Shown here: in pieces, positions 1 through 64,000 of the stretch
Layout: every line of letters begins with the position of its first letter
Position numbering within the stretch: the stretch's first letter is position 1
DNA from: an uncultured Coriobacteriia bacterium
GTDB taxonomy: Bacteria; Actinomycetota; Coriobacteriia; Anaerosomatales; JAAXUF01
Length of the DNA: 64,000 bases
NCBI GenBank assembly: GCA_963803785.1
Contig: CAWDNM010000008.1
Coordinates: forward strand, 35,411 to 99,410
Direction of reading: 5' to 3'
Translations under genes and position numbers: made by a program
The notes under the pieces: generated by a model
Databases searched by the model: none
What the model was told of the DNA's origin: nothing
The model's input: only the letters and a program-made list of their open reading frames with translations

Positions 1-10
1 GAGCCGCGCG

Positions 11-1121
11 ATGAAGCCTGCCGTCGTCAAGGTCAACGCGACCAGTGCGGCCTACGAGGTGCTGATCGGCCCCGAGCTGCTCACGGACGTGGGCGAGCTT
101 GTTCGCCTTGTCGCGCCTGGCGCGCGCAACGTCGCGATCATCACCGACAACAACGTGGGCGACCTGTTCGGCCTTACAGTCGAGCGCAAGCTGATCGAGG
201 CGGGCATCGACGTGCACCCGCTCTCGGTCGCGGCAGGCGAGTCGTCGAAGAGCTGGGCAGTGGCGGGTGAGGTGCTCGAGGCGCTTGCCGAACTCAGGCT
301 CGATCGCGACGACCTGGTGCTCGCGCTCGGGGGCGGCGTCATCGGTGATCTCGCCGGGTTCGTGGCCGCGACCTACCTGCGGGGAATCAGCTTCGTCCAG
401 GTGCCGACGACGCTCCTTGCGCAGGTCGACTCGTCGGTCGGCGGCAAGACCGGTGTCGACCTTCGGGCGGGCAAGAACCTGGCTGGAGCGTTCAAGCAGC
501 CTTTGCTTGTGATCGCCGACACATCGACGCTGCAGCCTGCTTCCTGCGCCGGAATGGGCCAGCGGGTTGGCCGAAATCGCCAAAAGCGCAGTTGTAGACG
601 GTGAAGAGTTCTTCGGCTGGATGGAAGAGAACGCGGCGGCGCTCGTTGCGCGAGATGAGGCTGCCGTAAATGAGGCGATCAAGCGGTCCGTCGGGTTCAA
701 GTCGAGGGTAGTAACTGCCGATGAGACAGAAGCAGGACCACGCGAGTGCCTGAACTATGGTCACACGTTCGGTCATGCGCTTGAAAAGGTCTCTGGATAC
801 GGGTCCATTTCCCACGGAGTTGCCGTTGCTGAAGGCATGCGATTCGCTGCCAGACTCTCGGTTGAGGCAGGCTCCGCGAGCATGGAGCTGGTAGGGAGAC
901 AGGATAGGCTGCTGGACGCACTGGGGTTGCCGGCTTTGGAGACATGGCTTGAACCGCGTGCGCTCCATGAGGCAATGCACTCGGACAAGAAGGCGCGAGG
1001 TGGGAGTGTGCGATTCGTCTTGCTCGACGCTGCTGGTGTGTGGAGGTGCGAGCCGGTCGCCGACGCGATGATCGGAGAGCATGTCAAGGCTTGGGCTGAT
1101 TCAAAGAGCCAGGGATGCCCA
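11..1121 (+). CDS. aroB: 3-dehydroquinate synthase; reading frame switches from ORF 11..604 to ORF 567..1583 around nt 545-600 (apparent indel)
   Basis: N-terminal ORF 11..604 ([10 protein letters not shown]...[11 protein letters not shown]...[10 protein letters not shown]) and continuation in frame of 567..1583 ([11 protein letters not shown]...) carry the DHQ synthase motifs. Combined length is ~360 aa. The 3' end runs in frame into aroQ with no stop. Confidence 0.8.
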
Positions 1122-1583
1122 ATGAGGCGGATTCTGGTGCTCAACGGGCCCAATCTCAATCTCCTTGGCAGTCGCGAACCGGCTGTGTACGGATCTGTCG
1201 GTCTGGCAGCGATCGCGGAAGAGACGGGTGCGTTGGCAAGCGAGTTGGGTGTGGAGGTCGTGTTCGAGCAGAGTAACCACGAAGGTGAGCTGATCGACGT
1301 GCTGCATGCGGCACAGGGTACGTACGACGCGGTGGTCTTCAATCCGGGGGCCTGTACGCACTATTCGTACGCGCTGCGTGACGCTGTTGCCGCGATCGGC
1401 TTGCCGGTCGTCGAGGTGCATCTCTCGAACATCGCGGCACGGGAGAGCTTCCGGCACGAGAGCGTCATCGCGCCCGCGTGTGTCGGCCAGATCAGCGGAT
1501 TTGGAGCGAGACTCATACCTACTGGGTCTGCGCGCGGCCGTGGCGGCGTGCGGCTGACCCAGATGGCGAACGGTAGAGAATGA
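1122..1583 (+). CDS. aroQ: type II 3-dehydroquinate dehydratase
   Basis: ATG at 1122 begins [24 protein letters not shown]...[13 protein letters not shown], the signature of type II dehydroquinase. Ends TGA at 1583. Size is ~153 aa. Confidence 0.9.
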
Positions 1584-1633
1584 AACCGGCGCGACATGCG
1601 CCGAGGACCAGAGGCGGCATAGGGAGTGGCACG

Positions 1634-3439
1634 ATGGTCGGGCTGAAGCGGTTGGTGCGAAGTGATTCGGGATTCACCGTAGTCGAGCTGGTGGTCGCTG
1701 CGGCGATTCTTTTCGTGGTTTCCACGGGCATCATGGGCGTGCTGGCCTACGCGAGTACGTCCAACGCATCCGACGCCAAGCACCAGATGGGCCTTGAGCT
1801 TGCCAACCAGCGCATGGAGCAGGCTCGCAACATGGACTACGACAAACTCGGGACCACCAACAACTACCCGATCGGCGACCATCATCACTCCCGAGACGGT
1901 CGTCGTTGTCCACGCCCGCTGGCAACTCGCACTTACGTAGTTGAGACCGAGGTCGACTACTCGGAGGACGTCACCGACCCCTCCTTGGGCGCCTCGAAGG
2001 ACATCCGCATCACCGTCTCGTGGACGACGCCCCGGCCCGGGAGCGTGACGGTCGAGTCGAACATCGCCGGCGCGCCGGCGGTCACGAACGCGGGCGCCGT
2101 GGAGATCCTGGTCCAAGACTCCGATACGAGCGACCCCGTCGCCGGAGCGGTAATCACCATCAAGCCCGCGGGAGGGTTTTCGGCTTCGAAGACGACCGGC
2201 TCCGATGGCTACGCCAGGTGGAAGCGGGTCGCGACCGGATCCATCATCATCACGGGCACCTGCTCGAACGCACTACCTCGACATGAGCCCTGTCGCGGCC
2301 GCCGTCATCAACAACAAGGAGACTCTCTCGGCGACCGTTCAGGGGGAGCGCGCCAGCAGTGGCACAATCCACGTCGTCGACCAGAATGGCAACGACCTTC
2401 CTGGCGTGGCAGTGACGATCAAGGGCCCCCTGGGATACGCCAACTGGAGTTGTCCGACCGCTGCAGGAGGCACCCTCGTATCCGATGCTAACGGCAACGT
2501 GGTCTTCCCTCTGCTGCGCAAAGGCAACCATACACGTCACCGGCGTACTGAGCGGCTACGCTGTTCAGGCCTCGCCGCCCGACCTGGCCGTGATCGCCGG
2601 AGGCGGCTCGTACACGAGCGCACTCAGGATGGACCAGAGGACCACCCTCAAGGTCACCGTGCTCGATGCGAGCAACAACCCGGTTCCGGGTGCGACCGTG
2701 ACCGCGACGGGTCCGAGCGCTGTCACGTTCGCCTCGGTCACCGACGCCAACGGCGTGGCAACCAGCAACGACATGGGCGCAATCGGTACCGGCAAGACGT
2801 ACTCCGTCACGGCCACGAAGGCCGGCTACGTCACCGGCCGGTGGTTCGGTCACGATGGACCAGTTCTCACAGGGGACCATCACGCTGGCACTGACGCCGC
2901 AACCGCCGACGACCATCAAGGTCACGGTTCGGGACGCCAGCAACAATCCGATTCCCGGCGTGACGCTGTCTGCGACAGGCCCAAGCGGCGTCACGTTCGC
3001 ATCGGTCACCGATGCAAGTGGCCAGGCGACGAGCAACGACATGGGCGCGATCGGCACCAGCAAGACGTACACGGTGACCGCCGCGAAGAGCGGCTGGACG
3101 CTCGAACACCGGCACGGTGACGCTGAGCCAGTACACGCAGGGCGCGGTGACGATCACGTTGTCCTCGGCGCCGGTGAACGGCACCTTGCTGGCCACGTAC
3201 ACGTCGAGCCTCACCTCATCGAAGACCATCTACGTCTACGCGAGCAACGTGGCCAACGGAACATCCATCGCGTCGAAGGTCGTCACGAGCGGCAGCCCGA
3301 CTGCGTCGTTCAGCCTTCCGGCAGGGACGTACTGGGTCAGCAGGCGAACCCCGTACGGCTCGTCCGGCGCACGTACCGGTGTCAGGTCGTCATCACGTCC
3401 GGCAACACCACGTCCGTCAACATCACGAGCAGCAACTAG
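1634..3439 (+). CDS. type IV pilin-like protein with class III (prepilin) signal, followed by >=4 tandem CarboxypepD_reg-like/Ig-like beta-sandwich repeats; fragmented over >=5 frames
   Basis: ATG 1634 after AGGGAG gives MVGLKRLVRSDSG|FTVVELVVAAAILFVVSTG. This is leader-G/F(+1)...E(+5), the prepilin peptidase cleavage and methylation motif. Downstream ORF fragments (2205..2894, 2485..3120, 2855..3439, 3117..) share the repeating unit TxKVTVxDASNNPxPGxTxxATGPSxVTFASVTDAxGxATSNDMGAIGTxKTYxVTAxKxGx. Confidence 0.6.
2641..3140 (+). repeat. two tandem ~235-250 nt coding repeat units (~80% nt identity) encoding duplicated beta-sandwich domains of the pilin-like protein
   Basis: The unit accaccctcaaggtcaccgtgctcgatgcgagcaacaacccggttccgggtgcgaccgtgacc...ggctacgtcaccggc is followed by accatcaaggtcacggttcgggacgccagcaacaatccgattcccggcgtgacgctgtct...ggctggacg. 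Protein-level units are near-identical. Confidence 0.7.
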
Positions 3440-3446
3440 GACAGCC

Positions 3447-4124
3447 ATGCCTTCAATCCGAGACGATAGCGGTATGACCCTCACAGAGCTCCTCGTCGTG
3501 ACCGTGCTGATCTCTGTCATCATCGCGGCGTCGTACTTCATGTTCACTGCCGCGCAGTCCATGAACGATATCGCCATGGCGCGCAGCAGTGCCACGGATG
3601 ACGCGCAGTCGGCGATCGACAAGATGACTCGTGAGTTCCGGCAGACGCAGGTCGACCGCACACCTGATGAGAACCCGGTCGGCGGCGTGTTCAAGCTTGC
3701 GAACGCGAACGAAGCGATCTTCATGAGCGACCTGAACGACGATCAGGTTCCTGAGCTGGTCCGCTACTACGTCGAGGGCGGGTCGCTGAAGCGCACGGTC
3801 GCGCCCGCACCAACACGCAGGCGCCGTTCACGTTCGGCGCGTACGCTGCGCCGACGATCCTCGTCAAGAAGCTCGGCACGTCTGCACAACCCGATCTTCT
3901 GCTATCACACCGAACGTGCGATCCGACCACCGTGCTGTGCGGCACGGACAGAGCACTGGCTTCGTCAAGGTGCCCACGAGCGCGGACCCATACAACACGA
4001 CGCCCGAAGATCGCCATGGTCGGAATCACTGCTGAACGTTCCCGGCACGTCGGGCTCGAAGACCGTCACGGTGACCACGCGGGCGCTCGTGCGGATGCGG
4101 ACGGTGGACAATGAAGTGGAGTAG
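3447..4124 (+). CDS. minor pilin / pseudopilin (GspJ/PilW-like) with prepilin signal; 2 apparent frameshifts in the 3' half
   Basis: ATG 3447 gives MPSIRDDSG|MTLTELLVVTVLISVIIAASYF (G-1, E+5). The middle section (~3800-4050) reads APTNTQAPFTFGAYAAPTILVKK... in another frame. The terminal ...GTSGSKTVTVTTRALVRMRTVDNEVE* returns to the 3117 frame and stops at 4124. Confidence 0.55.
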   Translation: MPSIRDDSGMTLTELLVVTVLISVIIAASYFMFTAAQSMNDIAMARSSATDDAQSAIDKMTREFRQTQVDRTPDENPVGGVFKLANANEAIFMSDLNDDQVPELVRYYVEGGSLKRTVAPAPTRRRRSRSARTLRRRSSSRSSARLHNPIFCYHTERAIRPPCCAARTEHWLRQGAHERGPIQHDARRSPWSESLLNVPGTSGSKTVTVTTRALVRMRTVDNEVE

Positions 4125-4165
4125 AGAGATGGACGAGAAGAGCTGCAGCCAATCGGCTCAGGCGC

Positions 4166-5516
4166 ATGCTGGCCAGCGACTCGGGCATGGCGCTCGCGAT
4201 CGTGATGCTCATGTCCGCGATCCTGTTCATACTCGCGACGACCGTGCTCATGCTGGTCGAGTATCGCGGGAGCCGGACCGAATCGGTCACCAAGCGCAAT
4301 CAGGCGATGCACATCGCCGATGCGGGCATCAACCAGTACATGTATCAGTTGAGCCAGAAGTACGACTTCTACCAGACGCACGGGGTCCTCGGACCCGTGC
4401 AGATGGATGATGGGGCACTACACGGTCACACCCAGCCTGACGCCGTCCGGGACGCTGCAGCTCACTTCGGTCGGGACGCTCAAGGACGGCTACTCGCGGA
4501 CAGTCAAGGCGACTGTCACCTTCCCGGGCTGGAACAAGTTCATCGTCTTGGTCGACGAGGGTCCGTACAGCATCGGTGCCGGCGCGACGTTCTACGGCGA
4601 CATCCACTGCAACGGTGGCATCAGCAACTCCGGAGTCGTCACGGGCAAGGCGACGGCCGGCCCAGGCAAGACATGCACGTGGAGCACGTCTCGAAGGCAG
4701 TCAACTATCCGGGCGGCGCTTGGAACGACCAGCCGACGGTCAACTTCGCGCAGCTGACGAATGACCTCGCCACGATGAAGGTCACGGCCCAGGCGGCCGG
4801 TGCGTACTACCCGCTGTCCGGCGCCCAGGGCTACAACGTCGTCCTCAACGGGCCCCAGGCGACGATCTACAAGGTCACGGACGTCGTCCACCAAGCCGTC
4901 GATCGCGACGACGACTGACGCCGTACGGCACGCTCACGCAGGTACTCTGGTCGGCACGGCGGCCATCCCGTCCGACGGCGTATTCTTCTTCGACGACAAC
5001 GTGTGGGTCACGGGCAACTACTCGGCCGAAGGTCACCATTGCGACGAGCAAGAGCGTCTGTGCCCGGGCAACCTGGTGCCGACCGTCGCGGGCTCGACCG
5101 CCACCTGCGGGCTCGTGGCGCGAGGCGACATCCTCTTCCCGTACTGGTACGAGATCGATGCCCGACGAACCAGATCGTGCAGGCCGCGCTGCTGTCTCAG
5201 ACGGGTGGCGTCGGTCCGTGACGGAACCCCGACGACCTCCGGCGGGCTGACATCCGCAGAAGTGGACGTGGACGAAGACCTCGAACACTCCGCCCCGACC
5301 GGCACGTGGGTCTGGAAGAGCAGCAACTACGTGCCGCCGCTCAAGGACTCGGTCACCATCAAGGGCGCGCGCGCGATGAAGCGGATGCTCGGTTTCTCGA
5401 CGGGCTACAACGTCCGCAACTTCGACAAGGACCCGGTGCTTGCGGCCAACCCGCCGCCCCTGTACCCGAAGCTCCCCGGCAAGAACCTCGGAGTGAGCAC
5501 GTGGGCCGAGTACTAG
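4166..5516 (+). CDS. PilX-like type IV pilus assembly/minor pilin protein (~450 aa) with N-terminal PilX_N-type hydrophobic segment; >=5 apparent frameshifts
   Basis: MLASDSG|MALAIVMLMSAILFILATTVLMLV matches the PilX N-terminal pattern. Fragments 4407..4757, 4166-frame (VEHVSKAVNYPGGAWNDQ...), 4800..5516 (…GTWVWKSSNYVPPLKDSVTIKG...STWAEY*) join into one long secreted protein. Stop at 5516. Confidence 0.5.
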
Positions 5517-5580
5517 GAGCCCGACTGTGAGCCAAGGCGTAGAATCCCTTCGAGGCACGTACCCTCGGAGGGATTCTGAT

Positions 5581-6677
5581 TTGAGTGCCACGAACCTGAG
5601 ACTCGCAGCGATTCGCGCGCAGCTGGCCGGACGCGGCGTGCGACGCCTGGTCGTCCGCGACGTCGCCAACGTGACGTACCTGAGCGCCTTCGATGACGTC
5701 TGGGACGACGAGCCGTACTCGCTGCTGCTACGTCACGCCGTCCGACGCGGTCGTGCTCACCGACAGCCGCTACCGGGAGTCGGCCGAGCTCGCTGCGAGC
5801 GGCACGCCGTGGCGGGTGATCGTGTGCGAGGGCGACCCCTGGGTCGCGGCACTGGCGCTGGCGGTCGAGGCCGACGTGACTCGCGCGTGGCGGTCGAGTC
5901 GTCAGCGCCCTACGGCGTCGTCGAGAAGGCGCGCTCGGGGTTCTCGGGAGAGATCGTGCCGATCGACGGACTGGGTCGAGGGACTTCGGGCCGTCAAGGA
6001 CGCCGCGGAGATCGCTCGGATCGTCTCGGCGCAGGCGATCACCGACGACGGCTTCGACCACATCCTCGGGTTCATCTCGCCAGGGCATGACTGAGACGCA
6101 GATCGCGCTCGAGCTGGAGTTCTACATGCGACGCACGGCTCGGAGGGCGTCGCGTTCGCTCCGATCGTCGCGAGCGGTCCGAACTCGGCGCGTCCGCACG
6201 CGCACCCGGGCTCGAGGCAGGTGCAGCGGGGCGACTTCCTGAAGATGGACTTCGGTGCGCGGGTCGGCGGCTACTGCTCGGACATGACGCGGACGGTGGT
6301 CGATCGGCACGGCGAGCGACGCGGCACCGCGAGATCTACGAGACGGTGCTGGCCGCGAACCTCGCCGGCATCGAGGCGGTCGGCCGGGACTGCCGGGCAA
6401 GGAGGTCGATGCTGCTGCGCGCGCGGTCATCGAGGCGCGCGGCTTCGGCGAGCACTTCAGGCACGGACTCGGCCACGGGGTCGGGCTCGAGGTGCACGAG
6501 CTGCCCGGACTCGGTGCGCGCAGCGAGCCGGAGCTCGCGATCGGCAACGTGGTGACCATCGAGCCGGGCATCTATGTCCCCGGGTTCGGCGGTGTTAGAA
6601 TCGAGGACTTAGTGGTGGTCGAGGAGGCAGGGGCACGCGTGCTCACCCGCTCGACCAAGGAACTCATCGAGTTGTAG
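5581..6677 (+). CDS. pepQ: Xaa-Pro aminopeptidase / M24 family peptidase; >=4 apparent frameshifts
   Basis: TTG 5581 after GGAGGG. The creatinase-N-like start is LSATNLRLAAIRAQLAGRGV..LVVRDVANVTYLSAF. M24 core motifs span several frames (DFGARVGGYCSDMTRT, HGLGHGVGLEVHELP, VVTIEPGIYVPGFGGVRIEDLVVV). Position after aroB-aroQ and before efp matches actinobacterial synteny. Confidence 0.8.
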
Positions 6678-6723
6678 CCGCCGCCTCGAGGCCGAGGCGC
6701 GACTGTGGAGAAGGAGAACGGCT

Positions 6724-7285
6724 GTGCCAGTCACTACTGCCCAGTTCAAGACCGGTATGTGCATCGTCCACGACAGCAAGCGCTGGTTGATCATCGACTT
6801 CCAGCACGTCAAGCCCGGCAAGGGCGGTGCGTTCGTGCGCACCAAGCTCAAGGAGCTGCAGTCCGGCCGCGTGGTCGAGTACACGTTCCGTGCGGGCGAG
6901 AAGTTCGACGACGTGCATCTCCAGAACCAGAAGATGCAGTATCTCTACAACGACGGCGACACCTACTACTTCATGGACAACACGTCCTACGAGCAGATCG
7001 AGCTCGGCGCAGGACTTCGTCGGCGAGTCTGCCAAGTGGCTCAAGGAGAACGACGAGGTCGAGGTCATGACCGCCGACGGCGAGTACCTCGGCGTCGAGC
7101 CGCCGATGTTCGTCGAGCTCGAGGTCATCGAGACCGACCCGGGCTTCAAGGGCGACACCGTCCAGGGCGGCACGAAGCCCGCCACGCTCGAGACCGGCGC
7201 GGTGGTGCAGGTCCCGATGTTCATCAACAACGGCGAGAAGCTTCGGATCGACACGCGCGACGGACGCTACATCACGCGCGTCTAG
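6724..7285 (+). CDS. efp: elongation factor P; one apparent frameshift near 7010-7030
   Basis: GTG 6724 after AAGGAGAA gives [45 protein letters not shown]. The C-terminal half in ORF 6827..7285 reads ...[26 protein letters not shown]. Confidence 0.9.
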
Positions 7286-7310
7286 CTGCGGAGCACAGAC
7301 TGACTTTCGC

Positions 7311-7347
7311 GAGAAGCCCGGCCAGCTGGTCGGGCTTCTCTCGTTCC
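7311..7347 (+). terminator. intrinsic terminator-like hairpin after efp
   Basis: gagaagcccg-gccagctggt-cgggcttctc forms a 10-bp perfect stem, followed by tcgttcc. An AT-rich TATATACT box lies downstream, ahead of the next gene. Confidence 0.5.
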
Positions 7348-7464
7348 GAGTGCCGCCTGCCCGCGCCTCGTATATACTTATCGTTCTACACGTGACCCGA
7401 CCGGCGCGCCTCGTTCCTGGAGTCTCGCGCCGGTGCTCGTTGACTGCACCCGCAAGGAGGGGCG

Positions 7465-9319
7465 ATGCGACCGGTCCGTATCACCGACACGACGCTGCGC
7501 GACGCGCACCAGTCGCTGTGGGCGACGCGCATGGAGGTCGGCGACATGCTGCCGATCCTGCCCAAGATGGACTCCGTCGGCTACTGGTCGCTCGAGGTCT
7601 GGGGCGGCGCGACGTTCGACTCGTGCCTGCGCTTCATGGACGAGAACCCGTGGGAGCGGCTGCGCACCATCAAGCAGCACTGTCCGCGCACGCCGCTGCA
7701 GATGCTGCTTCGCGGACAGAACCTCGTCGGCTACCACCACTACTCCGATGAGATCGTCACCCGGTTCGTCCACGCGAGCAAGCGCAACGGCATCGACGTC
7801 TTCCGCGTCTTCGACGCGCTCAACGACATCCGCAACGTCGTCGACGTCCGCCGAGGCCGTCAAGGAGTGCGGCGGGCTGTTCGAGGGCGCCATCTCCTAC
7901 ACGGTGAGCCCGGTGCACACGCTCGACGCCTACCTCGAGTACGCGCAGCAGCTCAAGGAGATCGGCGCCGACACCATCTGCATCAAGGACATGGCCGGCA
8001 TGCTCACGCCGTTCCGCACCGAGAAGATGGTCCGCGCGCTCAAGAACGAGATCGGCCTGCCGGTTCACGTGCACTGCCACTACATCGGCGGTATGGCGCC
8101 CATGAACTACGTCAAGGCCGCCGAGGCGGGCGCCGACATCGTCGACACCGCGGTCGTCGCGCTCGCCTTCGGCAACAGCCAGCCGGCGGTCGAGACGATC
8201 GTCGCTGCGCTCATGGAGTCGCCCTACGACACCGGCCTCGACCTCGACCTGCTCTTCGAGATCGCCGAGTACTGGGAGGACGTCCGCAAGAAGAAGAACC
8301 TCAAGCGCGGCATCACGACGCTGCTGTCGATGGAGGTCTTCAGCCACCAGGTTCCCGGCGGCATGATGAGCAACCTCGTCAGCCAGCTCGAGGTCCAGAA
8401 GGCCAAGGACCGGCTGCCCGACGTGCTCGCCGAGATTCCCAAGGTGCGCGCCGAGGTCGGCTATCCGCCGCTCGTCACGCCGCTCTCGCAGATCGTCGGC
8501 ACGCAGGCGGTCATCAACGTCCTGACCGGCAAGCGCTGGAACGATCGTGCCCGAGGAGATGAAGGACTACATCCGCGGCTACTACGGCAAGGCGCCGGGC
8601 CCGATGGACAAGGACATCGTCGCCAAGGTCCTCGGCGACGACCGAGCCGCTGGGCGCCGACATCCGGCCCGGCTCGCTCGTCACCACGACCTACGCCGAG
8701 GTCGAAGCCGAGATCGGCGACTTGGCCAAGAGCGAGGAGGACGTGCTCATGTACGCCCTCTTCCCGAACGAGGCCCGTACCTACCTGACCGCCCACCAGG
8801 AAGGCGCCGAGAAGGCCGTCTTCCTCATGAGTGAAGAGCTGCACACCGTCAAGGAGGACGATTCCGTGGACGTCAACCAGATTCGCGAGCTCATCAAGAT
8901 CGTCGAGGCCTCAGACATCTCCGAGATCGTCATCGAAGAGGGCGAGACTCGAGGTCTCCGTGCGCAAGGGCGGCTTCGCATCAGCCGCACCTGTGGCGGC
9001 GGCCGCCACCGCTGCTCCGGCAGCCGACGCTGCGCCTGCCGCCCCGGCGGCCCCGGCTGCCGGCGAGCGGCCCGCGACCTGGAAGACGGTCACCGCGCCG
9101 ATGGTCGGCACCTTCTACGAGGCGGCATCGCCCGGTTCTGCGGCGTTCGTGGCCGTGGGCGACACGTTCGCCGAGGGCGCGACGCTGTGCATCCTCGAGG
9201 CCATGAAGCTCATGAACGAGATCGTCGCCGAGGAAGCGGGCGTCGTGCGCGAGATCGCCGTCAAGAACGGCGACGCTGTCGAGTACGGCACCGTGCTCTT
9301 CTACTACGAGCCCGCCTAA
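7465..9319 (+). CDS. biotin-dependent carboxyltransferase subunit: HMGL-like (5S-type) carboxyltransferase domain + Ala/Pro-rich linker + C-terminal biotinyl (BCCP) domain (OadA/PycB-like); >=3 apparent frameshifts
   Basis: ATG 7465 gives [17 protein letters not shown]...GGATFD...; the second frame carries ...[12 protein letters not shown]...[29 protein letters not shown]; the PYC_OADA-like segment [17 protein letters not shown] is present. The linker is [27 protein letters not shown] and the biotinylation motif is EAMKLMNEI, ending YYEPA* at 9319. CT and BCCP parts are continuous in frame 8722 (no stop). Confidence 0.7.
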
Positions 9320-9340
9320 GCCGACCTCCGGAGGTCATCC

Positions 9341-10700
9341 TTGTTCGATCGCATCCTCATCGCCAACCGTGGCGAAGTCGCACTGCGCGTCATCCGCGCT
9401 GCCAAGGAGATGGGCGTCGAGACCGTCGCCGTCTACTCGGAGGCCGACCGCGACTCGCTTCACGCGCGCATGGCCGACCACGCCGTCTGCATCGGACCGG
9501 CCGCCTCGGCGCTGTCGTACCTGAGCATGCCCAACATCATCTCGGCCGCGCTGCAGACCGGCGCGCAGGCGATTCACCCCGGCTACGGCTTCCTCGCTGA
9601 GAACTCCGCGTTCGCTCGCGCCTGTGCTGACTCCGGTCTCGTCTTCATCGGCCCGTCGCCTGACGCGATCGACCGCATGGGCGACAAGTCGGTCGCTCGA
9701 GAGACGATGATGGCTGCCGGCGTGCCCACCGTTCCTGGCTCCGACGGTGCCGTCGAGAGCTACGAGGAGGCGCTGCGCTTCGCCGAGCAGGTCGGCTTCC
9801 CGGTGCTCATCAAGGCGAGCGCGGGTGGTGGCGGCAAGGGCATGCGCGTCGCCAAGTCCGCCGACGAGCTGCACGCCAACCTCACGGCCGCCAAGACCGA
9901 GGCCGCTGCGGCGTTCGGCAACGACACCGTCTACATCGAGAAGTACCTGCTGCGCCCGCGCCACGTCGAGATGCAGGTGCTCGCCGACACGCACGGCAAC
10001 GCGGTGCACCTCTTCGAGCGCGACTGCTCGATCCAGCGCCGCCACCAGAAGCTCGTCGAGGAGGCCCCCAGCCCCGCGATGACGCCGGAGCTGCGTGCCG
10101 CGATGGGCGAGGCCGCCATGAAGGCGGTTCGTGCCGTCGACTACGTCAACGCCGGCACCGTCGAGTTCCTGCTCGACACCGACGGCAAGTTCTACTTCAT
10201 GGAGATGAACACCCGCGTCCAGGTCGAGCACCCCATCTCCGAGCAGATCACCGGCGTCGACATCATCAAGGAGCAGATCCGCATCGCTTCCGGTGAGCCG
10301 ATGCGCCACACGACGCAGGACAAGATCGAGTGCCGCGGCCACGCGATCGAGTTCCGCATCAACGCCGAGGACCCGGCGCACAACTTCCGTCCGCACCCCG
10401 GCACCATCTCGGTGTTCAACCCGCCGGGCGGCTTCGGCGTGCGCATCGACACCCACGTGTACTCCGGCTACTCGGTGCCGCCGAACTACGATTCGCTGCT
10501 CGGAAAGCTCATCGTGTGGGGCGAGACACGCGACGAGGCCGTCGCCCGAGCACGCCGTGCGCTCGACGAGTTCATCGTGATCGGCATCCCGACCACGATC
10601 CCGTTCCACCAGGCGGTCGTCGAGAATGCGACGTTCCAGAGTGGCGACGTCTATACTGACTTCGTCGAGACCGAGATGAGCGGCGTTCTAAGTCCTGCGC
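9341..10700 (+). CDS. accC: biotin carboxylase (ATP-grasp), apparently intact; 3' end approximate (no in-frame stop before next gene)
   Basis: TTG 9341 after GGAGG gives MFDRILIANRGEVALRVIRAAKEMGVETVAVYSEADRDSLH...GGGGKGMRV...EMNTRVQVEHPISE.... This is a full-length biotin carboxylase. The ORF reads through to 10864, likely from a lost stop. Confidence 0.85.
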
Positions 10701-10720
10701 CGCGGAGGAGAGCGACACGT

Positions 10721-11074
10721 ATGTCTGACGAACTTCGCCTCGAGGGTCTGGGCGTAGCGCCCGGAGTGCTCGACACCATCGTGACCTTTGCCGCCGAGGG
10801 CGTCGAAGGCGTTGCCGCCGTGGGCGCTCCGGCCTCGCGGGCCTCGTGCAGAAGGGTGCCCTGACCAAGGGCTGCCTCACGCGCGGTCGACGTCTGCGTC
10901 GCCGAGGATGGCGCTCTGAGCGCCACGATCCACCTTCAGGTCCTCTACGGCCACAAGCTCAAGGACGTCGCCAACAACGTGCAGGCGGCTGTCGCCGACG
11001 CAGTGTCGAGCCAGGTCGGCGTGAACGTCGCCGCGGTCGATGTCTACGTCGATGGCATCGTCTTCGCCGAGTAG
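10721..11074 (+). CDS. Asp23/Gls24 (YloU/YqhY-like) family protein; 1-2 apparent frameshifts
   Basis: ATG 10721 after GGAGGAG gives MSDELRLEGLGVAPGVLDTIVTFAAEGVEGVAAVG. An alternate frame gives ...DGALSATIHLQVLYGHKLKDVANNVQAAVADAVSSQVGVNVAAVDVYVDGIVFAE*, stopping at 11074. The accC-asp23-nusB order is the classic Gram-positive arrangement. Confidence 0.6.
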
Positions 11075-11081
11075 GACGCCG

Positions 11082-11514
11082 ATGCTCGAACGCAGCAGGG
11101 CGCGCCGTCTGGCGATGCAGATTCTCTACCAGCGCGACATCACCGGCGAGAGCGTGGCGGTGATTCTCGGCACGAAGGCATACTCGGTCGAGGACGGCGA
11201 GCCCGACGACTTCTGCCGGCAGCTCGTCACCGGCGTCGAGGAGCATCTGCCCGAGATCGACGAGACGCATCGGGACGGTCTCGGAGAACTGGTCTGTGTC
11301 GCGCATGCCGCTCGTGGACCGCAACATTCTGCGGCTCGCGACGTACGAGGTGCTCTTCGTCGACGACGTGCCGCCGAGTGTCGCCATCAACGAGGCGGTC
11401 GAACTCGCCAAGGTATTCGGCGGCGAGGACTCCTCGAAGTTCGTGAACGGGGTTCTCGGCAAGATCGCCGAGAGGCATGCGGCCGAAGATGAGAAGGAAC
11501 CAGCCGATGAGTGA
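11082..11514 (+). CDS. nusB: transcription antitermination factor NusB; one apparent frameshift near 11290
   Basis: ATG 11082 gives [23 protein letters not shown].... The C-terminal half in ORF 11296..11514 reads ...[51 protein letters not shown]. Confidence 0.8.
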
Positions 11515-11860
11515 CGAGTCGTACAGCTTCTCGACCGCGCGAGTGCGGCTCGAGGAGATCGTGACCCAGGTCCGCAAGAAGGACACGTCGCTGGAGAAGA
11601 GCCTCGACCTGCTCGAAGAGGGCGTGCGGCTCGCCAACGCGTGCACCGAGCTGATCGACCACGCCGACTGGACGGTCGGCGGCGTGGGTGAACCGGCCGA
11701 GGGCGGAGGACGGCGGCGCGACACGGACTGTCGACGACGGGCGCGCCGACGCCGATGCAGGCGACGAGGAGACGATGCCGGACGACGCGCGCGCGAGGCG
11801 CCCGAAGTGCGACGGCGTTGTCGCGACGACGCGTCCGATGCGCCCGACGACGAGGCGTAG
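11507..11860 (+). CDS. xseB: exodeoxyribonuclease VII small subunit-like; C-terminal ~35 codons are Arg-rich and probably off-frame
   Basis: ATG 11507 gives [54 protein letters not shown], which matches the XseB helical-hairpin pattern (LEEIV..L...SLE.SL.L.EEGV.L...C). It overlaps the nusB stop by 8 nt. Confidence 0.5.
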
Positions 11861-11971
11861 CAAACCGCTGTTCGCGGGTACGTTCCGCGTTGTCCCGCAG
11901 CCTGTGGGCGCAGTATGCTCGACATGGTTCATGCAATCCGCACCGGACTCGATGCGTGACTGACGGAAGAG

Positions 11972-13905
11972 ATGGGGCTCGTGCCCGAACGAATTCTCGA
12001 CTCCATACAAGCGCCGTGCGACATCAAGGGCCTGACGCAGGCCGAGCTCGCGCAGCTGGCCGACGAGATCCGCACCGAACTCGTGACCACGGTCTCGAAG
12101 ACGGGCGGTCACTTGGCACCCAACCTCGGCGCGGTCGAGCTGACGCTCGGCATCCACCGCGCGCTCGACTGCCCTCGCGACCGCATCATCTTCGACGTCG
12201 GGCACCAGTCCTACGTCCACAAGCTCCTCACCGGACGTCTCGAGCGCTTCTCGACGCTGCGGCAGTACGGCGGCGTGTGCGGCTTCCCCAAGCGCAGCGA
12301 GAGCCCGTACGACTCCTTCGACACCGGTCACGCGTCGGACTCGCTGTCGGTCGCACTCGGGCTCGCTCGTGCGCGCGAGGCGCAGGGCGAGCGACGAGAC
12401 GGTGCGTCGTCGTCATCGGCGACGGGTCGATGACGGGCGGGATGGCGTTCGAGGCGCTCAACCACATCGGGCATCTCGGCACGCCGCTGGTGATCGTGCT
12501 CAACGACAACGAGATGTCGATCTCCGAGAACGTCGGCGCGCTGGCGAGCTATCTGGCCCGTGTGCGTCTGGACCCCCGCTACAACCGGCTGCGCGACGGC
12601 GTCGAGACCAAGCTCGCGACCACCAACGTGGGGCGCGTCGATGGTCGAGTTCGGCGAGGCCGTGAAGGGCTCGTTCAAGCAGCTGGTCGTGCCGGGCATG
12701 CTCTTCGAGGAGCTCGGGCTGAAGTACGTCGGCCCCATCGACGGCCACGACATCGCGCAGGTGCAGGAAGCGGTCGAGCGAGCCAAGACCTCCGACGGCC
12801 CGGTCATCATCCACGCGGTGACGCGCAAGGGCGCCGGCTACGTGCACGCCGAGGATTCGCCGGACGCGTTCCACGGCATCGCGCCGTTCTCGATCGAGAC
12901 GGGCAAGGCGCACAGCAAGCCCGGTGCGCCCATCAGCTTCACCGAGGCGTTCTCGCAGGCTCTGGTCGCCGAGGCGGCCGACAACGACCGCATCGTCGCG
13001 ATCACGGCGGCGATGCCGTCCGGCACCGGGCTCGACCTGCTTCGCCGAGACCTACCCCGAGCGCTTCTACGACGTCGGCATCGCCGAGGAGCACGCCGTC
13101 GGCATGGCCGCCGGCCTCGCGCTCGGCGGCATGCTCCCGGTCGTCGCGGTGTACTCGACGTTCGTGCAGCGGGCCTACGACCAGATGATCATGGACGTCG
13201 CGCTGCAGAACCTGCACGTCGTGTTCTGCCTCGACCGCGCGGGACTCGTGGGCGAGGACGGCCCGACGCACCACGGCGTGTTCGATCTCACCTACCTGCG
13301 CTCGATCCCGAACATGATGCTGCTCGCACCGGCCGACGAGGCCGAGCTCGCCGAAGCGCTGCACACCGCGCTCGTCGCCGATGGACCGGTCGCGATCCGC
13401 TACCCGCGCGGTGCCGGCAGCGGCGTTGAGATGCCCGCCTCGCCCGCCACGTGGGATGCGGGCCGCGCGCAGGTTCGTCGCACCGGCAGCGATGTCGCGC
13501 TGCTCGCGGTCGGCCGCATGGTCGGCACGGCCGAGGAAGCCGCCGCAGATGCTCGAGGCCAAGGGCGTCTCGGCGAGTGTCGTCAACGCGCGCTGGGTCA
13601 AGCCGCTCGACTTCGAGACCGTCTCGTGGGCGGCGACCAACCACCGGCTCGTCGTGACCATCGAGGAGAACACCGGCATGGGTGGGTTCGGCGCGGCGGT
13701 GTGCGAGGCGCTCGCCGACATGGACCTCCAGGTGCCGATCCTGCGACTCGCGGTGCCCGACTGCTTCGTGCACGCACGGCGCCATGAGCAAGCTCCTCTC
13801 GGACGTCGGGCTGACTCCGGAGGGCGTGAGCACGGCGGTTCTCGGCAGGCTCGAGGACGTGCCGGCCGCCGGCTCGTCCGGCTCGCTCTCGGAAGGGGAG
13901 ACGAG
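11972..13905 (+). CDS. dxs: 1-deoxy-D-xylulose-5-phosphate synthase; >=6 apparent frameshifts, 3' end approximate
   Basis: Fragments found in order: 11972..12433 ([13 protein letters not shown]...[13 protein letters not shown]), 11755-frame ([19 protein letters not shown]), 12560..13429, 12924..13787 ([29 protein letters not shown]...), 13381..13908, 13682..13939. Together they give a ~640 aa DXS. Confidence 0.8.
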
Positions 13906-14653
13906 TGACGCGGCGCCGCATCGACGTCGTTCTGGTTGATCGCGGGTTCTTCGCCTCGCGCGAGCGGGCGCAGGGCGGCCGTGCTCGCGGGTGACGTACG
14001 CGTGGGTGGCGAGGTCGTGACCAAGGCCGGGCACGCCATCGACGAGGACGCCGCCATCGAAGTCGCCGAGAAGCAGCGGTTCGTTTCGCGCGGGGGAGAG
14101 AAGCTCTTCGGCGCGCTCGAGGACTTCGGCATCGACGTGACCGGGATGCGGGCGATCGACGTGGGTGCGTCCACCGGTGGCTTCACCGACTGCCTGCTCC
14201 AGCGCGGTGCGGCGAGCGTGGTCGCGGTCGACGTCGGCTACGGGCAGCTCGCTTGGTCGCTTCGTACGGATCCGCGGGTGAGCGGTGTTCGAGCGGCTCA
14301 ACATCCGCGCAGCCGACCCCGCCGAGCTGGGCGCGCCGTTCGATCTCGTGGTCATCGACGTGTCGTTCATCTCATTGCGCGTGGTGCTGCCGCATCTTCT
14401 CGCGCTTCTGGGTCCGGAGGCGCATCTCGTCGCGCTGGTTAAGCCCCAGTTTGAAGCCGGTAAGGGCCGTGTGGGAAAACGGGGCGTGGTGAAAGACCCC
14501 GAGGTACACGAGGACGTGGTGCGCGCTGCCGTCGAGGCCGCCGAAGAGGGCGGGCTCGTCGTGCGCGGGCTGACGTACTCGCCCATCAAGGGTCCGGAGG
14601 GTAACATCGAGTTCTGGATGTGGGCTGCTCGCTCAGGCGAGCCACCGCCGTGA
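13906..14653 (+). CDS. tlyA: TlyA-family rRNA 2'-O-ribose methyltransferase (hemolysin A-like); 2 apparent frameshifts
   Basis: GTG 13906 after GGAAGGGGAG gives [23 protein letters not shown], an S4-like start. It continues as ...[23 protein letters not shown]...[43 protein letters not shown]. The last fragment 14285..14653 reads ...VIDVSFISL...LVKPQFEAG.... Confidence 0.8.
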
Positions 14654-14703
14654 CCGCTGAGGCGGTCGTCGCGCTCGCCCACGAGAAGCTGGGAGGATAA
14701 CCG

Positions 14704-15555
14704 TTGCGCGTTCTGCTCGTACCGAACACGCTCAACCCCGCCGCGGTCAACGCGACGGTCGAACTTGCGACGTGGCTCGCAGGGCAGGGGTTCACGCCCG
14801 TGCTTGCGAACGACGACGCCGTTGGGCGTCGGGCTGCGCGGACTACGGCGTAGCGCCCTCCGACATCGGCGAACCCGTGCTCGTCGTGGCACTCGGCGGT
14901 GACGGGACGATTCTCAAGGCGGTCCACCTGCTCGGCGAGGTGGAGGTGCCGGTTCTCGGCGTGAAGTTCGGGCGGCTCGGGTTCCTGTCGGGGGCTTCGG
15001 CGGGATCGATGCGAGAAGCGGTGGGCACGGCGCTCGGCGGGAGAGGCGAGCATCGAGCGCCGCGCCACGCTCAAGGCCGAGGTGGTCATGGATGGCAGGG
15101 TCGTCGGCTCGTACAGGGCGCTCAACGAGGTCGTCGTCTCGCGCGGAGCGTCTCCGCGTGTTGTCGCCTTCGAGCTGCTCATCGACGATCATCAGGTCGC
15201 GCGGCTTCGCGCCGACGGCATGATCGTCGCCACCGCGACCGGATCGACCGCCTACGCGTTGTCGGCGGGGGGTCCTATCGTCGCGCCCGGGTTTGGCGGC
15301 CTCGTCGTCGTGCCCGTGGCCGCGCACACCCTCAACGCGCGTCCGATCGTCACCGAAGCTCACGAAGTCATCGAGATCGTGCTGCCCGACCCGTCGCGCG
15401 CCGAGGCATGCCTCATCGTGGATGGCGAGCTCGTTCCGTGCCGCCGCACGATCGACCGCGTGACGGTCACGCGCGCCAGCCACGACGTCCTGCTCGTCAA
15501 GCTCGACGGGCGGCACTTCTACGATACCGTCGCCGGCGAGTTCTTCGGGGGCTGA
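14704..15555 (+). CDS. ppnK: NAD kinase; 2 apparent frameshifts
   Basis: TTG 14704 after GGGAGGATAA gives LRVLLVPNTL.... The GGDGT motif appears in ...GEPVLVVALGGDGTILKAV. ORF 15082..15555 reads ...MIVATATGSTAYALSAGGPIV.... This gene sits 2 nt before recN. Confidence 0.8.
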
Positions 15556-15556
15556 C

Positions 15557-17190
15557 GTGCTCGAAGAACTCCACGTCCGCGACCTCGCGCTCATCAAGGA
15601 GGCCTGGCTCGAGTTCGGGCCCGGCATGACCGTGCTGACCGGTGAGACCGGGGCGGGCAAGACGGCGCTGCTCGGCGCTCTCAAGCTGCTTCTCGGCGAG
15701 CGAGCTGACTCCACCGCTGTTCGCGCCGGGTGCGCCGGAGGCGGCGGTCGAAGGCCGCTTCCTCGCCGGCGGCGAAGAGCTGATCGCGAAGCGCAGGGTC
15801 AGCGCCGACGGCCGCAGCCGCTGCACGCTCGATGACGAGATGGCGACGGTCGGTGCGCTGGCCGAGCGCGTCGGGCCGCTCGTCGACCTCCACGGGCAGC
15901 ACGAGCACCAGGCGCTTCTCTCGGCGGCCACGCACGTCGGCTATCTCGACAGGCGTGCCGGCGAGCCTGCCGCCACCGCGCTGTGCGCATACCGCGACGC
16001 TCGAGCGGCCTACCGGGCCGCCGTCGACGCTGCGCGACACGCTCGCGAACCGACTCGCCGAGGCCGCAAAGAACGCGGACTATCTCCGATTCGTCGCCGA
16101 TGAGATCGGCCGAGTCGATCCGCAGCTCGACGAGGATGCCGCACTCGAGGCGCGCCTGCCCGCGCTCCAGCATGGCGAGCGACTCGCTGAGGCCGCCGGA
16201 GACGCCACGCAACTGCTCCGTGGCGATGGGGGCGCACTGGATCGCATCGCCGAAGCGTCGGCCGCCCTCGCGAAGGTCGCGGGAATCGATCCGGCACTCG
16301 ACGAGCTTGCGGCGCGGCTGAAGGACGTAGTCGGCACTGGGGGAGGACGTCTCCGCGGAGACTCGCGCATACCGGGACCGCATCGAGCACGACCCGGTGG
16401 CTCTCGATGTGGTGCTCTCACGGCTTTCGGCGCTCTCCGGGCTGATGAAGAAGTACGGTCCGCGGCTCGAAGACGTCTTGGCCGCGCGGGCCGAGGCGCT
16501 GGAGGCTCTTGCCGTGCACGATGCCGGCGAAGAGGCCATGAGCGTCTGCCGAGGAGGCGGTGCTGGCGAGCGAACGGGTGCTGCGAGACGCGGCAGACGC
16601 GCTTGCGGCCGTTCGTGAGGCCTCCGCCCCCGAGTTCGTCGAAGCGCTGGCCTGCGGCAGTCGGCGACCTCGCGATGGGCGGCACGCGCTTCGAGGTCTC
16701 CATCACCGTGCTGCCGTTCGACTCGTGGACGGCCGACGGCTCTCAGCGCATCGAGTTCCTCTACGCGCCGGCGCGCATCGCAGCCTGCCCGTCCGCTGGC
16801 GCGCATCGCTTCAGGAGGCGAGCTCTCGCGCGTGATGCTGGCGCTCAAGGGGGTTCTCGGCGAGGCCGACACGGTCGAGACGCTGGTGTTCGACGAGATC
16901 GACGCGGGAGTCGGCGGTGCGACCGCCACTGCGGTCGGGCGCCGTCTTGCGGAGCTCGCGCGCGGTCGACAGGTCATCGTGGTCACCCACCTCGCACAGG
17001 TCGCGGCCTTCGCCGATGCGCAGCTGGTCGTGGCAAGGACACTCGCGACGCCGACGAGGTCACCACGTCGGTCGTTGCCGTCGAGGGCGAAGACGCGCGT
17101 GGCCGAGATCGCGCGCATGCTTTCGGGCAACGATTCCGAGGCGAGCCTGGCGCACGCACGCGAGCTTCTCGGCGGGCGCGCTGCGGCTAG
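15557..17190 (+). CDS. recN: DNA repair protein RecN (SMC-like ATPase); >=6 apparent frameshifts, 3' end approximate
   Basis: GTG 15557 gives MLEELHVRDLALIKEAWLEFGPGMTVLTGETGAGKTALLGALKLLLGERAD (Walker A). Coiled-coil fragments lie in frames 15642, 15832, 16397 and 16560. The C-terminal ABC signature region in ORF 16832.. reads ...LVFDEIDAGVGG...VIVVTHLAQVAAFAD.... Confidence 0.8.
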
Positions 17191-17318
17191 GTGCGCTGAA
17201 GACGTGTCGGCCGCGGTCGGCCGAGGCGCGCCGTGTGGTAGCATTCGCTGTTGGTATTCCGCTCGTGCGCGAGCGTGTTTCTGCGGCACGATTCCGTGCC
17301 CGACGACCCGGGAGTCGA

Positions 17319-18442
17319 ATGCGCCACCAGGGCATCGCACGCATCGACAAACGGACCAAGGACCTCACCAAGCGCCTCGGTCCTGAGGACGTCGCCATCA
17401 TCGACCATGTCGACATGGATCGGGTGAGCGCCGAGGGGCTCATCGAGACCGGCGTCGAGGTCGTCGTCAATGCCGCGCCGTCGATCTCCGGCGCGTACCC
17501 CAACGTCGGTCCGCTCCTGCTGGCGCGTGCGGGTGTGACGCTCATCGACGACGCTGGACCAGCGGTCTTCGAGCGCCTGCGCGAGGGCGATGCGGTCGAG
17601 GTCGTCGGCGATGACATCATCAAGGACGGCCAGCTCATCGCCCACGGCACGCGGCTGTCGACCCAAGACATCGAGGCGAAGATGGAGGCCGCCAAGGCCG
17701 GCCTCGGCGACCAGCTCGACCGGTTCGCGCGCAACACGATCGAGTACCTCGAGCGCGAGCAGTCGCTCCTCACCGACGACATGTGGGTACCCAAGACGAA
17801 GGTGTCGCTGCACGGGCGCCACGTGCTCGTGGTCGTGCGCGGCTACGACTTCAAGGCCGACCTCTCAGGCGCTCAGGCCCTACATCCGAGAGATGCGTCC
17901 GGTTCTGGTCGGCGTCGACGGCGGGGCCGACGCGATCGCGGAGGCGGGCTTCACTCCCGACATCATCGTCGGCGACATGGACTCCGTGAGCGATAGCGTC
18001 CTGAGAGGCCGGCGCGCAGCTCATCGTCCACGCGTACGCCGACGGTCGCGCGCCCGGTATGGAGCGGCTCGATTCGCTCGGTCTTGAAGGCTCGACGTGG
18101 CCGCTTGCCGCGACGAGCGAGGACCTCGCGCTCCTGCTCGCGTGGGAGTCAGGCGCCGACCTCATCGTCGCGGTGGGCACGCACGCCAACCTCGTCGAGT
18201 ACCTCGACAAGGGCCGCAAGGGTATGGCGTCGACCTTCCTCGTGCGACTCAAGGTCGGACCGAAGCTCGTGGACGCCAAGGGCGTGAACAAGCTCTACCG
18301 GGCGTCGATCGGCCCGACGCAGCTGCTCCCGATCGTGCTGGCAGCCCTCGCGGTCGTGACCGCGGTACTGCTCATCTCGCCGTTCGCCCGCTCGTACCTT
18401 GAGCTGATCGTGTTGCGTGTCCAGACCTGGTTCGGGGCGTAG
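17319..18442 (+). CDS. steA: SteA-like cytokinetic-ring associated protein (thiamine pyrophosphokinase-like catalytic domain + C-terminal TM); 2 apparent frameshifts
   Basis: ATG 17319 gives MRHQGIARIDKRTKDLTKRLGPEDVAIIDHVDMDRVSAEGLIETGVEVVVNAAPSISG...; the gene ends with a TM helix ...LLPIVLAALAVVTAVLLISPF... and stops at 18442. The recN-steA-steB order is the actinobacterial arrangement. Confidence 0.7.
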
Positions 18443-18471
18443 ACGTCCCCTTCAGTAGGAGCTGTTCGCCG

Positions 18472-19248
18472 ATGTACAACATCCGATACCACATCGCCTC
18501 TCTCGTCGCCGTGTTCCTGGCGCTCGCGCTCGGTCTCGTGCTCGGAGGCCTCGTGGTCCAGCAGGGCAGCTTCTCCAAGCAGCAGAAGGCGCTTGTCGGG
18601 AGCCTCCAGCGGGACTTCAAGAAGCTCAAGAGCGAGAACACCCGTCTGAAGGCCGAGATCCGCGTGCAGAGCGGCTTCTCCGAGCAGATGACAAGCGCAT
18701 GGGCGAAGGATCGCCTCGCAGGTCACTCCGTCGTGATCCTCACCAGCGGCGCCGAGAAGGAAGGCGGCGCAGCTGCGGTCGAGGCGGTGAAGGCCGCCGG
18801 GGGAACCCCCGTCGTCGTCAAGCTCGTCAACCGCGAGTTCGGGGTGAACAACGACAAGGTCGTCGAGGTCATACGGTCGGTTGTCGAAACCTCAGGCGAC
18901 GTGCGAAGCTGCGGTGGTCGCGAGCTTGACCGCCGAGTGGACGACGCGCCGATACACCACGGCCACTCACGGATGCGCTGATCAAGGTCGGCGCCATCAG
19001 AGGTGACGGGAATGGAACCGTCAGTCGCAGCCACCGACCTTGTGACCACGCCGCCTTCGCGAAGCAGCCCGATGAGCGTCGCGCTCGACATCGCTCGCGC
19101 GTACGCGGACGCGGGCTACTACGCGATCGGAGCCCAGACACCCACGAGCTCCGACCGGCGTGGCGCCCGCCGCCGTCGCGCGGCGGCTCTCGGCATTCGA
19201 CACGCTCGGGAACTCAGCCGGGACGCTTCACGCTCATCGCGCTCCTGA
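18472..19248 (+). CDS. steB: SteB/MctB-like membrane protein; 2 apparent frameshifts, extent uncertain
   Basis: ATG 18472 after AGGAG gives MYNIRYHIASLVAVFLALALGLVLGGLVVQQG (N-terminal TM), then a coiled segment KLKSENTRLKAEIRVQ. Downstream fragments reach ~19248. Confidence 0.5.
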
Positions 19249-19325
19249 GCGGGGGAGAGCAAGGCTACTTCGGTCTGAACCGAGAACGCCGTGAAGCCCT
19301 ATCCCGGCGGTGCCGTAGGAGCCGG

Positions 19326-20036
19326 CTAGCGCCAGTCGGTCTCGGCTGCGCGCACCGGCGCCGGCTGCCGAGACAGCCGCATCAGTGCGATGGCCACGTG
19401 CACGAACTGCTTGCCCCGGTGCACGAAGCCCGCGACGTCTCGACCGGTTGCAGCGTGCGCCATCGTCGTCGGGACCTCGGTCAGCCGGAACCCCGCGCGC
19501 AGCGCGCGAATCGTGAGTCCCACCTCGACGCCGTATCCCGCCATGAACGGCCGCACCGTCGCGAGACACTCGCGAGTGAGCGCGCGCTGGCCCGAGAGGG
19601 GCGCGGTCGCATCGAACGCGCCGCCGTAGCGGGCGATGCCCCAGCGGGCGAGGTTCATGACCAGCCCGAAACCCGCCTTGCCCGGCCGGCTGCGGAAACG
19701 TCGCGATCGTCATGTCAGCCTCGCCTGCGAGTAGCGGGGCCAGGAGCAGTTCGGCCTGGCTCGCGGTCGTCGCCGAGGTCGCCGTCGAGCAGAAGCACGA
19801 TGTCGGCGTTCTCGATGCGCTTCGCGCCCGCCTCGAGCGCGCCGCCCTTGCCCGCGTTGCCGAACATGCGCACGACCTTGGCCCCGGCCGCTCGGCGAGC
19901 ATCGCGGTGTCGTCCTCGCTGTCGTCGTCGACCACGACGACGCGCGTCACTCCTTCGATGCGAGCGCGCAGCTTCGGACGGTGGCAGCGATGTCGTCGGC
20001 TTCGTTGTGAGCGGGAATGAGGACGGCGATGTCCAC
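19326..20036 (-). CDS. family 2 glycosyltransferase (DPM1/GT2-like); 2 apparent frameshifts
   Basis: On the minus strand, GTG at 20036 gives VDIAVLIPAHNEADDIAATV.... Fragments read ...VTRVVVVDDDSEDDTAMLAERAGAKVVRMFGNAGKGGALEAGA...ADIVLLLDGDLGDD.... The C-terminal ORF 19326..19658 reads ...RYGGAFDATAPLSGQRALTRECL.... Confidence 0.6.
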
Positions 20037-20039
20037 GCG

Positions 20040-21645
20040 CTAGACCTTCCGTGGGAAGCGGCGACCGATGACGCGCTCGAACGAGCGTGATCGCCATCGG
20101 CGACCTCGGCGACACCGAAGAGCCGGCCGAGACCGAATGCGACCGCGAGCCCGGCGGCTCCGCCGGCAGCGATCTGGATGAGCGCGCCGACCACGCGGCC
20201 GGAGAGCGGGTCGAGCACCTGCGTGACGCCCCAAGCCACGGCGCCGCCGATGACCGATGCGATGGTCATGCGAGCGAATGTCCAGGCGACGCCGCGCGCA
20301 TCGTAGCCCCCGATGCGGCGCCGTAGCAGGACAGCGAGCGTGATCGAGACGCACAGGTAGAAGGTGACGTCGGCGATGGGCATGCCGTTGATGCCGATGC
20401 CGTGCCACGAGCCGATGCCCGTGGAGAGCAGCCAGTACAGCGCGATCTGAACGCCGCCGGTCAGCGCGAGGTTGACCCACATGGGCGTGCGCGTGTCCTT
20501 CAGCGAGTAGAAGGCGCGCAGCAGGAACATGGTGAGCGCGTAGAAGATCAGGCCACCGGCCCACCACCGCAGCGCGCTCGCCACGAGCGGGACGTCCTCG
20601 GCCGTGAACTCGCCGACTCGGTACAGCGTCACGAGCGGCACCGCGAGCGCCACCATGACCGCCGAGGTCGGCAGCATGAGCACGCCGGTCGAGCGCAAGC
20701 CCCTCGCGAACGTCGTCCTTGAAGGCCATCGTTGTCCTTGCGGCCTGCAGCGTCGGACAGCTCGGTGAAGACGGCGGTGGCCAGTGCGACGGCAAGGATG
20801 CCGTAGGGGAGCTGGTAGAACACCCAGGCATAGGTGAGGACCGAGACGCCGTTCGCGGAGACGGCGAGCGCCGAGGCGTTGCGGAACGAGACGGCCACGA
20901 GGTTGGTGACGACGTAGATGACGGTGGGGACGGCGAGCGTCGAGCATGCGGCGCACGGCAGGGTCGTGCAGCCCGAGTCCGCCCGAGTACCGCCATCCGG
21001 TCTTGAGCACCGCAGGGACCTGCACGGCGAACATCACGAAGACGGCGAGCGTGGTGCCCACGGCGAGGACGACCGGGGCCGGGCCCGGAGGTGAGCGACG
21101 CCCCGGTGACCTTGCCGCCGAGCGCGACGAAGGCGAGCATCGCGCCGATGGCGACCACGTTGTTGAATACCGGGCCGATCGCGGGCCAGAAGTACTGCCG
21201 TCGCGAGTTCAGCAGCCCGGAGATGATCGAGCCTGCGCCGTAGAGCACGACCTGGATGGCGAAGAAGCGGAAGAAGAACGTGGCGGCCGGCACGACCTCG
21301 GACGCCTGCTCGGGCGACATGCGAAACGTCTGCGTCCAGATGAACGGTTCAGGGAAGAGCGTACCGATCAGCGCGAGCGCACCCAGGCAGAGCAGCGGCG
21401 AGGTTGAACACGTGGCTCGTGAACCGCCACGCCTCGTCTTCGCCCTTGCTCTCGCGGAGCTCCATGAACATCGGGATGAACAGCGACGAGATGATGCCGC
21501 CGGCGACGAGCTCGAAGATCATGTTGGGGATGTTGTTCGCGACGCTGTACGCCGACATGAGGCCGGTCGCACCCAGCGCGAACGCCGTGGCCCAGATGCG
21601 CAGGAAGCCTGTGATGCGCGACAGCATGGTGAGTGTCGACATCAT
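20040..21645 (-). CDS. murJ: lipid II flippase MurJ (MviN); >=3 apparent frameshifts
   Basis: Minus-strand fragments: 21349..21834 (MMSTLTMLSRITGFLRIWATAFALGATGLMSAYSVANNIPNMIFELVAGG), 20040..21320 (...FFRFFAIQVVLYGAGSIISGLLNSRRQYFWPAIGPVFNNVV...), 19715..21061 (...LLRAFYSLKDTRTPMWVNL...). ATG is at 21645. Confidence 0.75.
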
Positions 21646-21981
21646 CGCGGTCGAGCGGGCGATGGACGGCTTGCTGATGGCGGATGCCTCCGGGTCGGGC
21701 GACCCGGCGTGAGCCGGGCCGCGCACGGACGTTTCGGCCAGTCTCAGCGGCCCGCACCAGTGTACCCGAGGCACTCGCGTCGCGTCGCGCCCGTCGGCAA
21801 GCGGGCCGTTTCGAAGTCGTCGCCGATGCCGCACGGCGCGTCGAGGCCGTTTTCGCTATACTGGCCTCGGGCACCTTTGCCCGGGACGCGCGCCGTTGCG
21901 CGCCCGCACCGGATCCCCCCTGAGTCGAGCCGAGGCGGCGAGCGTGGCACGAGCGTGCCGTGGCAGCCGCATGGAGCGGGA

Positions 21982-24225
21982 ATGAAGCGAGTCTGGCCGA
22001 TAGTCGCCACGATCGCCGCGCTGACAGCGGCGTGCCTCGTCACCGCTCCCGCACTCGCAGTCGCTGCAGAATCCGCCGACCCGCCCGTGCGGCAGGTCAC
22101 CCTCATCCTCGCGCCCGTACCTCACCTGGGACGACATCTCGCCCACCTCGACGCCCGCGATCTGGCGACTCGCCGAGAAGGGCGCGCTCGCCGGCGTCAA
22201 CGCGCGCAGCCGCGTGCGTGAGCCGGGCCAGGGCGCGACGCCGCTCGAGGGCGCGCTCGCGATCTCCGCGGGCGCTTGGGCGCTGCCCGAGTGGAGCGCG
22301 CCAGCCGCCTTCACGGCGACCGAGACCTATCGCGGGCGGCACCGCGGCCGACGCATACCGGCGCATCTTCGGGCCGAGCATGGCCCCCGCACGCATCGCC
22401 TATCTCGGCCTGCCGATGACGCAGCGCGCCAACGACAAGGGCTCGGTCGACATCGTGCTCGGGCACGCTGGGGCAGGCGGTCCGCGATGCCGGCGGCCTG
22501 ACCGCGGCCATCGGCAACTCCGACATCGGCTTCTCCGAGAGCGACGCCGATCCTCCAGCGTCCCGCCGCGATCGCGGCGATGGATGCGTCCGGACTCGTC
22601 GCCTACGGCGACGTGTCGGTCGACCTGCTCACGCAGTCGAGCAGGCGCCCCGTACGGCAGGTCGACGGATCTTGCGCGCTTCGAGGCCGACGCTCGATCG
22701 CGTGAACGCTGCTCGTCCGCGCTCACAACGGCCCGTCGCTCGTGGTGCTCGACGCGGGCGACCTGTCACGGGCGCGCGACTTCTCGTGGCAGGTCGTCCG
22801 ACGATCGTCGCCGAACGCCAGCGCGCGGAGGCGCTCACGACAGCTCGACGAGGTCGTCGCGATGGCCGATGCCGCGCCGAGGCCCGGACGGTGTCGTGAT
22901 CGTCGCCTCCCAGGCGCTCTTCGCGGATGCCGACGGTGCACCGCAGGGCGTCGGGCCCGCTCGTCATCGCGGGACCGGGCTACTCGGGGTATGCGACGTC
23001 GTCGTCGACGCACCGGCGTGGACTCGTCACGAATCTCGACATCACCGCCACAGTGCTCGACGCGCTCGGCTCGAGCGCCCGGTCCAGGTGCTCGGCAATC
23101 CGATGACGACGCAGCCCGGGCCGGCATCGGTCGATGCGCGCGTCGAGCGTCTGACGCGCACCAACGACGCGTTCATCGCGATCGACGGCCTCAAGACGAC
23201 CGATCGCTGCAGTTGCTGCTCGGCGTCACTGCTCGCCGTGTTCGGCCTGACCGTGCTCGTCTCGTGGCTCGCTCCGCGTCTATCCGATCGGCGCCGTGCG
23301 CACGTGGTCGTCTGCGCTCAAGGCCGGCCTGCTGCTCGTGCTCGCGCTTCCGGCGGCCAGCTGGCTCGCGCTCCTGCTGGTCCCGACCCCGACGTCTCCC
23401 GGAGTCGCGCTCGCCGCGTTCACCACGACCGCCGTGGTGCTCGCGGCTGGCGGCGTTCGTGCTCGGCCGCGACGCCTGCCGCTCCGGGTTCCGGTCGCGG
23501 CTCTGTGCGCTGCTCACCGCGTTCACGCTCATCGCCGAGCAGCTCGTCGGCGCGCCGCTGTCCGATCGTGAGCCTGATCAGCTACTCGCCGCTGCTCGGC
23601 GCACGCTACTACGGCATGGGCAACGAGGCCGCGGCGATGGCGTTCGGCGCGACGCTGATCGGCGTCGCGCTGCTGCTCGACCAGTGGCCCGATGCCGCGG
23701 CCAGCGAGCAGACGCTGCGACGCTGGGGTATCGCGGCGTGCTGGGCGCGGTGTTCGTCGGCGTCGCGGCCGCCCCGTTCCTCGGCGCGAACGTCGGCGTG
23801 GCGATCTGGGGCACCGCCGGCTTCGCGGTCGCGTGGCTGCTGCTTCAGCGGCCGGGCGGTCACGGCTCGAGCGCGTCGCGGCCATCGCGCTGCTCGTCGT
23901 GGTCGTCATCGCGGTCTTCTCGGCTGTCGATCTGTTCGGTCGGGGGAGAGCAGACGCATCTCGGCCGCGCGCTGGCCGGCGCCGAGCAGGGCGGCCTGGG
24001 GACGCTGTGGACGATCGTCGCCCGCAAGGCCGACGCGAACGTCCGCGTGCTCTCGACGACCGGCCTGACCTGGATCCTGGCGGCGGTCGTCGGCCTCGCG
24101 GTGTTCGCCCGTTGGCGGCCGGGCAGCGACTGGCCGGCGCTGCTGGCCGAGAACCCGCACTTCGCCAAGGCGGTGACCGCCGCGACGGTCGCCGGCGTGG
24201 TCGGCGTTCTTCTCGGAGGACTCGG
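21982..24225 (+). CDS. large envelope protein: signal peptide + alkaline-phosphatase/sulfatase-superfamily-like ectodomain followed by polytopic membrane domain; heavily fragmented, boundaries approximate
   Basis: ATG 21982 gives MKRVWPIVATIAALTAACLVTAPALAVAAE (signal). Fragments include ...VIVASQALFADADGAP... and ...LVTNLDITATVLDALG (a sulfatase-family-like C-terminal motif). Multiple TM segments follow (LLAVFGLTVLVSWL, ...YYGMGNEAAAMAFGATLIGVALLL, ...AVFVGVAAAPFLGANVGVAIWGTAGFAVAWLL, ...LTWILAAVVGLAVFARW...). It is divergent from murJ. Confidence 0.4.
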
Positions 24226-25292
24226 GTGTCGTCGATACCCGCGCTCATCGCGCTCTATGTGGGCGTGGCGCTCGCGTGGCTGATGGTCGCGCGGCTTCGG
24301 GCGCGCCATCGAGGGCGGGGGCGGTGGCGAGTGACACCCTGGGTCAGCGACGCGATCACGCTCGCGTTTCGCGGTGCGGGGCGATCGTGGTGCCCTGGGT
24401 CGGCATGCGCATGCTGCGTGCCGACGCTCGAGGCGGCCGACGCGCGTCGGCGGTCACGAACTACCGAGGGCGGCGCGTCGTGTACGGGCTCGGACTCGTG
24501 TGGGTGCTGTGGGTCATCGGCATCCAGCTTCTCGGCCGCGCTGCTCGACGTCGTCTCGTGTCGCTACGTGGTCCGACTGGTCGTTCCCGCCGAGCGGAGC
24601 CGGCATCACGCGAGTCTCGCCGCGCCGGTGCTCGTGCTCGGCGCCTTGCGCTCGGGTTTCGCCGACGACGTCTTCGGTACCTCGGCCGACCGCGGGCTTC
24701 CGCGGCCACCTCGCGGCGCTCCGGCGCGGCCGGCTGACGACCGGTGGGCTCAAGCTGCTGGGGATCGGGCTGCTTGCCGCGGCCGTGACGCTTGCCGCCG
24801 CATCGATGATGCCCGCGCAAACGCCGCTTGCCCGTCGTCGCCGGCGAGTGGGTTCTTGCCACGCTCGCCATCGCGCTGTCGGCCAACTTCGTGAACCTGA
24901 CCGACCTGCGCCCGGGGCGAGCGCTCAAGGTCTACTCGGCGGTCGCGATCGTTCTGGTGGTGCTGCCGGCGGTCTGCGTACGGGTTCACGGGCAGCCTGC
25001 TGGCGCTGATGCCTGCTGCTTGGTCCGGTCGTCGCCGTCTGGCGCTACGATCTCGGCGAGCGGGCCATGCTCGGCGACGCCGGTGCCAACGCCGCCGGCG
25101 CGCTGCTCGGCTGGGTCGCGGTGCAGATGCTCGCCTCGACGTGGATGCTCGCCCTCTACGTCGCGCTCGATGCTCGCCGCTCAACGTCGCCTCCGAGAAG
25201 ATCTCCTTCTCCCGTGTCATCGACGAGAATCGCGTCCTGAGCTGGCTCGATGGGCTCGGCCGGCTGCCGCTCAGCGAACCGGACACTGAGAA
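24226..25292 (+). CDS. glycosyltransferase family 4, MraY/WecA-like polyprenyl-phosphate sugar-1-phosphate transferase; heavily fragmented, boundaries approximate (could be fused to upstream protein)
   Basis: GTG 24226 gives VSSIPALIALYVGVALAWLMVARL.... Later fragments read ...ATLAIALSANFVNLTDLRPGRALKVYSAVAIVLVV... and ...RYDLGERAMLGDAGANAAGALLGWVAVQMLAS.... These resemble the NxxNxxDGxDGL-like and GDxGSxxLG motifs of the MraY/WecA family. Confidence 0.45.
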
Positions 25293-25390
25293 CGCGCGAG
25301 AAATCAAGTCGCGAAGTGGTAACCACAGAGAAGTAGAATCACGTACGGGTCGGGTTCGCACGCGTCGTCTGAAGGAGCTGGGACAGCAAC

Positions 25391-27009
25391 ATGGCAACAA
25401 AGCACATCTTCGTGACCGGAGGCGTCGTCTCCTCGCTGGGCAAGGGCATCACGGCAGCTTCGCTCGGCCGTCTGCTCAAGTCGCGCGGGCTGAAGGTCAC
25501 CATCCAGAAGCTCGACCCGTACCTCAACGTCGACCCCGGCACCATGAGCCCGTTCCAGCACGGCGAGGTCTTCGTGACCGATGACGGCGCCGAGACCGAC
25601 CTCGACCTGGGTCACTACGAGCGCTTCATCGACGAGTCGCTCACCCGCGACTGCAACGTCACCGCCGGCTCGGTCTACCAGACGCTCATCGGCAAGGAGC
25701 GCCGCGGCGACTTCCTCGGCGGCACCGTGCAGGTCATCCCGCACGTCACCAACGAGATCAAGGACCGCATCAACCGCCTCGCCGAGCAGACCCAGCCCGA
25801 CGTCATCCTCACCGAGGTCGGCGGCACCGTCGGCGACATCGAGTCGCTGCCGTTCCTCGAGGCGATCCGCCAGCTCAAGAAGGACAAGGGTCGCGAGAAC
25901 GTCTGCTACATCCACGTGACGCTCGTGCCGTGGATCGCCGCATCCAGCGAGCTGAAGACCAAGCCGACCCAGCACTCGGTCAAGGAGCTGCGCTCGATCG
26001 GTATCACGCCCGACTTCATCGTCTGCCGCAGCGACCGGCCGATCGACGTCGGCATCCGCCGCAAGATCGCGCTGTTCTGCGACGTCGACCCCAAGGCGGT
26101 CATCTCGGCGCTCGACGCGCGCTCGATCTACGAGGTGCCGGAGAACCTGCGCGGCACAGGGGCTCGACGAGATGGTCATCGACCGGCTGCAGCTGGAGTG
26201 CGGAGCGCGTGACATGACCGAGTGGGACACGTTCGTCGCGCACTCGGCGTCGCTGTCCGACGAGGTCAACATCGGCCTGGTCGGCAAGTACGTGCAGCTG
26301 CCCGACGCGTACCTCTCGGTCAACGAGGCGCTCGACCACGCCGGCATCTTCCACGACGTGAAGGTCAACACGCACTGGCTCGACGCCGAGTCGCTCACTC
26401 CCGAGGAGGTCGACCAGCTGCTCGTGAAGATGGACGGCATCCTCGTGCCGGGCGGGTTCGGCATCCGCGGCATCGAGGGCAAGATCCGCGCCGCTTGTTA
26501 CGCGCGCGAGAACAAGGTGCCGTACTTCGGCATCTGTCTCGGGATGCAGGTCGCGGTCGCGGAGTTCGCTCGCCACGTGGCCGGTCTCTCGGGCGCCAAC
26601 TCCGCCGAATTCGATCCCGTCACCGAGCACCCTGTCATCGACCTGATGCTCGACCAGCAGGACGTCGAGGACATGGGCGGCAGCATGCGTCTGGGCACCT
26701 ACCCGTGCAAGGTGGTTCGCCGGCACCAAGGGCCACGCCGCCTACGGCGAGGAGCTGATCTACGAGCGCCACCGCCACCGCTACGAGGTCAACAACGCCT
26801 ACCGCGACCAGCTGACCGAGGCCGGCATGATCATCAGCGGGCTCTCGCCCGACGGCAAGCTCGTCGAGATGGTCGAGCTGCCGGATCACCCGTGGTTCCT
26901 CGGCAATCAGGGGCACCCCGAGTTCAAGAGCCGCCCAACCCGCCCGGCGCCGCTCTTCCGCGACTTCGTCGGCGCCGCCGTCGTCTACAAGAACGGCCGC
27001 GGGGCCTGA
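25391..27009 (+). CDS. pyrG: CTP synthase; 2 apparent frameshifts (~26160, ~26740)
   Basis: ATG 25391 after AAGGAG gives [79 protein letters not shown]. The GATase fragment reads ...[19 protein letters not shown].... The C-terminus in ORF 26827..27009 reads ...[26 protein letters not shown]. Confidence 0.9.
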
Positions 27010-28133
27010 TGAGCGACGAGCGCCTTCTCGAGACCTTCCTCGACCTGGTGCGCATCGAGTCGCCGCCCGGCTTTGAGGCTGCCACCGCGAACTACTGCGC
27101 CCGCGAACTCGAAGCGGCGGGTTGCCGCGTGTGGTTCGACGATGCCGCCGAGGCGACCGGTTCCGACACCGGCAACCTCATCGCAGAGCTGCCGGGCACC
27201 GTGCCCGGGGTGCTGGCGCTCTCGCGCCCACCTCGACGTCGTCGAGCCGTGCCGAGACATCCAGCCGGTCATCACCGACGGCGTGATCCACTCGGCGGGC
27301 CCCACGATTCTCGGGGCCGATGACCGGGCGGGCCTCGCCGCCGCCATCGAGACGGTCCGACGCGTCGCCGAGGCGGGCCGGCCACACCCCGGCCTTCGCG
27401 TCATCTTCACCGTTCAGGAGGAGGTCGGACTGCACGGCGCGAAGTTCCTGCAGCCCGAGGACGTCGCCTGCGACCTGTGCCTCGTGCTCGATGCGGAGGG
27501 CGCACCCGGCGGTATCGTCGTTGGCGCTCCGACGCACTACACGTTCACCGCGGAGTTCCGTGGTCGCGCAAGCCATGCCGGCGTTGCGCCCGAGCTGGGC
27601 GTGAGTGCAATCACGATGGCCGCACACGCCATCTGCGGCGATGGAGCTCGGCAGGCTCGACGAGCGCACGACGGCCAACGTCGGCTCGATCCGTGGTGGC
27701 CGCGCGACCAACGTCGTGACGGCCCGCTGCGACGTGACCGGCGAGTGCCGCTCGCTCGACCGAGAGCGCGTCGAGGTCGGTACGTGCGGCCATGCAGGCC
27801 GCCATGCTTGCGTCTGCCGAGCAGTTCGGCGGCAGCGTCGAGGTGTGCTGGCATCAGGAGTACGAGGGTTTCGAGTTCCCTACCGACAGCCGTGAGATCG
27901 AGCTGGTGTCGGCGGCGATTCGGGATGCCGGATGTGAGCCGACCACGTATCGCACCGGCGGCGGTTCCGACGCCAACGTGCTGGCGACCATGGGTGTGCC
28001 AACACTGGCGCTCGCATGCGGCATGAGCGGGGTGCACGGTACGAGCGAGCAGATCAAGGTGGCCGACCTGCGCTCCCTGGCGCGGATCTGCGAGGCGGTC
28101 GTCGACCGCATGGCTCGGGCGGCGATCGCGTGA
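27009..28133 (+). CDS. M20-family metallopeptidase (peptidase T / ArgE-DapE-like); 3 apparent frameshifts
   Basis: ATG 27009 overlaps the pyrG stop (ATGA) and gives [38 protein letters not shown].... Fragments read ...ILGADDRAGLAAAIETVRR...FTVQEEVGLHGAK and ...RGGRATNVV.... It ends ...GGGSDANVLATMGVPTLALACGMSGVHGTSEQIKVADL...* at 28133. Confidence 0.75.
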
Positions 28134-29113
28134 GGCTCGTCTGGGGCATTGTCTCGGCGGTCGAACGCGACGCGACGGACGTCCAGCACTTGGCGGTTGC
28201 GCTCGACGACGGCACGCGCGGGCGCGCGGTGAGCTATCCAGCGCTCGCGGCCGTGCGCTGTTGCCGACCGCGTTCTTCTCAACACCACGGCTGTCGACCT
28301 GTCGTTGGGAACGGGTGGTCTGCACTTCGTCGTCGCCCGCGCAGGCACGGGGCAGGGCGTGCAGCTCGACGAGCCGAGCGGTGGCCACGTCATGAAGATG
28401 CGCTACACGCCCGTGCAGCACGATGTGCTGTCCGTCGAGTCGCCGGAGAGCCCGCACCACGCCGTGATGGTCGCTGCCGACGATCTCGCGGGCATGCCGG
28501 TCGTCTGCTGCGGTCTTCACAGCCAGGTTCCACTGGTCGCGGCCGCGATCAAGCAGGCCGACTCCGCGCTCCGCGTCGCGTACTGCATGACCGACCAGGC
28601 CGCGTTGCCACTTGCGCTGTCCGACATCGTCGCGGCAAGCGTGGACGCAGGGCTCATCGACACGACGGTGACGTGCGGCCAGTCGTTCGGGGGGCGACTC
28701 GAGGCCGTGAACCTGCATTCAGGTCTGCTCGCTGCGCGGCACGTGGCTCACGCGGACGTCGCGTAGTCGCTGCAATCGGACCGGGCGTCGTGGGAACCGC
28801 CACGCCGTTCGGCCACGGGGGGGTCGCGCAGGGAGAGGCGATCAACGCGGTGTCCGTACTGGGAGGGACTGCCGTGGCCTGCCTACGCGTTTCATTTGCG
28901 GACAGCCGAGAGCGGCATCGCGTCGTCAGCCACCACACGCTCTCGGCACTCACGCGCGTGGCGCTCGCGCCGGCGTTCGTCGCCGTGCCGACACTCCCGG
29001 ATGACTATGCCGAGCAGCTCGAATCCACGCTCGACAGCGCAGGAGTCTGGAAGCGCCACAGGCGCGCCGATGCTCGCTCGGGCGCCATCCCGGCACCGAC
29101 CTGCAGGGCGTGA
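28130..29113 (+). CDS. conserved hypothetical protein (possibly DUF3866-like); 2 apparent frameshifts
   Basis: GTG 28130 overlaps the upstream stop. Joined fragments read VRLVWGIVSAVERDATDVQHLAVALDDGTRGRAVSYPALAAV.., ..LGTGGLHFVVARAGTGQGVQLDEPSGGHVMKMRYTPVQHDVLSVESPESPHHAVMVAADDLAGMPVVCCGLHSQVPLVAAAIKQAD.., ..SVLGGTAVACLRVSFADSRERHRVVSHHTLSALTRVALAPAFVAVPTL.. No confident family assignment from sequence alone. Confidence 0.4.
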   Translation: MRLVWGIVSAVERDATDVQHLAVALDDGTRGRAVSYPALAAVRCCRPRSSQHHGCRPVVGNGWSALRRRPRRHGAGRAARRAERWPRHEDALHARAARCAVRRVAGEPAPRRDGRCRRSRGHAGRLLRSSQPGSTGRGRDQAGRLRAPRRVLHDRPGRVATCAVRHRRGKRGRRAHRHDGDVRPVVRGATRGREPAFRSARCAARGSRGRRVVAAIGPGVVGTATPFGHGGVAQGEAINAVSVLGGTAVACLRVSFADSRERHRVVSHHTLSALTRVALAPAFVAVPTLPDDYAEQLESTLDSAGVWKRHRRADARSGAIPAPTCRA

Positions 29114-29380
29114 AGGTCACGACCATGCGCCGCGGATTCTCTGACGATCCCGCATTCTTTTTCGCAGCCTATGCCGCCGGTGAGGTTGCCGCACGCTCAA
29201 ACGGGCATAAAGTAACGGATAATCGCTGACGCCCAGCACGCACTTATGCAGTTTGAGCCGCTTTGCATTCATTATCGCAAGTTGTAGACTGGTCGAGGTT
29301 TGACCCGCGCGACCAGCGTCCCGCCAGATCTCGCGTCAGCGAACGGCGGTTGATGGCCGACTGAGAAAGGGAGTGCGCAC

Positions 29381-30500
29381 GTGATCGTTGGAGTCCCGAA
29401 GGAGATCAAGAACAACGAGTTTCGCGTTGGCATGACGCCGCGGCTCGGTGCGCGAGTTCGTGCACCACGGCCACGACCGTGGTCGTCGAGAAGAGCGCCG
29501 GCGAGGGCTCGTCGTTCACCGACGCCGAGTACGTCTCGGCGGGTGCACAGATGCTCGACACGGCCGCCGAGGTCTTCGCCACGGCCGACATGATCGTCAA
29601 GGTCAAGGAGCCGCAGGCTGTCGAGATCGCGATGCTGCGTCCCGGCCAGATCCTCTACACCTACCTCCACCTCGCGCCCGACTACGAGCAGACGATGGGC
29701 CTGATCGCCTCAGGTGCGGTCTGCATCGCGTACGAGACGGTCGAGCTCCCGAACGGCTCGCTCCCGCTGCTCGCGCCGATGTCTGAGGTCGCAGGACGCA
29801 TGGCCACCATCGTCGGCGCTCAGTATCTGCAGAAGACCCTTCGGCGGTCGCGGCGTTCTCATGGGCGGCGTCCCCGGAGTGCTGCCCGCCAAGCGTCGTC
29901 GTTCTCGGCGCCGGAGTGGTCGGCCTGAACGCGACGTACATGGCGATCGGCATGGGCGCTGACATCACGGTCATGGACATCAACATGGACCGTATCCGCT
30001 ACATCGACGATCTCTGGGGCAACCGCGTCCGCACGCTCTACAGCAACCGCACAACATCGAGCAGGCCGTCTACGACGCCGACCTCGTCATCGGCGGCGTG
30101 CTGCTGCCGGGAGCTCACGACGCCGTACCTCGTCACCGCCGACATGGTGCCCAACATGAAGAAGGGCGCCGTGGTCGTGGACGTCTCCGTCGACCAGGGC
30201 GGTTGCATCGAGACGACGCACGCCACGACGCACGCCGATCCGACCTTCTTCGTGGACGGCGTCCTGCACTACGGCGTCGCCAACATGCCCGGTGCCGTGC
30301 CCAACACCTCCACGCACGCGCTCAACAACGCCACGCTGCGCTACGGACTCGCCATCGCCGACAAGGGCTGGAAGCAGGCGGTCCTCGACGATGCTGCGCT
30401 CGCCAAGGGCGTCAACGTCCTCGACGGCAAGGTCACCTACAAGCAGGTCGCCGAGGCCCACGGTCTCGACTACGTCGAACTCGAGTCGCTGCTGGCCTAG
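29381..30500 (+). CDS. ald: alanine dehydrogenase; 2 apparent frameshifts
   Basis: GTG 29381 gives [20 protein letters not shown]. Fragments read ...[31 protein letters not shown]... and ...[30 protein letters not shown] (NAD-binding GxGxxG). The C-terminus reads ...[42 protein letters not shown]... and stops at 30500. Confidence 0.85.
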
Positions 30501-30528
30501 GGCCAGCAGCTCAACGCTCGGTATCTGC

Positions 30529-30555
30529 GAGGCCGCTCCCTTTCGGGGCGGCCTC
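30529..30555 (+). terminator. perfect GC-rich hairpin downstream of ald (no U-tract)
   Basis: gaggccgc-tccctttcg-gggcggcctc forms a 9-10 bp perfect stem. A second small palindrome gctggcctagggccagc spans the stop codon. Confidence 0.45.
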
Positions 30556-30642
30556 GCTGCGCGTTGCCCGTCGGCATCGCACGAAAGGGTATGAGAGTCT
30601 ACGATGGCTGTAACGCACTGAGCGTCAGCAGAGGGGGAGACC

Positions 30643-32836
30643 GTGCTCATCATCCAGATCGCGGTGTGGGTCGCGATCGCGTTCGTCGCTTTCGTGGCGT
30701 TCTTGTGGCTCATCGGCTTCCGCGTCATCCGCAACGACCGCATCGCCATCGTCGAGAAGTGGTGGAGCCCGAAGGGCTCGCTCAAGGACGCGATCATCGC
30801 GCTCCACGGCGAGGCCGGCTACCAGCCCGACGTCTTGCGAGGCGGCATCCACTTCCGGACGCCGCTGATGTACCGCCTGCACGTCATGCCGCTCGTGACG
30901 ATCACGCAGGGCAAGATCGGCTACGTCTTCGCGCGTGACGGCGTGCCGCTGCCTCCGGGTCAGACGCTGGGCAAGGTCATACCGGGCAACACGTTCGAGG
31001 ACGTCAAGGCGTTCATCGAGGCGGGCGGCCAGCGCGGTCCCCAGCGCCAGATACTCCGAGAAGGCACGTACGCGTTCAACCTCGCGCAGTTCATCGTCAT
31101 CACCGAGGCGCAGATCTACTACCTGCCCATGGGCACGACCGCAGCAGGAGCAGGGCACCATCCAGATGATGGCCCAGCACCTCACCGCGGTTGATGGGTT
31201 CAACCCGATCGTCATCAAGGGTGCCGACGACAAGACCGGCATCATGACCGTCAACGACGGGCCCTCGCTGCCGATGGGCGACATCATCGCGCCCAACGTT
31301 GGCGACCAGCAGGGCGATCCGAACTACCACAACAACTTCCAGGACCCCGAGGCGTTCCTTGCCGGAGGCGGCTTCCGCGGTCGGCAGTACCAGGTGCTCA
31401 CCGAAGGCACGTACTTCGTGAACCGACTGTTTGCCACCGTCGAGCTCATCAACAAGATCGTCGTACCCGTGGGCTACGCAGGCGTCGTGGTCTCCTACTA
31501 CGGGCCGAAGGGTGTGGACACCTCCGGCGAGGAGTATCGCCACGGCGAACTGGTGGCGATGGGCAACCGCGGCGTGTGGAGTGAGTCGCTCATGCCGGGC
31601 AAGTACGCCTTCAACACCTATGCGGGCTCGATCAGCATGGTCCCGACCACCAACATCATCCTGAAGTGGATACTTGGGCAAAGCGGCGACCACAACTACG
31701 ATGAGAATCTTGCCGAGGTCAGCCTGATCACGAAGGACGCGTTCGAGCCGTCGCTGCCGCTTTCGGTGGTCATTCACATCGACTACAAGAAGGCGCCGCT
31801 CGTCATTCAGCGTTTTGGCGACATCAAGATGCTCGTGAACCAGACCCTCGACCCGATGGTCTCGGCGTACTTCAAGAACATCGGTCAGACCATGACGCTC
31901 ATCGAACTCCTCCAGAAGCGCGCAGAGATCCAAGCTCGTTCGAGCGAGGAAATGAAGGCGAAGTTCGAGCACTACAACCTCGAACTCGAGGAGGTGCTCA
32001 TCGGCACGCCACACTCGCCGGCCGGCGACGACAAGATCGAGCAGATCCTGATGCAGCTGCGTGACCGGCAGGTCGCGGTCGAGAAGCTCGAGACCTACGA
32101 GAAGCAGCGGATCGCGGCGGACAAGGAGCGCGAACTCAAGGAAGCCACCGCTGTCGCCGAGCAGCAGACGATGCTCACGCAGTCCGAGATCAACATCAAG
32201 ATCCAGGAGAACTCCGGCCGAGCAGAACTGCAGCGAGCCACGCAGGACGCCGAGCGGGTCAAGACGCTTGCTGCGGCCGACGCGGAGCGCGTCAAGCTGC
32301 TGGCCGCGGGCGATGCCACGAAGGTCAAGCTCATCGCCGAGGCCGACGCGACCCGGGTCAAACTCATCGCCGACGCCGACGCTCAGAAGGAAGCGCGCGT
32401 CGGTATCGGTAAGGCGATCGCGATCGAGGAGCAGGTCCGCGCATACGGCGGGCCGCAGCTGCAGCTCATCCAGGAGGTCATGGGCAAGCTGGCGACCGCT
32501 ATCGAGATCGCGAAGATCCCGATCGTCCCGTCGACCTACGTGCAGATGGGCGGGGGAGCCGAGGGCGAGGGCGACGGGGGCGGAGCGAATGCGTTCAACC
32601 TGCTCATGACGCTGCTGTCCACGGAGAAGCTTCAGGCTACCGGCGCACCGGCAGCGGTCGATCCGGACCAGGCGGAATCCGTTCGTGCGATCAAGTCGGC
32701 GATTCGGGAGCAGATGACAGCGGAGGCCAACATCAAGCCGACGCCGAAACCCGCTGCGCCCAAGCCCGAACCAGCGAAGCGCCAAGAGCCCAAGCCGGCC
32801 TCTGACACGCCGAGCACGGAGGAGCCCAAGCCCTAG
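30643..32836 (+). CDS. flotillin-like SPFH/Band-7 protein with two SPFH-like segments, long coiled-coil and Pro/Lys-rich C-terminus (~730 aa); one apparent frameshift ~31150
   Basis: GTG 30643 after GAGGGGGAGA gives VLIIQIAVWVAIAFVAFVAFLWLIGFRVIRNDRIAIVEKWWSPKGSLK (TM + SPFH). The second frame 30935..32836 carries flotillin-type coiled-coil repeats ...AEQQTMLTQSEINIKIQENSGRAELQRATQDAERVKTLAAADAERVKLLAAGDATKVKLIAEADATRVKLIADADAQKEARVG... and the tail ...KPTPKPAAPKPEPAKRQEPKPASDTPSTEEPKP*. Confidence 0.75.
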
Positions 32837-32850
32837 CCCGTGCCTATACT

Positions 32851-33765
32851 GTGCCTGTGAAGACCTACATCACCGAGTACCTCGGGTATCTGTCAGTGGA
32901 ACGCGGCGCATCGCAGCACACGATTGCTGCGTACGGGCGTGACCTCGCCGAGTACGACGCGTTCCTCTCGGCGCGAGGTATCGCGGGACCAGACGAGCTG
33001 AGCCGAACGGACGTGACTGCGTTCGTTGCCTCCCTGTGGGAGCGTGGTCTGGCGCCATCATCGGTGGAGCGCAAGGTCGCAGCCATCAAGGGCTTCCACA
33101 AGTTCCTCGTTCGCGAAGGCATCACGGAGAATCACCCCACGGCGAGGCTGCCACTCCCCAAGGTCCCGGAGCGTTTGCCCGATGTGGTCTCGATCGACGA
33201 TATCGACCGGCTGCTCGGACAACCGTTTCCGGACGGCCCGGCGGGGCTGCGAGACCGAGCGATGCTCGAGACGCTCTACGGCTGCGGGCTGCGGGTGAGC
33301 GAGCTGACCGGTCTCGATCTGACCGACCTGGACCTGGGCGAGGGCTTCTTGCGTGTGTTCGGCAAGGGCGGCAAGGAGCGCATGGTGCCCGTCGCGGGAC
33401 TGGCGCAGCACGCGCTGCAGGCGTACGTGACGCACGGTCGCCCGTACCTCCGTCCGAAGGGGTCGCTTCGTGGGCTCGACGCATCGGCCGTGTTCCTCAA
33501 CATGCGCGGAGCTCGGCTTTCTCGGCAGGGGGTCTTCGGCATCGTGAAGTCCTACGGTGCCCGGGTGGGGCTGGAGGCACTGCACCCGCATACGCTGCGA
33601 CACTCGTTCGCGACGCACCTCCTTGAGGGCGGAGCCGACCTTCGCGCGCTCCAGGAGATGCTCGGGCATGCAGATATTTCGACGACTCAGGTCTATACGC
33701 ACGTAGATAGACGCCATATTCGGGAAGAATACTTATCGACGCACCCTCGCGCTCGTATGCGGTGA
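32851..33765 (+). CDS. xerD: site-specific tyrosine recombinase XerD (chromosome dimer resolution), intact
   Basis: GTG 32851 gives MPVKTYITEYLGYLSVERGASQHTIAAYGRDL.... Catalytic residues lie in ...LRHSFATHLLEGGADLRALQEMLGHADISTTQVYTHV.... It sits in the conserved position after pyrG as in actinobacteria. No flanking repeats or mobile-element genes. Confidence 0.9.
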   Translation: MPVKTYITEYLGYLSVERGASQHTIAAYGRDLAEYDAFLSARGIAGPDELSRTDVTAFVASLWERGLAPSSVERKVAAIKGFHKFLVREGITENHPTARLPLPKVPERLPDVVSIDDIDRLLGQPFPDGPAGLRDRAMLETLYGCGLRVSELTGLDLTDLDLGEGFLRVFGKGGKERMVPVAGLAQHALQAYVTHGRPYLRPKGSLRGLDASAVFLNMRGARLSRQGVFGIVKSYGARVGLEALHPHTLRHSFATHLLEGGADLRALQEMLGHADISTTQVYTHVDRRHIREEYLSTHPRARMR

Positions 33766-33870
33766 TTCCGGTTGCGCAGCGTGAGGGACAATACAGGGGA
33801 CGGCCAACTCGAACTGGTTGGTCTAGAATGAATCGAAGGCACGTCCCCCAAATAGAGGAGGGAGATCTCC

Positions 33871-34939
33871 GTGAGATCGAAGTGGGTCAAGTACGTAGCG
33901 GCAGTGCTCGCGGTAGGGCTGCTCGGGGCACTCGTCGCTGGCTGTGCGCAGCAAACGCCGAGCGACACCCGCACCGGCAGAGGAGCCGAAGACGGCAGTC
34001 AAGGCCGCCATGGTCACCGACATCGGCGGTCTGGGCGACAAGTCGTTCAACGACCTGTCCAACGCAGGCCTCGAGCGCGCCAAGAGCGAACTCGGTGTCG
34101 AGACCAAGGTTCTCGAGTCCAAGGCTCCGACGGACTACGAGAGCAACCTGACGCAGCTCGCGAGCGCCGGGTACAGCCCGATCTTCGCGGTCGGCTTCCT
34201 CATGACCGACACGGTCGCGAAGGTCTCGACCGCGACGCCCGGAGGTCATCTATCGGCGGCGTCGACGAGTTCTTCGATCCGACGATCCCGAACGTCGTGG
34301 GTCTGAACTTCAAGGAGCAGGAGGCCGGCTATCTCGCTGGCGTTCTCGCCGGCCTCGCTGACCACCAAGACCGACGTCGATCCGCGGATCAACGACAAGA
34401 AGGTCCTCGGCTTCGTCGGCGGCATGGAGATTCCGCCGGTCCAGAAGTTCGGCATCGGCTTCGAGGCAGGCGCGAAGTCGGTCGACCCGGACGTGGTCGT
34501 CAAGACGATCTACACCGGCACGTTCACCGATGCACAGAAGGGCAATGAGGCCGCGAAGGCGCTCATGGGCCAGGGCGCGGACATCATCTTCGCCGCCGCC
34601 GGCCAGACCGGCCTCGGCAGCGCGAAGGCCGCCCAGGACGGCAAGGCGCTGTTCATCGGCGTCGACGCCGACCAGTACGAGACGATTCCGGGCATCGGCG
34701 ACACCATCGTCACGTCCGCCATCAAGCGGGTCGACAACGCCGTGTTCGAGACGGTCAAGCTGGCTGTCGACGGAACGCTCAAGGGCGGAGAGAACAAGCT
34801 GTTCGGTATCGCCGAGGACGGCGTCGGTCTCGCGCCGTACCACGATTGGGAAGCCAAGATGCCGGCCGACGTCAAGGCCGCGGTCGACAAGGCCACTGCC
34901 GACGTGAAGGCCGGTACGGTCACGGTGCCCGGGCTGTAG
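33871..34939 (+). CDS. BMP-family (PnrA/Med-like) ABC transporter substrate-binding lipoprotein; 3 apparent frameshifts
   Basis: GTG 33871 after GAGGAGGGAG gives MRSKWVKYVAAVLAVGLLGALVAGCAQ (lipobox). Fragments read ...AAMVTDIGGLGDKSFNDLSNAGLERAKSELGVE... and ...IFAAAGQTGLGSAKAAQDGKALFIGVDADQYE.... Stop at 34939. Confidence 0.75.
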
Positions 34940-35022
34940 GCTCGTGCGGTATCGTGTGATCAGGTAGGACCAGCAGGGGCGGTCGGCCGAGCCGGCCGCC
35001 CCTGACACGCGAGGGAGCGTCC

Positions 35023-36648
35023 ATGGCTGACGACAGCGCTGTGGTGATGGGTGGCAGGCCACGATCGACTGGCGAGCGCCGACGCCCATCCTGCGGCTCG
35101 ACCACATCACGAAGCGATTCCCCGGCGTCTTGGCCGACGATGACGTGTCGCTCGACGTCAACGCCGGCGAGGTGGTTGCACTTCTCGGAGAGAACGGTGC
35201 CGGGAAGTCGACGCTGATGAACGTCGCGTACGGCCTGCTCGGAGCCGACGGCGGCAGCATTCTCGTTGACGGCGAACGTCGTCGAGATCAAGAGGCCCGC
35301 GACAGGCCATCGGTCTCGGCATCGGCATGGTGCACCAGCACTTCATGCTCGTCGAGACGCTGACGGTCACCGAGAACATCGTCCTCGGTGTGGAGCCGAC
35401 GAAGTTCGGCGTCATCGACAGGGTCGCCGCGCGCGCCGAGGTCGTCGACGATATCCGAGCGCTACGGGCTCAAGGTCGATCCAGACTCGCTCGTCCAGGA
35501 TCTCTCGGTTGGCATGCAGCAGCGCGTCGAGATCCTCAAGGCGCTGTTCCGCAAGGCGCGCGTGCTCATTCTCGACGAGCCAACGGCGGTGCTCACCCCG
35601 CAGGAGGTCAACGAGCTCTTCGAGATCGTCCGCCAACTCGTCGACTCGGGACTCGCGGTCGTGATCATCACCCACAAGCTCAACGAGGTCATGGCGTTCG
35701 CGGACCGTATCGTCGTCATGCGCGCCGGTCGGCTCGTGGGGGAGACCACGCCGAGCCAGACCGACGAGACCGGGCTCGCCAAGATGATGGTCGGCCGCGA
35801 GGTCGTGCTCAGGGTCGACAAGCAGCCATCCGCGCCGGGCGATGTCGTGCTGAGCGTCAAGGACCTGCAGGTGCTCGACGATCGGAAGCTCGAGGCCGTG
35901 CGCGGCGTGTCGTTCGACGTGCACGAGGGCGAGATCGTCGGTATCGCCGGAGTCGACGGCAACGGGCAGAGCCAGATCGTCGAGGCCATCATGGGGCTGC
36001 GGCGCCCGTCGTCGGGCACCGTGTCGCTCAAGGGCAAGGACATCACGCACGCCGATCCGGCCGACACCATCGACGCGGGCGTGTCCCACATCCCGGCCGA
36101 TCGGCAGCGCCGTGGGCTCGTCCTCGAATTCGACCTCGTCGAGAACATCGCGCTCGGCGATCACCGGAAGCCACCGTTGGCCAAGCACGGGATTCTCGAC
36201 CGCAAGGCCATGGGCGACGTCGCGCGGGAGCGCATCTCCGCCTTCGACATCCGGACGCCGAGCGAGTCGGTCAACGCCGCGAACCTCTCGGGCGGAAACC
36301 AGCAGAAGGTCGTCGTGGCGCGCGAGCTCGGGACGGAACCCCGAACTCCTCATCGCCGCGCAGCCGACCAGAGGGCTCGACGTCGGGGCCATCGAGTTCG
36401 TGCACCGACAGATCCTCAACGAGCGGGACGCACGCAAGGGCGTGCTGCTCGTCAGCATGGAGCTCGAGGAGGTCCTCTCGCTTTCAGACCGCATCCTCGT
36501 CATCTTCGGGGGCCAGATCGTCGCCGAGTTCGCCGGCGGGTCTGTCACCGAGGAGGAGCTCGGTGTCTACATGACCGGCGGCGGCCAAGGCAAGCCAGAC
36601 GCCGCAGGTCCGACCGAGCCTGGGCAGGCAGGGAGGACGCATGTCTGA
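35023..36648 (+). CDS. ABC transporter ATP-binding protein with duplicated NBDs (sugar/nucleoside uptake type); 4 apparent frameshifts
   Basis: ATG 35023. NBD1 reads ...[18 protein letters not shown]...[15 protein letters not shown]...[13 protein letters not shown]2 reads ...[19 protein letters not shown]...[15 protein letters not shown]...[15 protein letters not shown].... Stop at 36648. Confidence 0.8.
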
Positions 36649-37818
36649 CGAGAGGAACGGCAGCCTGCCGGATTCAAGCGCACCGCTACGTCGCACAGAG
36701 ACTCCCGAGGAGATCGCCGAGCGGCGATTCACCGCCGAGCGGCAGCGGCAGAACCGCATCATCAAGATACTCACGCCGTTCATCTCGGTGGCGATCGCGA
36801 TCTTCTTCGGCTCACTGCTCGTGCTGGCGTCGGGCAAGGATCCCGTGCTCGCGTTCTCGGCGCTGTTCGAAGGGGCCTTCGGTTCGCAGCGGGCGATCGG
36901 CGAGACGCTGCTCCGGTCCACGCCGCTGATGTTCACGGGCCTCGCGCTCGCCTACGGCTTCCGTGCGGGCCTGTTCAACATCGGCGCCGAGGGCCAGCTC
37001 TTCCTCGGTGGTCTGGCGGCGGCGTTCGTGGGAGTCAAGGTGGGCGGGCTGCCCTGGATCGTCGCGGTTCCGACGATTCTGATCGCAGCGGGACTCGCCG
37101 GCGCGGCGTGGGCGTTCATTCCGGCGCTCATGAAGGCGCGCATCGGCGCCAACGAGGTCATCACCACGATGATGTTCAGCTACATCGGCAGGTACTTCGT
37201 CTCGTTCATGGTGGTCGGCGCGCTGGCCGACGGAAGCGGCATCCCTCAGACGGCGCAACTGCCACCGAACTCGATGCTGCCTCGGCTCAACACGTTCATC
37301 CCCGGCCTGATGCCGACGCGGGTGCATGCGGGCATCTTCATCGCGCTTGCGATGGCCATCGTGGTGTGGGCGGTGCTCAAGTACACCTCGATGGGTTACG
37401 AGGCTCGAGCGGTCGGCTTCAACCCGTCCGCGTCGCAGGCAGGCGGCGTGTCAGTTCAGGCGACGATCATCAAGTCCCTGTGTATCTCGGGCGCGCTTGG
37501 CGGGTCTTGCCGGCGCCGCCGAGGTCATGGGCGTCTACGGTCGCCTCTTCGACTCGTTCTCCAGCGGGCTTGGGCTTCACGGGCATCGCGGTCGCTCTGC
37601 TCGCCAAGAGCAACCCGCTCGGAGTGATTGCAGCGGCGCTGCTCTTCGGCGCGCTCGAGGCGGGCGCGGGAACCATGCAGCTCGAGGCGGACGTGTCTCA
37701 GCAGCTCGTACTGATCATCCAGGCGATCATCATCTTCCTGATTGCCGCCGAGTCGATTGTGCCCTGGGTCGTCGAACGCGTCCGCAAGCGGAGGGAGGTG
37801 GCTTCCGTTGCTGGCTGA
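36641..37818 (+). CDS. ABC transporter permease (BMP/ribose-type, TM); one apparent frameshift ~37500
   Basis: ATG 36641 overlaps the ATPase stop and gives [15 protein letters not shown]...ILTPFISVAIAIFFGSLLVLASGKDPVLAFSALFEGAFGSQRAIGETL.... Multiple TM segments follow. Confidence 0.75.
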
Positions 37819-38812
37819 GATCTTCACTCCGGACCTCTTTGCCGCCGCGGTTCGCCTCGCGACTCCCATCGCACTCGCAGCCATGGGCGCGGCGATCTGC
37901 GAGCGCTCAGGCATCGTCAACATCGCGATGGAAGGGCTCATGCTCATCGGGGCATTCGGGGCGGTCATGGGCGCGCTGCTCACGGGCAACATCTGGATAG
38001 GCTTCTTCGCCGGGCTGCTGGCCTCGTGCCTGTTCGCGTCCCTGCACGCATTCGCATCGATCAACCTTCGGTCCGATCAGGTCGTATCGGGCACGGCGAT
38101 CAACATCCTGGCGGTCGGGCTCACGGGCTTCCTCGTGAAGATGATGTTCGGACGCCCCGGCACGGTCGGCCTGAACGACAATGTGCTCGCCGCCAAGGTG
38201 ATGGGCCGTCCTGTGGCCACGGTTCAGTCGGTCAAGCCCGTGTTCGACTTCCCGCACGGTGGCCCCGGTGTTCTCGGCACCATCTGGACCTGGATCGACA
38301 CGATCCTGCTCAGCTTCACGCCGATCGTCTACGTGGGCATCTTCTCGGCGATCTTCCTGACGTGGGCCCTGTTCCGTACTCGGTGGGGCCTGAGGCTGCG
38401 GTCGCTCGGTGAGCATCCGAGAGCCTCCGACACGGTGGGCATCAGCGTGACCCGCGGTCGATGGCTCGCGGTGGTCATCTCGGGCCTGATGGCGGGGCTC
38501 GCGGGCGCGAACCTCGGTCTGGAGCAGGTGGGCGGGTTCGTCGACACGATGACGAACGGCCGCGGCTTCATCGCGCTGGCCGCCAACATCTTCGGCCGTT
38601 GGATCCCGGGCGGCGGCTACCTCGCGTCGCTGCTTTTCGGGTTCGCCGATGCGCTCCAGCTCAAGTTGCAGATATTCAGCGACGTCATCAAGATCCCGCC
38701 GCAGTTCTTCCTCATGCTGCCCTACATCCTGACAGTCATCGTGCTGGCAGGCGTGGTGGGCAAGGCGGTCGCTCCGGCGGCACTCGGCAAGCCCTACAAG
38801 TCCAAGGGCTAG
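37808..38812 (+). CDS. ABC transporter permease (second TM subunit), intact
   Basis: TTG 37808 gives LLAEIFTPDLFAAAVRLATPIALAAMGAAICERSGIVNIAMEGLMLIGAF.... It ends ...GKPYKSKG* at 38812 and overlaps the 3' end of the previous permease. Confidence 0.75.
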   Translation: MLAEIFTPDLFAAAVRLATPIALAAMGAAICERSGIVNIAMEGLMLIGAFGAVMGALLTGNIWIGFFAGLLASCLFASLHAFASINLRSDQVVSGTAINILAVGLTGFLVKMMFGRPGTVGLNDNVLAAKVMGRPVATVQSVKPVFDFPHGGPGVLGTIWTWIDTILLSFTPIVYVGIFSAIFLTWALFRTRWGLRLRSLGEHPRASDTVGISVTRGRWLAVVISGLMAGLAGANLGLEQVGGFVDTMTNGRGFIALAANIFGRWIPGGGYLASLLFGFADALQLKLQIFSDVIKIPPQFFLMLPYILTVIVLAGVVGKAVAPAALGKPYKSKG

Positions 38813-38835
38813 CCGAGAACTCGCAGACGCGATCC

Positions 38836-38865
38836 GGACCCCGAGCCCGTCAGGACTCGGGGTCC
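38836..38865. terminator. bidirectional terminator-like hairpin between convergent genes
   Basis: ggaccccgag-cccgtcagga-ctcggggtcc forms a 10-bp perfect stem. It lies between the 3' end of the permease gene and the 3' end of the minus-strand ORF. Confidence 0.4.
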
Positions 38866-39095
38866 GGTGCTTCGTCAGCCTCGTTCTGCGAATCAAGCGC
38901 GTCTCGGCGCTTGTCGTCGCGTCGTAGCCAGCCGACAAGGACGAGCACGACCAACAGGCTGATGAGCACGACCGCGTCGCCCGGCAGGTCCGGTGTGAAG
39001 TCGAACCCCCTGCTGACCGACCTTACGGCGTAAGCAGCCACGACGATCGCCAACGCGGCCCAGAGGGGCATCCGGAATCGTGGTCTGGGCAACAC
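38850..39095 (-). CDS. small hypothetical membrane protein (81 aa)
   Basis: Minus ORF MLPRPRFRMPLWAALAIVVAAYAVRSVSRGFDFTPDLPGDAVVLISLLVVLVLVGWL... has two predicted TM helices. No recognisable family. Its 3' end overlaps the hairpin. Confidence 0.3.
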   Translation of the reverse strand: MLPRPRFRMPLWAALAIVVAAYAVRSVSRGFDFTPDLPGDAVVLISLLVVLVLVGWLRRDDKRRDALDSQNEADEAPDPES

Positions 39096-39120
39096 GGCGT
39101 TCCCGCTTTCTGTTGTCGGG

Positions 39121-40166
39121 CTACTGTTCGCGTGTCTCGGCGGGTGTTTCGCTGCCGTCCGCGGTCTGCGAGGTGTCTGCGACCGGCGTTGCTTCCGCCC
39201 GGCGCTTGCGACGGCGCACCACGATCGCGCGAATCGCGAAGAACAGCAGCACGCCCAGCAGGATCACCGGCGAGAAGGCGAGGAGCATCGTGATCAGGCC
39301 CCGCACGACTGCTGCAGCCGCGCGCACGCCATCACGAATCGCTTCCGAGAAGCCCCAGCCGCCTGCCGCGGGCGACACGAGCGCGCCCGGCTGTGACAGC
39401 GAGACCGTGAGCGTGGCCAGTGCTGCCTGGTTCTCCAGGTAGGTGATCTGGGCCTGCATCGATTCGATCTCACCGCGAACACGGGCGAGCTCCTGCTCGA
39501 TGGCGAGCATCTCGGAGACGCGCTTGGCCTTGAGGAAGAAGGTCCGCAGCCTCGATCTCCTCGGCCTGCAGGTTCTTCAGGCGCGCCTTCATGTCGACGT
39601 GTTGCTGCGTGACGTCGTCTTGCGACGACGTCTGCGAGATCACGCGGCCCAGTTGCGCGATGTCGCTCTCGGCGGCCGCGAGCTTCTCGGAGGGTATGCG
39701 CAGCGTGATCGTCGCGCCGCCCGGGGTGGGTCCCACGTACTGTTCGGAGGAACCGTCGAGAGGCTGGGGAACAGGCACGGGCTCGCTTCCGGCGTTCATC
39801 GACAGGTTCGCGATGGAGGCGCCGTACTTGGTGGCGAGTCCGCGTATGGCGGCGATACTCTCGTCGAGATTCTTCACCTCGACCTGTATGCCCGCCGTGC
39901 TGATGACGAGCGTGTCCACCGAGGTGCGTTCGGGCGCCTGGGCCGAGTCAACCGATGCTCCGGAAACCGCGTACCCTTCGGTCGCAGGTGCGTCCGACTT
40001 CACGGTCTCCTGCGGAACCATCGGCGCCACAGCGCCCCCGCGACACGGCGCCGCTTTCCCTTGCAGCGTTCATGCCGCCGCATCCGACCGCGAGCGATGC
40101 AGCAAAGAGCAGGGTGATGCCGAGCCACCGAATCGCCGTCCGTGAACCTGCACCCATCGTGACCAC
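39121..40166 (-). CDS. DUF4349-like secreted lipoprotein with C-terminal TM anchor; 2 apparent frameshifts
   Basis: Minus-strand fragments: 39948..40166 (MVTMGAGSRTAIRWLGITLLFAASLAVGCGG, lipobox), 39470..40030 (...ITLRIPSEKLAAAESDIAQLGRVISQTSSQDDVTQQHVDMKARLKNLQAEE...), 39121..39510 (MLAIEQELARVRGEIESMQAQITYLENQAALATLTVSL...VILLGVLLFFAIRAIVVRRRKRR). Confidence 0.4.
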
Positions 40167-40256
40167 CTCCGTTGACCTGCCTGCAGACCCGAGAAGACGA
40201 AAACGCCCTACCGCCAGCGAGCGGAAGGGCGTTCGGCAAGCAGCAAGCGTGGGGGT

Positions 40257-40409
40257 CTAGGACTCCAGAGAGGCCTTCTCCTCGCTTCTGCCCTCAGCCT
40301 TCTTGAGCGCACTCGCTGCGTAGGCACCGAGCCCGATGCCGATGAACGCCAGCGCGAAGAACGCTGCAAGCAGAACGAAGACCACAGACGCGGGCCAGTT
40401 TGGAGTCAT
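40257..40409 (-). CDS. possible small membrane protein (50 aa), below the ORF-track size cutoff
   Basis: Minus-strand ATG at 40409 gives MTPNWPASVVFVLLAAFFALAFIGIGLGAYAASALKKAEGRSEEKASLES* with a single hydrophobic helix. A hairpin aacgccct...agggcgtt lies downstream on the minus strand (40204-40236). Confidence 0.25.
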   Translation of the reverse strand: MTPNWPASVVFVLLAAFFALAFIGIGLGAYAASALKKAEGRSEEKASLES

Positions 40410-40683
40410 ACGCCCGTTCACCTCCGAGTTGCCGATACGAGTCGTCCCGATTCTACGCGTACCTGCGGTCGCTCGGCAAACCCGGGTGTTTGCGGGGCTT
40501 TCTCACGCTATGCAGCTATCAGAGTCGAACGCGATCTGTCCGCACTTCCACTCAGACGCCGGAGCGAAGCCAAGGGTTCGTGTTCCGAAGAATTCCCTTC
40601 GGGGCGGCGTGCCCGAAAGGGTCGGCTGCCGCGTCCGAGCCGCGGTGTGACGCAACCTACCGGTAGGGGATTGCGTGTCGCCA

Positions 40684-40750
40684 TGTGGGTACTGGTGTGA
40701 CAAATGCCCATGAAAGTGTTGCGTGGTGGGATGAAGTGTCATAGTATGCA
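40684..40750 (+). promoter_or_regulatory. candidate mraZ promoter with MraZ-box-like TGGG direct repeats
   Basis: atgTGGGtactggtgtgac ...(41 bp)... gtggTGGGatgaagtgtcaTAGTATgca. Two GTGGG/TGGG boxes sit upstream of a TAGTAT -10-like hexamer, ~75 nt before the mraZ ATG. This resembles MraZ autoregulatory repeats known in other bacteria. Confidence 0.4.
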
Positions 40751-40823
40751 GTCAAGCGGAGGGGGCGGCAGCGCACGAGCGCGCAGTCCTTGGGCGAGAG
40801 AGGCGAAGGGGGGCGACACACGG

Positions 40824-41265
40824 ATGTTTCTCGGCGAGTACCAGCACACGCTGGACGCCAAGGGTCGTGTCTCGCTGCCGCAAGCGCTTCCGCGACGAGC
40901 TCTGACGGGCACCGTCGTCGTCGCCAAGGGCTTCGACCGTTGCCTCTACGTCTACGGCTTCTCTGAGTACGAGGAGTTCGTGAAGGGCCTCCTGGACCAG
41001 GACCTTGATCCTGCGAACAGAGAGTTGCGCCGGTTCTTCACCGCAGGCGCGGTTCCCGTCGAGGTCGACTCCGCAGGACGAATCATCGCTCTCGCCGACC
41101 GCTGCGCGAGTACGCGCGTCTGAAGAAGGACGTCGCGGTCACCGGCAACGCCAGTCGCATTGAGATCTGGGATGCCGAGCGCTTGGGCGTCCTACAGCAG
41201 GCGACGACCGAGGACACGATCGAGGACCTCGCGCGAGGACTGGCCGCTACCGGCCCGTCTCTAAG
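40824..41265 (+). CDS. mraZ: transcriptional regulator MraZ; 1-2 apparent frameshifts, 3' end approximate
   Basis: ATG 40824 gives MFLGEYQHTLDAKGRVSLPQALPRRALTGTVVVAKGFDRCLYVY.... The second frame reads ...LREYARLKKDVAVTGNASRIEIWDAERLGVLQQATTEDTIEDLARGL. Confidence 0.75.
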
Positions 41266-41267
41266 GC

Positions 41268-42226
41268 TTGAAAATGGAATACCGGCACACCCCAGTTTTG
41301 CTGGCCGAGGTCACGCAGCAACTATCGCCGCAACCCGGTTCGATCATCGTCGACTGTACCTTAGGCGGGGCAGGACACGCGAAACGGCTACAAGACCTCG
41401 TGGCTCCCGGCGGAATCCTCGTCGGCATAGACCAAGATGACGCAGCACTTTCCGCAGCAGCACTCCACACTCCGCCTCGGCCAGCAAGAACTTCCTGAGA
41501 GCACCATGTTGCTCCAGGGCAACTTCAGCGAACTGGACCGCCTGCTCTCGCAGGCAAGCATCCCCTACGTCGACGGATTCCTCTTCGACCTGGGAGTCAG
41601 TTCGCCCCAACTGGACGTCCCTGAGCGCGGGTTCTCCTACCGGGAGGACGCGCCTCTGGACATGCGGATGGATCCGGGTCATCAGACTCTAACCGCAGCA
41701 GAGGTCATCGCAGCCTACTCCGAAGCCGACCTCGCCCGGATACTCCGTGACTTCGGTGAGGAACGGTGGGCCACGCGAATCGCAGCTTTCATCGTAGCCA
41801 CGCGTGCCCACCGCCCCATCGAGACGACGAGCCAGCTCGTCGAAGTCATCAAGGCCGCGATACCCGCGGCCGCTCGCCGAGAGGGTGGACACCCCGCGAC
41901 GCGCACGTTTCAGGCGCTGCGCATCGAGGTGAACGGCGAGCTCGAGGTGCTCAGGACTGCGCTCGACGCCGCAGTCAGGTGGCTCGCCCCGAAGGGCCGC
42001 ATCGTGGTCATCAGCTATCACTCGCTGGAGGACCGCATCGTCAAGACCGCGTTCAACGATCTCGCACGGGGGTGCATCTGCCCGCCAGACCTTCCGGTCT
42101 GCACGTGCAGCCATGAGCCGGTACTCCGCGTCCTCACGCGTAAGGCGATCGTGCCGACGCCAGAGGAGATCGACAGAGAATCCGCGTGCCCGGAGCGCAA
42201 AGCTCCGAGCCGCCGAGAAGATCTGA
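41268..42226 (+). CDS. rsmH: 16S rRNA (cytosine1402-N4)-methyltransferase; 2 apparent frameshifts
   Basis: TTG 41268 / ATG 41274 gives [39 protein letters not shown].... The second frame reads ...[23 protein letters not shown]...[17 protein letters not shown]...[12 protein letters not shown].... The final frame reads [16 protein letters not shown] and stops at 42226. Confidence 0.85.
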
Positions 42227-42282
42227 CGAGAACGCCGGCCCCAGGGGTGACCGGGGGAGACGAGAGGGGAGGGTGACAGGAC

Positions 42283-42827
42283 ATGGGAATGCCCGCTCTA
42301 CAGCTTGATACGCATGCCGCTCCCGCTCGTCGCCCTCACCTTCGGGTCGTCAAGCCCCGGAAGACCGCGCCGCGCAAGCAGGTCGTGCGACGCACCAACG
42401 CAGCCGTTCTTCCAGAACTTCGTGTTCTTCGCAGTCGTCGTAGTGCTGGTAGCGACGTCTCGGCCTCGGTCGGGTCTGGCTGTCAGTCCAGGCGGCACAG
42501 GCTTCGATCGACTCAGGCAAGCTGCGCCGTGACATCAAGCTCGAGCAGTACCAGGGCGACATGCTCGAGGTACAGCAGAGCGCTTTGGCAACGCCTTCGC
42601 GCATCCAGGCGATCGCTGGCGGTACCATGGGCATGGCGCCCGCCGCCTCAGTGAGCTATCTCGACCTGCGCGGCGACTCTGCGCCCGATTCCGTCGGCAC
42701 ACTCGCCTCGGCGAAGGCCGTGCCGAGCTCCGGATTGTCGGGAGCGCTTGCGCAGGCAATGGAAGTAGCGGCCAGCGAGGCCCGTGTCCTGCTCGTGGGC
42801 GATGTCGGTCTCGCTTCATCGAGATGA
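42283..42827 (+). CDS. ftsL: cell division protein FtsL-like; 2 apparent frameshifts
   Basis: ATG 42283 gives MGMPALQLDTHAAPARRPHLRVVKPRKTAPRKQ.... The TM segment ...FFAVVVVLVATS... lies in frame 42305. The periplasmic part in ORF 42561..42827 reads ...LEVQQSALATPSRIQAIAGGTMGMAPAASVSYLDL.... Confidence 0.6.
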
Positions 42828-42846
42828 GGCGCGGATAGGAGGAAGT

Positions 42847-44653
42847 GTGGCGCAACGGCGCAAGCGGTCGCCAGGGAGCGGCCGGTTCACCTTCCTGCTG
42901 TTCGCGTTCGGCGCACTGCTCGGTCTCATCGGCATCCGACTGGTGTGGCTGCAGGTTGTGCGCGCTCCGGAGTACACCGCGAAGGCTTCAAGTCAGCGGA
43001 TGCGCGACATCGAGGTTCCCGCTCGGCGCGGCACCATCTACGACCGCGAGGGCGAGCCCCTGGCGAAGAGCGTTGCCGCGATCGACGGTGTACGCCGCGC
43101 CGAACACCATCAAGGACAAGGCGGGCGTGGCTGCGGCGTTAGCGTCGGTACTCGGCGGTCGATGCGAAGGACTACGCGAAGAAGCTGGACCGCGACAACG
43201 GCTTCGTCTACATCGCGCGCAAGGTCGATGTCGACCGCGCCAAGGAACTCGAGGCCCTCAAGCTGACGGGTATCGGATTCCTCGATGACTCACGGCGGAT
43301 GTACCCGTCTGGTGAGCTTGCGTGCCAGGTGCTCGGGTTCGTCGGCGTCGATGGCGAGGGACTTGCCGGCATAGAGAAGCGCTATGACACGGTGCTCGCC
43401 GGCAAACCGGGCGTGCTGCTCGGCGAGCGCGATCCGTACGGGCGGCCGATTCCCGGTGGCGTACAGAAGAACGTCGACGCCATCGACGGCCACGACATGG
43501 TGCTGACGCTCGACAAGGACATCCAGTATCACGCGCAGCTCGAGCTGTCGAAGGCAGTGAAGAAGTGGGGGGCCAAGAGCGGCTCGGTCGTCGTGATGAA
43601 CCCGCAGAACGGCGAGATCTACGCCATGGCGTCCACGCCGGGGTTCAACCCGAACGACTTCGCCGACGCGAAGCCCGCCGCATTTCGCAACCGCCCGGTC
43701 TCGGATGCATACGAACCGGGCTCGACCATCAAGTGCCTCACCGCGGCCGCCGTCATCGACAAGGGGCTCTACAAGCCGTCATCGAAGCTCGATCTACCGT
43801 CGGAGCTGCATGTCGCGGGAAGGACGATCCACGAGTCACACGGGCGAGGTGCGGTCAGGTGGTCGCTGGAGAAGATCCTCGACCCAGTCCTCCAACGTCG
43901 GTGCAGTCAAGCTCGGGATGAAGCTCGGGAAGAAGGGCCTGTACGACTACTTCTCGAAGTTCGGTCTCACCGAGGCGACCGGCGTCGACTACCCGGGCGA
44001 GGCGCGCGGCTGGCTACCGACGCCGGACCTGTGGTCTGACTCGTCGATCGCCAACATCCCGTTCGGGCAGGGGGTCTCGGCGACGCCGCTGCAGCTGTGC
44101 CGCGCCGTCGCCGCGATCGCCAACGGCGGCCAGCTCGTCACGCCGCACTTCCTGATGGACGTCCCCCAAGATCCCGCCGCCGCGCGGGACTGGCCCAAGA
44201 AGCGCGCGATCTCGAAGAAGGCGGCCAAGTCGACCACTGCGATGATGGAGAAGGTCGTCACCGACGGAACGGGCATCTGAGGCTGCGGTTCCGGGCTACA
44301 CCGTTGCCGGCAAGACCGGCACGGCGCAGGTCGCGCTGCCCAACGGGCGCGGATACGCCAAGGGGACCTACATCGGGTCGTTCATCGGCTATCTTCCCGC
44401 CGATGACCCGCAGATTCTCATCTGCGTGAAGCTCGACCAGCCGAGGAACGCCATCTACGGCGGCACCGTCGCCGCACCGGTGTTCTCCAAGCTCGCGCAG
44501 TTCTCGGTCGCTCACCTGAAGATTCCGCCGACCACGGCGTCCAAGCCTCGCAAGAAGAGCCGACCACGTGGTGCCGGGTCGGAGTCGAAGAAGAGTTCAC
44601 TCGCTCAGACGCGAACGACCGACGCATCGGCGACGGACGACGGAGAGCAGTAG
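42847..44653 (+). CDS. ftsI: peptidoglycan D,D-transpeptidase (class B PBP, FtsI); >=4 apparent frameshifts
   Basis: GTG 42847 after GGAGGAAG gives VAQRRKRSPGSGRFTFLLFAFGALLGLIGIRLVWLQVV.... The dimerisation domain lies in frame 43299. The transpeptidase motifs are YEPGSTIKCLTAAA, ...SSNVGAVKLG... and ...VAGKTGTAQV.... Stop at 44653. Confidence 0.8.
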
Positions 44654-44695
44654 GGTGCGTGCTAGAATCGCTGGTCGAAACGGTATGGAGCGTGC

Positions 44696-46196
44696 GTGAC
44701 TGACAAGAGCCTGATGAGTCTGCTAGAGGGGACCGGCGCTGTCGCGCTCGGTCCTTCCGACGTTGCCGTTTCCGGCATCGCCTACCGGTCCGACAAGGTC
44801 AGGACAGGCGACGTCTTCTTCTGCGTTCGCGGCTTCGCGCACGACGGCCATTCGTTCGCGGCAGATGCCGTCAGCCGTGGCGCCGCTGCGCTGGTCGTCG
44901 AGCGACCGATCGCGGGCTGCGACGCCCCCCAGTTCTTGGTCGCGCAGATGCGAGAGGCACTGGCAGTGGCATCGGCGCGCTTCGAGGATGAGCCGAGCGG
45001 GGCACTCCAGCTGGTCGGCATAACCGGCACGAATGGCAAGACGACGACGGTGTACCTGCTCGACGCCATTCTGCGCGCCGCAGGCCACACCACGGGAGTC
45101 ATCGGCACGGTCGAGACTCGCATTGCCGATGAGCGGCTTGAGTCAAGCCGCACGACGCCGGAGTCCAGCGATCTGCAAGCCCTTCTCGCCAGGATGCGAG
45201 ACGCGGGCGTGACTGCAGTTGCGATGGAGGTCTCCAGCCACGCGATCGACCTGCACCGGGTTGATGCAGTGCGTTTCGCCGCGGTGGCGTTCACGAACCT
45301 CACCCAGGACCATCTCGACTACCACCACACCATCGAGGAGTACTCGTCGGTCAAGCGCCGCCTCTTCACGGACTTCGAGGCCGGGGCACGTGTCGTCAAT
45401 ATCGACGATCCGTACGGCGCGCTACTGGCTGACGAGGTGCCCGACGTGCTGACCGTAGGGCGGCACCCGGATGCAATGGTGCGCGCGGAGGGCGAGGAGC
45501 TGTCCGCGACAGGCGCGTCGTTCACGCTTGTGACCCCGCAGGGCACTGCCAGCGTGGAGCTTCCCTCTGGCGGGCGCGTACAACGTCAGCAACGCACTTG
45601 TGGCGGCGGGCTGCGCCCTGGCGATCGGTATCCCGTTGACGACGGTCGTCGCAGGTCTTGCTGCGGCGCCACAGGTACCGGGCCGGCTCGAGCGGATCGA
45701 GGCCGGCCAGCGGTTCTCGGTGATCGTGGACTACGCTCACACGCCCGACTCGCTCGAGAAGGCGATCCTCGCGGTCAAGGACGTCACCGAGGGCCGCGTG
45801 ATCGTGGTGTTCGGTTGTGGGGGAGACCGCGACCCGGACAAGCGCCCGCTCATGGGCGCAGCCGCCGCGCTGTACGCTGACGCCGCCGTCATCACCAGCG
45901 ACAACCCGCGATCCGAGGATCCGGTCGGCATCATCCTCCAGGTCGAGGATGGCGTGCGCGGTACGTCGCTCGCCTACGAGGTCGAGGTCGACCGCCGCCG
46001 GGCGATCGCGCGGGCATTCGAGATCGCCGAGACCGGCGATTCCGTGCTCATCGCCGGCAAGGGCCACGAGGACTACCAGATCTTCGCCGACCGGACGATT
46101 CACTTCGACGACCGTGAGGTCGCCCGAGAGGAGCTGGTGCTCGTGCTGAAGTCTCGCGCGACAGAGCGTCCCGACACGCCGGTCGCCGGGGCGTGA
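44696..46196 (+). CDS. murE: UDP-N-acetylmuramoyl-L-alanyl-D-glutamate--2,6-diaminopimelate ligase; one apparent frameshift ~45570
   Basis: GTG 44696 gives MTDKSLMSLLEG...[16 protein letters not shown].... The second fragment 45600..46196 reads ...DYAHTPDSLEKAI...FGCGGDRDPDKRPLMG...DNPRSEDP.... It is 500 aa and stops 8 nt before mraY. Confidence 0.85.
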
Positions 46197-46203
46197 TGCC
46201 CGG

Positions 46204-47245
46204 ATGATCCGCTTCGCACAGCTATCCGACCTACCAGGTCTTCCTGGCCGTCGTCATCGCGATGGTGAGCGCTGCTGTGCTGTTCCCGCTGTGGATTCGG
46301 TTGCTGCGGGTGCGCAACATCGGACAGCAGGTTCGCGCTGACGGTCCCGCAGGGTCATCTCGTCAAGCAGGGGACGCCGACGATGGGCGGCGTGCTCATC
46401 CTGCTGGTGGTGACGGCGACGTTCCTCGTGCTGGGAACGCCGACCCGGCTCAGCATGCTTGCGCTGCTGGCGATGCTTGCATGCGGGATTCTCGGCTTCA
46501 TCGATGACTGGTCGAAGGTCAGTCACGAGCGCTCGCTTGGGCCTTCGCCCGCTGGCCAAGCTCTTCTGGCAGGGGACCGTCTCGGTGATCTTCGGGCTGC
46601 TCGTCGTCAACTGGGGGCAACTGCCTACGTGGGTCGCCGTCCCGCTCACCACGTACAAGCTCGACCTCGGCCGGGTGTCGTCGGTGTTCTCCATCGGCGG
46701 CATCGCGATCGTCGTGCCTTGGATCTACCTCGCGTTCGTCGGCGTGATGATCGTGGCGATGAGCAACGCAGTGAACCTGACGGACGGACTCGACGGTCTG
46801 GCGGCGGGGACCGTTGCCATCGTCACGCTTGTCTTCGCGGCAATCGCGTTTCGTCAGAACAGCCTCGAGAGCGCACTGCTCGCCGCGTCGGTCGCCGGAG
46901 CGTGCGTCGGCTTCCTCTGGTACAACAGCTATCCCGCCGACATCTTCATGGGCGACACGGGCTCGCTGGGCCTCGGTGCCGGCGATCGCCGCGCTGGCGG
47001 TCATCACCAAGACCGAGCTGCTGCTGCTCATCATCGGTGGCATCTACGTGGCCGAGACGCTCTCGGTCGTGCTCCAGGTCGCCTCGTTCAAGCTGACCGG
47101 CAAGCGCATCTTCCGGATGGCCCCGCTGCATCACCACTTCGAGATGAAGGGGTGGTCCGAGACGAAGGTCATGGTCCGCTTCTGGATCATCACCGGCATC
47201 CTTGCCGGAGCCGGCTTCGCGATGTACTTCATCGGGACCATGGTG
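46204..47245 (+). CDS. mraY: phospho-N-acetylmuramoyl-pentapeptide transferase; >=2 apparent frameshifts, 3' end approximate (no in-frame stop before murD start)
   Basis: ATG 46204. Fragments read ...[41 protein letters not shown] | [17 protein letters not shown]... | ...[15 protein letters not shown]...[12 protein letters not shown]...[27 protein letters not shown].... Confidence 0.8.
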
Positions 47246-48660
47246 GCGAAGGGCACAGTGACGGGTCTGGGCGACATCCTCATCGTGGGCCTCGGCACGT
47301 CCGGGTGTCGAATCCGCCCGCTACGCGGCAGGCCTCGTTGCGGCGGGCGAGGCGACCTCGGTCACGGCAGTCGACTCGGGCGAGCTCCGACGCGCTTCGC
47401 GAGCGCGCGGAGGAACTGCAGCGCGCTCGGCGTCACGGTGGCGCTGGGCGTCGATGAGGCTGCGGGGCGACTTCGATCTCGCGATCGTCAGTCCCGGGCA
47501 TACCGCCTCATGCCCCGCTGTTCGTCTCGGCGCAGGCGCGCGAGCGCCCGGCTGGTCTCCGAGATCGAGTTCGCCTTCTCGCAGTCCTCTCACACGTGGG
47601 TGGCGGTCACCGGCACCAACGGCAAGACGACCACCACCTCGCTCGTGGTGCACCTGCTCACGACAGCGGGCATTCCGTCGCGCGCCGTCGGGCAACATCG
47701 GGCGCGTCGCCATCACAGCGGTCGCCGAAGCCGAACAGGTCGAGGTGCTGGTCGCCGAGGTCTCGTCGTTCCAGCTCGCCAACATCGAGACCTTTCGGCC
47801 GCGCGTAGCGGTGCTGCTCAACCTCACGCCCGACCACATCAACTGGCACGGCACGCTACGAGGAGTACGCGGCCGCCAAGGCCCGCGTCTTCGAGAATCT
47901 CGCTCGAGCGGACGTCGCGGTGATCGACGTCGACGATCCGGGCTCGGCACCGTACGCCGACGTCGTCGCCTCGCGCGGCGTCGACAGTCGTGAGAGTCGG
48001 CCAGGATCGCACGGCACGCCGACAGGGGCCTCGGTGGTCGACGGCATGCTGACGCTCGAGACGAGGGGCGGTGCAATCCGGCTCGTCACCGAGGACGAGC
48101 TGCTGATACGCGGCGCCCACAACGTCAGCAACGCGCTTGCGGCTGCTGCTGCGGCGCACGCGCTCGGTGTCACAGCGAAGGACATCCAGCGCGGGCTGCG
48201 CACGTTCGAGCCCATCGAGCACCGGCTGGAGCCGGTCGCCGAGGTCGGCGGGGTCGGCGTGGTTCAACGACAGCAAGGCCACCAACCCTGACGCGGTACT
48301 CAAGGCGCTGACGGCGTTCGGCGAGCAGCCGCTCGTCGTGCTGCTCGGCGGACAGAACAAGGGCAACGACATGCGACCCGCTCGCCGAGGCGGTCGCGGC
48401 TCGCGCGAAGGCGGCGGTTGTCTTCGGTGAGGCCGGCGACGAGATCGCCGAGGCGTTCGATGGGCTCGGCATCGCCGTCGCTCAGACGGCCGGGCTGGCC
48501 GAGTGCTGTCTCGACGGCTGCGGACTTCGCTCGACACGGGCGATGCAGTGGTGCTTGTCGCCTGCGTGCGCCTCCTTCGACGAGTTCACGTCCTACGAAC
48601 ACCGCGGCGACTGTGTTCAAGTCGCTCGTACTCGCCATGGCTGGGGGCGAGGCAGAGTGA
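47240..48660 (+). CDS. murD: UDP-N-acetylmuramoylalanine--D-glutamate ligase; >=5 apparent frameshifts, 5' end approximate
   Basis: Fragments read [22 protein letters not shown]..., ...[22 protein letters not shown]..., ...[31 protein letters not shown]..., ...[20 protein letters not shown]..., ...[12 protein letters not shown]..., ...[18 protein letters not shown]...[14 protein letters not shown]. Stop at 48660. Confidence 0.8.
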
Positions 48661-49832
48661 GCCGCAAGGAGTACGCCGGCGGCCCGGTTCCTCGCTACCT
48701 GCTTCTCGGGGCAGCCGTGTTCCTTACGGCGTTCGGCCTCACCATGGTCTACTCGGCTTCCTCGATCTCGGCGCTTGTGAAGGAGGGCAGCTCGGCCTAC
48801 TACTTCCTTCGCCAGATGCATCTTCGTGCTCATCGGAGCCGTGCTGGCGTTTCGTGGCGGCGCGGATTCGACTACCGCCGCTTCCAGGGACAGCTCGGCG
48901 TGCAGGCGTGGTGGGTGTCGGTCGCGTCTGCTCGTTCTCACGTACGGGCTCGGCGTCGTGCGAGGTGGTGCGCGCCGGTGGATTCCGCTCGGCTTCATCA
49001 ACCTGCAGCCGTCGGAGTTCGCCAAGATCGCGTGCGTTCTCGTTGCGGCAGCGCTCGCCGTCGAGTGGCAGCGCGGGCGCATCGACTCATCGACGTTCAT
49101 GGGGCGTGTCGCGATCTACGTGGGCGTTCCGGCGGTGCTCATCGTCTTCCAGCCTGACCTCGGCACCGCGGTGCTGCTCGCGGTCGGTGTCGGCATCGTG
49201 CTGTGGCTCGGCGGGATCGAGATGCGCTGGGTCGCCGCTGCCGTGGCGGCAGTCGGCGCTGTTCGGCGCGCTCGGCATCTGGAAGGAGAGCTACCGGCTG
49301 GGTCGCATCACCGCCGCTCTGAACCCTGGCTCGACCCCTCGGGCAAGGGCTATCAGTCGATTCAGGCGATGCTGGCGTTCGGCACCGGCGGCCTGGAGGG
49401 CGTGGGGCTCGGGCTCTCTCGCCAGAAGTTCTTCTACCTGCCCGAGGCGCACACCGACTTCATCTTCGCGATCATCGGCGAGGAGGTCGGGCTGCATCGG
49501 CACGCTCGCGGTGGTCGCGGCGTTCGTCGTCCTGCTCTACGCGGGGATCCGCATCGCGATGGGCGCGCGCGACCCGTACGGGCGTCTCGATCGCAGGCGC
49601 GCTCACCGGCATGCTCGCGATCCAGGCGACGCTGAACATGGCCGCGGTCACCGGCGTGTTTCCTGTGACCGGAAAGCCGCTTCCGTTCGTGAGCTACGGC
49701 GGATCATCGATGTTCGTCACGATGATCAGCATTGGGTTGATACTGTCAGTGTCGAAGTACGGGGCGTGCGCACCGGTCGCGGTGCGCAACCTGTCCGAGG
49801 AACGAGGAGCGCGTACGTGCGAGCGTGGATGA
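48657..49832 (+). CDS. ftsW: peptidoglycan glycosyltransferase FtsW (SEDS family); >=4 apparent frameshifts
   Basis: GTG 48657 overlaps the murD stop (GTGA) and gives [37 protein letters not shown].... Later fragments read ...GFINLQPSEFAKIACVLVAAA... and ...ATLNMAAVTGVFPVTGKPLPFVSYGGSSMFVTMISIGLILSVSKYG. Confidence 0.8.
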
Positions 49833-50960
49833 GCGGCGGCGGGACAGCAGGGCACGTGTATCCCGCCCTAACGGTAGCAGGGCACCTCGCCGCCGAGCAT
49901 GACGACGTCCTCTTCGTCGGCACGCCGGACGGCCTTGAGGCCCGTCTCGTTCCCGAGGCGGGCGTCGCGTTCCGCGGCCTGCGCGCGAGCGGGTTCGACC
50001 GCGCCCGCCCGTGGACGCTGCTGACGTCGTCGGCACGGATCGCGGCGTCGACGGTGACGGCGTGGCGATGGCTCGGCGCCGACGAGGCCCGACGTCGTCA
50101 TCGGCTTCGGCGGGTACGTGTCGATTCCGGTCGGCCTCGCGGCGGTGCTTCGCGGCGTCCCGCTGGTGCTGCACGAGCAGAACTCGGTTCCGGGCTGGCG
50201 AACAAGGTGCTCTCGCGCTGGGCGACGGCTGTCGGCGTCACGTACGGCGAGTCGACGCCTCTGCTCGCTCACCCCGAGCGGGTGGAAGTCACCGGCAACC
50301 CGGTGCGCCCGGCCGTGCTGACCGCCGACAGGGCGCTGGGCCGCAAGGCGCGCTCTCGCTGCCCGACGACCAGCACGGTGCTGCTGGTCTTCGGCGGCAG
50401 CCGCGGTGCACGGCACCTCAACTCCGCGATCGTCGCGCTTCGGGACCGGCTGATGGACGATACCGCAAGTCTGCGCGTCGTCCACATCGCCGGGAAGCTC
50501 GAGGTCGATGACCGTCCGCGCTGCTGCTCGATGCGGCCGGGGGCGATGCGGACGGCCGATGGCTGGTGCTCGACTACGTCGACGACATGGGCTCGGCGCT
50601 CGCCGCGGCTGACCTCGTCGTCGCACGCGCGGGAGCGACCTCGATCGCGGAGATCACCGCCTTGGGCTGCCGGCGGTGCTCGTGCCGTACCCCTACGCGA
50701 CCGACGACCACCAGACCAAGAACGCGGCGACGATGGTCGCGCACGGTGCAGCAGAGCTCGTCGGCGACGACGAGCTGGACGGGGAACGCTTCGGTGACAT
50801 CGTCGTCGGGCTGCTCGGCGACGCGCAGCGCCGTGCTACCATGTCCGACGCGTCGCGCACCTTGGGCAGGCCCCATGCGGCAGCCGCGATCGCGCAGCTC
50901 GCGCGCTGTGCGGCAGGCGTTCGACGCGAAGCCGAACCCGCGATCAACCCACGGAGGACT
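49817..50960 (+). CDS. murG: undecaprenyldiphospho-muramoylpentapeptide beta-N-acetylglucosaminyltransferase; >=4 apparent frameshifts, 3' end approximate
   Basis: GTG 49817 / ATG 49829 gives (VRAW)[42 protein letters not shown].... Later fragments read ...[41 protein letters not shown]... and ...[38 protein letters not shown].... Confidence 0.8.
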
Positions 50961-50963
50961 CCG

Positions 50964-52370
50964 TTGTCTGAGCAGGTCTATGCGCACTTCATCGGTGCTG
51001 GCGGGGCCGGCATGAGCGGCATCGCGCTCGTGCTTGCGGAGCGCGGCGTGCGCGTCACCGGCAGCGACCTGAAGGAGTCGCGCTACTCGCGTGCGCTTCG
51101 AGGCTGCCGGAGTCCCGGTCGCCATCGGCCATGCCGCCGAGAATCTTGGGGACCCGCAGGTCGTGGTGGTCTCCTCGGCGATTCCCGAGACGAACCCCGA
51201 GCTCGCCGAGGCGCGCAGGCGCGGGCATACCGGTGTGGCCGCGCGCCAAGATGCTCGCGCATCTGGCCGGGGAGCGCGACACGATCGCCGTCGCCGGCAC
51301 GCACGGCAAGACCTCGACGAGCTCGATGATCGCCACGATGCTCTCGCGCATGGGCCTCGCGCCCGACCTTTCTCATCGGCGGCGAGGTCGACGGGTTCGA
51401 CACGAACGCGGTGAACGGCTCCGGCGACCACTACGTGGTCGAGGCCGACGAGAGCGACGGATCGTTCATTCACCTCGACCCGCGACATCGCTGTCGTCAC
51501 CAACGTCGAGGCCGATCACCTCGACCACTACGGCACGCTCGAGGCGGTCGAGGCGACCTTCTGCGAGTTCATGGAGCGCGTGCCCGACGACGGCACGCTC
51601 GTCATCTGCGGTGACGACGCCCGGCTCGTCGAGCTGGCGGGCACCACCGGGCGCACCATCGTCACCTACGGGTTCGCCGAGACGTGCGACGTGCGCTGCC
51701 GCACCCTCGAGCGCACCGGTGTCGGCACCCGGTTCGAGGTCGAGGTACCGGGCGGCGATGCGTGCCGAGTCGCTCACGCGCACGCCGGGCAGCCACATGG
51801 TCGCCAACGCGACCGCGGCGCTTGCGACCGCCTGGGTGCTCGGGCTCGACCTGGTCGAGGCGGCCGCTGCGCTCGCGGAGTTCACGGGCGTGCGCCGCCG
51901 CTTCGACCTGATCGGCGAGGCCGGCGGCGTGACCGTGGTCGACGACTACGCCCACCATCCCACCGAGGTTCGCGCGACGCTCACGGCCGCGCGCGAGCTC
52001 GGCTTCGAGCGCGTGATCGTGCTGTTCCAGCCGCACCGCTACTCGCGCACCGGCGCGCTCGGCCGAGGAGTTCGCCGAGGCGTTCGGGTCGGCGACCCGT
52101 CGGTGCTGATGGATGTGTACAGCGCCGGCGAGCCGCCGATTCCCGGGGTCTCCGGCAAGACCGTCCTCGACGCGCTCCTGCGCAGGCACCCTCGTACCCA
52201 GGCGACCTACCTGCCGCACCGCACCGACATCGTGCCCTATCTCTCCTCGCGCGTCCGCGCGGGCGACCTGGTTCTCACGATGGGAGCGGGTGACGTCACG
52301 GCGATCGGCCCGGAACTCGTAGGTGCGCTGCAGGGCCAGCGCGGACAAGGACGTCGTCGCCGTGCCGGTA
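50964..52370 (+). CDS. murC: UDP-N-acetylmuramate--L-alanine ligase; >=4 apparent frameshifts, 3' end approximate
   Basis: TTG 50964 after ACGGAGGACT gives [36 protein letters not shown].... Later fragments read ...[20 protein letters not shown]..., ...[17 protein letters not shown]... and ...[22 protein letters not shown]...[11 protein letters not shown].... Confidence 0.8.
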
Positions 52371-53284
52371 GCCGAGGCATACAGGCGCCTGCGCGCGGAA
52401 CTGAGCGGGCTCGGTCCGCCGGGACGAGCCGATGACGCGCCACACGACCTACCGCATCGGCGGTCCGGCCGCGCTGCTCGTCGAGTGCGCCAGCGTCGCG
52501 GACCTCGCCACGGCAACCGAGCATTCTCGCCGAGGAGGACGTCGACTGGCGCGTTCTCGGCAAGGGCAGCAACGTGCTCGTCTCCGACGATGGCTACGAC
52601 GGTGCGGTGCTGACTCTCGGGCCGCGACTTCAAGCGCCACTCGCTCGAGGGCGATCAGCTTGCGCTCGGGAGCGGGCGTCATCCTCGCGCGCTGTCGTGC
52701 GCGACGCCTTCTCGGAGGGGCGCACCGGCCTCGAGTTCGCCGTCGGCATCCCGGGTACCGTCGGCGGCGCGCTGGCCATGAACGCCGGTAGTCGCGAGGA
52801 GTGGATCGGCTCGATCGTGGAGTCGGTGACGCTCTTCGTGCCGGGGGAGGGGCTCGTTGGCGTTCGCGGACCCGAGATCGACGTGGGGCTATCGGACGAG
52901 CGGGCTGCAGGCGCGCGGCATCATCGTCGAGACCGTGCTTCGACTGGTGGAGGGCGACGCCGACCTCATCCGCCGCAGCATGGAGGCAAGCCTGCGACGC
53001 CGCAAGCGCACCCAGCCGCTTTCGATGCCCAGCGCGGGAAGCGTGTTCGTGAACCCTGAAGGCGATTCGGCCGGACGACTCATCGAGGCCGCCGGGCTGA
53101 AGGGGACTCGCGTCGGCGGGGCAGAGGTGTCTGACGTGCACGCGAACTTCATCGTCAACGTCGGCGGCGCGACCGCCGCCGACGTCGTGGCGCTCGTCCG
53201 TCTCATTCGCGATACCGTGAAGGAGGCGCATGGCATCGAACTCACGCCGGAAGTCCGGTTCCTCGGCCGTTCGACGGGTCGTAA
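52362..53284 (+). CDS. murB: UDP-N-acetylenolpyruvoylglucosamine reductase; 3 apparent frameshifts
   Basis: Fragments read ...AEAYRRLRAELSGL..MTRHTTYRIGGPAALLVECASVADLATA...DWRVLGKGSNVLVSDDGYDGAVL..., ...GLEFAVGIPGTVGGALAMNAGS... and ...SAGSVFVNPEGDSAGRLIEAAGLKGTRVGGAEVSDVHANFIVN.... It ends ...EVRFLGR/PFDGS*, TAA at 53282-53284. Confidence 0.75.
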
Positions 53285-53425
53285 GCGCGTCGTCATCGGT
53301 GCCGCGGAAACGGTACGGGTCCGGTACAAGAAGAACGAGCCTGAAGTCGAGTCCGAGCGCCGACGAGCTCCGAGCTCCGCGGGAGCGCGCGTGCCTCGCG
53401 CACCGGCAAGGGCCCCGGCGCACGG

Positions 53426-54205
53426 ATGGCCAACGCCAAGCGCGACGAACGCGAGCAGCGTCAGCGTGCGCTGGCGCGGCGTCGCGCCCTCGTGGTCGGC
53501 GGGAACCGTCGCTGTGCGTCGTCGCTGCAGTCTGGGGGCTCGTGGCCCTGTGGCGCGCGCCGATCTTCTCGGTCGAGACGATCGACCGTCAGCGGGAACC
53601 GTCGGCTCACTGACGGCCGACAGTCCTCGCGCGAGCCCAGGTTCCCGGACGATGCGACGCTGCTGCGGCTGCAACAAGCGCGAGATCAGTCGATCGGCTT
53701 CTGCCGATCCCTGGATCGCCGAGGCGCGACTCGACCGCCAGTTCCCGCATACGCTCGGCATCGAGATCGTCGAGCGCGACGCCAGTGGCGACGATCGATG
53801 CCGGCGGCACGCAAATCTGGCTCGTCGACGGCTCGGGCATCTGGCTCGCGAAGCGCTCGGCCGAGGACACCGCCGACGCTCCCGGTCGTCCGCGATATCG
53901 AGAAGCTCGCGCCGCAGGCGGGCGCCCGTTCGGACTCGCCGGAGCTGCTGAACGCGCTGGCGGTTCTTGGCGGCCTGAGTCCCGAGCTTCGCTCGCGAAG
54001 GTCCGCACGGTTTCGGCACCGAGCATCGACCGGACGGCGCTGGTTCTCCCTCGAGGCGTGCAGGTGATCGTCGGCAGCGCTGAGGACGTCGCGAAGAAGG
54101 ACACTGTCGCGCGCGCCATCCTCGCGGAGAACAAGAACGTGGTCTCACGTGAACGTTCGAGTCGTCAATCGGCCGACGTGGCGCGGGCTGGATTCCGGCA
54201 ACTAG
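53426..54205 (+). CDS. ftsQ: cell division protein FtsQ/DivIB-like; 4 apparent frameshifts, boundaries approximate
   Basis: ATG 53426 gives MANAKRDEREQRQRALARRRALVVGG (basic N-terminus). The TM segment reads ...VAAVWGLVALWRAPIFSVETIDVSGNRRLTDG. POTRA-like fragments read ...TLLRLQQARDQ... and ...TQIWLVDGSGIWLAKRS.... The tail reads ...VQVIVGSAEDVAKKDTVARAILAENKNVVS... Confidence 0.6.
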
Positions 54206-54382
54206 CTGCGGAAACGCGTCGAATCGGGGGAGCGGTGGCTACACCGTCCCCGCGAATCTCGCACAACCCTCTTGCACTCTGTGTAAGGTTTATGCGAAGA
54301 TTGAGCGTTCCACCCGCACAGTAACGGTCAACCTGAGGTTTAGAGTCGCAGCTCTGACCGGTCTCCCAGGGGAGGGCGAGCA

Positions 54383-55472
54383 ATGCTCGAGACGGGCGCT
54401 AACTACCTAGCAGTGATCAAGGTCGTCGGTATCGGCGGCGGCGGCACCAATGCGATCAATCGCATGGTCGAAGCCGGCGTCAAGGGCGTCGAGTTCATCG
54501 CGGTGAACACCGATGCGCAGGCACTGCTGATGTCGGACGCCGACTACAAGGTCCACATCGGCGTCAATCTCACCAAGGGCCTCGGCGCAGGCGCCGATCC
54601 GGATGTCGGGTTCCAGGCCGCCGAGGAGAATCGCGGTGAGATCAAGGAGGCGCTTCAGGGCGCCGACATGGTCTTCGTCACGGCGGGCGAGGGCGGCGGC
54701 ACCGGCACTGGTGCCGCACCCGTCATCGCGCAGATCGCGAAGGAGGAGATCGGCGCGCTCACCGTGGGTGTCGTCACTCGGCCGTTCGCGTTTGAGGGTC
54801 GCAAGCGTGCGCTGCAGGCCGACGACGGCATCAAGCGTCTCGGCGACGTGGTCGACACGCTGATCATCATCCCCAACGACCGCCTGCTCCAGGTCGCCGA
54901 GAAGAAGACCTCGATCCTCGATGCGTTCCGGATCGCGGATGACATTCTTCGCCAGGGCACCCAGGGCATCACGGATCTCATCACGGTGCCCGGGCTGATC
55001 AACCTCGACTTCGCTGACGTTCGCACGATCATGGCCAACGCGGGGTCGGCGCTGATGGGTATCGGCCTTGCCGCTGGTGACAACCGGGCGCACGATGCTG
55101 CGACAGCCGCCATCTCAAGCCCGCTCGCTCGAGTCCTCGATTCAGGGCGCCCAGGGCGTGCTGCTCTCCATCTGTGGTGGCAGCGATCTGGGCCTGTTCG
55201 AGGTCAACGAGGCCGCAGAGGTGGTTGCTGCGGCGGCTGCCCCTGATGCCAACATCATCTTCGGAGCCGTCATCGACGATTCGATGATGGATCAGATTCG
55301 CGTGACCGTCATCGCGACCGGGTTCAACGGCCGCAAGCGCCAGGAGACGATGCAGTTCGCAGCGGTCGGGGATGAGGACGAGGGCGGCACGCCTCTCGGA
55401 GTGCCGGTATACGAGTCCCTGCCCGAAGAGGACCTCGATATCCCGGCGTTCCTGAAGAAGCGGTCTTTCTAG
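54383..55472 (+). CDS. ftsZ: cell division GTPase FtsZ; one apparent frameshift ~55130
   Basis: ATG 54383 after GGAGGG gives [48 protein letters not shown]...[11 protein letters not shown]...[19 protein letters not shown].... The C-terminal fragment 55068..55472 ends ...[13 protein letters not shown]. Confidence 0.9.
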
Positions 55473-55496
55473 CAACCCTGTGCGATTCACCGGTTT

Positions 55497-55550
55497 GGCC
55501 CCTGTGGCGACGACGGCGCGACCTCGTCGCCACAGGGGCCGCCTTCTTTC
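55497..55550 (+). terminator. intrinsic terminator after ftsZ
   Basis: ggcccctgtggcgacg-acggcgcgacct-cgtcgccacaggggcc forms a 16-bp perfect stem, followed by gccttctttctcg (T-rich). Confidence 0.6.
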
Positions 55551-55569
55551 TCGATCATGTTGTGGACAA

Positions 55570-55610
55570 CAGAAGAGCCCCGCCGGGATATCCCCGGCGG
55601 GGCTCTTCTG
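55570..55610 (-). terminator. intrinsic terminator-like hairpin at 3' end of the convergent minus-strand gene
   Basis: cagaagagccccgccggg-atat-cccggcggggctcttctg forms an 18-bp perfect stem, 16 nt beyond the stop (55626) of the minus-strand DUF4013-like gene. Confidence 0.5.
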
Positions 55611-55625
55611 TGTGAAGAGTGATGT

Positions 55626-56666
55626 CTACTCGGCCGGGGGCTCAGAGTCCGCAGGCGGACCGAACGCTGCGTCCGGCGCGGGAGCTGCGGGCGCAGGCGC
55701 GGGAGGCGGCTCATACGCGGGCGGCTCGGGAGCGACCGGAGCGGGAGCCGCTGGCGGCACGTAGGCGGGCGGCTCGGGAGCTGCGGCGGGCGCAGGCGCG
55801 GGAGGCTCGTACGCCGGTGCTGCGGGAGGTGCCGGAGGTGCGTACGCCGGAGGCGACGCGGGAGCCTGGTAGCCGCCGGGAGCAGCGGGGGGAGCGGGCT
55901 GCGCCGGAGGTGCCGGAGGCGTGTAGGCGGGCGGAGGAGGCGGAGCGTACCCGCCGGGGGCAGCTGCGCCAGCATAGGCGGGCGCACCGGAGCCCAGGCC
56001 CGGATAGCCGTACGACTTGGCGGCCCACTGGCCGAAGAGGTGGCCGGTGATCATGGTCATGAGGTAGATGGCCGCCGGATAGATGATGGCGCCGATACCG
56101 GTGGCCGAGAGCACGCTCATGACCGCGCCGACGCCGAATCCGATGACGAGTGACCACATCCATGCGACGAAGTAGCCGCTGCCATCCCTGACGTGGCCGA
56201 GAATCTCACCGAACTGGAAGAACGCGCCGAAGTTACCCTTCACCGCGTAGTGCACGATCGCCGCGTAGAAGAGCACGGACACCGCGACGATGTAGACGGT
56301 CGCGATGAGACTGAACAGGCATCCGCCTCCTGCGAGCAGGCCACCGGCAGCATTGCCGCCGTCCATCGCGGCCGAGATGATGCCCGGGACGACCATTATG
56401 AAGCCGAGAACGATGATGGGGAGGAAGTAGATGAACCCGGCGACACTCACCATGAAGCCCTTGACCCACTTGTTGCCGAAGTCGGACCAGTCGGGGAGCT
56501 CCTCGTTGCCGTTCGAGACGCGCGTGATGTACTCCAGCTGAGCGCCGTAGACGACCGGTGAGGTGATGCCGAGCAAGAGCCAAAGGAAGCCCAGAGCCGT
56601 CTTGGCCGGCCACCCCTTGTCGTTGAAGGGCGCTTTGAGTGCCCTTCCGAAATCAATGCTGTCCAT
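55626..56666 (-). CDS. DUF4013-like polytopic membrane protein with C-terminal Pro/Ala-rich repetitive tail (PPAY/PAPPA repeats), apparently intact
   Basis: Minus-strand ATG at 56666 after GGAGAGGGG gives MDSIDFGRALKAPFNDKGWPAKTALGFLWLLLGITSPVVYGAQLEYITRVSNGNEELPDWSDFGNKWVKGFMVSVAGFIYFLPIIVLGF.... It has ~6 TM helices. The tail reads ...APAYAGAAAPGGYAPPPPPAYTPPAPPAQPAPPAAPGGYQAPASPPAYAPPAPPAAPAYEPPAPAPAAAPEPPAYVPPAAPAPVAPEPPAYEPPPAPAPAAPAPDAAFGPPADSEPPAE*. Confidence 0.6.
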   Translation of the reverse strand: MDSIDFGRALKAPFNDKGWPAKTALGFLWLLLGITSPVVYGAQLEYITRVSNGNEELPDWSDFGNKWVKGFMVSVAGFIYFLPIIVLGFIMVVPGIISAAMDGGNAAGGLLAGGGCLFSLIATVYIVAVSVLFYAAIVHYAVKGNFGAFFQFGEILGHVRDGSGYFVAWMWSLVIGFGVGAVMSVLSATGIGAIIYPAAIYLMTMITGHLFGQWAAKSYGYPGLGSGAPAYAGAAAPGGYAPPPPPAYTPPAPPAQPAPPAAPGGYQAPASPPAYAPPAPPAAPAYEPPAPAPAAAPEPPAYVPPAAPAPVAPEPPAYEPPPAPAPAAPAPDAAFGPPADSEPPAE

Positions 56667-56789
56667 GAAGACCCCTCTCCATCGGTACGCGGCCGATGAA
56701 CGCCGCTCTGGAAAAGGATACCCTTTGAGAGAATCGAAAGCGCGTGCATGCACCAACGATTCAGCATGAATCGGTGAGAGGATGCCCAA

Positions 56790-57601
56790 GTGAGCCTGCC
56801 CGCCCCTGAACTGCAGCGCCAGACGGTCGACGGGGTCGCCTACTGGACCGACCTCGGCCTCGCCGAGACGGGCGTGGTGATGGGCTTCTCGGAGCGTCTC
56901 GGCGGGGTGAGCGAACCGCCGTTCGCCAGTCTCAACCTTGCCGCGCACGTTGGGGATGACCCCGCACGAGTCGATGAGAACAGGACGCGATTGCTCGTCG
57001 CTGCGGGCCTGGGCGACGTACCGGGACCGGCTCGTCGTGCCCGAGCAGGTCCACGGTGACCACGTGTCGTGTCGTCGGTGAGGGCGACGCCGGCAGCGGT
57101 GCGTGCGCATCGGGCGGTCGCGCAGCCATACCGCAGACCGATGCGCTGATCAGCGCCACACCCGGGCTCCCGCTGATGCTCTGCTTCGCGGACTGCGTGC
57201 CTGTCGTGCTCGTCGCTCCCGGACCGGTGGTTGCCGTCGCCCACGCGGGCTGGCGCGGGGCGCTCGCATCGATAGCCGGAAACGCAGCGAGCCGAGTCGC
57301 GGGTGTCGCAGGGTGCCGGTCCTCCGAGATCCGCGCCTACATCGGTGCCCACATCCGCGCGTGCCACTACGCAGTGAGTGACGAAATCATGTCGCAATTC
57401 TGTAACACGTTTGGTACAGTTGCCCGGGCCGTTTCGGGGGGTTTGGACCTCGACGCCGTAGTGACCGCAAGCCTCGTCGATGCAGGAGTCGCCCCGTGCA
57501 GCATCGCACGCCTCGGAACGTGCAGTGCCGAGGCCACCGACCGGTTCTTTTCGTACCGCGCCGAGGACGGGCGCACGGGTCGCCATGCGGCGTTCGCGTG
57601 C
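56790..57601 (+). CDS. pgeF: YfiH/PgeF laccase-domain protein (purine nucleoside phosphorylase/peptidoglycan editing factor); 1-2 apparent frameshifts; no in-frame stop before pstS
   Basis: GTG 56790 gives MSLPAPELQRQTVDGVAYWTDLGLAETGVVMGFSERLGGVSEPPFASLNLAAHVGDDPARVDENR.... The second frame reads ...LMLCFADCVPVVLVAPGPVVAVAHAGWRGALASIAGNA...CHYAVSDEI...RFFSYRAEDGRTGRHAAFACVL. Confidence 0.75.
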
Positions 57602-58447
57602 GTGCTCTCGGACGCGTTCATCGGCGTCTCTCTGATCCTCGCGGCGCTCGTTCTGGTCTCCGGTTGCGCGGGAGGGCAGAGGGCTTCGACCGACGTCATC
57701 GTCAGCGGCTCGACAACGCTGCTTCCCATCGCCGAGGAGTCCGCAAAGGCCTACACCGACGGGCACCCTGACACGAAGGTGCTCGTCTCGGGGATGGGCT
57801 CTTCCGCGGGCATCGAGGCGGTGTCCGCGGGAACGGCCGACATCGGGACGTCGTCCCGTGACCTCAAGGACGAGGAGGCCGATCTCGGTCTGCTCGACAC
57901 GCCGATCGCCTACGACGGCATCGCCGTCATCGTGAGCCCGGAGAACCCCGTGACCGGACTCACCTCGGAGCAGCTTCAGGGGATCTTCGCCGGCAAGATC
58001 ACGAACTGGAGCGAGGTTGGCGGTACCGATCGCAGAATCGACCTCGTGAACCGCGATGAGGCCTCTGGTACCCGAGAGGCTTTCAAGAAGATCGTGATGG
58101 GCGACGTTCCGTTCGACCCCGCGGCCGCGGTGCTTCCCGGCACCGGGCAGGTGCGCGACGTCGTCGCCCGCGCTCCCGGCGCTATCGGCTACATCTCGGC
58201 CGGATTCGTGGCGCCCCGCTTCACCAACGTGAAGGTCAAGGCGCTTGAGATCGACGGCGTTGCGCCTACCGAGAAGAATATCGGCTCGTCTGCGTACCCG
58301 ATCGGTCGAACACTCCACTTCTTCACCAAGGGCGCGCCGACCGGGCCGACCAAGGACTACGTCGACTACGTGCTCTCCGATGAGGTACAGCAAGGTGTAG
58401 TCGTCGATGCGGGATTCATCCCGATTGCTGAAGGGGGGAAGCAGTGA
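57602..58447 (+). CDS. pstS: phosphate ABC transporter substrate-binding lipoprotein PstS; start approximate (continuous in frame with pgeF)
   Basis: LSDAFIGVSLILAALVLVSGCAGG (lipobox), then ...DVIVSGSTTLLPIAEESAKAYTDGHPDTKVLVSGMGSSAGIEAVSAGTADIGTSSRDLKDEE...GAIGYISAGFV.... Stop at 58447. Sits upstream of pstCAB. Confidence 0.7.
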   Translation: MLSDAFIGVSLILAALVLVSGCAGGQRASTDVIVSGSTTLLPIAEESAKAYTDGHPDTKVLVSGMGSSAGIEAVSAGTADIGTSSRDLKDEEADLGLLDTPIAYDGIAVIVSPENPVTGLTSEQLQGIFAGKITNWSEVGGTDRRIDLVNRDEASGTREAFKKIVMGDVPFDPAAAVLPGTGQVRDVVARAPGAIGYISAGFVAPRFTNVKVKALEIDGVAPTEKNIGSSAYPIGRTLHFFTKGAPTGPTKDYVDYVLSDEVQQGVVVDAGFIPIAEGGKQ

Positions 58448-58489
58448 GCGACCCAGACCGATCAGCCCGCTAGCGGAACCCTCCAGCTC

Positions 58490-59347
58490 GTGTCGAGGTC
58501 TACCTACGTGAAGGAGTCACTCCTCAAGGGCCTCTTCTTCGTCTGTGCGTTCATGTTCGTGCTGGCGGTTGCCCTCATCTTCATCTTCGTGGCCTGGAAG
58601 GCATGGCCGATCGTCACCGACTACGGTCTGGGCAAGTTCATCACCGGCACGGAGTGGTCGGCGAGCAACGAGAGCTTCGGTATCCTGCCGCTTATCGTGG
58701 GCAGCCTGATAGTGACGTTTGGCGCGCTCGCTCTCGGAACCCCGCTGGCGGTCGGTACGGCGGTGTTCCTCTCTGAGATTGCGCCACCAAAGGTGCGCGC
58801 GGTCGTGCGGCCCGCAGTGGAGCTGCTCGCGGGCATACCGTCGATCGTCTACGGCTTCTTCGGCATCATTCTGCTGCGCTCGATCGTGTCTGAGTTCACC
58901 GGGTCGCTCGGCTTTGGCGCGTTCACCGCGTGGATCGTGCTTGCGATCATGATCGTGCCGACCATCGCAGCACTGTCCGAGGACGCACTGCGCTCGATTC
59001 CCGAGGGGATTCGCGAGGCCTCGTACGCGATGGGGGCGACGCAGTGGCAGACGATCTACAAGGTCGTGGTGCCGGCGGCGAAGATCGGCATCATCGATGC
59101 CATCATCTTGGGAATGGGACGAGCGATCGGCGAGACGATGGCGGTGCTCCTGGTCGTCGGCAATGCGCCGGTATTCCCTGAGGGCATATTCGCCCCGCTC
59201 TCGACGATGACGACTCAGATCGTCATGGACATGCCGTACGCAGTTGGCCTGCACCGAACCGCGCTCTTCGCGATGGCGGCGATGCTGTTCGTCTTCTCGA
59301 TGTTCCTCGTTGCAAGTGTCCGCCTCTTGTCGAGGTTGAGGGATTAG
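58490..59347 (+). CDS. pstC: phosphate ABC transporter permease PstC, intact
   Basis: GTG 58490 gives VSRSTYVKESLLKGLFFVCAFMFVLAVALIFIFV.... The EAA-like loop is ...DALRSIPEGIREASYAMGATQWQTIYKVVVPAAKIGIIDAIILGMGRAIGETMAV.... Confidence 0.85.
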   Translation: MSRSTYVKESLLKGLFFVCAFMFVLAVALIFIFVAWKAWPIVTDYGLGKFITGTEWSASNESFGILPLIVGSLIVTFGALALGTPLAVGTAVFLSEIAPPKVRAVVRPAVELLAGIPSIVYGFFGIILLRSIVSEFTGSLGFGAFTAWIVLAIMIVPTIAALSEDALRSIPEGIREASYAMGATQWQTIYKVVVPAAKIGIIDAIILGMGRAIGETMAVLLVVGNAPVFPEGIFAPLSTMTTQIVMDMPYAVGLHRTALFAMAAMLFVFSMFLVASVRLLSRLRD

Positions 59348-59348
59348 C

Positions 59349-60173
59349 GTGAACAAGACTCTCGCCAACAAGATCGCGGTCGGCGTCCTGTGGTTCATGG
59401 CCGGCTGTACGGTGGCTATCCTCGGCACGCTGCTGCTCTACGTGTTCGTGAATGGTATCCGGGCGATCTCCCCCGAGTTCATCTTCACGTGGCCGCGAGG
59501 CGTGCACGCCGAGGGCGGAATCTGGCCGACTATCGTCGCCACGGTGTACGTGACGACGCTCGCCATGCTCATCTCCACGCCGGTTGCCGTTCTCGCCGCG
59601 GTCTACCTCGCCGAGTACGCGTATCAGGGCAGAGCCGTCTCGGCCATCCGTTTTGCAGCCGACTCGCTGGCCAGCGTGCCGTCGATCGTCATGGGCCTGT
59701 TCGGGTTCGCCCTGTTTGTCGAGGCGATGGGGTTCGGGCTATCGATGGTCTCGGCGGCGCTCGCGCTGTCCCTGCTGATGTTGCCGATCATCATGCGAGC
59801 GACGGAGGAAGCGATCCGAGCGGTCCCGAAGTACATGCGCTGGGGCTCCTACGGGCTGGGCGCAACCAAGTGGCAGACGGTGAGCAAGATCGTGCTGCCG
59901 TCGGCCTCGCCTCGGATCATCACCGGCATCGTGTTGGCGATGGGTCGCGCGGTGGGAGAGACCGCTGTCGTTCTCTACACGATGGGCCAGGCGATCAACC
60001 TGCCGCTCCTCCCGATCGATTCGGGTCGACCGATGACTGTTCACCTCTACCTGCTCGCCGTCGAGGGCATCAACCTGCCCGCTGCGTTCGGCACGGCCCT
60101 GCTGCTCATTGTCATGATCCTCGGGTTCAATCTGTCCGCCCGCTGGATCCTGCGTCGTTCTCGGAAGGTGTGA
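59349..60173 (+). CDS. pstA: phosphate ABC transporter permease PstA, intact
   Basis: GTG 59349 gives [25 protein letters not shown].... The central loop reads ...[55 protein letters not shown].... Confidence 0.85.
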
Positions 60174-60177
60174 CGAG

Positions 60178-60991
60178 ATGTCGGTATCGCTTGGCACGCA
60201 AGGCCTGGTCCAGATGGGTCCTGCGAAGGTCCACGTCAAGGACCTCAGCTTCTGGTACGGGGACTTCAACGCCCTGACGGGGATCACCGTCGACATCAGC
60301 CAGAAGGCGACCACTGCGTTCATCGGGCCGTCCGGGTGTGGCAAGTCGACGTTCCTGCGCTGCATCAACCGCATGAACGACCTGATTCCGGGTACGCAGC
60401 GTCGAGGGCACCATGCTTATCGACGGGGCGGACATCTACGGGACGGGCGTCGACCCCGTCGACCTCCGCAGGCGCGTCGGGATGATCTTCCAACAGCCGA
60501 ACCCGTTCCCGCAGTCGATCTACGACAACGTGGCGTATGGGCCTCGCCTGCAAGGCATCAAGAAGCGGTCGGAGCTTGACGCGATCGTCGAGGACTCACT
60601 CAAGCGCGCGAACCTGTGGAAAGAGGTCAAGGACATCCTCGGGAAGAACGGTCTTGCCCTTTCGGGTGGCCAGCAGCAGCGGCTGTGCATCGCCAGAGTG
60701 TTGGCGGTGCAGCCCGAGGTGCTGCTCATGGACGAGCCGTGCTCGGCGATCGATCCGACTTCGGTGCAGAAGATCGAGGACTTGATGTCCGAGCTCAAGG
60801 ACACGGTCACGATCGTCATCGTCACCCACAACATGCAGCAGGCCGCTCGCGTGAGCGACTTCACCGCCTTCTTCCTGCAGGAGGTCGCCGGAGAGCCTGC
60901 GGTCCTGGTGGAGTTCGGGCGCACCAACGAACTCTTCACCAGCCCCACGGACAAGCGTACGGAAGACTACATCACGGGTCGCTTCGGCTAG
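60178..60991 (+). CDS. pstB: phosphate ABC transporter ATP-binding protein PstB; one apparent frameshift ~60400
   Basis: ATG 60178 gives ...[52 protein letters not shown].... The second frame reads ...[33 protein letters not shown]...[19 protein letters not shown].... Stop at 60991. Confidence 0.85.
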
Positions 60992-61110
60992 CATCGCCGC
61001 CTGCCGGCAAGCTGGCGGGGAATACTCTCGGATGTAACAAACCGGTGCGGATTCGCCCCGGTCGAGCGGCTATAATCGATTGGATACACCACGTCGCCGA
61101 GGAGCCGACC

Positions 61111-61788
61111 ATGCGCGAGCAATTCAGACAAGAACTCAAAGCGGTTCACGGCGAGGTCGTTGACATCCTCCTTGTGGTAACCGAACAGACCCGTAACGCC
61201 GTCCAGTCGCTCATCAACGGTGACGTCGACTTGGCCGAGGCTGTCATCGCTCGCGACGAGGAACTCGACTCCAGGTGCGTCGGGGTTGAGGAGCGCGTGC
61301 TCGAGACCATAGCCACTCAGTTCCCGGTCGCCCGCGATCTGCGTCTCCTGCAGTCACTCGCCTACATGGCGATACACCTCGAGAGGATGGCCGACCTGTC
61401 GGTCAACATCGCGAAGTCGACGAAGCGCACTGCCAGTCGCCGCGGTCCCCAGACGCTGCTCGACTTGATCCAGGCCCAAGGGAACCTCGTGTACAGGGTG
61501 CTGGACGCTACCCGCGAAGCGCTCGACAAGCGCGATCTCGAGCTTGCCTTGAAGCTGCCCGAGCTCGACGAGCCGATCGATCACCTCTACAAGCAGTTCT
61601 TCCGAGAACTCGCCAGGTTGCACGACGAGGAAGACATCGAGTGGGCGTCGTCGATGGTGCTTGCTAGCCGTCATCTCGAGCGCATCGCCGACCACGCGGT
61701 CGATATCGGCGAGAGAACCGCCTACTTGATCACGGGGGACAGGGACGTCTATCCCGGAGAACACTCGACCGAGCCGGCCGGGGAGTAG
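61111..61788 (+). CDS. phoU: phosphate signaling complex protein PhoU, intact
   Basis: ATG 61111 after GAGGAG gives MREQFRQELKAVHGEVVDILLVVTEQTRNAVQSLINGDVDLAEAVIARDEELDS...LERMADLSVNIAKS...HLERIADHAVDIGERTAYLITGD... (the two PhoU repeats). Confidence 0.85.
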   Translation: MREQFRQELKAVHGEVVDILLVVTEQTRNAVQSLINGDVDLAEAVIARDEELDSRCVGVEERVLETIATQFPVARDLRLLQSLAYMAIHLERMADLSVNIAKSTKRTASRRGPQTLLDLIQAQGNLVYRVLDATREALDKRDLELALKLPELDEPIDHLYKQFFRELARLHDEEDIEWASSMVLASRHLERIADHAVDIGERTAYLITGDRDVYPGEHSTEPAGE

Positions 61789-61791
61789 CCC

Positions 61792-62469
61792 GTGGCCGCC
61801 GTCGCGTCCCGCTACGAGACGGTGCGGCGACAAGTAGCCCATGCCGCCGACATCGCCGGCCGCTCGCCAGAAGAGATCACCATCGTCGCGGTGACCAAGA
61901 CCGTTGGCATCGACGATATTCGCTCGGCGCTCGCCGCGGGCGTCTTGGACTTCGGCGAGAATCGCGTGCAGGAGTTCTTGGGCAAGTACGGGCTGTTTCC
62001 CGATGCGAACTGGCACTTCATCGGGACGCTGCAGACCAACAAGGTCAAAGACGTCGTTGGCCGTGCCTGCCTCATCCACTCCGTTGACTCGCTGCACCTG
62101 CTCGAGGAGATCGGCAAGCGAGCCCAGGCCGCCGGTCTTGTCCAGCCGGTATTGCTGCAGGTGAATGTCTCCGGTGAGGGCTCGAAGCATGGATTCGACT
62201 GCAGCGACGTGCGCGAGGCGTTGATCGAAGCGTCGCACCTGCCCAACGTGGAGGTTCGCGGCCTGATGACCATGGCCCCCTTCGGCCGTCCGGAGGATGC
62301 GCGCTGGGTCTTCCGCGAGCTGCGGGAACTGCGGGATTCGCTTCGGGAGATGCCGCTCAATAGTGTAGAGTTGAACGAGCTCTCCATGGGCATGAGCAAC
62401 GACTTCCGCGTCGCTGTTGAAGAGGGGTCCACGATCGTTCGTGTCGGCGGAGCCATCTTCGGTCGGTAG
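61792..62469 (+). CDS. yggS: YggS-family pyridoxal-phosphate homeostasis protein, intact
   Basis: GTG 61792 gives MAAVASRYETVRRQVAHAADIAGRSPEEITIVAVTKTVGIDDIRSALAAGVLDFGENRVQEF...FIGTLQTNKVK...LLQVNVSGEGSKHGF...NELSMGMSNDFRVAVEEGSTIVRVGGAIFG. Confidence 0.85.
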   Translation: MAAVASRYETVRRQVAHAADIAGRSPEEITIVAVTKTVGIDDIRSALAAGVLDFGENRVQEFLGKYGLFPDANWHFIGTLQTNKVKDVVGRACLIHSVDSLHLLEEIGKRAQAAGLVQPVLLQVNVSGEGSKHGFDCSDVREALIEASHLPNVEVRGLMTMAPFGRPEDARWVFRELRELRDSLREMPLNSVELNELSMGMSNDFRVAVEEGSTIVRVGGAIFGR

Positions 62470-62491
62470 CGCAGGACATGAGGAGACGGCC

Positions 62492-63056
62492 GTGAGCTTG
62501 TGGCACCGCATCAAAGTCCGCCTCGGTCTCGAAGACGAGTGGGATGACGAGTACTACGAGAACGAAGACGAGGACTACTACGAGGCGGAGGCGCAGGACG
62601 CTGACGAGGCGTACGCTCCTCGTCGTTCGGCGTCGTACGACTCGCCCGTATGGTTCCGGCGCTTCCGCCGGCGCTGTGAAGCGCCTTGACCGCGGTCCCG
62701 ACCTTGACCGGGCGCGTTCGGGTGGCTCGCTGCGCAGCGTTCCTGCCGGCCCGACGTCGGTCCAGCCGGCAGGCGCTCAGATGAAGATGCACATCGTCGA
62801 GCCGAAGTCGTTCACCGAGGCCCAGGCCATTGCCGACAAGTTCAAGCAGGGCACGCCGGTCATCATGAATATGGCCGTCACCCAGCCTGACTTGGCGAAG
62901 CGCCTTCTCGACTTCGCCTCCGGTCTCACCTACGGGCTGGACGGTGGTCTGCAGAAGGTCTCGGACAAGGTGTTCATGCTGACGCCTCACAATGTCGACG
63001 TGAGCGACGCCGATCGCCGCAGGCTGCGCGATACCGGCCTGTATTCCGGCGAGTAG
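62492..63056 (+). CDS. sepF: cell division protein SepF; one apparent frameshift ~62650
   Basis: GTG 62492 after AGGAGACGG gives VSLWHRIKVRLGLEDEWDDEYYENEDEDYYEAE.... The second frame reads ...MKMHIVEPKSFTEAQAIADKFKQGTPVIMNMAVTQPDLAKRLLDFASGLTYGLDGGLQKVSDKVFMLTPHNVDVS...* and stops at 63056. Confidence 0.8.
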
Positions 63057-63079
63057 ACCAGAGGCGAGAGGTAGTACGT

Positions 63080-63901
63080 ATGGCCGAGGGGTTCAGCTAC
63101 GAGGGCACCATCGCCGTGATCGGCGGTGGCCGCATGGGAGAGGCGATCGTCCGAGGCCTGTTGGCCGTCGGACTCGGTTGCGGTCGACCAGGTCACCATC
63201 GCTGAGCCGTCTGCAAGTCGCCGCAAGGAGCTCGCGAGCTCCTACGGCGTGCGGTGCGTCGCCGACGGGACCGAGGCACTTCCTGCTGACCTTGCACTCA
63301 TCGCCGTGAAGCCTCAGATCGCCGACGCGGTCGTCGGCGGGCTCTCCGAGGCTCTCGGCGCATCGCTGGTGGTGTCGATCGTCGCAGGCTTCTCCTGCGC
63401 CCGTCTCGAGTCGCTGCTGCCCGACGGCACGGCCGTCGTGCGAGTCATGCCGAACACGCCCGCGATGGTCGGGGAGGGCATGGCCGTGATCAGCGGCGGC
63501 GCGGAGGCGGCGCCCGAGCAGGTCGTGCTCGTCGAGTCGCTGTTCTCGCAGATCGGCCGTGCGGTCGTCGTCGACGAGCGCTACCAGAACGCGGCGACGG
63601 CGATATCTGGTTCCGGGCCCGCGTACTTCGCGCTCGTCATCGACGCGCTGTCGCGCGCCGGGGTGCGACAGGGGCTGGCTCGCGATGTGGCTCAGGCACT
63701 TGCGGTCCAGACGATGCTCGGCACGGCTCGGATGCTGGAAGAAACCGGCGTTCATCCCGAGGTGCTGATCGACGGACGTCTCGAGCCCCGGCGGCACGAC
63801 CATCGTCGCCATCGAGGCACTCGAAGCCGGCGGGCTTGCGCGCCGCGTTCGCCGAGGCGGTCGCCGCAAACGTGGCACGCTCGCAGGAGCTGGGCTCGTG
63901 A
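63080..63901 (+). CDS. proC: pyrroline-5-carboxylate reductase; ~3 apparent frameshifts
   Basis: ATG 63080 gives MAEGFSYEGTIAVIGGGRMGEAIVRGLLA.... Later fragments read ...ADLALIAVKPQIADAVVGGL..., ...VVRVMPNTPAMVGEGMAVISGG... and ...ISGSGPAYFALVIDALSRAGVRQGLARDVAQALAVQTMLGTARML.... It ends ...ARSQELGS* at 63901. Confidence 0.75.
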
Positions 63902-64000
63902 GTGGTATCCAGATCGCCAATGCGATTCGTGCCGTGGGCAGTTTCTACGGACTGCTCATCTTCGTCTACGTGATCATGTCGTGGTTTCCGATGCGGGGAG
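63898..64000 (+). CDS. yggT: YggT-family membrane protein, 5' fragment (runs off window end)
   Basis: GTG 63898 overlaps the proC stop and gives VSGIQIANAIRAVGSFYGLLIFVYVIMSWFPMRG.... This is the YggT-type start, in the conserved sepF-yggT position. Confidence 0.6.
   Translation, partial: MSGIQIANAIRAVGSFYGLLIFVYVIMSWFPMRG

Follow-up and report, generated by a model that had tools for sequence, protein, structure and literature searches.

Frameshift-fragmented genes have been documented in low-depth long-read assemblies, and the long-read indel problem has been described for low-coverage bins (PMC9262707; bioRxiv 10.1101/2021.08.23.457338; PMC12007338). The IDEEL test, proovframe and Kastor are directed at such genes in genomes and metagenome-assembled genomes (MAGs) with uncorrected Nanopore or PacBio CLR indels. 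Nanopore consensus errors have been described as homopolymer indels (PMC9262707), and for PacBio CLR raw reads 8% insertions versus 3% deletions have been quoted (10.1101/2021.08.23.457338). Moreover, false frameshifts have been described in a diploid eukaryote where nearby variants misalign reads (PMC8445201). Frameshifts of a different nature are found in Mycobacterium leprae, Sodalis and symbiotic Burkholderia, where nonsense, frameshift and deletion lesions are mixed and bacterial pseudogenes are biased towards deletions (PMC6054270, PMC2817411). In these genomes, divergence is elevated and the essential genes are intact.

The stretch analysed here (the window, 64,000 nucleotides) belongs to a deposited metagenome-assembled Coriobacteriia-like contig, whose consensus very probably carries uncorrected base-calling or consensus errors, the real genes of the organism being almost certainly intact. 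As in long-read assemblies with indel errors, its genes are split or truncated relative to their orthologues, single-base indels extend over most genes, reference-guided single-base edits restore the frames and the errors are assembly-specific. However, the textbook Nanopore signature consists of homopolymer indels, mostly deletions, while the errors of the window avoid homopolymers and insertions outnumber deletions by ~10:1. The raw-read profile quoted for PacBio CLR is also insertion-dominated. As in the diploid case (PMC8445201), the density of events correlates with divergence, here from a sister assembly, but the window is bacterial, shows no third-codon-position signal and is known from its consensus alone. 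Finally, many genes of the window are interrupted by frameshifts, as in Mycobacterium leprae, Sodalis and symbiotic Burkholderia, but neither their mixed lesions with a deletion bias, nor their elevated divergence, nor their intact essential genes are seen in it.

Extent and distribution of the frameshifts

A purpose-written, frameshift-tolerant protein-to-DNA alignment of intact orthologues against the window detected 202 frame-breaking indels in 16,611 aligned codons when the best reference per gene was taken (168 '+1', 15 '+2' and 19 '-1'), and 212 when all references were merged. This amounts to about 200 events in 49.8 kb of coding DNA, or ~1 per 245 nt, of which ~85% were +1 events (one extra base). 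The preliminary description had reported frameshifts in nearly every conserved gene, which was confirmed and proved even stronger than stated. At least one event was found in 40 of the 49 distinct genes (~80%), including all the essential genes named there as broken (ftsZ, murD, murG, ftsW, dxs, pyrG, recN, efp and nusB). Its rate of one indel per 0.4-0.6 kb was, on the other hand, too low, because a run of three +1 events returns to the original frame, and the ORF-level view thus under-counts the events about twofold.

Searches by tblastn with intact proteins of syntenic relatives also spread most genes of the window across 2-3 frames. Where two or three references covered one gene, the same sites recurred (e.g. 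all 7 in the murC body). Furthermore, intact relatives aligned pairwise at 42-96% identity gave only 3 events (orthologous pairs, ~64 kb), a false-positive rate close to zero, so that the events of the window are not alignment artefacts or the product of chance. The features considered were the following:

1..64000, whole window: syntenic Coriobacteriia-like segment with aroB ... accC ... dxs ... recN ... pyrG ... flotillin ... dcw cluster ... pst operon ... proC
~1510: +1 near the 3' end of aroQ
6724..7282, + strand: efp, a single +1 at ~7,011
9341..10864, + strand: accC, body 9341-10684 indel-free; an extra T at ~10,686 abolishes the stop codon and the ORF runs into asp23
11079..11511, + strand: nusB, a single +1 at 11,268 (C inserted)
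11963..13933, + strand: dxs, 6 +1 events (~12,389, 12,405, 12,640, 13,040, 13,545 and 13,771)
15557..17188, + strand: recN, 8 events
21982..25333, + strand: densest block, a 776-aa hypothetical gene and a Glycos_transf_4 family gene; 37 events in 3.35 kb (~11 per kb), from one reference (L085) at 68-70% identity
25391..27000, + strand: pyrG, +1 at ~26,153 and ~26,721
30643..32830, + strand: flotillin (Band_7) gene, A inserted at 31,143; the publicly called gene (P0121, 556 aa) begins shortly 3' of this insertion
32851..33762, + strand: xerD-like recombinase, indel-free
37808..38809, + strand: second permease gene of a nucleoside-type ABC transporter, indel-free
40824..41260, + strand: mraZ, a local hot spot with four 1-nt and two 2-nt insertions (8 extra bases in 437 nt); once repaired, 96% identity to the L084 orthologue
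46223..47254, + strand: mraY, 3 single-base insertions at 46,349 (G), 46,535 (G) and 46,979 (C)
47258..54202, + strand: second dense block with murD (14 events), ftsW (8), murG (5-7), murC (8-9), murB (6-7) and ftsQ (12-14); ~70 inserted bases in 7 kb
47450..47540, + strand: two murD sites common to the sister assembly (~47,456 and ~47,533), exceptions to the rule of private errors
54383..55469, + strand: ftsZ, G inserted at 55,127, GCCCGCTC[G]CTCGAG; pieces of 287 aa and 134 aa, the ORFs lying in two frames with the break near 55,130
55629..56666, - strand: DUF4013 membrane protein gene with an Ala/Pro-rich tail, frameshift-free
57620..60274, + strand: pstS, pstC and pstA, whose coding sequences are free of window-private indels; one insertion (58,451) falls between genes, and pstB, downstream of pstA, has one at 60,396
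61111..62466, + strand: phoU and yggS, indel-free in the window; the sister phoU has its own insertion at the position matching 61,272

Among the genes previously considered clean, xerD, pstC, pstA, phoU and yggS were indeed so, but aroQ and accC were not. Besides xerD, pstS, pstC, pstA, phoU, yggS and the second permease and DUF4013 genes, two small ORFs were likewise frameshift-free. Moreover, ald had 6 events despite 95% identity between relatives, while the poorly conserved DUF4013 gene was clean.

Between 0 and 16 events were counted per kb, an over-dispersed distribution (variance/mean 3.0). Thus, of the even spread assumed in the preliminary description, only the lack of concentration in a few genes was retained, the density being clearly blocky at the kb scale. 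GC content correlated with event density at the block level, and the local effect of GC on insertions vanished after controlling for the kb-scale block. An excess of 15-20 nt spacings was also observed, mostly attributable to quantisation by the alignment method together with the locally high density. The tRNA and Rfam scans of the window found no RNA genes, and therefore RNA genes could not be used as a selection-free test.

Character of the inserted bases

To pin insertions at the base level, L084 (84% identity) and then L089/L090 (94%) were taken as references in place of L081 and L082, whose FtsZ is 96-97% identical to that of the window but whose DNA, at only ~76%, is too distant for this purpose. 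The homopolymer runs to which the preliminary description had directed attention turned out not to harbour the sites: 67 of the 81 pinned insertions (83%) were unlike both neighbours, compared with 51% expected (p = 2e-9), and none of the 81 yielded a run of at least 4, though there are 100 of them in 18.4 kb. The codon phase at the insertion sites was random (20/11/15, p = 0.27), and the idea that each inserted base is the other allele of a strain SNP, set beside the first, was accordingly discarded for want of a third-position signal. Motif or methylation-site errors were also discarded, as the insertion junctions showed no preferred dinucleotide and no common motif and the sites were mostly absent from the 94% relative. 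Insertions were present between genes as well, no deletion longer than 2 nt was found inside the genes of the window, and the codon-position GC periodicity continued past each shift.

Absence of nonsense codons and repair of the reading frames

No genuine in-frame stop codon was found in the 16,611 aligned codons; one in-frame stop, at 30,620, precedes the start in the alignment of the second reference and is not a true nonsense codon. Since only 2.6% of random substitutions create a stop, random substitutions would reach at most ~0.23% per nt, versus 0.41% per nt for the indels. The frames were then repaired by deleting 88 insertions and restoring 9 deletions, that is, by 97 edits placed by DNA alignment alone, which gave full-length single-frame matches for murC, murB, ftsQ, ftsZ, ald, bmp, ABC, perm1, mraZ, rsmH, mraY, sepF and proC. 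Compared with intact orthologues, the repaired proteins showed identities of 97-98% (FtsZ), 94% (PyrG), 93-94% (Bmp), 93% (ABC ATPase) and 94-96% (MraZ).

Comparison with the sister assembly and the deposited record

The sister assembly (ENA ERZ25039459, contig_53144) has 94% DNA identity over positions 27,810-63,998 of the window and is a relative rather than the same strain; its contig name may point to a long-read assembler. In a genome-contig scan with FtsZ, only distant relatives of at most 70% identity appeared among the matches listed. A total of 87 of the 96 '+' events in 27,810-63,998 were gaps in the DNA alignment to the sister assembly, so ~90% of the insertions are absent there. 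In particular, mraY, murG, murB, ftsQ, ftsZ, yfiH, bmp, the first ABC permease gene (perm1), mraZ and rsmH are intact in the sister assembly, which has its own, different indels in ftsW, flotillin, DUF3866, phoU and sepF. None of the frameshift sites of the window was found in the intact relatives L081-L088. However, 5 sites, at ~40,037, ~47,456, ~47,533, ~48,927 and ~49,264, were common to the window and the sister assembly, two of them in the essential murD and two in ftsW, against ~1.3 expected by chance (our own estimate), which purely random independent errors would not predict.

Exact NCBI and ENA entries on one 111,855-bp contig exist for the truncated FtsZ (287 aa), for the flotillin fragment and for four further ORFs, and hence the errors reside in the deposited record.

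Origin of the frameshifts

That the frameshifts stem from sequencing or assembly errors and not from gene decay, as put forward in the preliminary description, was supported by every test run. The errors are nearly all spurious single extra bases at ~0.4% of positions on average, placed irrespective of genes, codon phase and homopolymers, and with a density that shifts in multi-kb blocks. Gene callers report fragments because each extra base throws the following codons out of frame, while three nearby insertions re-establish the frame and stay hidden from an ORF-level view. As for the cause, we infer that read depth was low or uneven, or that consensus building or polishing left an artefact, in a long-read metagenome assembly; a long-read source, unpolished or of low depth, would fit the errors of the window. 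It is quite improbable that a small, non-random part of the signal is real or systematic, with the shared sites being tolerated or recoded lineage-specific +1 sites, or marking a DNA feature (e.g. base modification) that reproducibly makes base-callers insert, or, more broadly, with the insertion-only, homopolymer-avoiding spectrum reflecting a pipeline-level consensus defect present in many public long-read MAGs.

The alternative that deserves most weight, though we consider it rather unlikely, is that slightly divergent co-occurring strains were merged and reads were misaligned at clustered variants, so that bases were added by the consensus or the polisher; the extra bases would still be artefacts, but microdiversity would be their driver, and not low depth alone. 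The collapsing of allelic variants has been reported to cause INDEL errors and false frameshifts in long-read assembly (PMC8445201), and in the window the insertion density per kb tracks the mismatch density to the sister assembly (rho 0.46, p = 0.005), the density is blocky, the inserted bases are mostly unlike their neighbours and a small number of sites are found again in the sister assembly. However, the insertions show no bias to third-codon-position neighbourhoods, where strain SNPs concentrate, and in the kilobase of mraZ/rsmH 7 extra bases are accompanied by only 18 mismatches to the sister.

Genuine mutation, either in a decaying genome whose pseudogenes are real or in relic DNA, with the dcw, isoprenoid and translation genes truly inactivated, would agree with the presence of the frameshifts in the deposited sequence and with the five sites common to a related assembly, but is highly improbable. 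In natural mutation, substitutions are typically about tenfold commoner than indels, and at such an excess ~50 stops would be expected, whereas 0 nonsense codons stand beside ~200 frameshifts. Moreover, large deletions are absent, intact orthologues match the sequence flanking the sites at 93-98% identity, the codon-position GC periodicity is kept, and essential single-copy genes that are intact in the 94% sister assembly are struck repeatedly (e.g. murD 14 times). The mix of lesions expected of pseudogenes is lacking, ftsZ, murC-G, mraY, ftsW, dxs, pyrG and efp are not spared, and the excess of insertions is opposite to the deletion bias of bacterial pseudogenes (PMC6054270, PMC2817411). The extra bases could also be real and bypassed by +1 ribosomal frameshifting, transcriptional slippage or RNA editing, as nearly all events share one direction (+1) and two shared sites fall in the essential murD; even so, the ~200 sites share neither a motif nor a junction dinucleotide and do not lie in slippery or homopolymeric tracts, ~90% are not conserved in the 94% relative and none in L081-L088, and some are intergenic, which leaves programmed recoding with a negligible probability. 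No bacterial system is known to recode at such density.

Consequences for the use of the contig

Until the sequence has been polished, no gene boundary, pseudogene call, protein length or inference on completeness or metabolism drawn from this contig is reliable. The truncated 287-aa FtsZ and the 556-aa flotillin are already separate public protein entries, and a close relative's assembly, also public, suffers from this problem at different sites. The spectrum of the errors has diagnostic value. Homopolymer-only checks would overlook such errors, and inspection of ORFs misses about half of the events. The insertions being private to the deposited assembly, and not the result of gene decay, the apparent pseudogenes are without biological meaning: they are no real feature of the organism, but a practical quality warning.

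Gene content and gene order

The G+C content of the window ranged from 64 to 71% per 4 kb, and neither tRNA genes nor Rfam matches were found in its 64 kb. The gene order was read from the syntenic contigs of relatives, while stretches without relative coverage were filled by Pfam hits:

aroB, aroQ, pilin-like ORFs, pepP, efp
oadA, accC, asp23, nusB, xseB, dxs
tlyA, nadK, recN, steA, mctB, GT2, murJ
776-aa hypothetical gene, glycosyltransferase, pyrG, M20 peptidase, DUF3866, ald
flotillin, xerD, Bmp/nucleoside ABC transporter, DUF4349
mraZ, rsmH, ftsI, murE, murF, mraY, murD, ftsW, murG, murC, murB, ftsQ, ftsZ
DUF4013, yfiH, pstSCAB, phoU, yggS, sepF, proC

The FtsZ rebuilt from the window had 97% identity to metagenomic FtsZ proteins and 84-90% to those of MAGs labelled Coriobacteriia, Anaerosomatales or Actinomycetota. 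The pilin-like ORFs (1,580-5,600) carried a motif for N-terminal methylation (weak N_methyl Pfam hits) and were too divergent for alignment to relatives. The DUF4013 membrane protein gene (55,629-56,666, minus strand), located between ftsZ and yfiH, has an Ala/Pro-rich repetitive tail; it occupies the same place in two contigs of intact relatives (L082 and L083) and in a sister assembly piece (L089), with the tail length differing among relatives by whole codons.

Number and distribution of frameshifts

When the intact proteins of relatives were used as tblastn queries, most genes were spread over two or three frames, and at the ORF level the frame of ftsZ switches near 55,130. Events were counted with a custom protein-to-DNA aligner that permits skips of one or two bases and overlaps of one base. 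Taking the best reference per gene, 16,611 codons (49.8 kb) were aligned, and a total of 202 frameshift events were found (168 with one extra base, 15 with two extra bases and 19 with one missing base), or 212 with all references merged. Genes covered by several references yielded identical sites again. Between intact relatives, compared pairwise at 42-96% identity, the same aligner found only 3 events in ~64 kb of orthologous pairs, so the events are a property of the window and not of the aligner. The pervasive frameshifts reported in the preliminary description were thereby confirmed by frameshift-aware alignment in 40 of 49 genes, at a rate (~1 per 245 nt) about twofold higher than it had estimated. 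The ORF-level view misses events because three nearby one-base insertions bring the frame back. Moreover, accC, previously taken as clean, does have an open ORF, but of 507 aa instead of ~449: an extra T two codons ahead of the stop (10,680-10,730; GGCG[T]TCTAA vs. GGCG-CCTGA in L086, a contig of an intact relative) abolishes the stop codon, and the ORF therefore extends to 10,864, into asp23.

The uniform spread formerly assumed was not borne out, as event density varied from 0 to 16 per kb (variance/mean ratio of 3.0):

Blocks with many events: ~22-25.3 kb; ~47.2-54.2 kb
Stretches with few events: ~30-40 kb; ~54.3-64 kb

Event density per kb rose with G+C content (rho 0.55, p = 4e-5) and with the number of mismatches against the sister assembly (rho 0.46, p = 0.005), while no correlation with local G+C was found when block was controlled for. 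Furthermore, mraZ (40,824-41,260) was a hot spot, its 437 nt containing eight extra bases amid an otherwise sparse region, and its kilobase had only 18 mismatches to the sister assembly, the insertions being clearly without accompanying substitutions. Blocks of several kb are compatible with uneven long-read support or with local strain mixing; mixing of that kind has been reported to cause indel errors in collapsed assemblies (PMC8445201).

Comparison with a sister assembly and repair

A sister assembly (ENA ERZ25039459 contig_53144, 298,353 bp), found via cluster membership, matched window positions 27,810-63,998 at 94.0-94.3% DNA identity, which made base-level placement of indels possible. 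In this range, 87 of 96 insertion events had a corresponding DNA gap. Across the 26.6 kb of coding DNA where outgroup proteins and the DNA alignment were both available, the indels backed by the two comprised 81 one-base insertions, 7 two-base insertions and 9 one-base deletions.

Frameshift events per gene (window; sister assembly)
mraY: 3; 0
murG: 5-7; 0
murB: 6-7; 0
ftsQ: 12-14; 0
ftsZ: 1; 0
bmp: 4; 0
mraZ: 6; 0
ftsW: 8; 9
flotillin: 1; 7 (3 one-base insertions, 4 one-base deletions)
DUF3866: 3-4; 13
phoU: 0; 1
sepF: 1; 2

Likewise, yfiH, rsmH and perm1 (the first permease gene of the Bmp/nucleoside transporter) were intact in the sister assembly, which carried at least 37 private single-base insertions, as well as deletions, and also had fragmented gene calls. 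Two near-identical genomes broken at differing sites are predicted by independent consensus errors, not by inherited mutations. Five frameshift sites were common to both assemblies (~40,037, 47,456, 47,533, 48,927 and 49,264; murD and ftsW contain two each), vs. ~1.3 expected by chance according to our own estimate. In each assembly, the conserved segments flanking either murD site clearly differed in frame. The five shared sites may represent base-calling or polishing errors that recur, or true changes specific to the lineage.

When 88 insertions were deleted and 9 deletions restored at the places indicated by the DNA alignment, murC, murB, ftsQ, ftsZ, ald, bmp, the ABC ATPase, perm1, mraZ, rsmH, mraY, sepF and proC each gave one full-length single-frame match. 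Identity rose from 44 to 82% for murB, from 40 to 67% for ftsQ and from 67 to 96% for mraZ, with repaired proteins reaching up to 98% identity to intact orthologues.

Error spectrum and origin

The homopolymer check suggested in the preliminary description came out negative: among the 81 pinned single insertions (34 G, 31 C, 10 A and 6 T), 67 (83%) differed from both neighbours, compared with 51% expected at random (p = 2e-9), and no insertion gave rise to a run of at least 4, whereas the 18.4-kb stretch contained 100 runs of that length. No motif or junction dinucleotide stood out at the insertion sites. The errors thus do not match the classical Nanopore homopolymer signature (PMC9262707). 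A raw-read profile dominated by insertions has been quoted for PacBio CLR (10.1101/2021.08.23.457338).

Genuine gene decay would make the broken genes real pseudogenes. Substitutions dominate natural mutation spectra, yet no genuine in-frame stop was found in the 16,611 aligned codons; the only candidate, at 30,620, was rejected, since the alignment of the second reference places it ahead of the start. A random substitution in these codons would create a stop in only 2.6% of cases, so the absence of stops bounds random substitutions at ~116 (0.23% per nt), less than the 0.41% per nt of indels. Moreover, insertions exceeded deletions by ~10:1, opposite to the deletion bias of bacterial pseudogenes (PMC6054270, PMC2817411). 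Events were not linked to dispensability or conservation either, ald having 6 despite 95% identity between relatives and the poorly conserved DUF4013 gene none. Codon phase at insertion points was random (20/11/15, p = 0.27), and insertions also appeared in intergenic DNA. With no real stop, a sister assembly without most of the indels and genes restored by repair, the assembly-error reading first proposed is supported over decay, and the frameshifts are almost certainly an artefact of assembly instead of a biological feature.

Presence in the public record

Six window ORFs were exact members of public collections on one 111,855-bp contig (NCBI and ENA). These were a 556-aa flotillin fragment (P0121; 31,166-32,833), beginning just past the frameshift at 31,143, a 287-aa FtsZ fragment (P0362; 54,383-55,243) and four further ORFs. 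The frame-breaking errors therefore sit in the deposited record, and, as the FtsZ and flotillin truncations are stored as separate public protein sequences, assembly errors have propagated into protein databases. The value of the finding is as a warning regarding the window's contig, the sister assembly and the truncated proteins that both gave to public databases.

Follow-up and report, generated by a model that had tools for sequence, protein, structure and literature searches.

Which proteins are encoded between aroQ and pepQ in this genome, and do they belong to a pilus? The interval lies within a 64,000-nucleotide stretch of DNA (the window) and had been described in an initial annotation as an inserted cluster of pilin-like genes. 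With a probability of about 0.78, positions 1634–5516 encode three minor pilins of a monoderm (clostridial-type) type IVa pilus (T4aP) from an uncultured Coriobacteriia-like actinobacterium. This reading is based on pilin signatures, domain architecture, predicted folds and the organization of the locus in relatives. The three consecutive genes, all on the + strand, carry class III leaders as first proposed: MVGLKRLVRSDSG followed by FTVVEL at 1634, MPSIRDDSG followed by MTLTEL at 3447, and MLASDSG followed by MALAIV at 4166. The predicted structures show the pilin fold, a long α1 helix on an antiparallel β-sheet.

Flanking genes and reconstruction of the reading frames

The gene for type II 3-dehydroquinase, aroQ (1122–1583, + strand), was translated from 1122 and its stop codon ends at 1583. 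Orthologues in related loci (L001, L004 and L006) carry DHquinase_II (PF01220). aroQ is the final aro gene between the pilus machinery genes, which lie upstream beyond the window, and the pilin trio. The ATG of gene 1 follows at 1634, leaving the 50-nt spacer (1584–1633, + strand) noted originally, with a ribosome-binding site, GGAG, 9 nt before the start codon. A terminator scan of the spacer found no + strand terminator-like site. Its sole hairpin with a T-run is on the – strand. The tight spacing and the missing + strand terminator make the suggested co-transcription of the trio with the aro genes plausible. The next gene after the trio is pepQ (Xaa-Pro dipeptidase; 5581–6677, + strand), mapped from its LSATNLRL start and ORF fragments and frameshifted within the window too; its orthologues carry PF01321/PF00557. 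It is followed by efp at 6724 and further genes. The window begins within aroB, so that the pilus machinery genes of this genome are out of view, and no prepilin peptidase or assembly ATPase gene was found in the 64 kb.

None of the three trio genes is an intact open reading frame in the window. Single-base insertions change the frame of gene 1 near 1877, 1905, 1930, 2264, 2534, 2833, 3100 and 3372/3381, and genes 2 and 3 are likewise garbled by indels. The ~600-aa product of gene 1 is therefore a reconstruction. Two orthologues with unbroken frames validate it, P0001 with 598 aa at 89% identity and P0003 with 597 aa; intact orthologues of ~598 aa show 84–89% identity. In tblastn, P0001 covered 1634–3371 in successive frames. 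The proposed length thus stands through the 597–598-aa orthologues, while no uninterrupted frame of that size exists in the window. The deposited protein P0072 of this assembly is a garbled translation.

Architecture of the three pilins

Gene 1 (1634–3439, + strand), delimited by tblastn with P0001, by its homologues and by an AF2 model (pLDDT 88), encodes a modular minor pilin of about 600 aa after frameshift correction. A class III signal peptide and a pilin module precede five Ig-like β-sandwich domains, D1 to D5, and the structure prediction recovered all five. In the pilin module (1634–2080, + strand), cleavage is predicted before FTVVE, and the model has a 50-residue α1 helix (residues 16–65) and strands at 87–145 in a four-stranded sheet. 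Gene 1 scores 20.9 bits against Pfam N_methyl (PF07963; cut-off 21.2), a model that matches 16 of 21 relatives (best E 1.6e-6); TIGR02532 was not reported at E ≤ 0.01. Among these 21 relatives, down to about 21% identity, Glu+5 is invariant (21/21) and G–1/F+1 is found in at least 90%. Profile searches of PDB sequences gave non-significant pilin matches. One relative carries the JGI name PilV.

D1 and D2 (2084–2630, + strand; model strands 152–318) are divergent CarboxypepD_reg/Big_1-like β-sandwiches with sub-threshold Pfam matches of 22.3 and 17.9–21.1 bits and 21–32% identity to D3/D4. D3 (from 2641) and D4 (from 2909) are close tandem repeats (2641–3170, + strand) of the pattern TTxKVTVxDASNNPxPG...SNDMGAIG...KxGY, and both pass the cut-off for PF13620 CarboxypepD_reg (32.9 and 33.0 bits; cut-off 32.3). 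The C-terminal β-sandwich D5 (3180–3436, + strand; model strands 514–594) gave no relevant match when its fragment was scanned against Pfam. The description of gene 1 as a large pilin with CarboxypepD_reg/Ig-like domains is supported. At least four repeats of one form had been reported, but close similarity (67% identity) is confined to D3 and D4; identities for D1, D2 and D5 range over 21–42%. The close repeat occurs twice in the 597–599-aa forms and three times in orthologues of 666–681 aa.

A Foldseek search with the gene 1 model matched the tandem Ig/CnaB domains of Gram-positive adhesins, among them TIE, PitA, BcpA, SpaC and SdrD, and domains of sortase pilins and MSCRAMMs were the top matches (E 1e-14 to 1e-7, 10–15% identity). 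Like sortase pilins and MSCRAMM stalks (BcpA, SpaA, PitA, SdrD B-repeats, B. anthracis TIE), gene 1 has tandem CnaB/prealbumin-like β-sandwiches. Unlike them, it has a class III rather than a Sec-type N-terminus and no C-terminal anchor. Six gene 1 orthologues, ending in ...ITSSN or similar, have no LPXTG sorting signal at their C-termini, and an assignment as a sortase-dependent pilin or LPXTG protein was rejected.

By joining a pilin module to a domain whose signature is not T4P-specific (PF13620), gene 1 is a real, recognizable example of the known "modular pilin" design. The initial annotation knew of no pilin of this architecture, yet a catalogue of modular pilins ranks IPR012902-PF13620 third in frequency, with 66 proteins, and lists a double-PF13620 form once (Raynaud et al. 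2021, PMC8179133). Experiments have so far addressed none of the PF13620-class proteins. As gene 1 falls just under the N_methyl cut-off, such proteins would be missed by that survey. Gene 1 resembles Streptococcus sanguinis PilB/PilC and the modular pilins in its pilin module plus added domain, here PF13620, its monoderm host and its T4aP-type machinery. It differs in having five tandem β-sandwiches, two of which reach the Pfam threshold, instead of one functional module, and its Ig-like domains are unlike the vWA and lectin modules of the S. sanguinis pilins.

Gene 2 (3447–4124, + strand) encodes a prepilin of roughly 222 aa with the leader MPSIRDDSG and a predicted cleavage before MTLTE; its stretch 3810–4030 is garbled by indels. 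It exceeds the N_methyl cut-off (25.2 bits), 14 of 15 relatives match this model, and an orthologue scores 21.8 bits against TIGR02532 (cut-off 16.3). Glu+5 (E14) is invariant in the alignment of relatives. The match to TIGR01711 gspJ is weak (18.3 bits vs 64.85) and confined to the N-terminus. Among relatives of genes 2 and 3, a leader ending in DSG followed by M, I or L is kept.

Gene 3 (4129–5516, + strand) encodes a ComZ/GspK-like pilin of roughly 450 aa with a leader ending in DSG before MALAIV and, in the predicted structure, an inserted β-solenoid. The ATG at 4129 is a more likely start than the alternative at 4166; from it the leader has 19 aa, like that of the orthologues. Position +5 is Val/Ile in place of Glu, a known exception that is common to GspK-type minor pilins. 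Neither N_methyl motif model (PF07963, TIGR02532) matched, so that of the three genes only gene 2 passes the N_methyl check. PilX_N (PF14341) was found in 1 of 20 relatives only (E 0.03), no T2SSK (PF03934) match was found, and a precomputed Pfam domain is recorded for none of 22 homologues; gene 3 fits no Pfam or NCBIfam model. The earlier label "PilX-like" thus lacks HMM support and draws on the predicted structure, in which a large domain sits in, or is attached to, the pilin sheet and similarity to GspK/ComZ is seen. The top structural neighbor is a DNA-binding competence pilin. A tip location has been argued for ComZ of Thermus thermophilus (PDB 6QVI; Salleh et al. 2019, PMC6561018), and solenoid-bearing PilX proteins of cyanobacteria were proposed as a tip plug (bioRxiv 10.64898/2026.02.12.705559). 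Gene 3 differs from these in its host, a monoderm actinobacterium, and shares only 15% sequence identity. Its family comprises 3039 representative clusters at E ≤ 1e-3 in a representative-cluster library.

The order of the trio, a large protein followed by J-like and K-like members, agrees with the I-J-K and PilV-W-X order. The core minor-pilin tip complexes GspI-GspJ-GspK and PilV-PilW-PilX (for example PDB 3CI0 and 5VTM) differ from it: the trio locus lacks a GspH/FimU-like fourth member and PilY1, and the first trio member, at 600 aa, compares with about 120 aa there. On the trio, the sequence HMMs for GspI, GspJ, GspK and PilX_N stayed below threshold. Position, size and weak N-terminal matches tentatively suggest gene 1 as the GspI/PilV-like and gene 2 as the GspJ/PilW-like member.

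Organization of the locus in relatives

In five relatives (L001, L002, L003, L004 and L006), down to 38% identity, the gene order is pilB-pilC-pilin-pilin-pilD-pilM-pilN-pilO-x-aroC-aroK-aroB-aroQ-[trio]-pepQ-efp. The cluster is therefore the distal end of a conserved locus and not an insertion between aroQ and pepQ. The prepilin peptidase and the assembly ATPase, together with the other pil genes and aroK that the initial annotation proposed to look for, are all present there. Domains T2SSE (pilB), T2SSF (pilC) and Peptidase_A24 (pilD) were identified, PilM_2 and PilO scored 175 and 53.5 bits, and PilN was recognized weakly (19 bits vs 22.8). PilB, PilC, PilD, PilM, PilN, PilO and putative major pilins thus occur together in five loci, as in a type IVa system. 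In the roughly 22-kb stretches examined, neither a secretin (pilQ) nor, in the stretches covered, a PilT retraction ATPase was seen. The trio also stays together away from the aro genes, in L005 (twice), L015 and L017.

The two small pilins encoded upstream (112–120 aa) are ComGC/GspG/PilA-like. Their best NCBIfam match is ComGC at 50 bits (cut-off 75), and ComGC and ComGE matches at the locus stay below threshold. These two pilins are likely the major subunits, which makes gene 1 a minor pilin; the earlier idea of a pilus built from the gene 1 protein is not borne out.

The C. perfringens T4aP locus reads pilA1-pilD-pilB2-pilC2-pilA2-pilM-pilN-pilO-CPE2280...CPE2277 (PMC6958937). The machinery order is the same in our relatives, with several pilin-like genes after pilO. 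Unlike in clostridial loci, the minor pilins are separated from pilO-x by aroC-aroK-aroB-aroQ. Shikimate-pathway genes that directly follow pilM/N/O in the same orientation recall the pilMNOPQ-aroK-aroB linkage of Proteobacteria (Weaver et al. 2020, PMC7545093; A. baylyi, PMC5542475), from which the present loci differ in that no pilQ was seen in the stretches examined. Since the minor pilins follow the aro genes, the latter are embedded in the pilus locus instead of flanking it.

Alternative explanations and proposed function

The repeated interruption of each trio gene would be consistent with a decaying pseudogene remnant whose pilins no longer function in the organism. This is highly improbable. 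Nearly all insertions in gene 1 are +1; they lie outside homopolymers and are spaced roughly 30–300 bp apart, and the essential genes aroB, pepQ and efp are hit by the same type at similar density. Frameshifts are also present in aroB and gene 3 of the related assembly L001. Corrected segments keep 94–100% protein identity to an orthologue that is about 90% identical at the DNA level, and this contrast indicates purifying selection. Judged by this pattern, the frameshifts are sequencing or assembly errors. Hardly more credible is a membrane-anchored surface adhesin that never enters a pilus, with the N-terminal helix of gene 1 as a signal anchor and pilin resemblance confined to the N-terminus. 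The N_methyl score just below threshold and the matches of the extracellular part to surface adhesins and sortase pilins would fit. Nevertheless, the conservation of Glu+5 and G–1/F+1 across distant relatives, the modeled α1 helix plus sheet module and the missing LPXTG signal argue against it. Moreover, gene 1 always adjoins two more pilin-like genes, and in closer relatives pilD is in the same locus.

An unlikely but weightier alternative is a competence pilus, in which the trio would work in natural transformation instead of adhesion and the ComZ-like gene 3 protein would be the tip DNA receptor, as in Thermus thermophilus. The ComGC match of the small pilins and the mildly basic character of the mature gene 3 protein (pI 8.4) and of the Ig region (pI 8.9) favor it. 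Com pili of monoderms have minimal machinery without PilM/N/O, whereas all three are present at the relatives' locus, and a run of five Ig-like domains is a typical feature of adhesin stalks. A monoderm Com pilus with the minimal comGA-GG operon was rejected on the PilM_2 and PilO scores. As a T4aP is capable of both jobs, competence overlaps with the minor-pilin reading and does not exclude it.

The best reading of the trio is a complex of the GspI/J/K kind that primes the pilus or sits at its tip and in which the first subunit bears an Ig-like adhesion stalk; the members are probably minor subunits at the pilus tip. PilD, encoded upstream in relatives, would cleave all three prepilins behind the glycine that ends the leader. 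Their pilin modules would then join through their hydrophobic α1 helices into a GspI/GspJ/GspK-like heterotrimer, which would prime the filament on the PilC/PilM/PilN/PilO platform and finish at the tip. The gene 3 protein, with its bulky β-solenoid and no Glu+5, may cap the complex. The gene 1 pilin module would anchor the chain of five CarboxypepD_reg/CnaB-like β-sandwiches, which would extend outward from the tip to act as stalk or adhesin and most likely attach to surfaces or polysaccharide. The fiber proper would consist of the two small upstream pilins. With a DNA-binding competence pilin as the top structural neighbor of gene 3, adhesion is not the sole option.

On the practical side, the assembly is riddled with insertion errors that affect at least one deposited protein. 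Defining the gene 3 family as ComZ-like solenoid pilins would improve the annotation of its 3039 clusters. Gene 1 is a specific example of the modular pilins of PF13620 type, catalogued yet uncharacterized, with repeat number varying between close relatives. For Coriobacteriia-like Actinomycetota, the relatives' loci put on record a complete T4aP locus that includes a modular, putatively tip-located pilin; only Tad-type pili have been studied experimentally in this phylum. More tentatively, the trio may be a widespread, hitherto undescribed unit that travels together, with or without the aro genes and sometimes duplicated, and gives T4aP a length-adjustable tip; its parts may be an Ig-stalk pilin, a J-like pilin and a ComZ-like solenoid pilin. 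If so, the T4aP of uncultured Actinomycetota would possess a long-reach tip, with two or three close repeats, that serves in adhesion or in DNA capture; in one lineage its transcription would be tied firmly to that of the essential shikimate operon, and no T4aP tip complex would have been described in Actinobacteria before it.

The pilin trio in the window and the pilus locus in relatives

In the window, aroQ (1122–1583) is followed after a 50-nt spacer by gene 1 (1634–3439), with GGAG placed 9 nt before its ATG, then by gene 2 (3447–4124), gene 3 (4129 or 4166 to 5516) and pepQ (from about 5581). The aroQ–gene 1 interval holds no terminator-like site on the + strand, and Rfam gave no match anywhere in the window. 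The window begins within aroB, and tblastn detected none of pilB, pilC, pilD, pilM, pilN or pilO in it. Positions 9300–64000 look like ordinary chromosome (accC, dxs, pyrG, xerD, rsmH, PBP, murE/murF, ftsZ, pstC/A/B, a YggS-like gene and proC were recognised by N-terminal sequence), with no further pilus genes.

Orthologues of the trio were found at five related loci with 84%, 73%, 64%, 39% and 38% identity. At all five, the machinery side reads pilB(T2SSE)-pilC(T2SSF)-small pilin-small pilin-pilD(A24)-pilM-pilN-pilO-~205-aa protein-aroC-aroK-aroB-aroQ. The trio follows, as a pilin of ~500–670 aa and proteins of ~220 and ~450 aa, and then pepQ-efp-oadA-like-accC-asp23-nusB-xseB-dxs. Given this shared order, the trio in these relatives makes up the far end of a whole type IVa pilus (T4aP) locus of the clostridial type. 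The assembly genes and aroK that the initial annotation proposed to look for are thus present at the orthologous locus in five relatives, while its description of the cluster as inserted between aroQ and pepQ gives way to an arrangement conserved down to 38% identity. Judged from gene order, aro genes are embedded in the T4aP locus, in what appears to be an old and conserved arrangement. One of the related loci, L003, is labelled as an uncultured Coriobacteriia MAG, and another relative's protein, P0012, likewise comes from a Coriobacteriia MAG.

More distant relatives (L005, L015, L017) have all three genes together but no aro genes beside them, sometimes in duplicate; the trio is therefore the conserved unit. 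L005 carries two copies about 4.5 kb apart, at 10001–13807 (609/192/453 aa) and 18290–21604 (476/207/401 aa), with no aro or pil machinery genes nearby. A genome-contig search with a 10-sequence alignment returned two loci only, a degenerate DNA pattern for ANQRxEQARN returned 12, mostly short, and a protein-guided search of metagenome contigs found no relative.

The ~205-aa protein between pilO and aroC is a conserved membrane protein (L001 6022–6640, L002 6032–6649, L004 6058–6630, L006 6013–6645). Its resemblance to PilP (27.8 bits; cut-off 34.65) and to the GspC HR domain is weak, and unexpected in a lineage that is presumably monoderm and lacks a secretin. The closest relatives have aroK and aroB fused as one ORF (L001 7873–9950, L002 7739–9499), whereas the two are separate in the more distant L003, L004 and L006. 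As the frame is open at base 2 of the window, the fusion is probably present there too.

Frameshifts and sequence quality

Six-frame translation showed each gene of the trio split across all three + frames. The flanking housekeeping genes are likewise broken: aroB at 11–604 and from 567 onward, pepQ into three pieces and efp into two. Aligned with L001 (89.9% identical across 9 kb), the stretch 1580–5560 of the window shows about 30 inserted single bases, which lie outside homopolymers, as in CGGC[G]ACC and GGAC[G]CTCG. Mapped by tblastn with an intact orthologue, gene 1 runs through successive frames with junctions near 2266, 2535, 2836, 3101 and 3372 and three further compensating shifts at 1877–1930, insertions being spaced roughly 30–300 bp apart. 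After correction, its segments are 94–100% identical at the protein level to P0001, an intact orthologue of 598 aa. The frameshifts are assembly errors, neither gene decay nor recoding, and programmed frameshifting was rejected because insertions occur all over the window.

Single-base insertions run throughout positions 1–9000 and probably the whole window, and the pilin genes share them with aroB, pepQ and efp; ORF-based annotation of this error-prone contig is therefore unreliable. The NCBI/ENA protein P0072, from a contig of 111,855 bp, reproduces exactly the garbled product of the frameshifted gene 2 ORF (3447–4124), so the deposited annotation of the MAG includes corrupted proteins. L001 (ENA ERZ25039459) is also frameshifted, in aroB and gene 3 (8916–9081, 13452–13515), and for this reason its gene 3 is called as products of 346 and 120 aa.

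Three probable prepilins and their predicted modules

A search with the reconstructed 602-aa gene 1 protein recovered 40 relatives, several of them intact (597–599 aa, 81–89% identity) and others down to about 25%; JGI names one PilV and others PulG or 'prepilin-type...'. The leader of gene 1 ends in G and is followed by FTVVE. Across 21 relatives Glu+5 is invariant, with G−1/F+1 in at least 90%. Pfam N_methyl scored 20.9 bits on the window protein against a cut-off of 21.2 and matched 16 of the 21 relatives. CarboxypepD_reg was above threshold (33 bits) on D3 and D4, sub-threshold on D1 and D2 and gave no match to D5, D1–D5 being the five domains after the pilin module.

The structure prediction that had been suggested was provided by an AlphaFold2 model of P0001 (pLDDT 88.2). 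A 50-residue alpha-1 helix (residues 16–65) and a small four-stranded sheet (87–145) are predicted to form the pilin module, in addition to which the model has five beta-sandwich domains. D3 and D4 are the sole close repeat pair (67% identity); the remaining pairs share 21–42%, so that the tandem repeats initially described hold as close copies for D3/D4 and not for the other domains. Orthologues of 666–681 aa have three close repeats rather than two. TRF found no DNA-level tandem repeat underlying the protein repeats. The 3′ end of gene 1 (3394–3427) contains a 15-nt unit, CACGTCCGGCAACAC, in 2.3 copies, where the frameshifted reading is ...GNTTSVNITSSN; the unit is probably trivial.

Foldseek against the PDB matched gene 1 to the stalks of tandem CnaB/Ig domains found in sortase pilins and Gram-positive adhesins (TIE, PitA, BcpA, SpaC, SdrD; E 1e-14 to 1e-7). 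Gene 1 carries no LPXTG signal, for which reason a sortase pilin was rejected. Profile searches of PDB sequences with the gene 1 module and with gene 2 returned pilin N-termini only, non-significantly.

The gene 2 product (~222 aa; leader MPSIRDDSG, followed by MTLTE) passes N_methyl at 25.2 bits, and the same profile matches 14 of 15 relatives. Its orthologue passes TIGR02532 and shows a weak gspJ match confined to the N-terminus.

The gene 3 product (~450 aa) has a leader ending in DSG followed by MALAIV, without Glu+5. None of 22 homologues contains a Pfam domain, and PilX_N matched one of 20 relatives (E 0.03). The top structural neighbour is ComZ of Thermus thermophilus (score 16.2, 282 residues aligned), followed by ice-binding beta-solenoids (13.5–15.4), GspK (11.1), S. 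sanguinis PilA (9.3), XcpX (9.1) and Tapirins (about 8). ComZ is a DNA-binding pilin with an inserted solenoid, argued to fit at the pilus tip only (PMC6561018), and solenoid-bearing PilX proteins of cyanobacteria were recently proposed as a tip plug (bioRxiv 10.64898/2026.02.12.705559).

Proposed assembly and known systems

PilD would process all three prepilins, whose alpha-1 helices may join in an I-J-K-like complex. This complex would prime assembly and cap a fibre built of the small ComGC/GspG/PilA-like pilins encoded upstream. The gene 3 product would be the cap, and gene 1 would display its five-domain Ig-like stalk for attachment, with a repeat number that differs among relatives. Because gene 3 resembles ComZ, DNA uptake is the main rival role for the pilus; it is disfavoured by PilM/N/O at the locus in relatives and by the adhesin-like stalk of gene 1. 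Pseudopilins of a type II secretion system were rejected, given the monoderm lineage, PilM/N/O instead of GspL/M and no secretin seen in the ~22-kb stretches of the relatives' loci.

The relatives' locus is comparable to the T4aP locus of C. perfringens (PMC6958937), and its aro genes echo the pilMNOPQ-aroK-aroB linkage of Proteobacteria (PMC7545093, PMC5542475). T4aP systems were previously predicted in Actinobacteria, where Tad-type pili are the only ones studied experimentally. At the corresponding position M. tuberculosis presumably has a small membrane protein (Rv2537c-Rv2536-Rv2535c). The literature offered nothing useful on Rv2536 or on a pil-aro-efp arrangement in Gram-positives. Modular pilins, a pilin module plus an extra domain, were defined in a set of 1219 proteins, in which IPR012902-PF13620 is the third commonest architecture (66 proteins) and the form with two PF13620 domains has a single entry (Raynaud et al. 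2021, PMC8179133); a pilin joined to CarboxypepD_reg (PF13620), an architecture initially thought to be without precedent, was therefore already catalogued.

Unrecorded are a first minor pilin with a stalk of five domains, a ComZ-like third subunit in a monoderm and aro genes inside a pilus locus. The gene 3 family is large: with its alignment profile (A4), 3039 representative clusters score E ≤ 1e-3, and 172 of them reach E ≤ 1e-30. No curated Pfam or NCBIfam model covers it, and a new family could be defined for these ComZ-like solenoid pilins.
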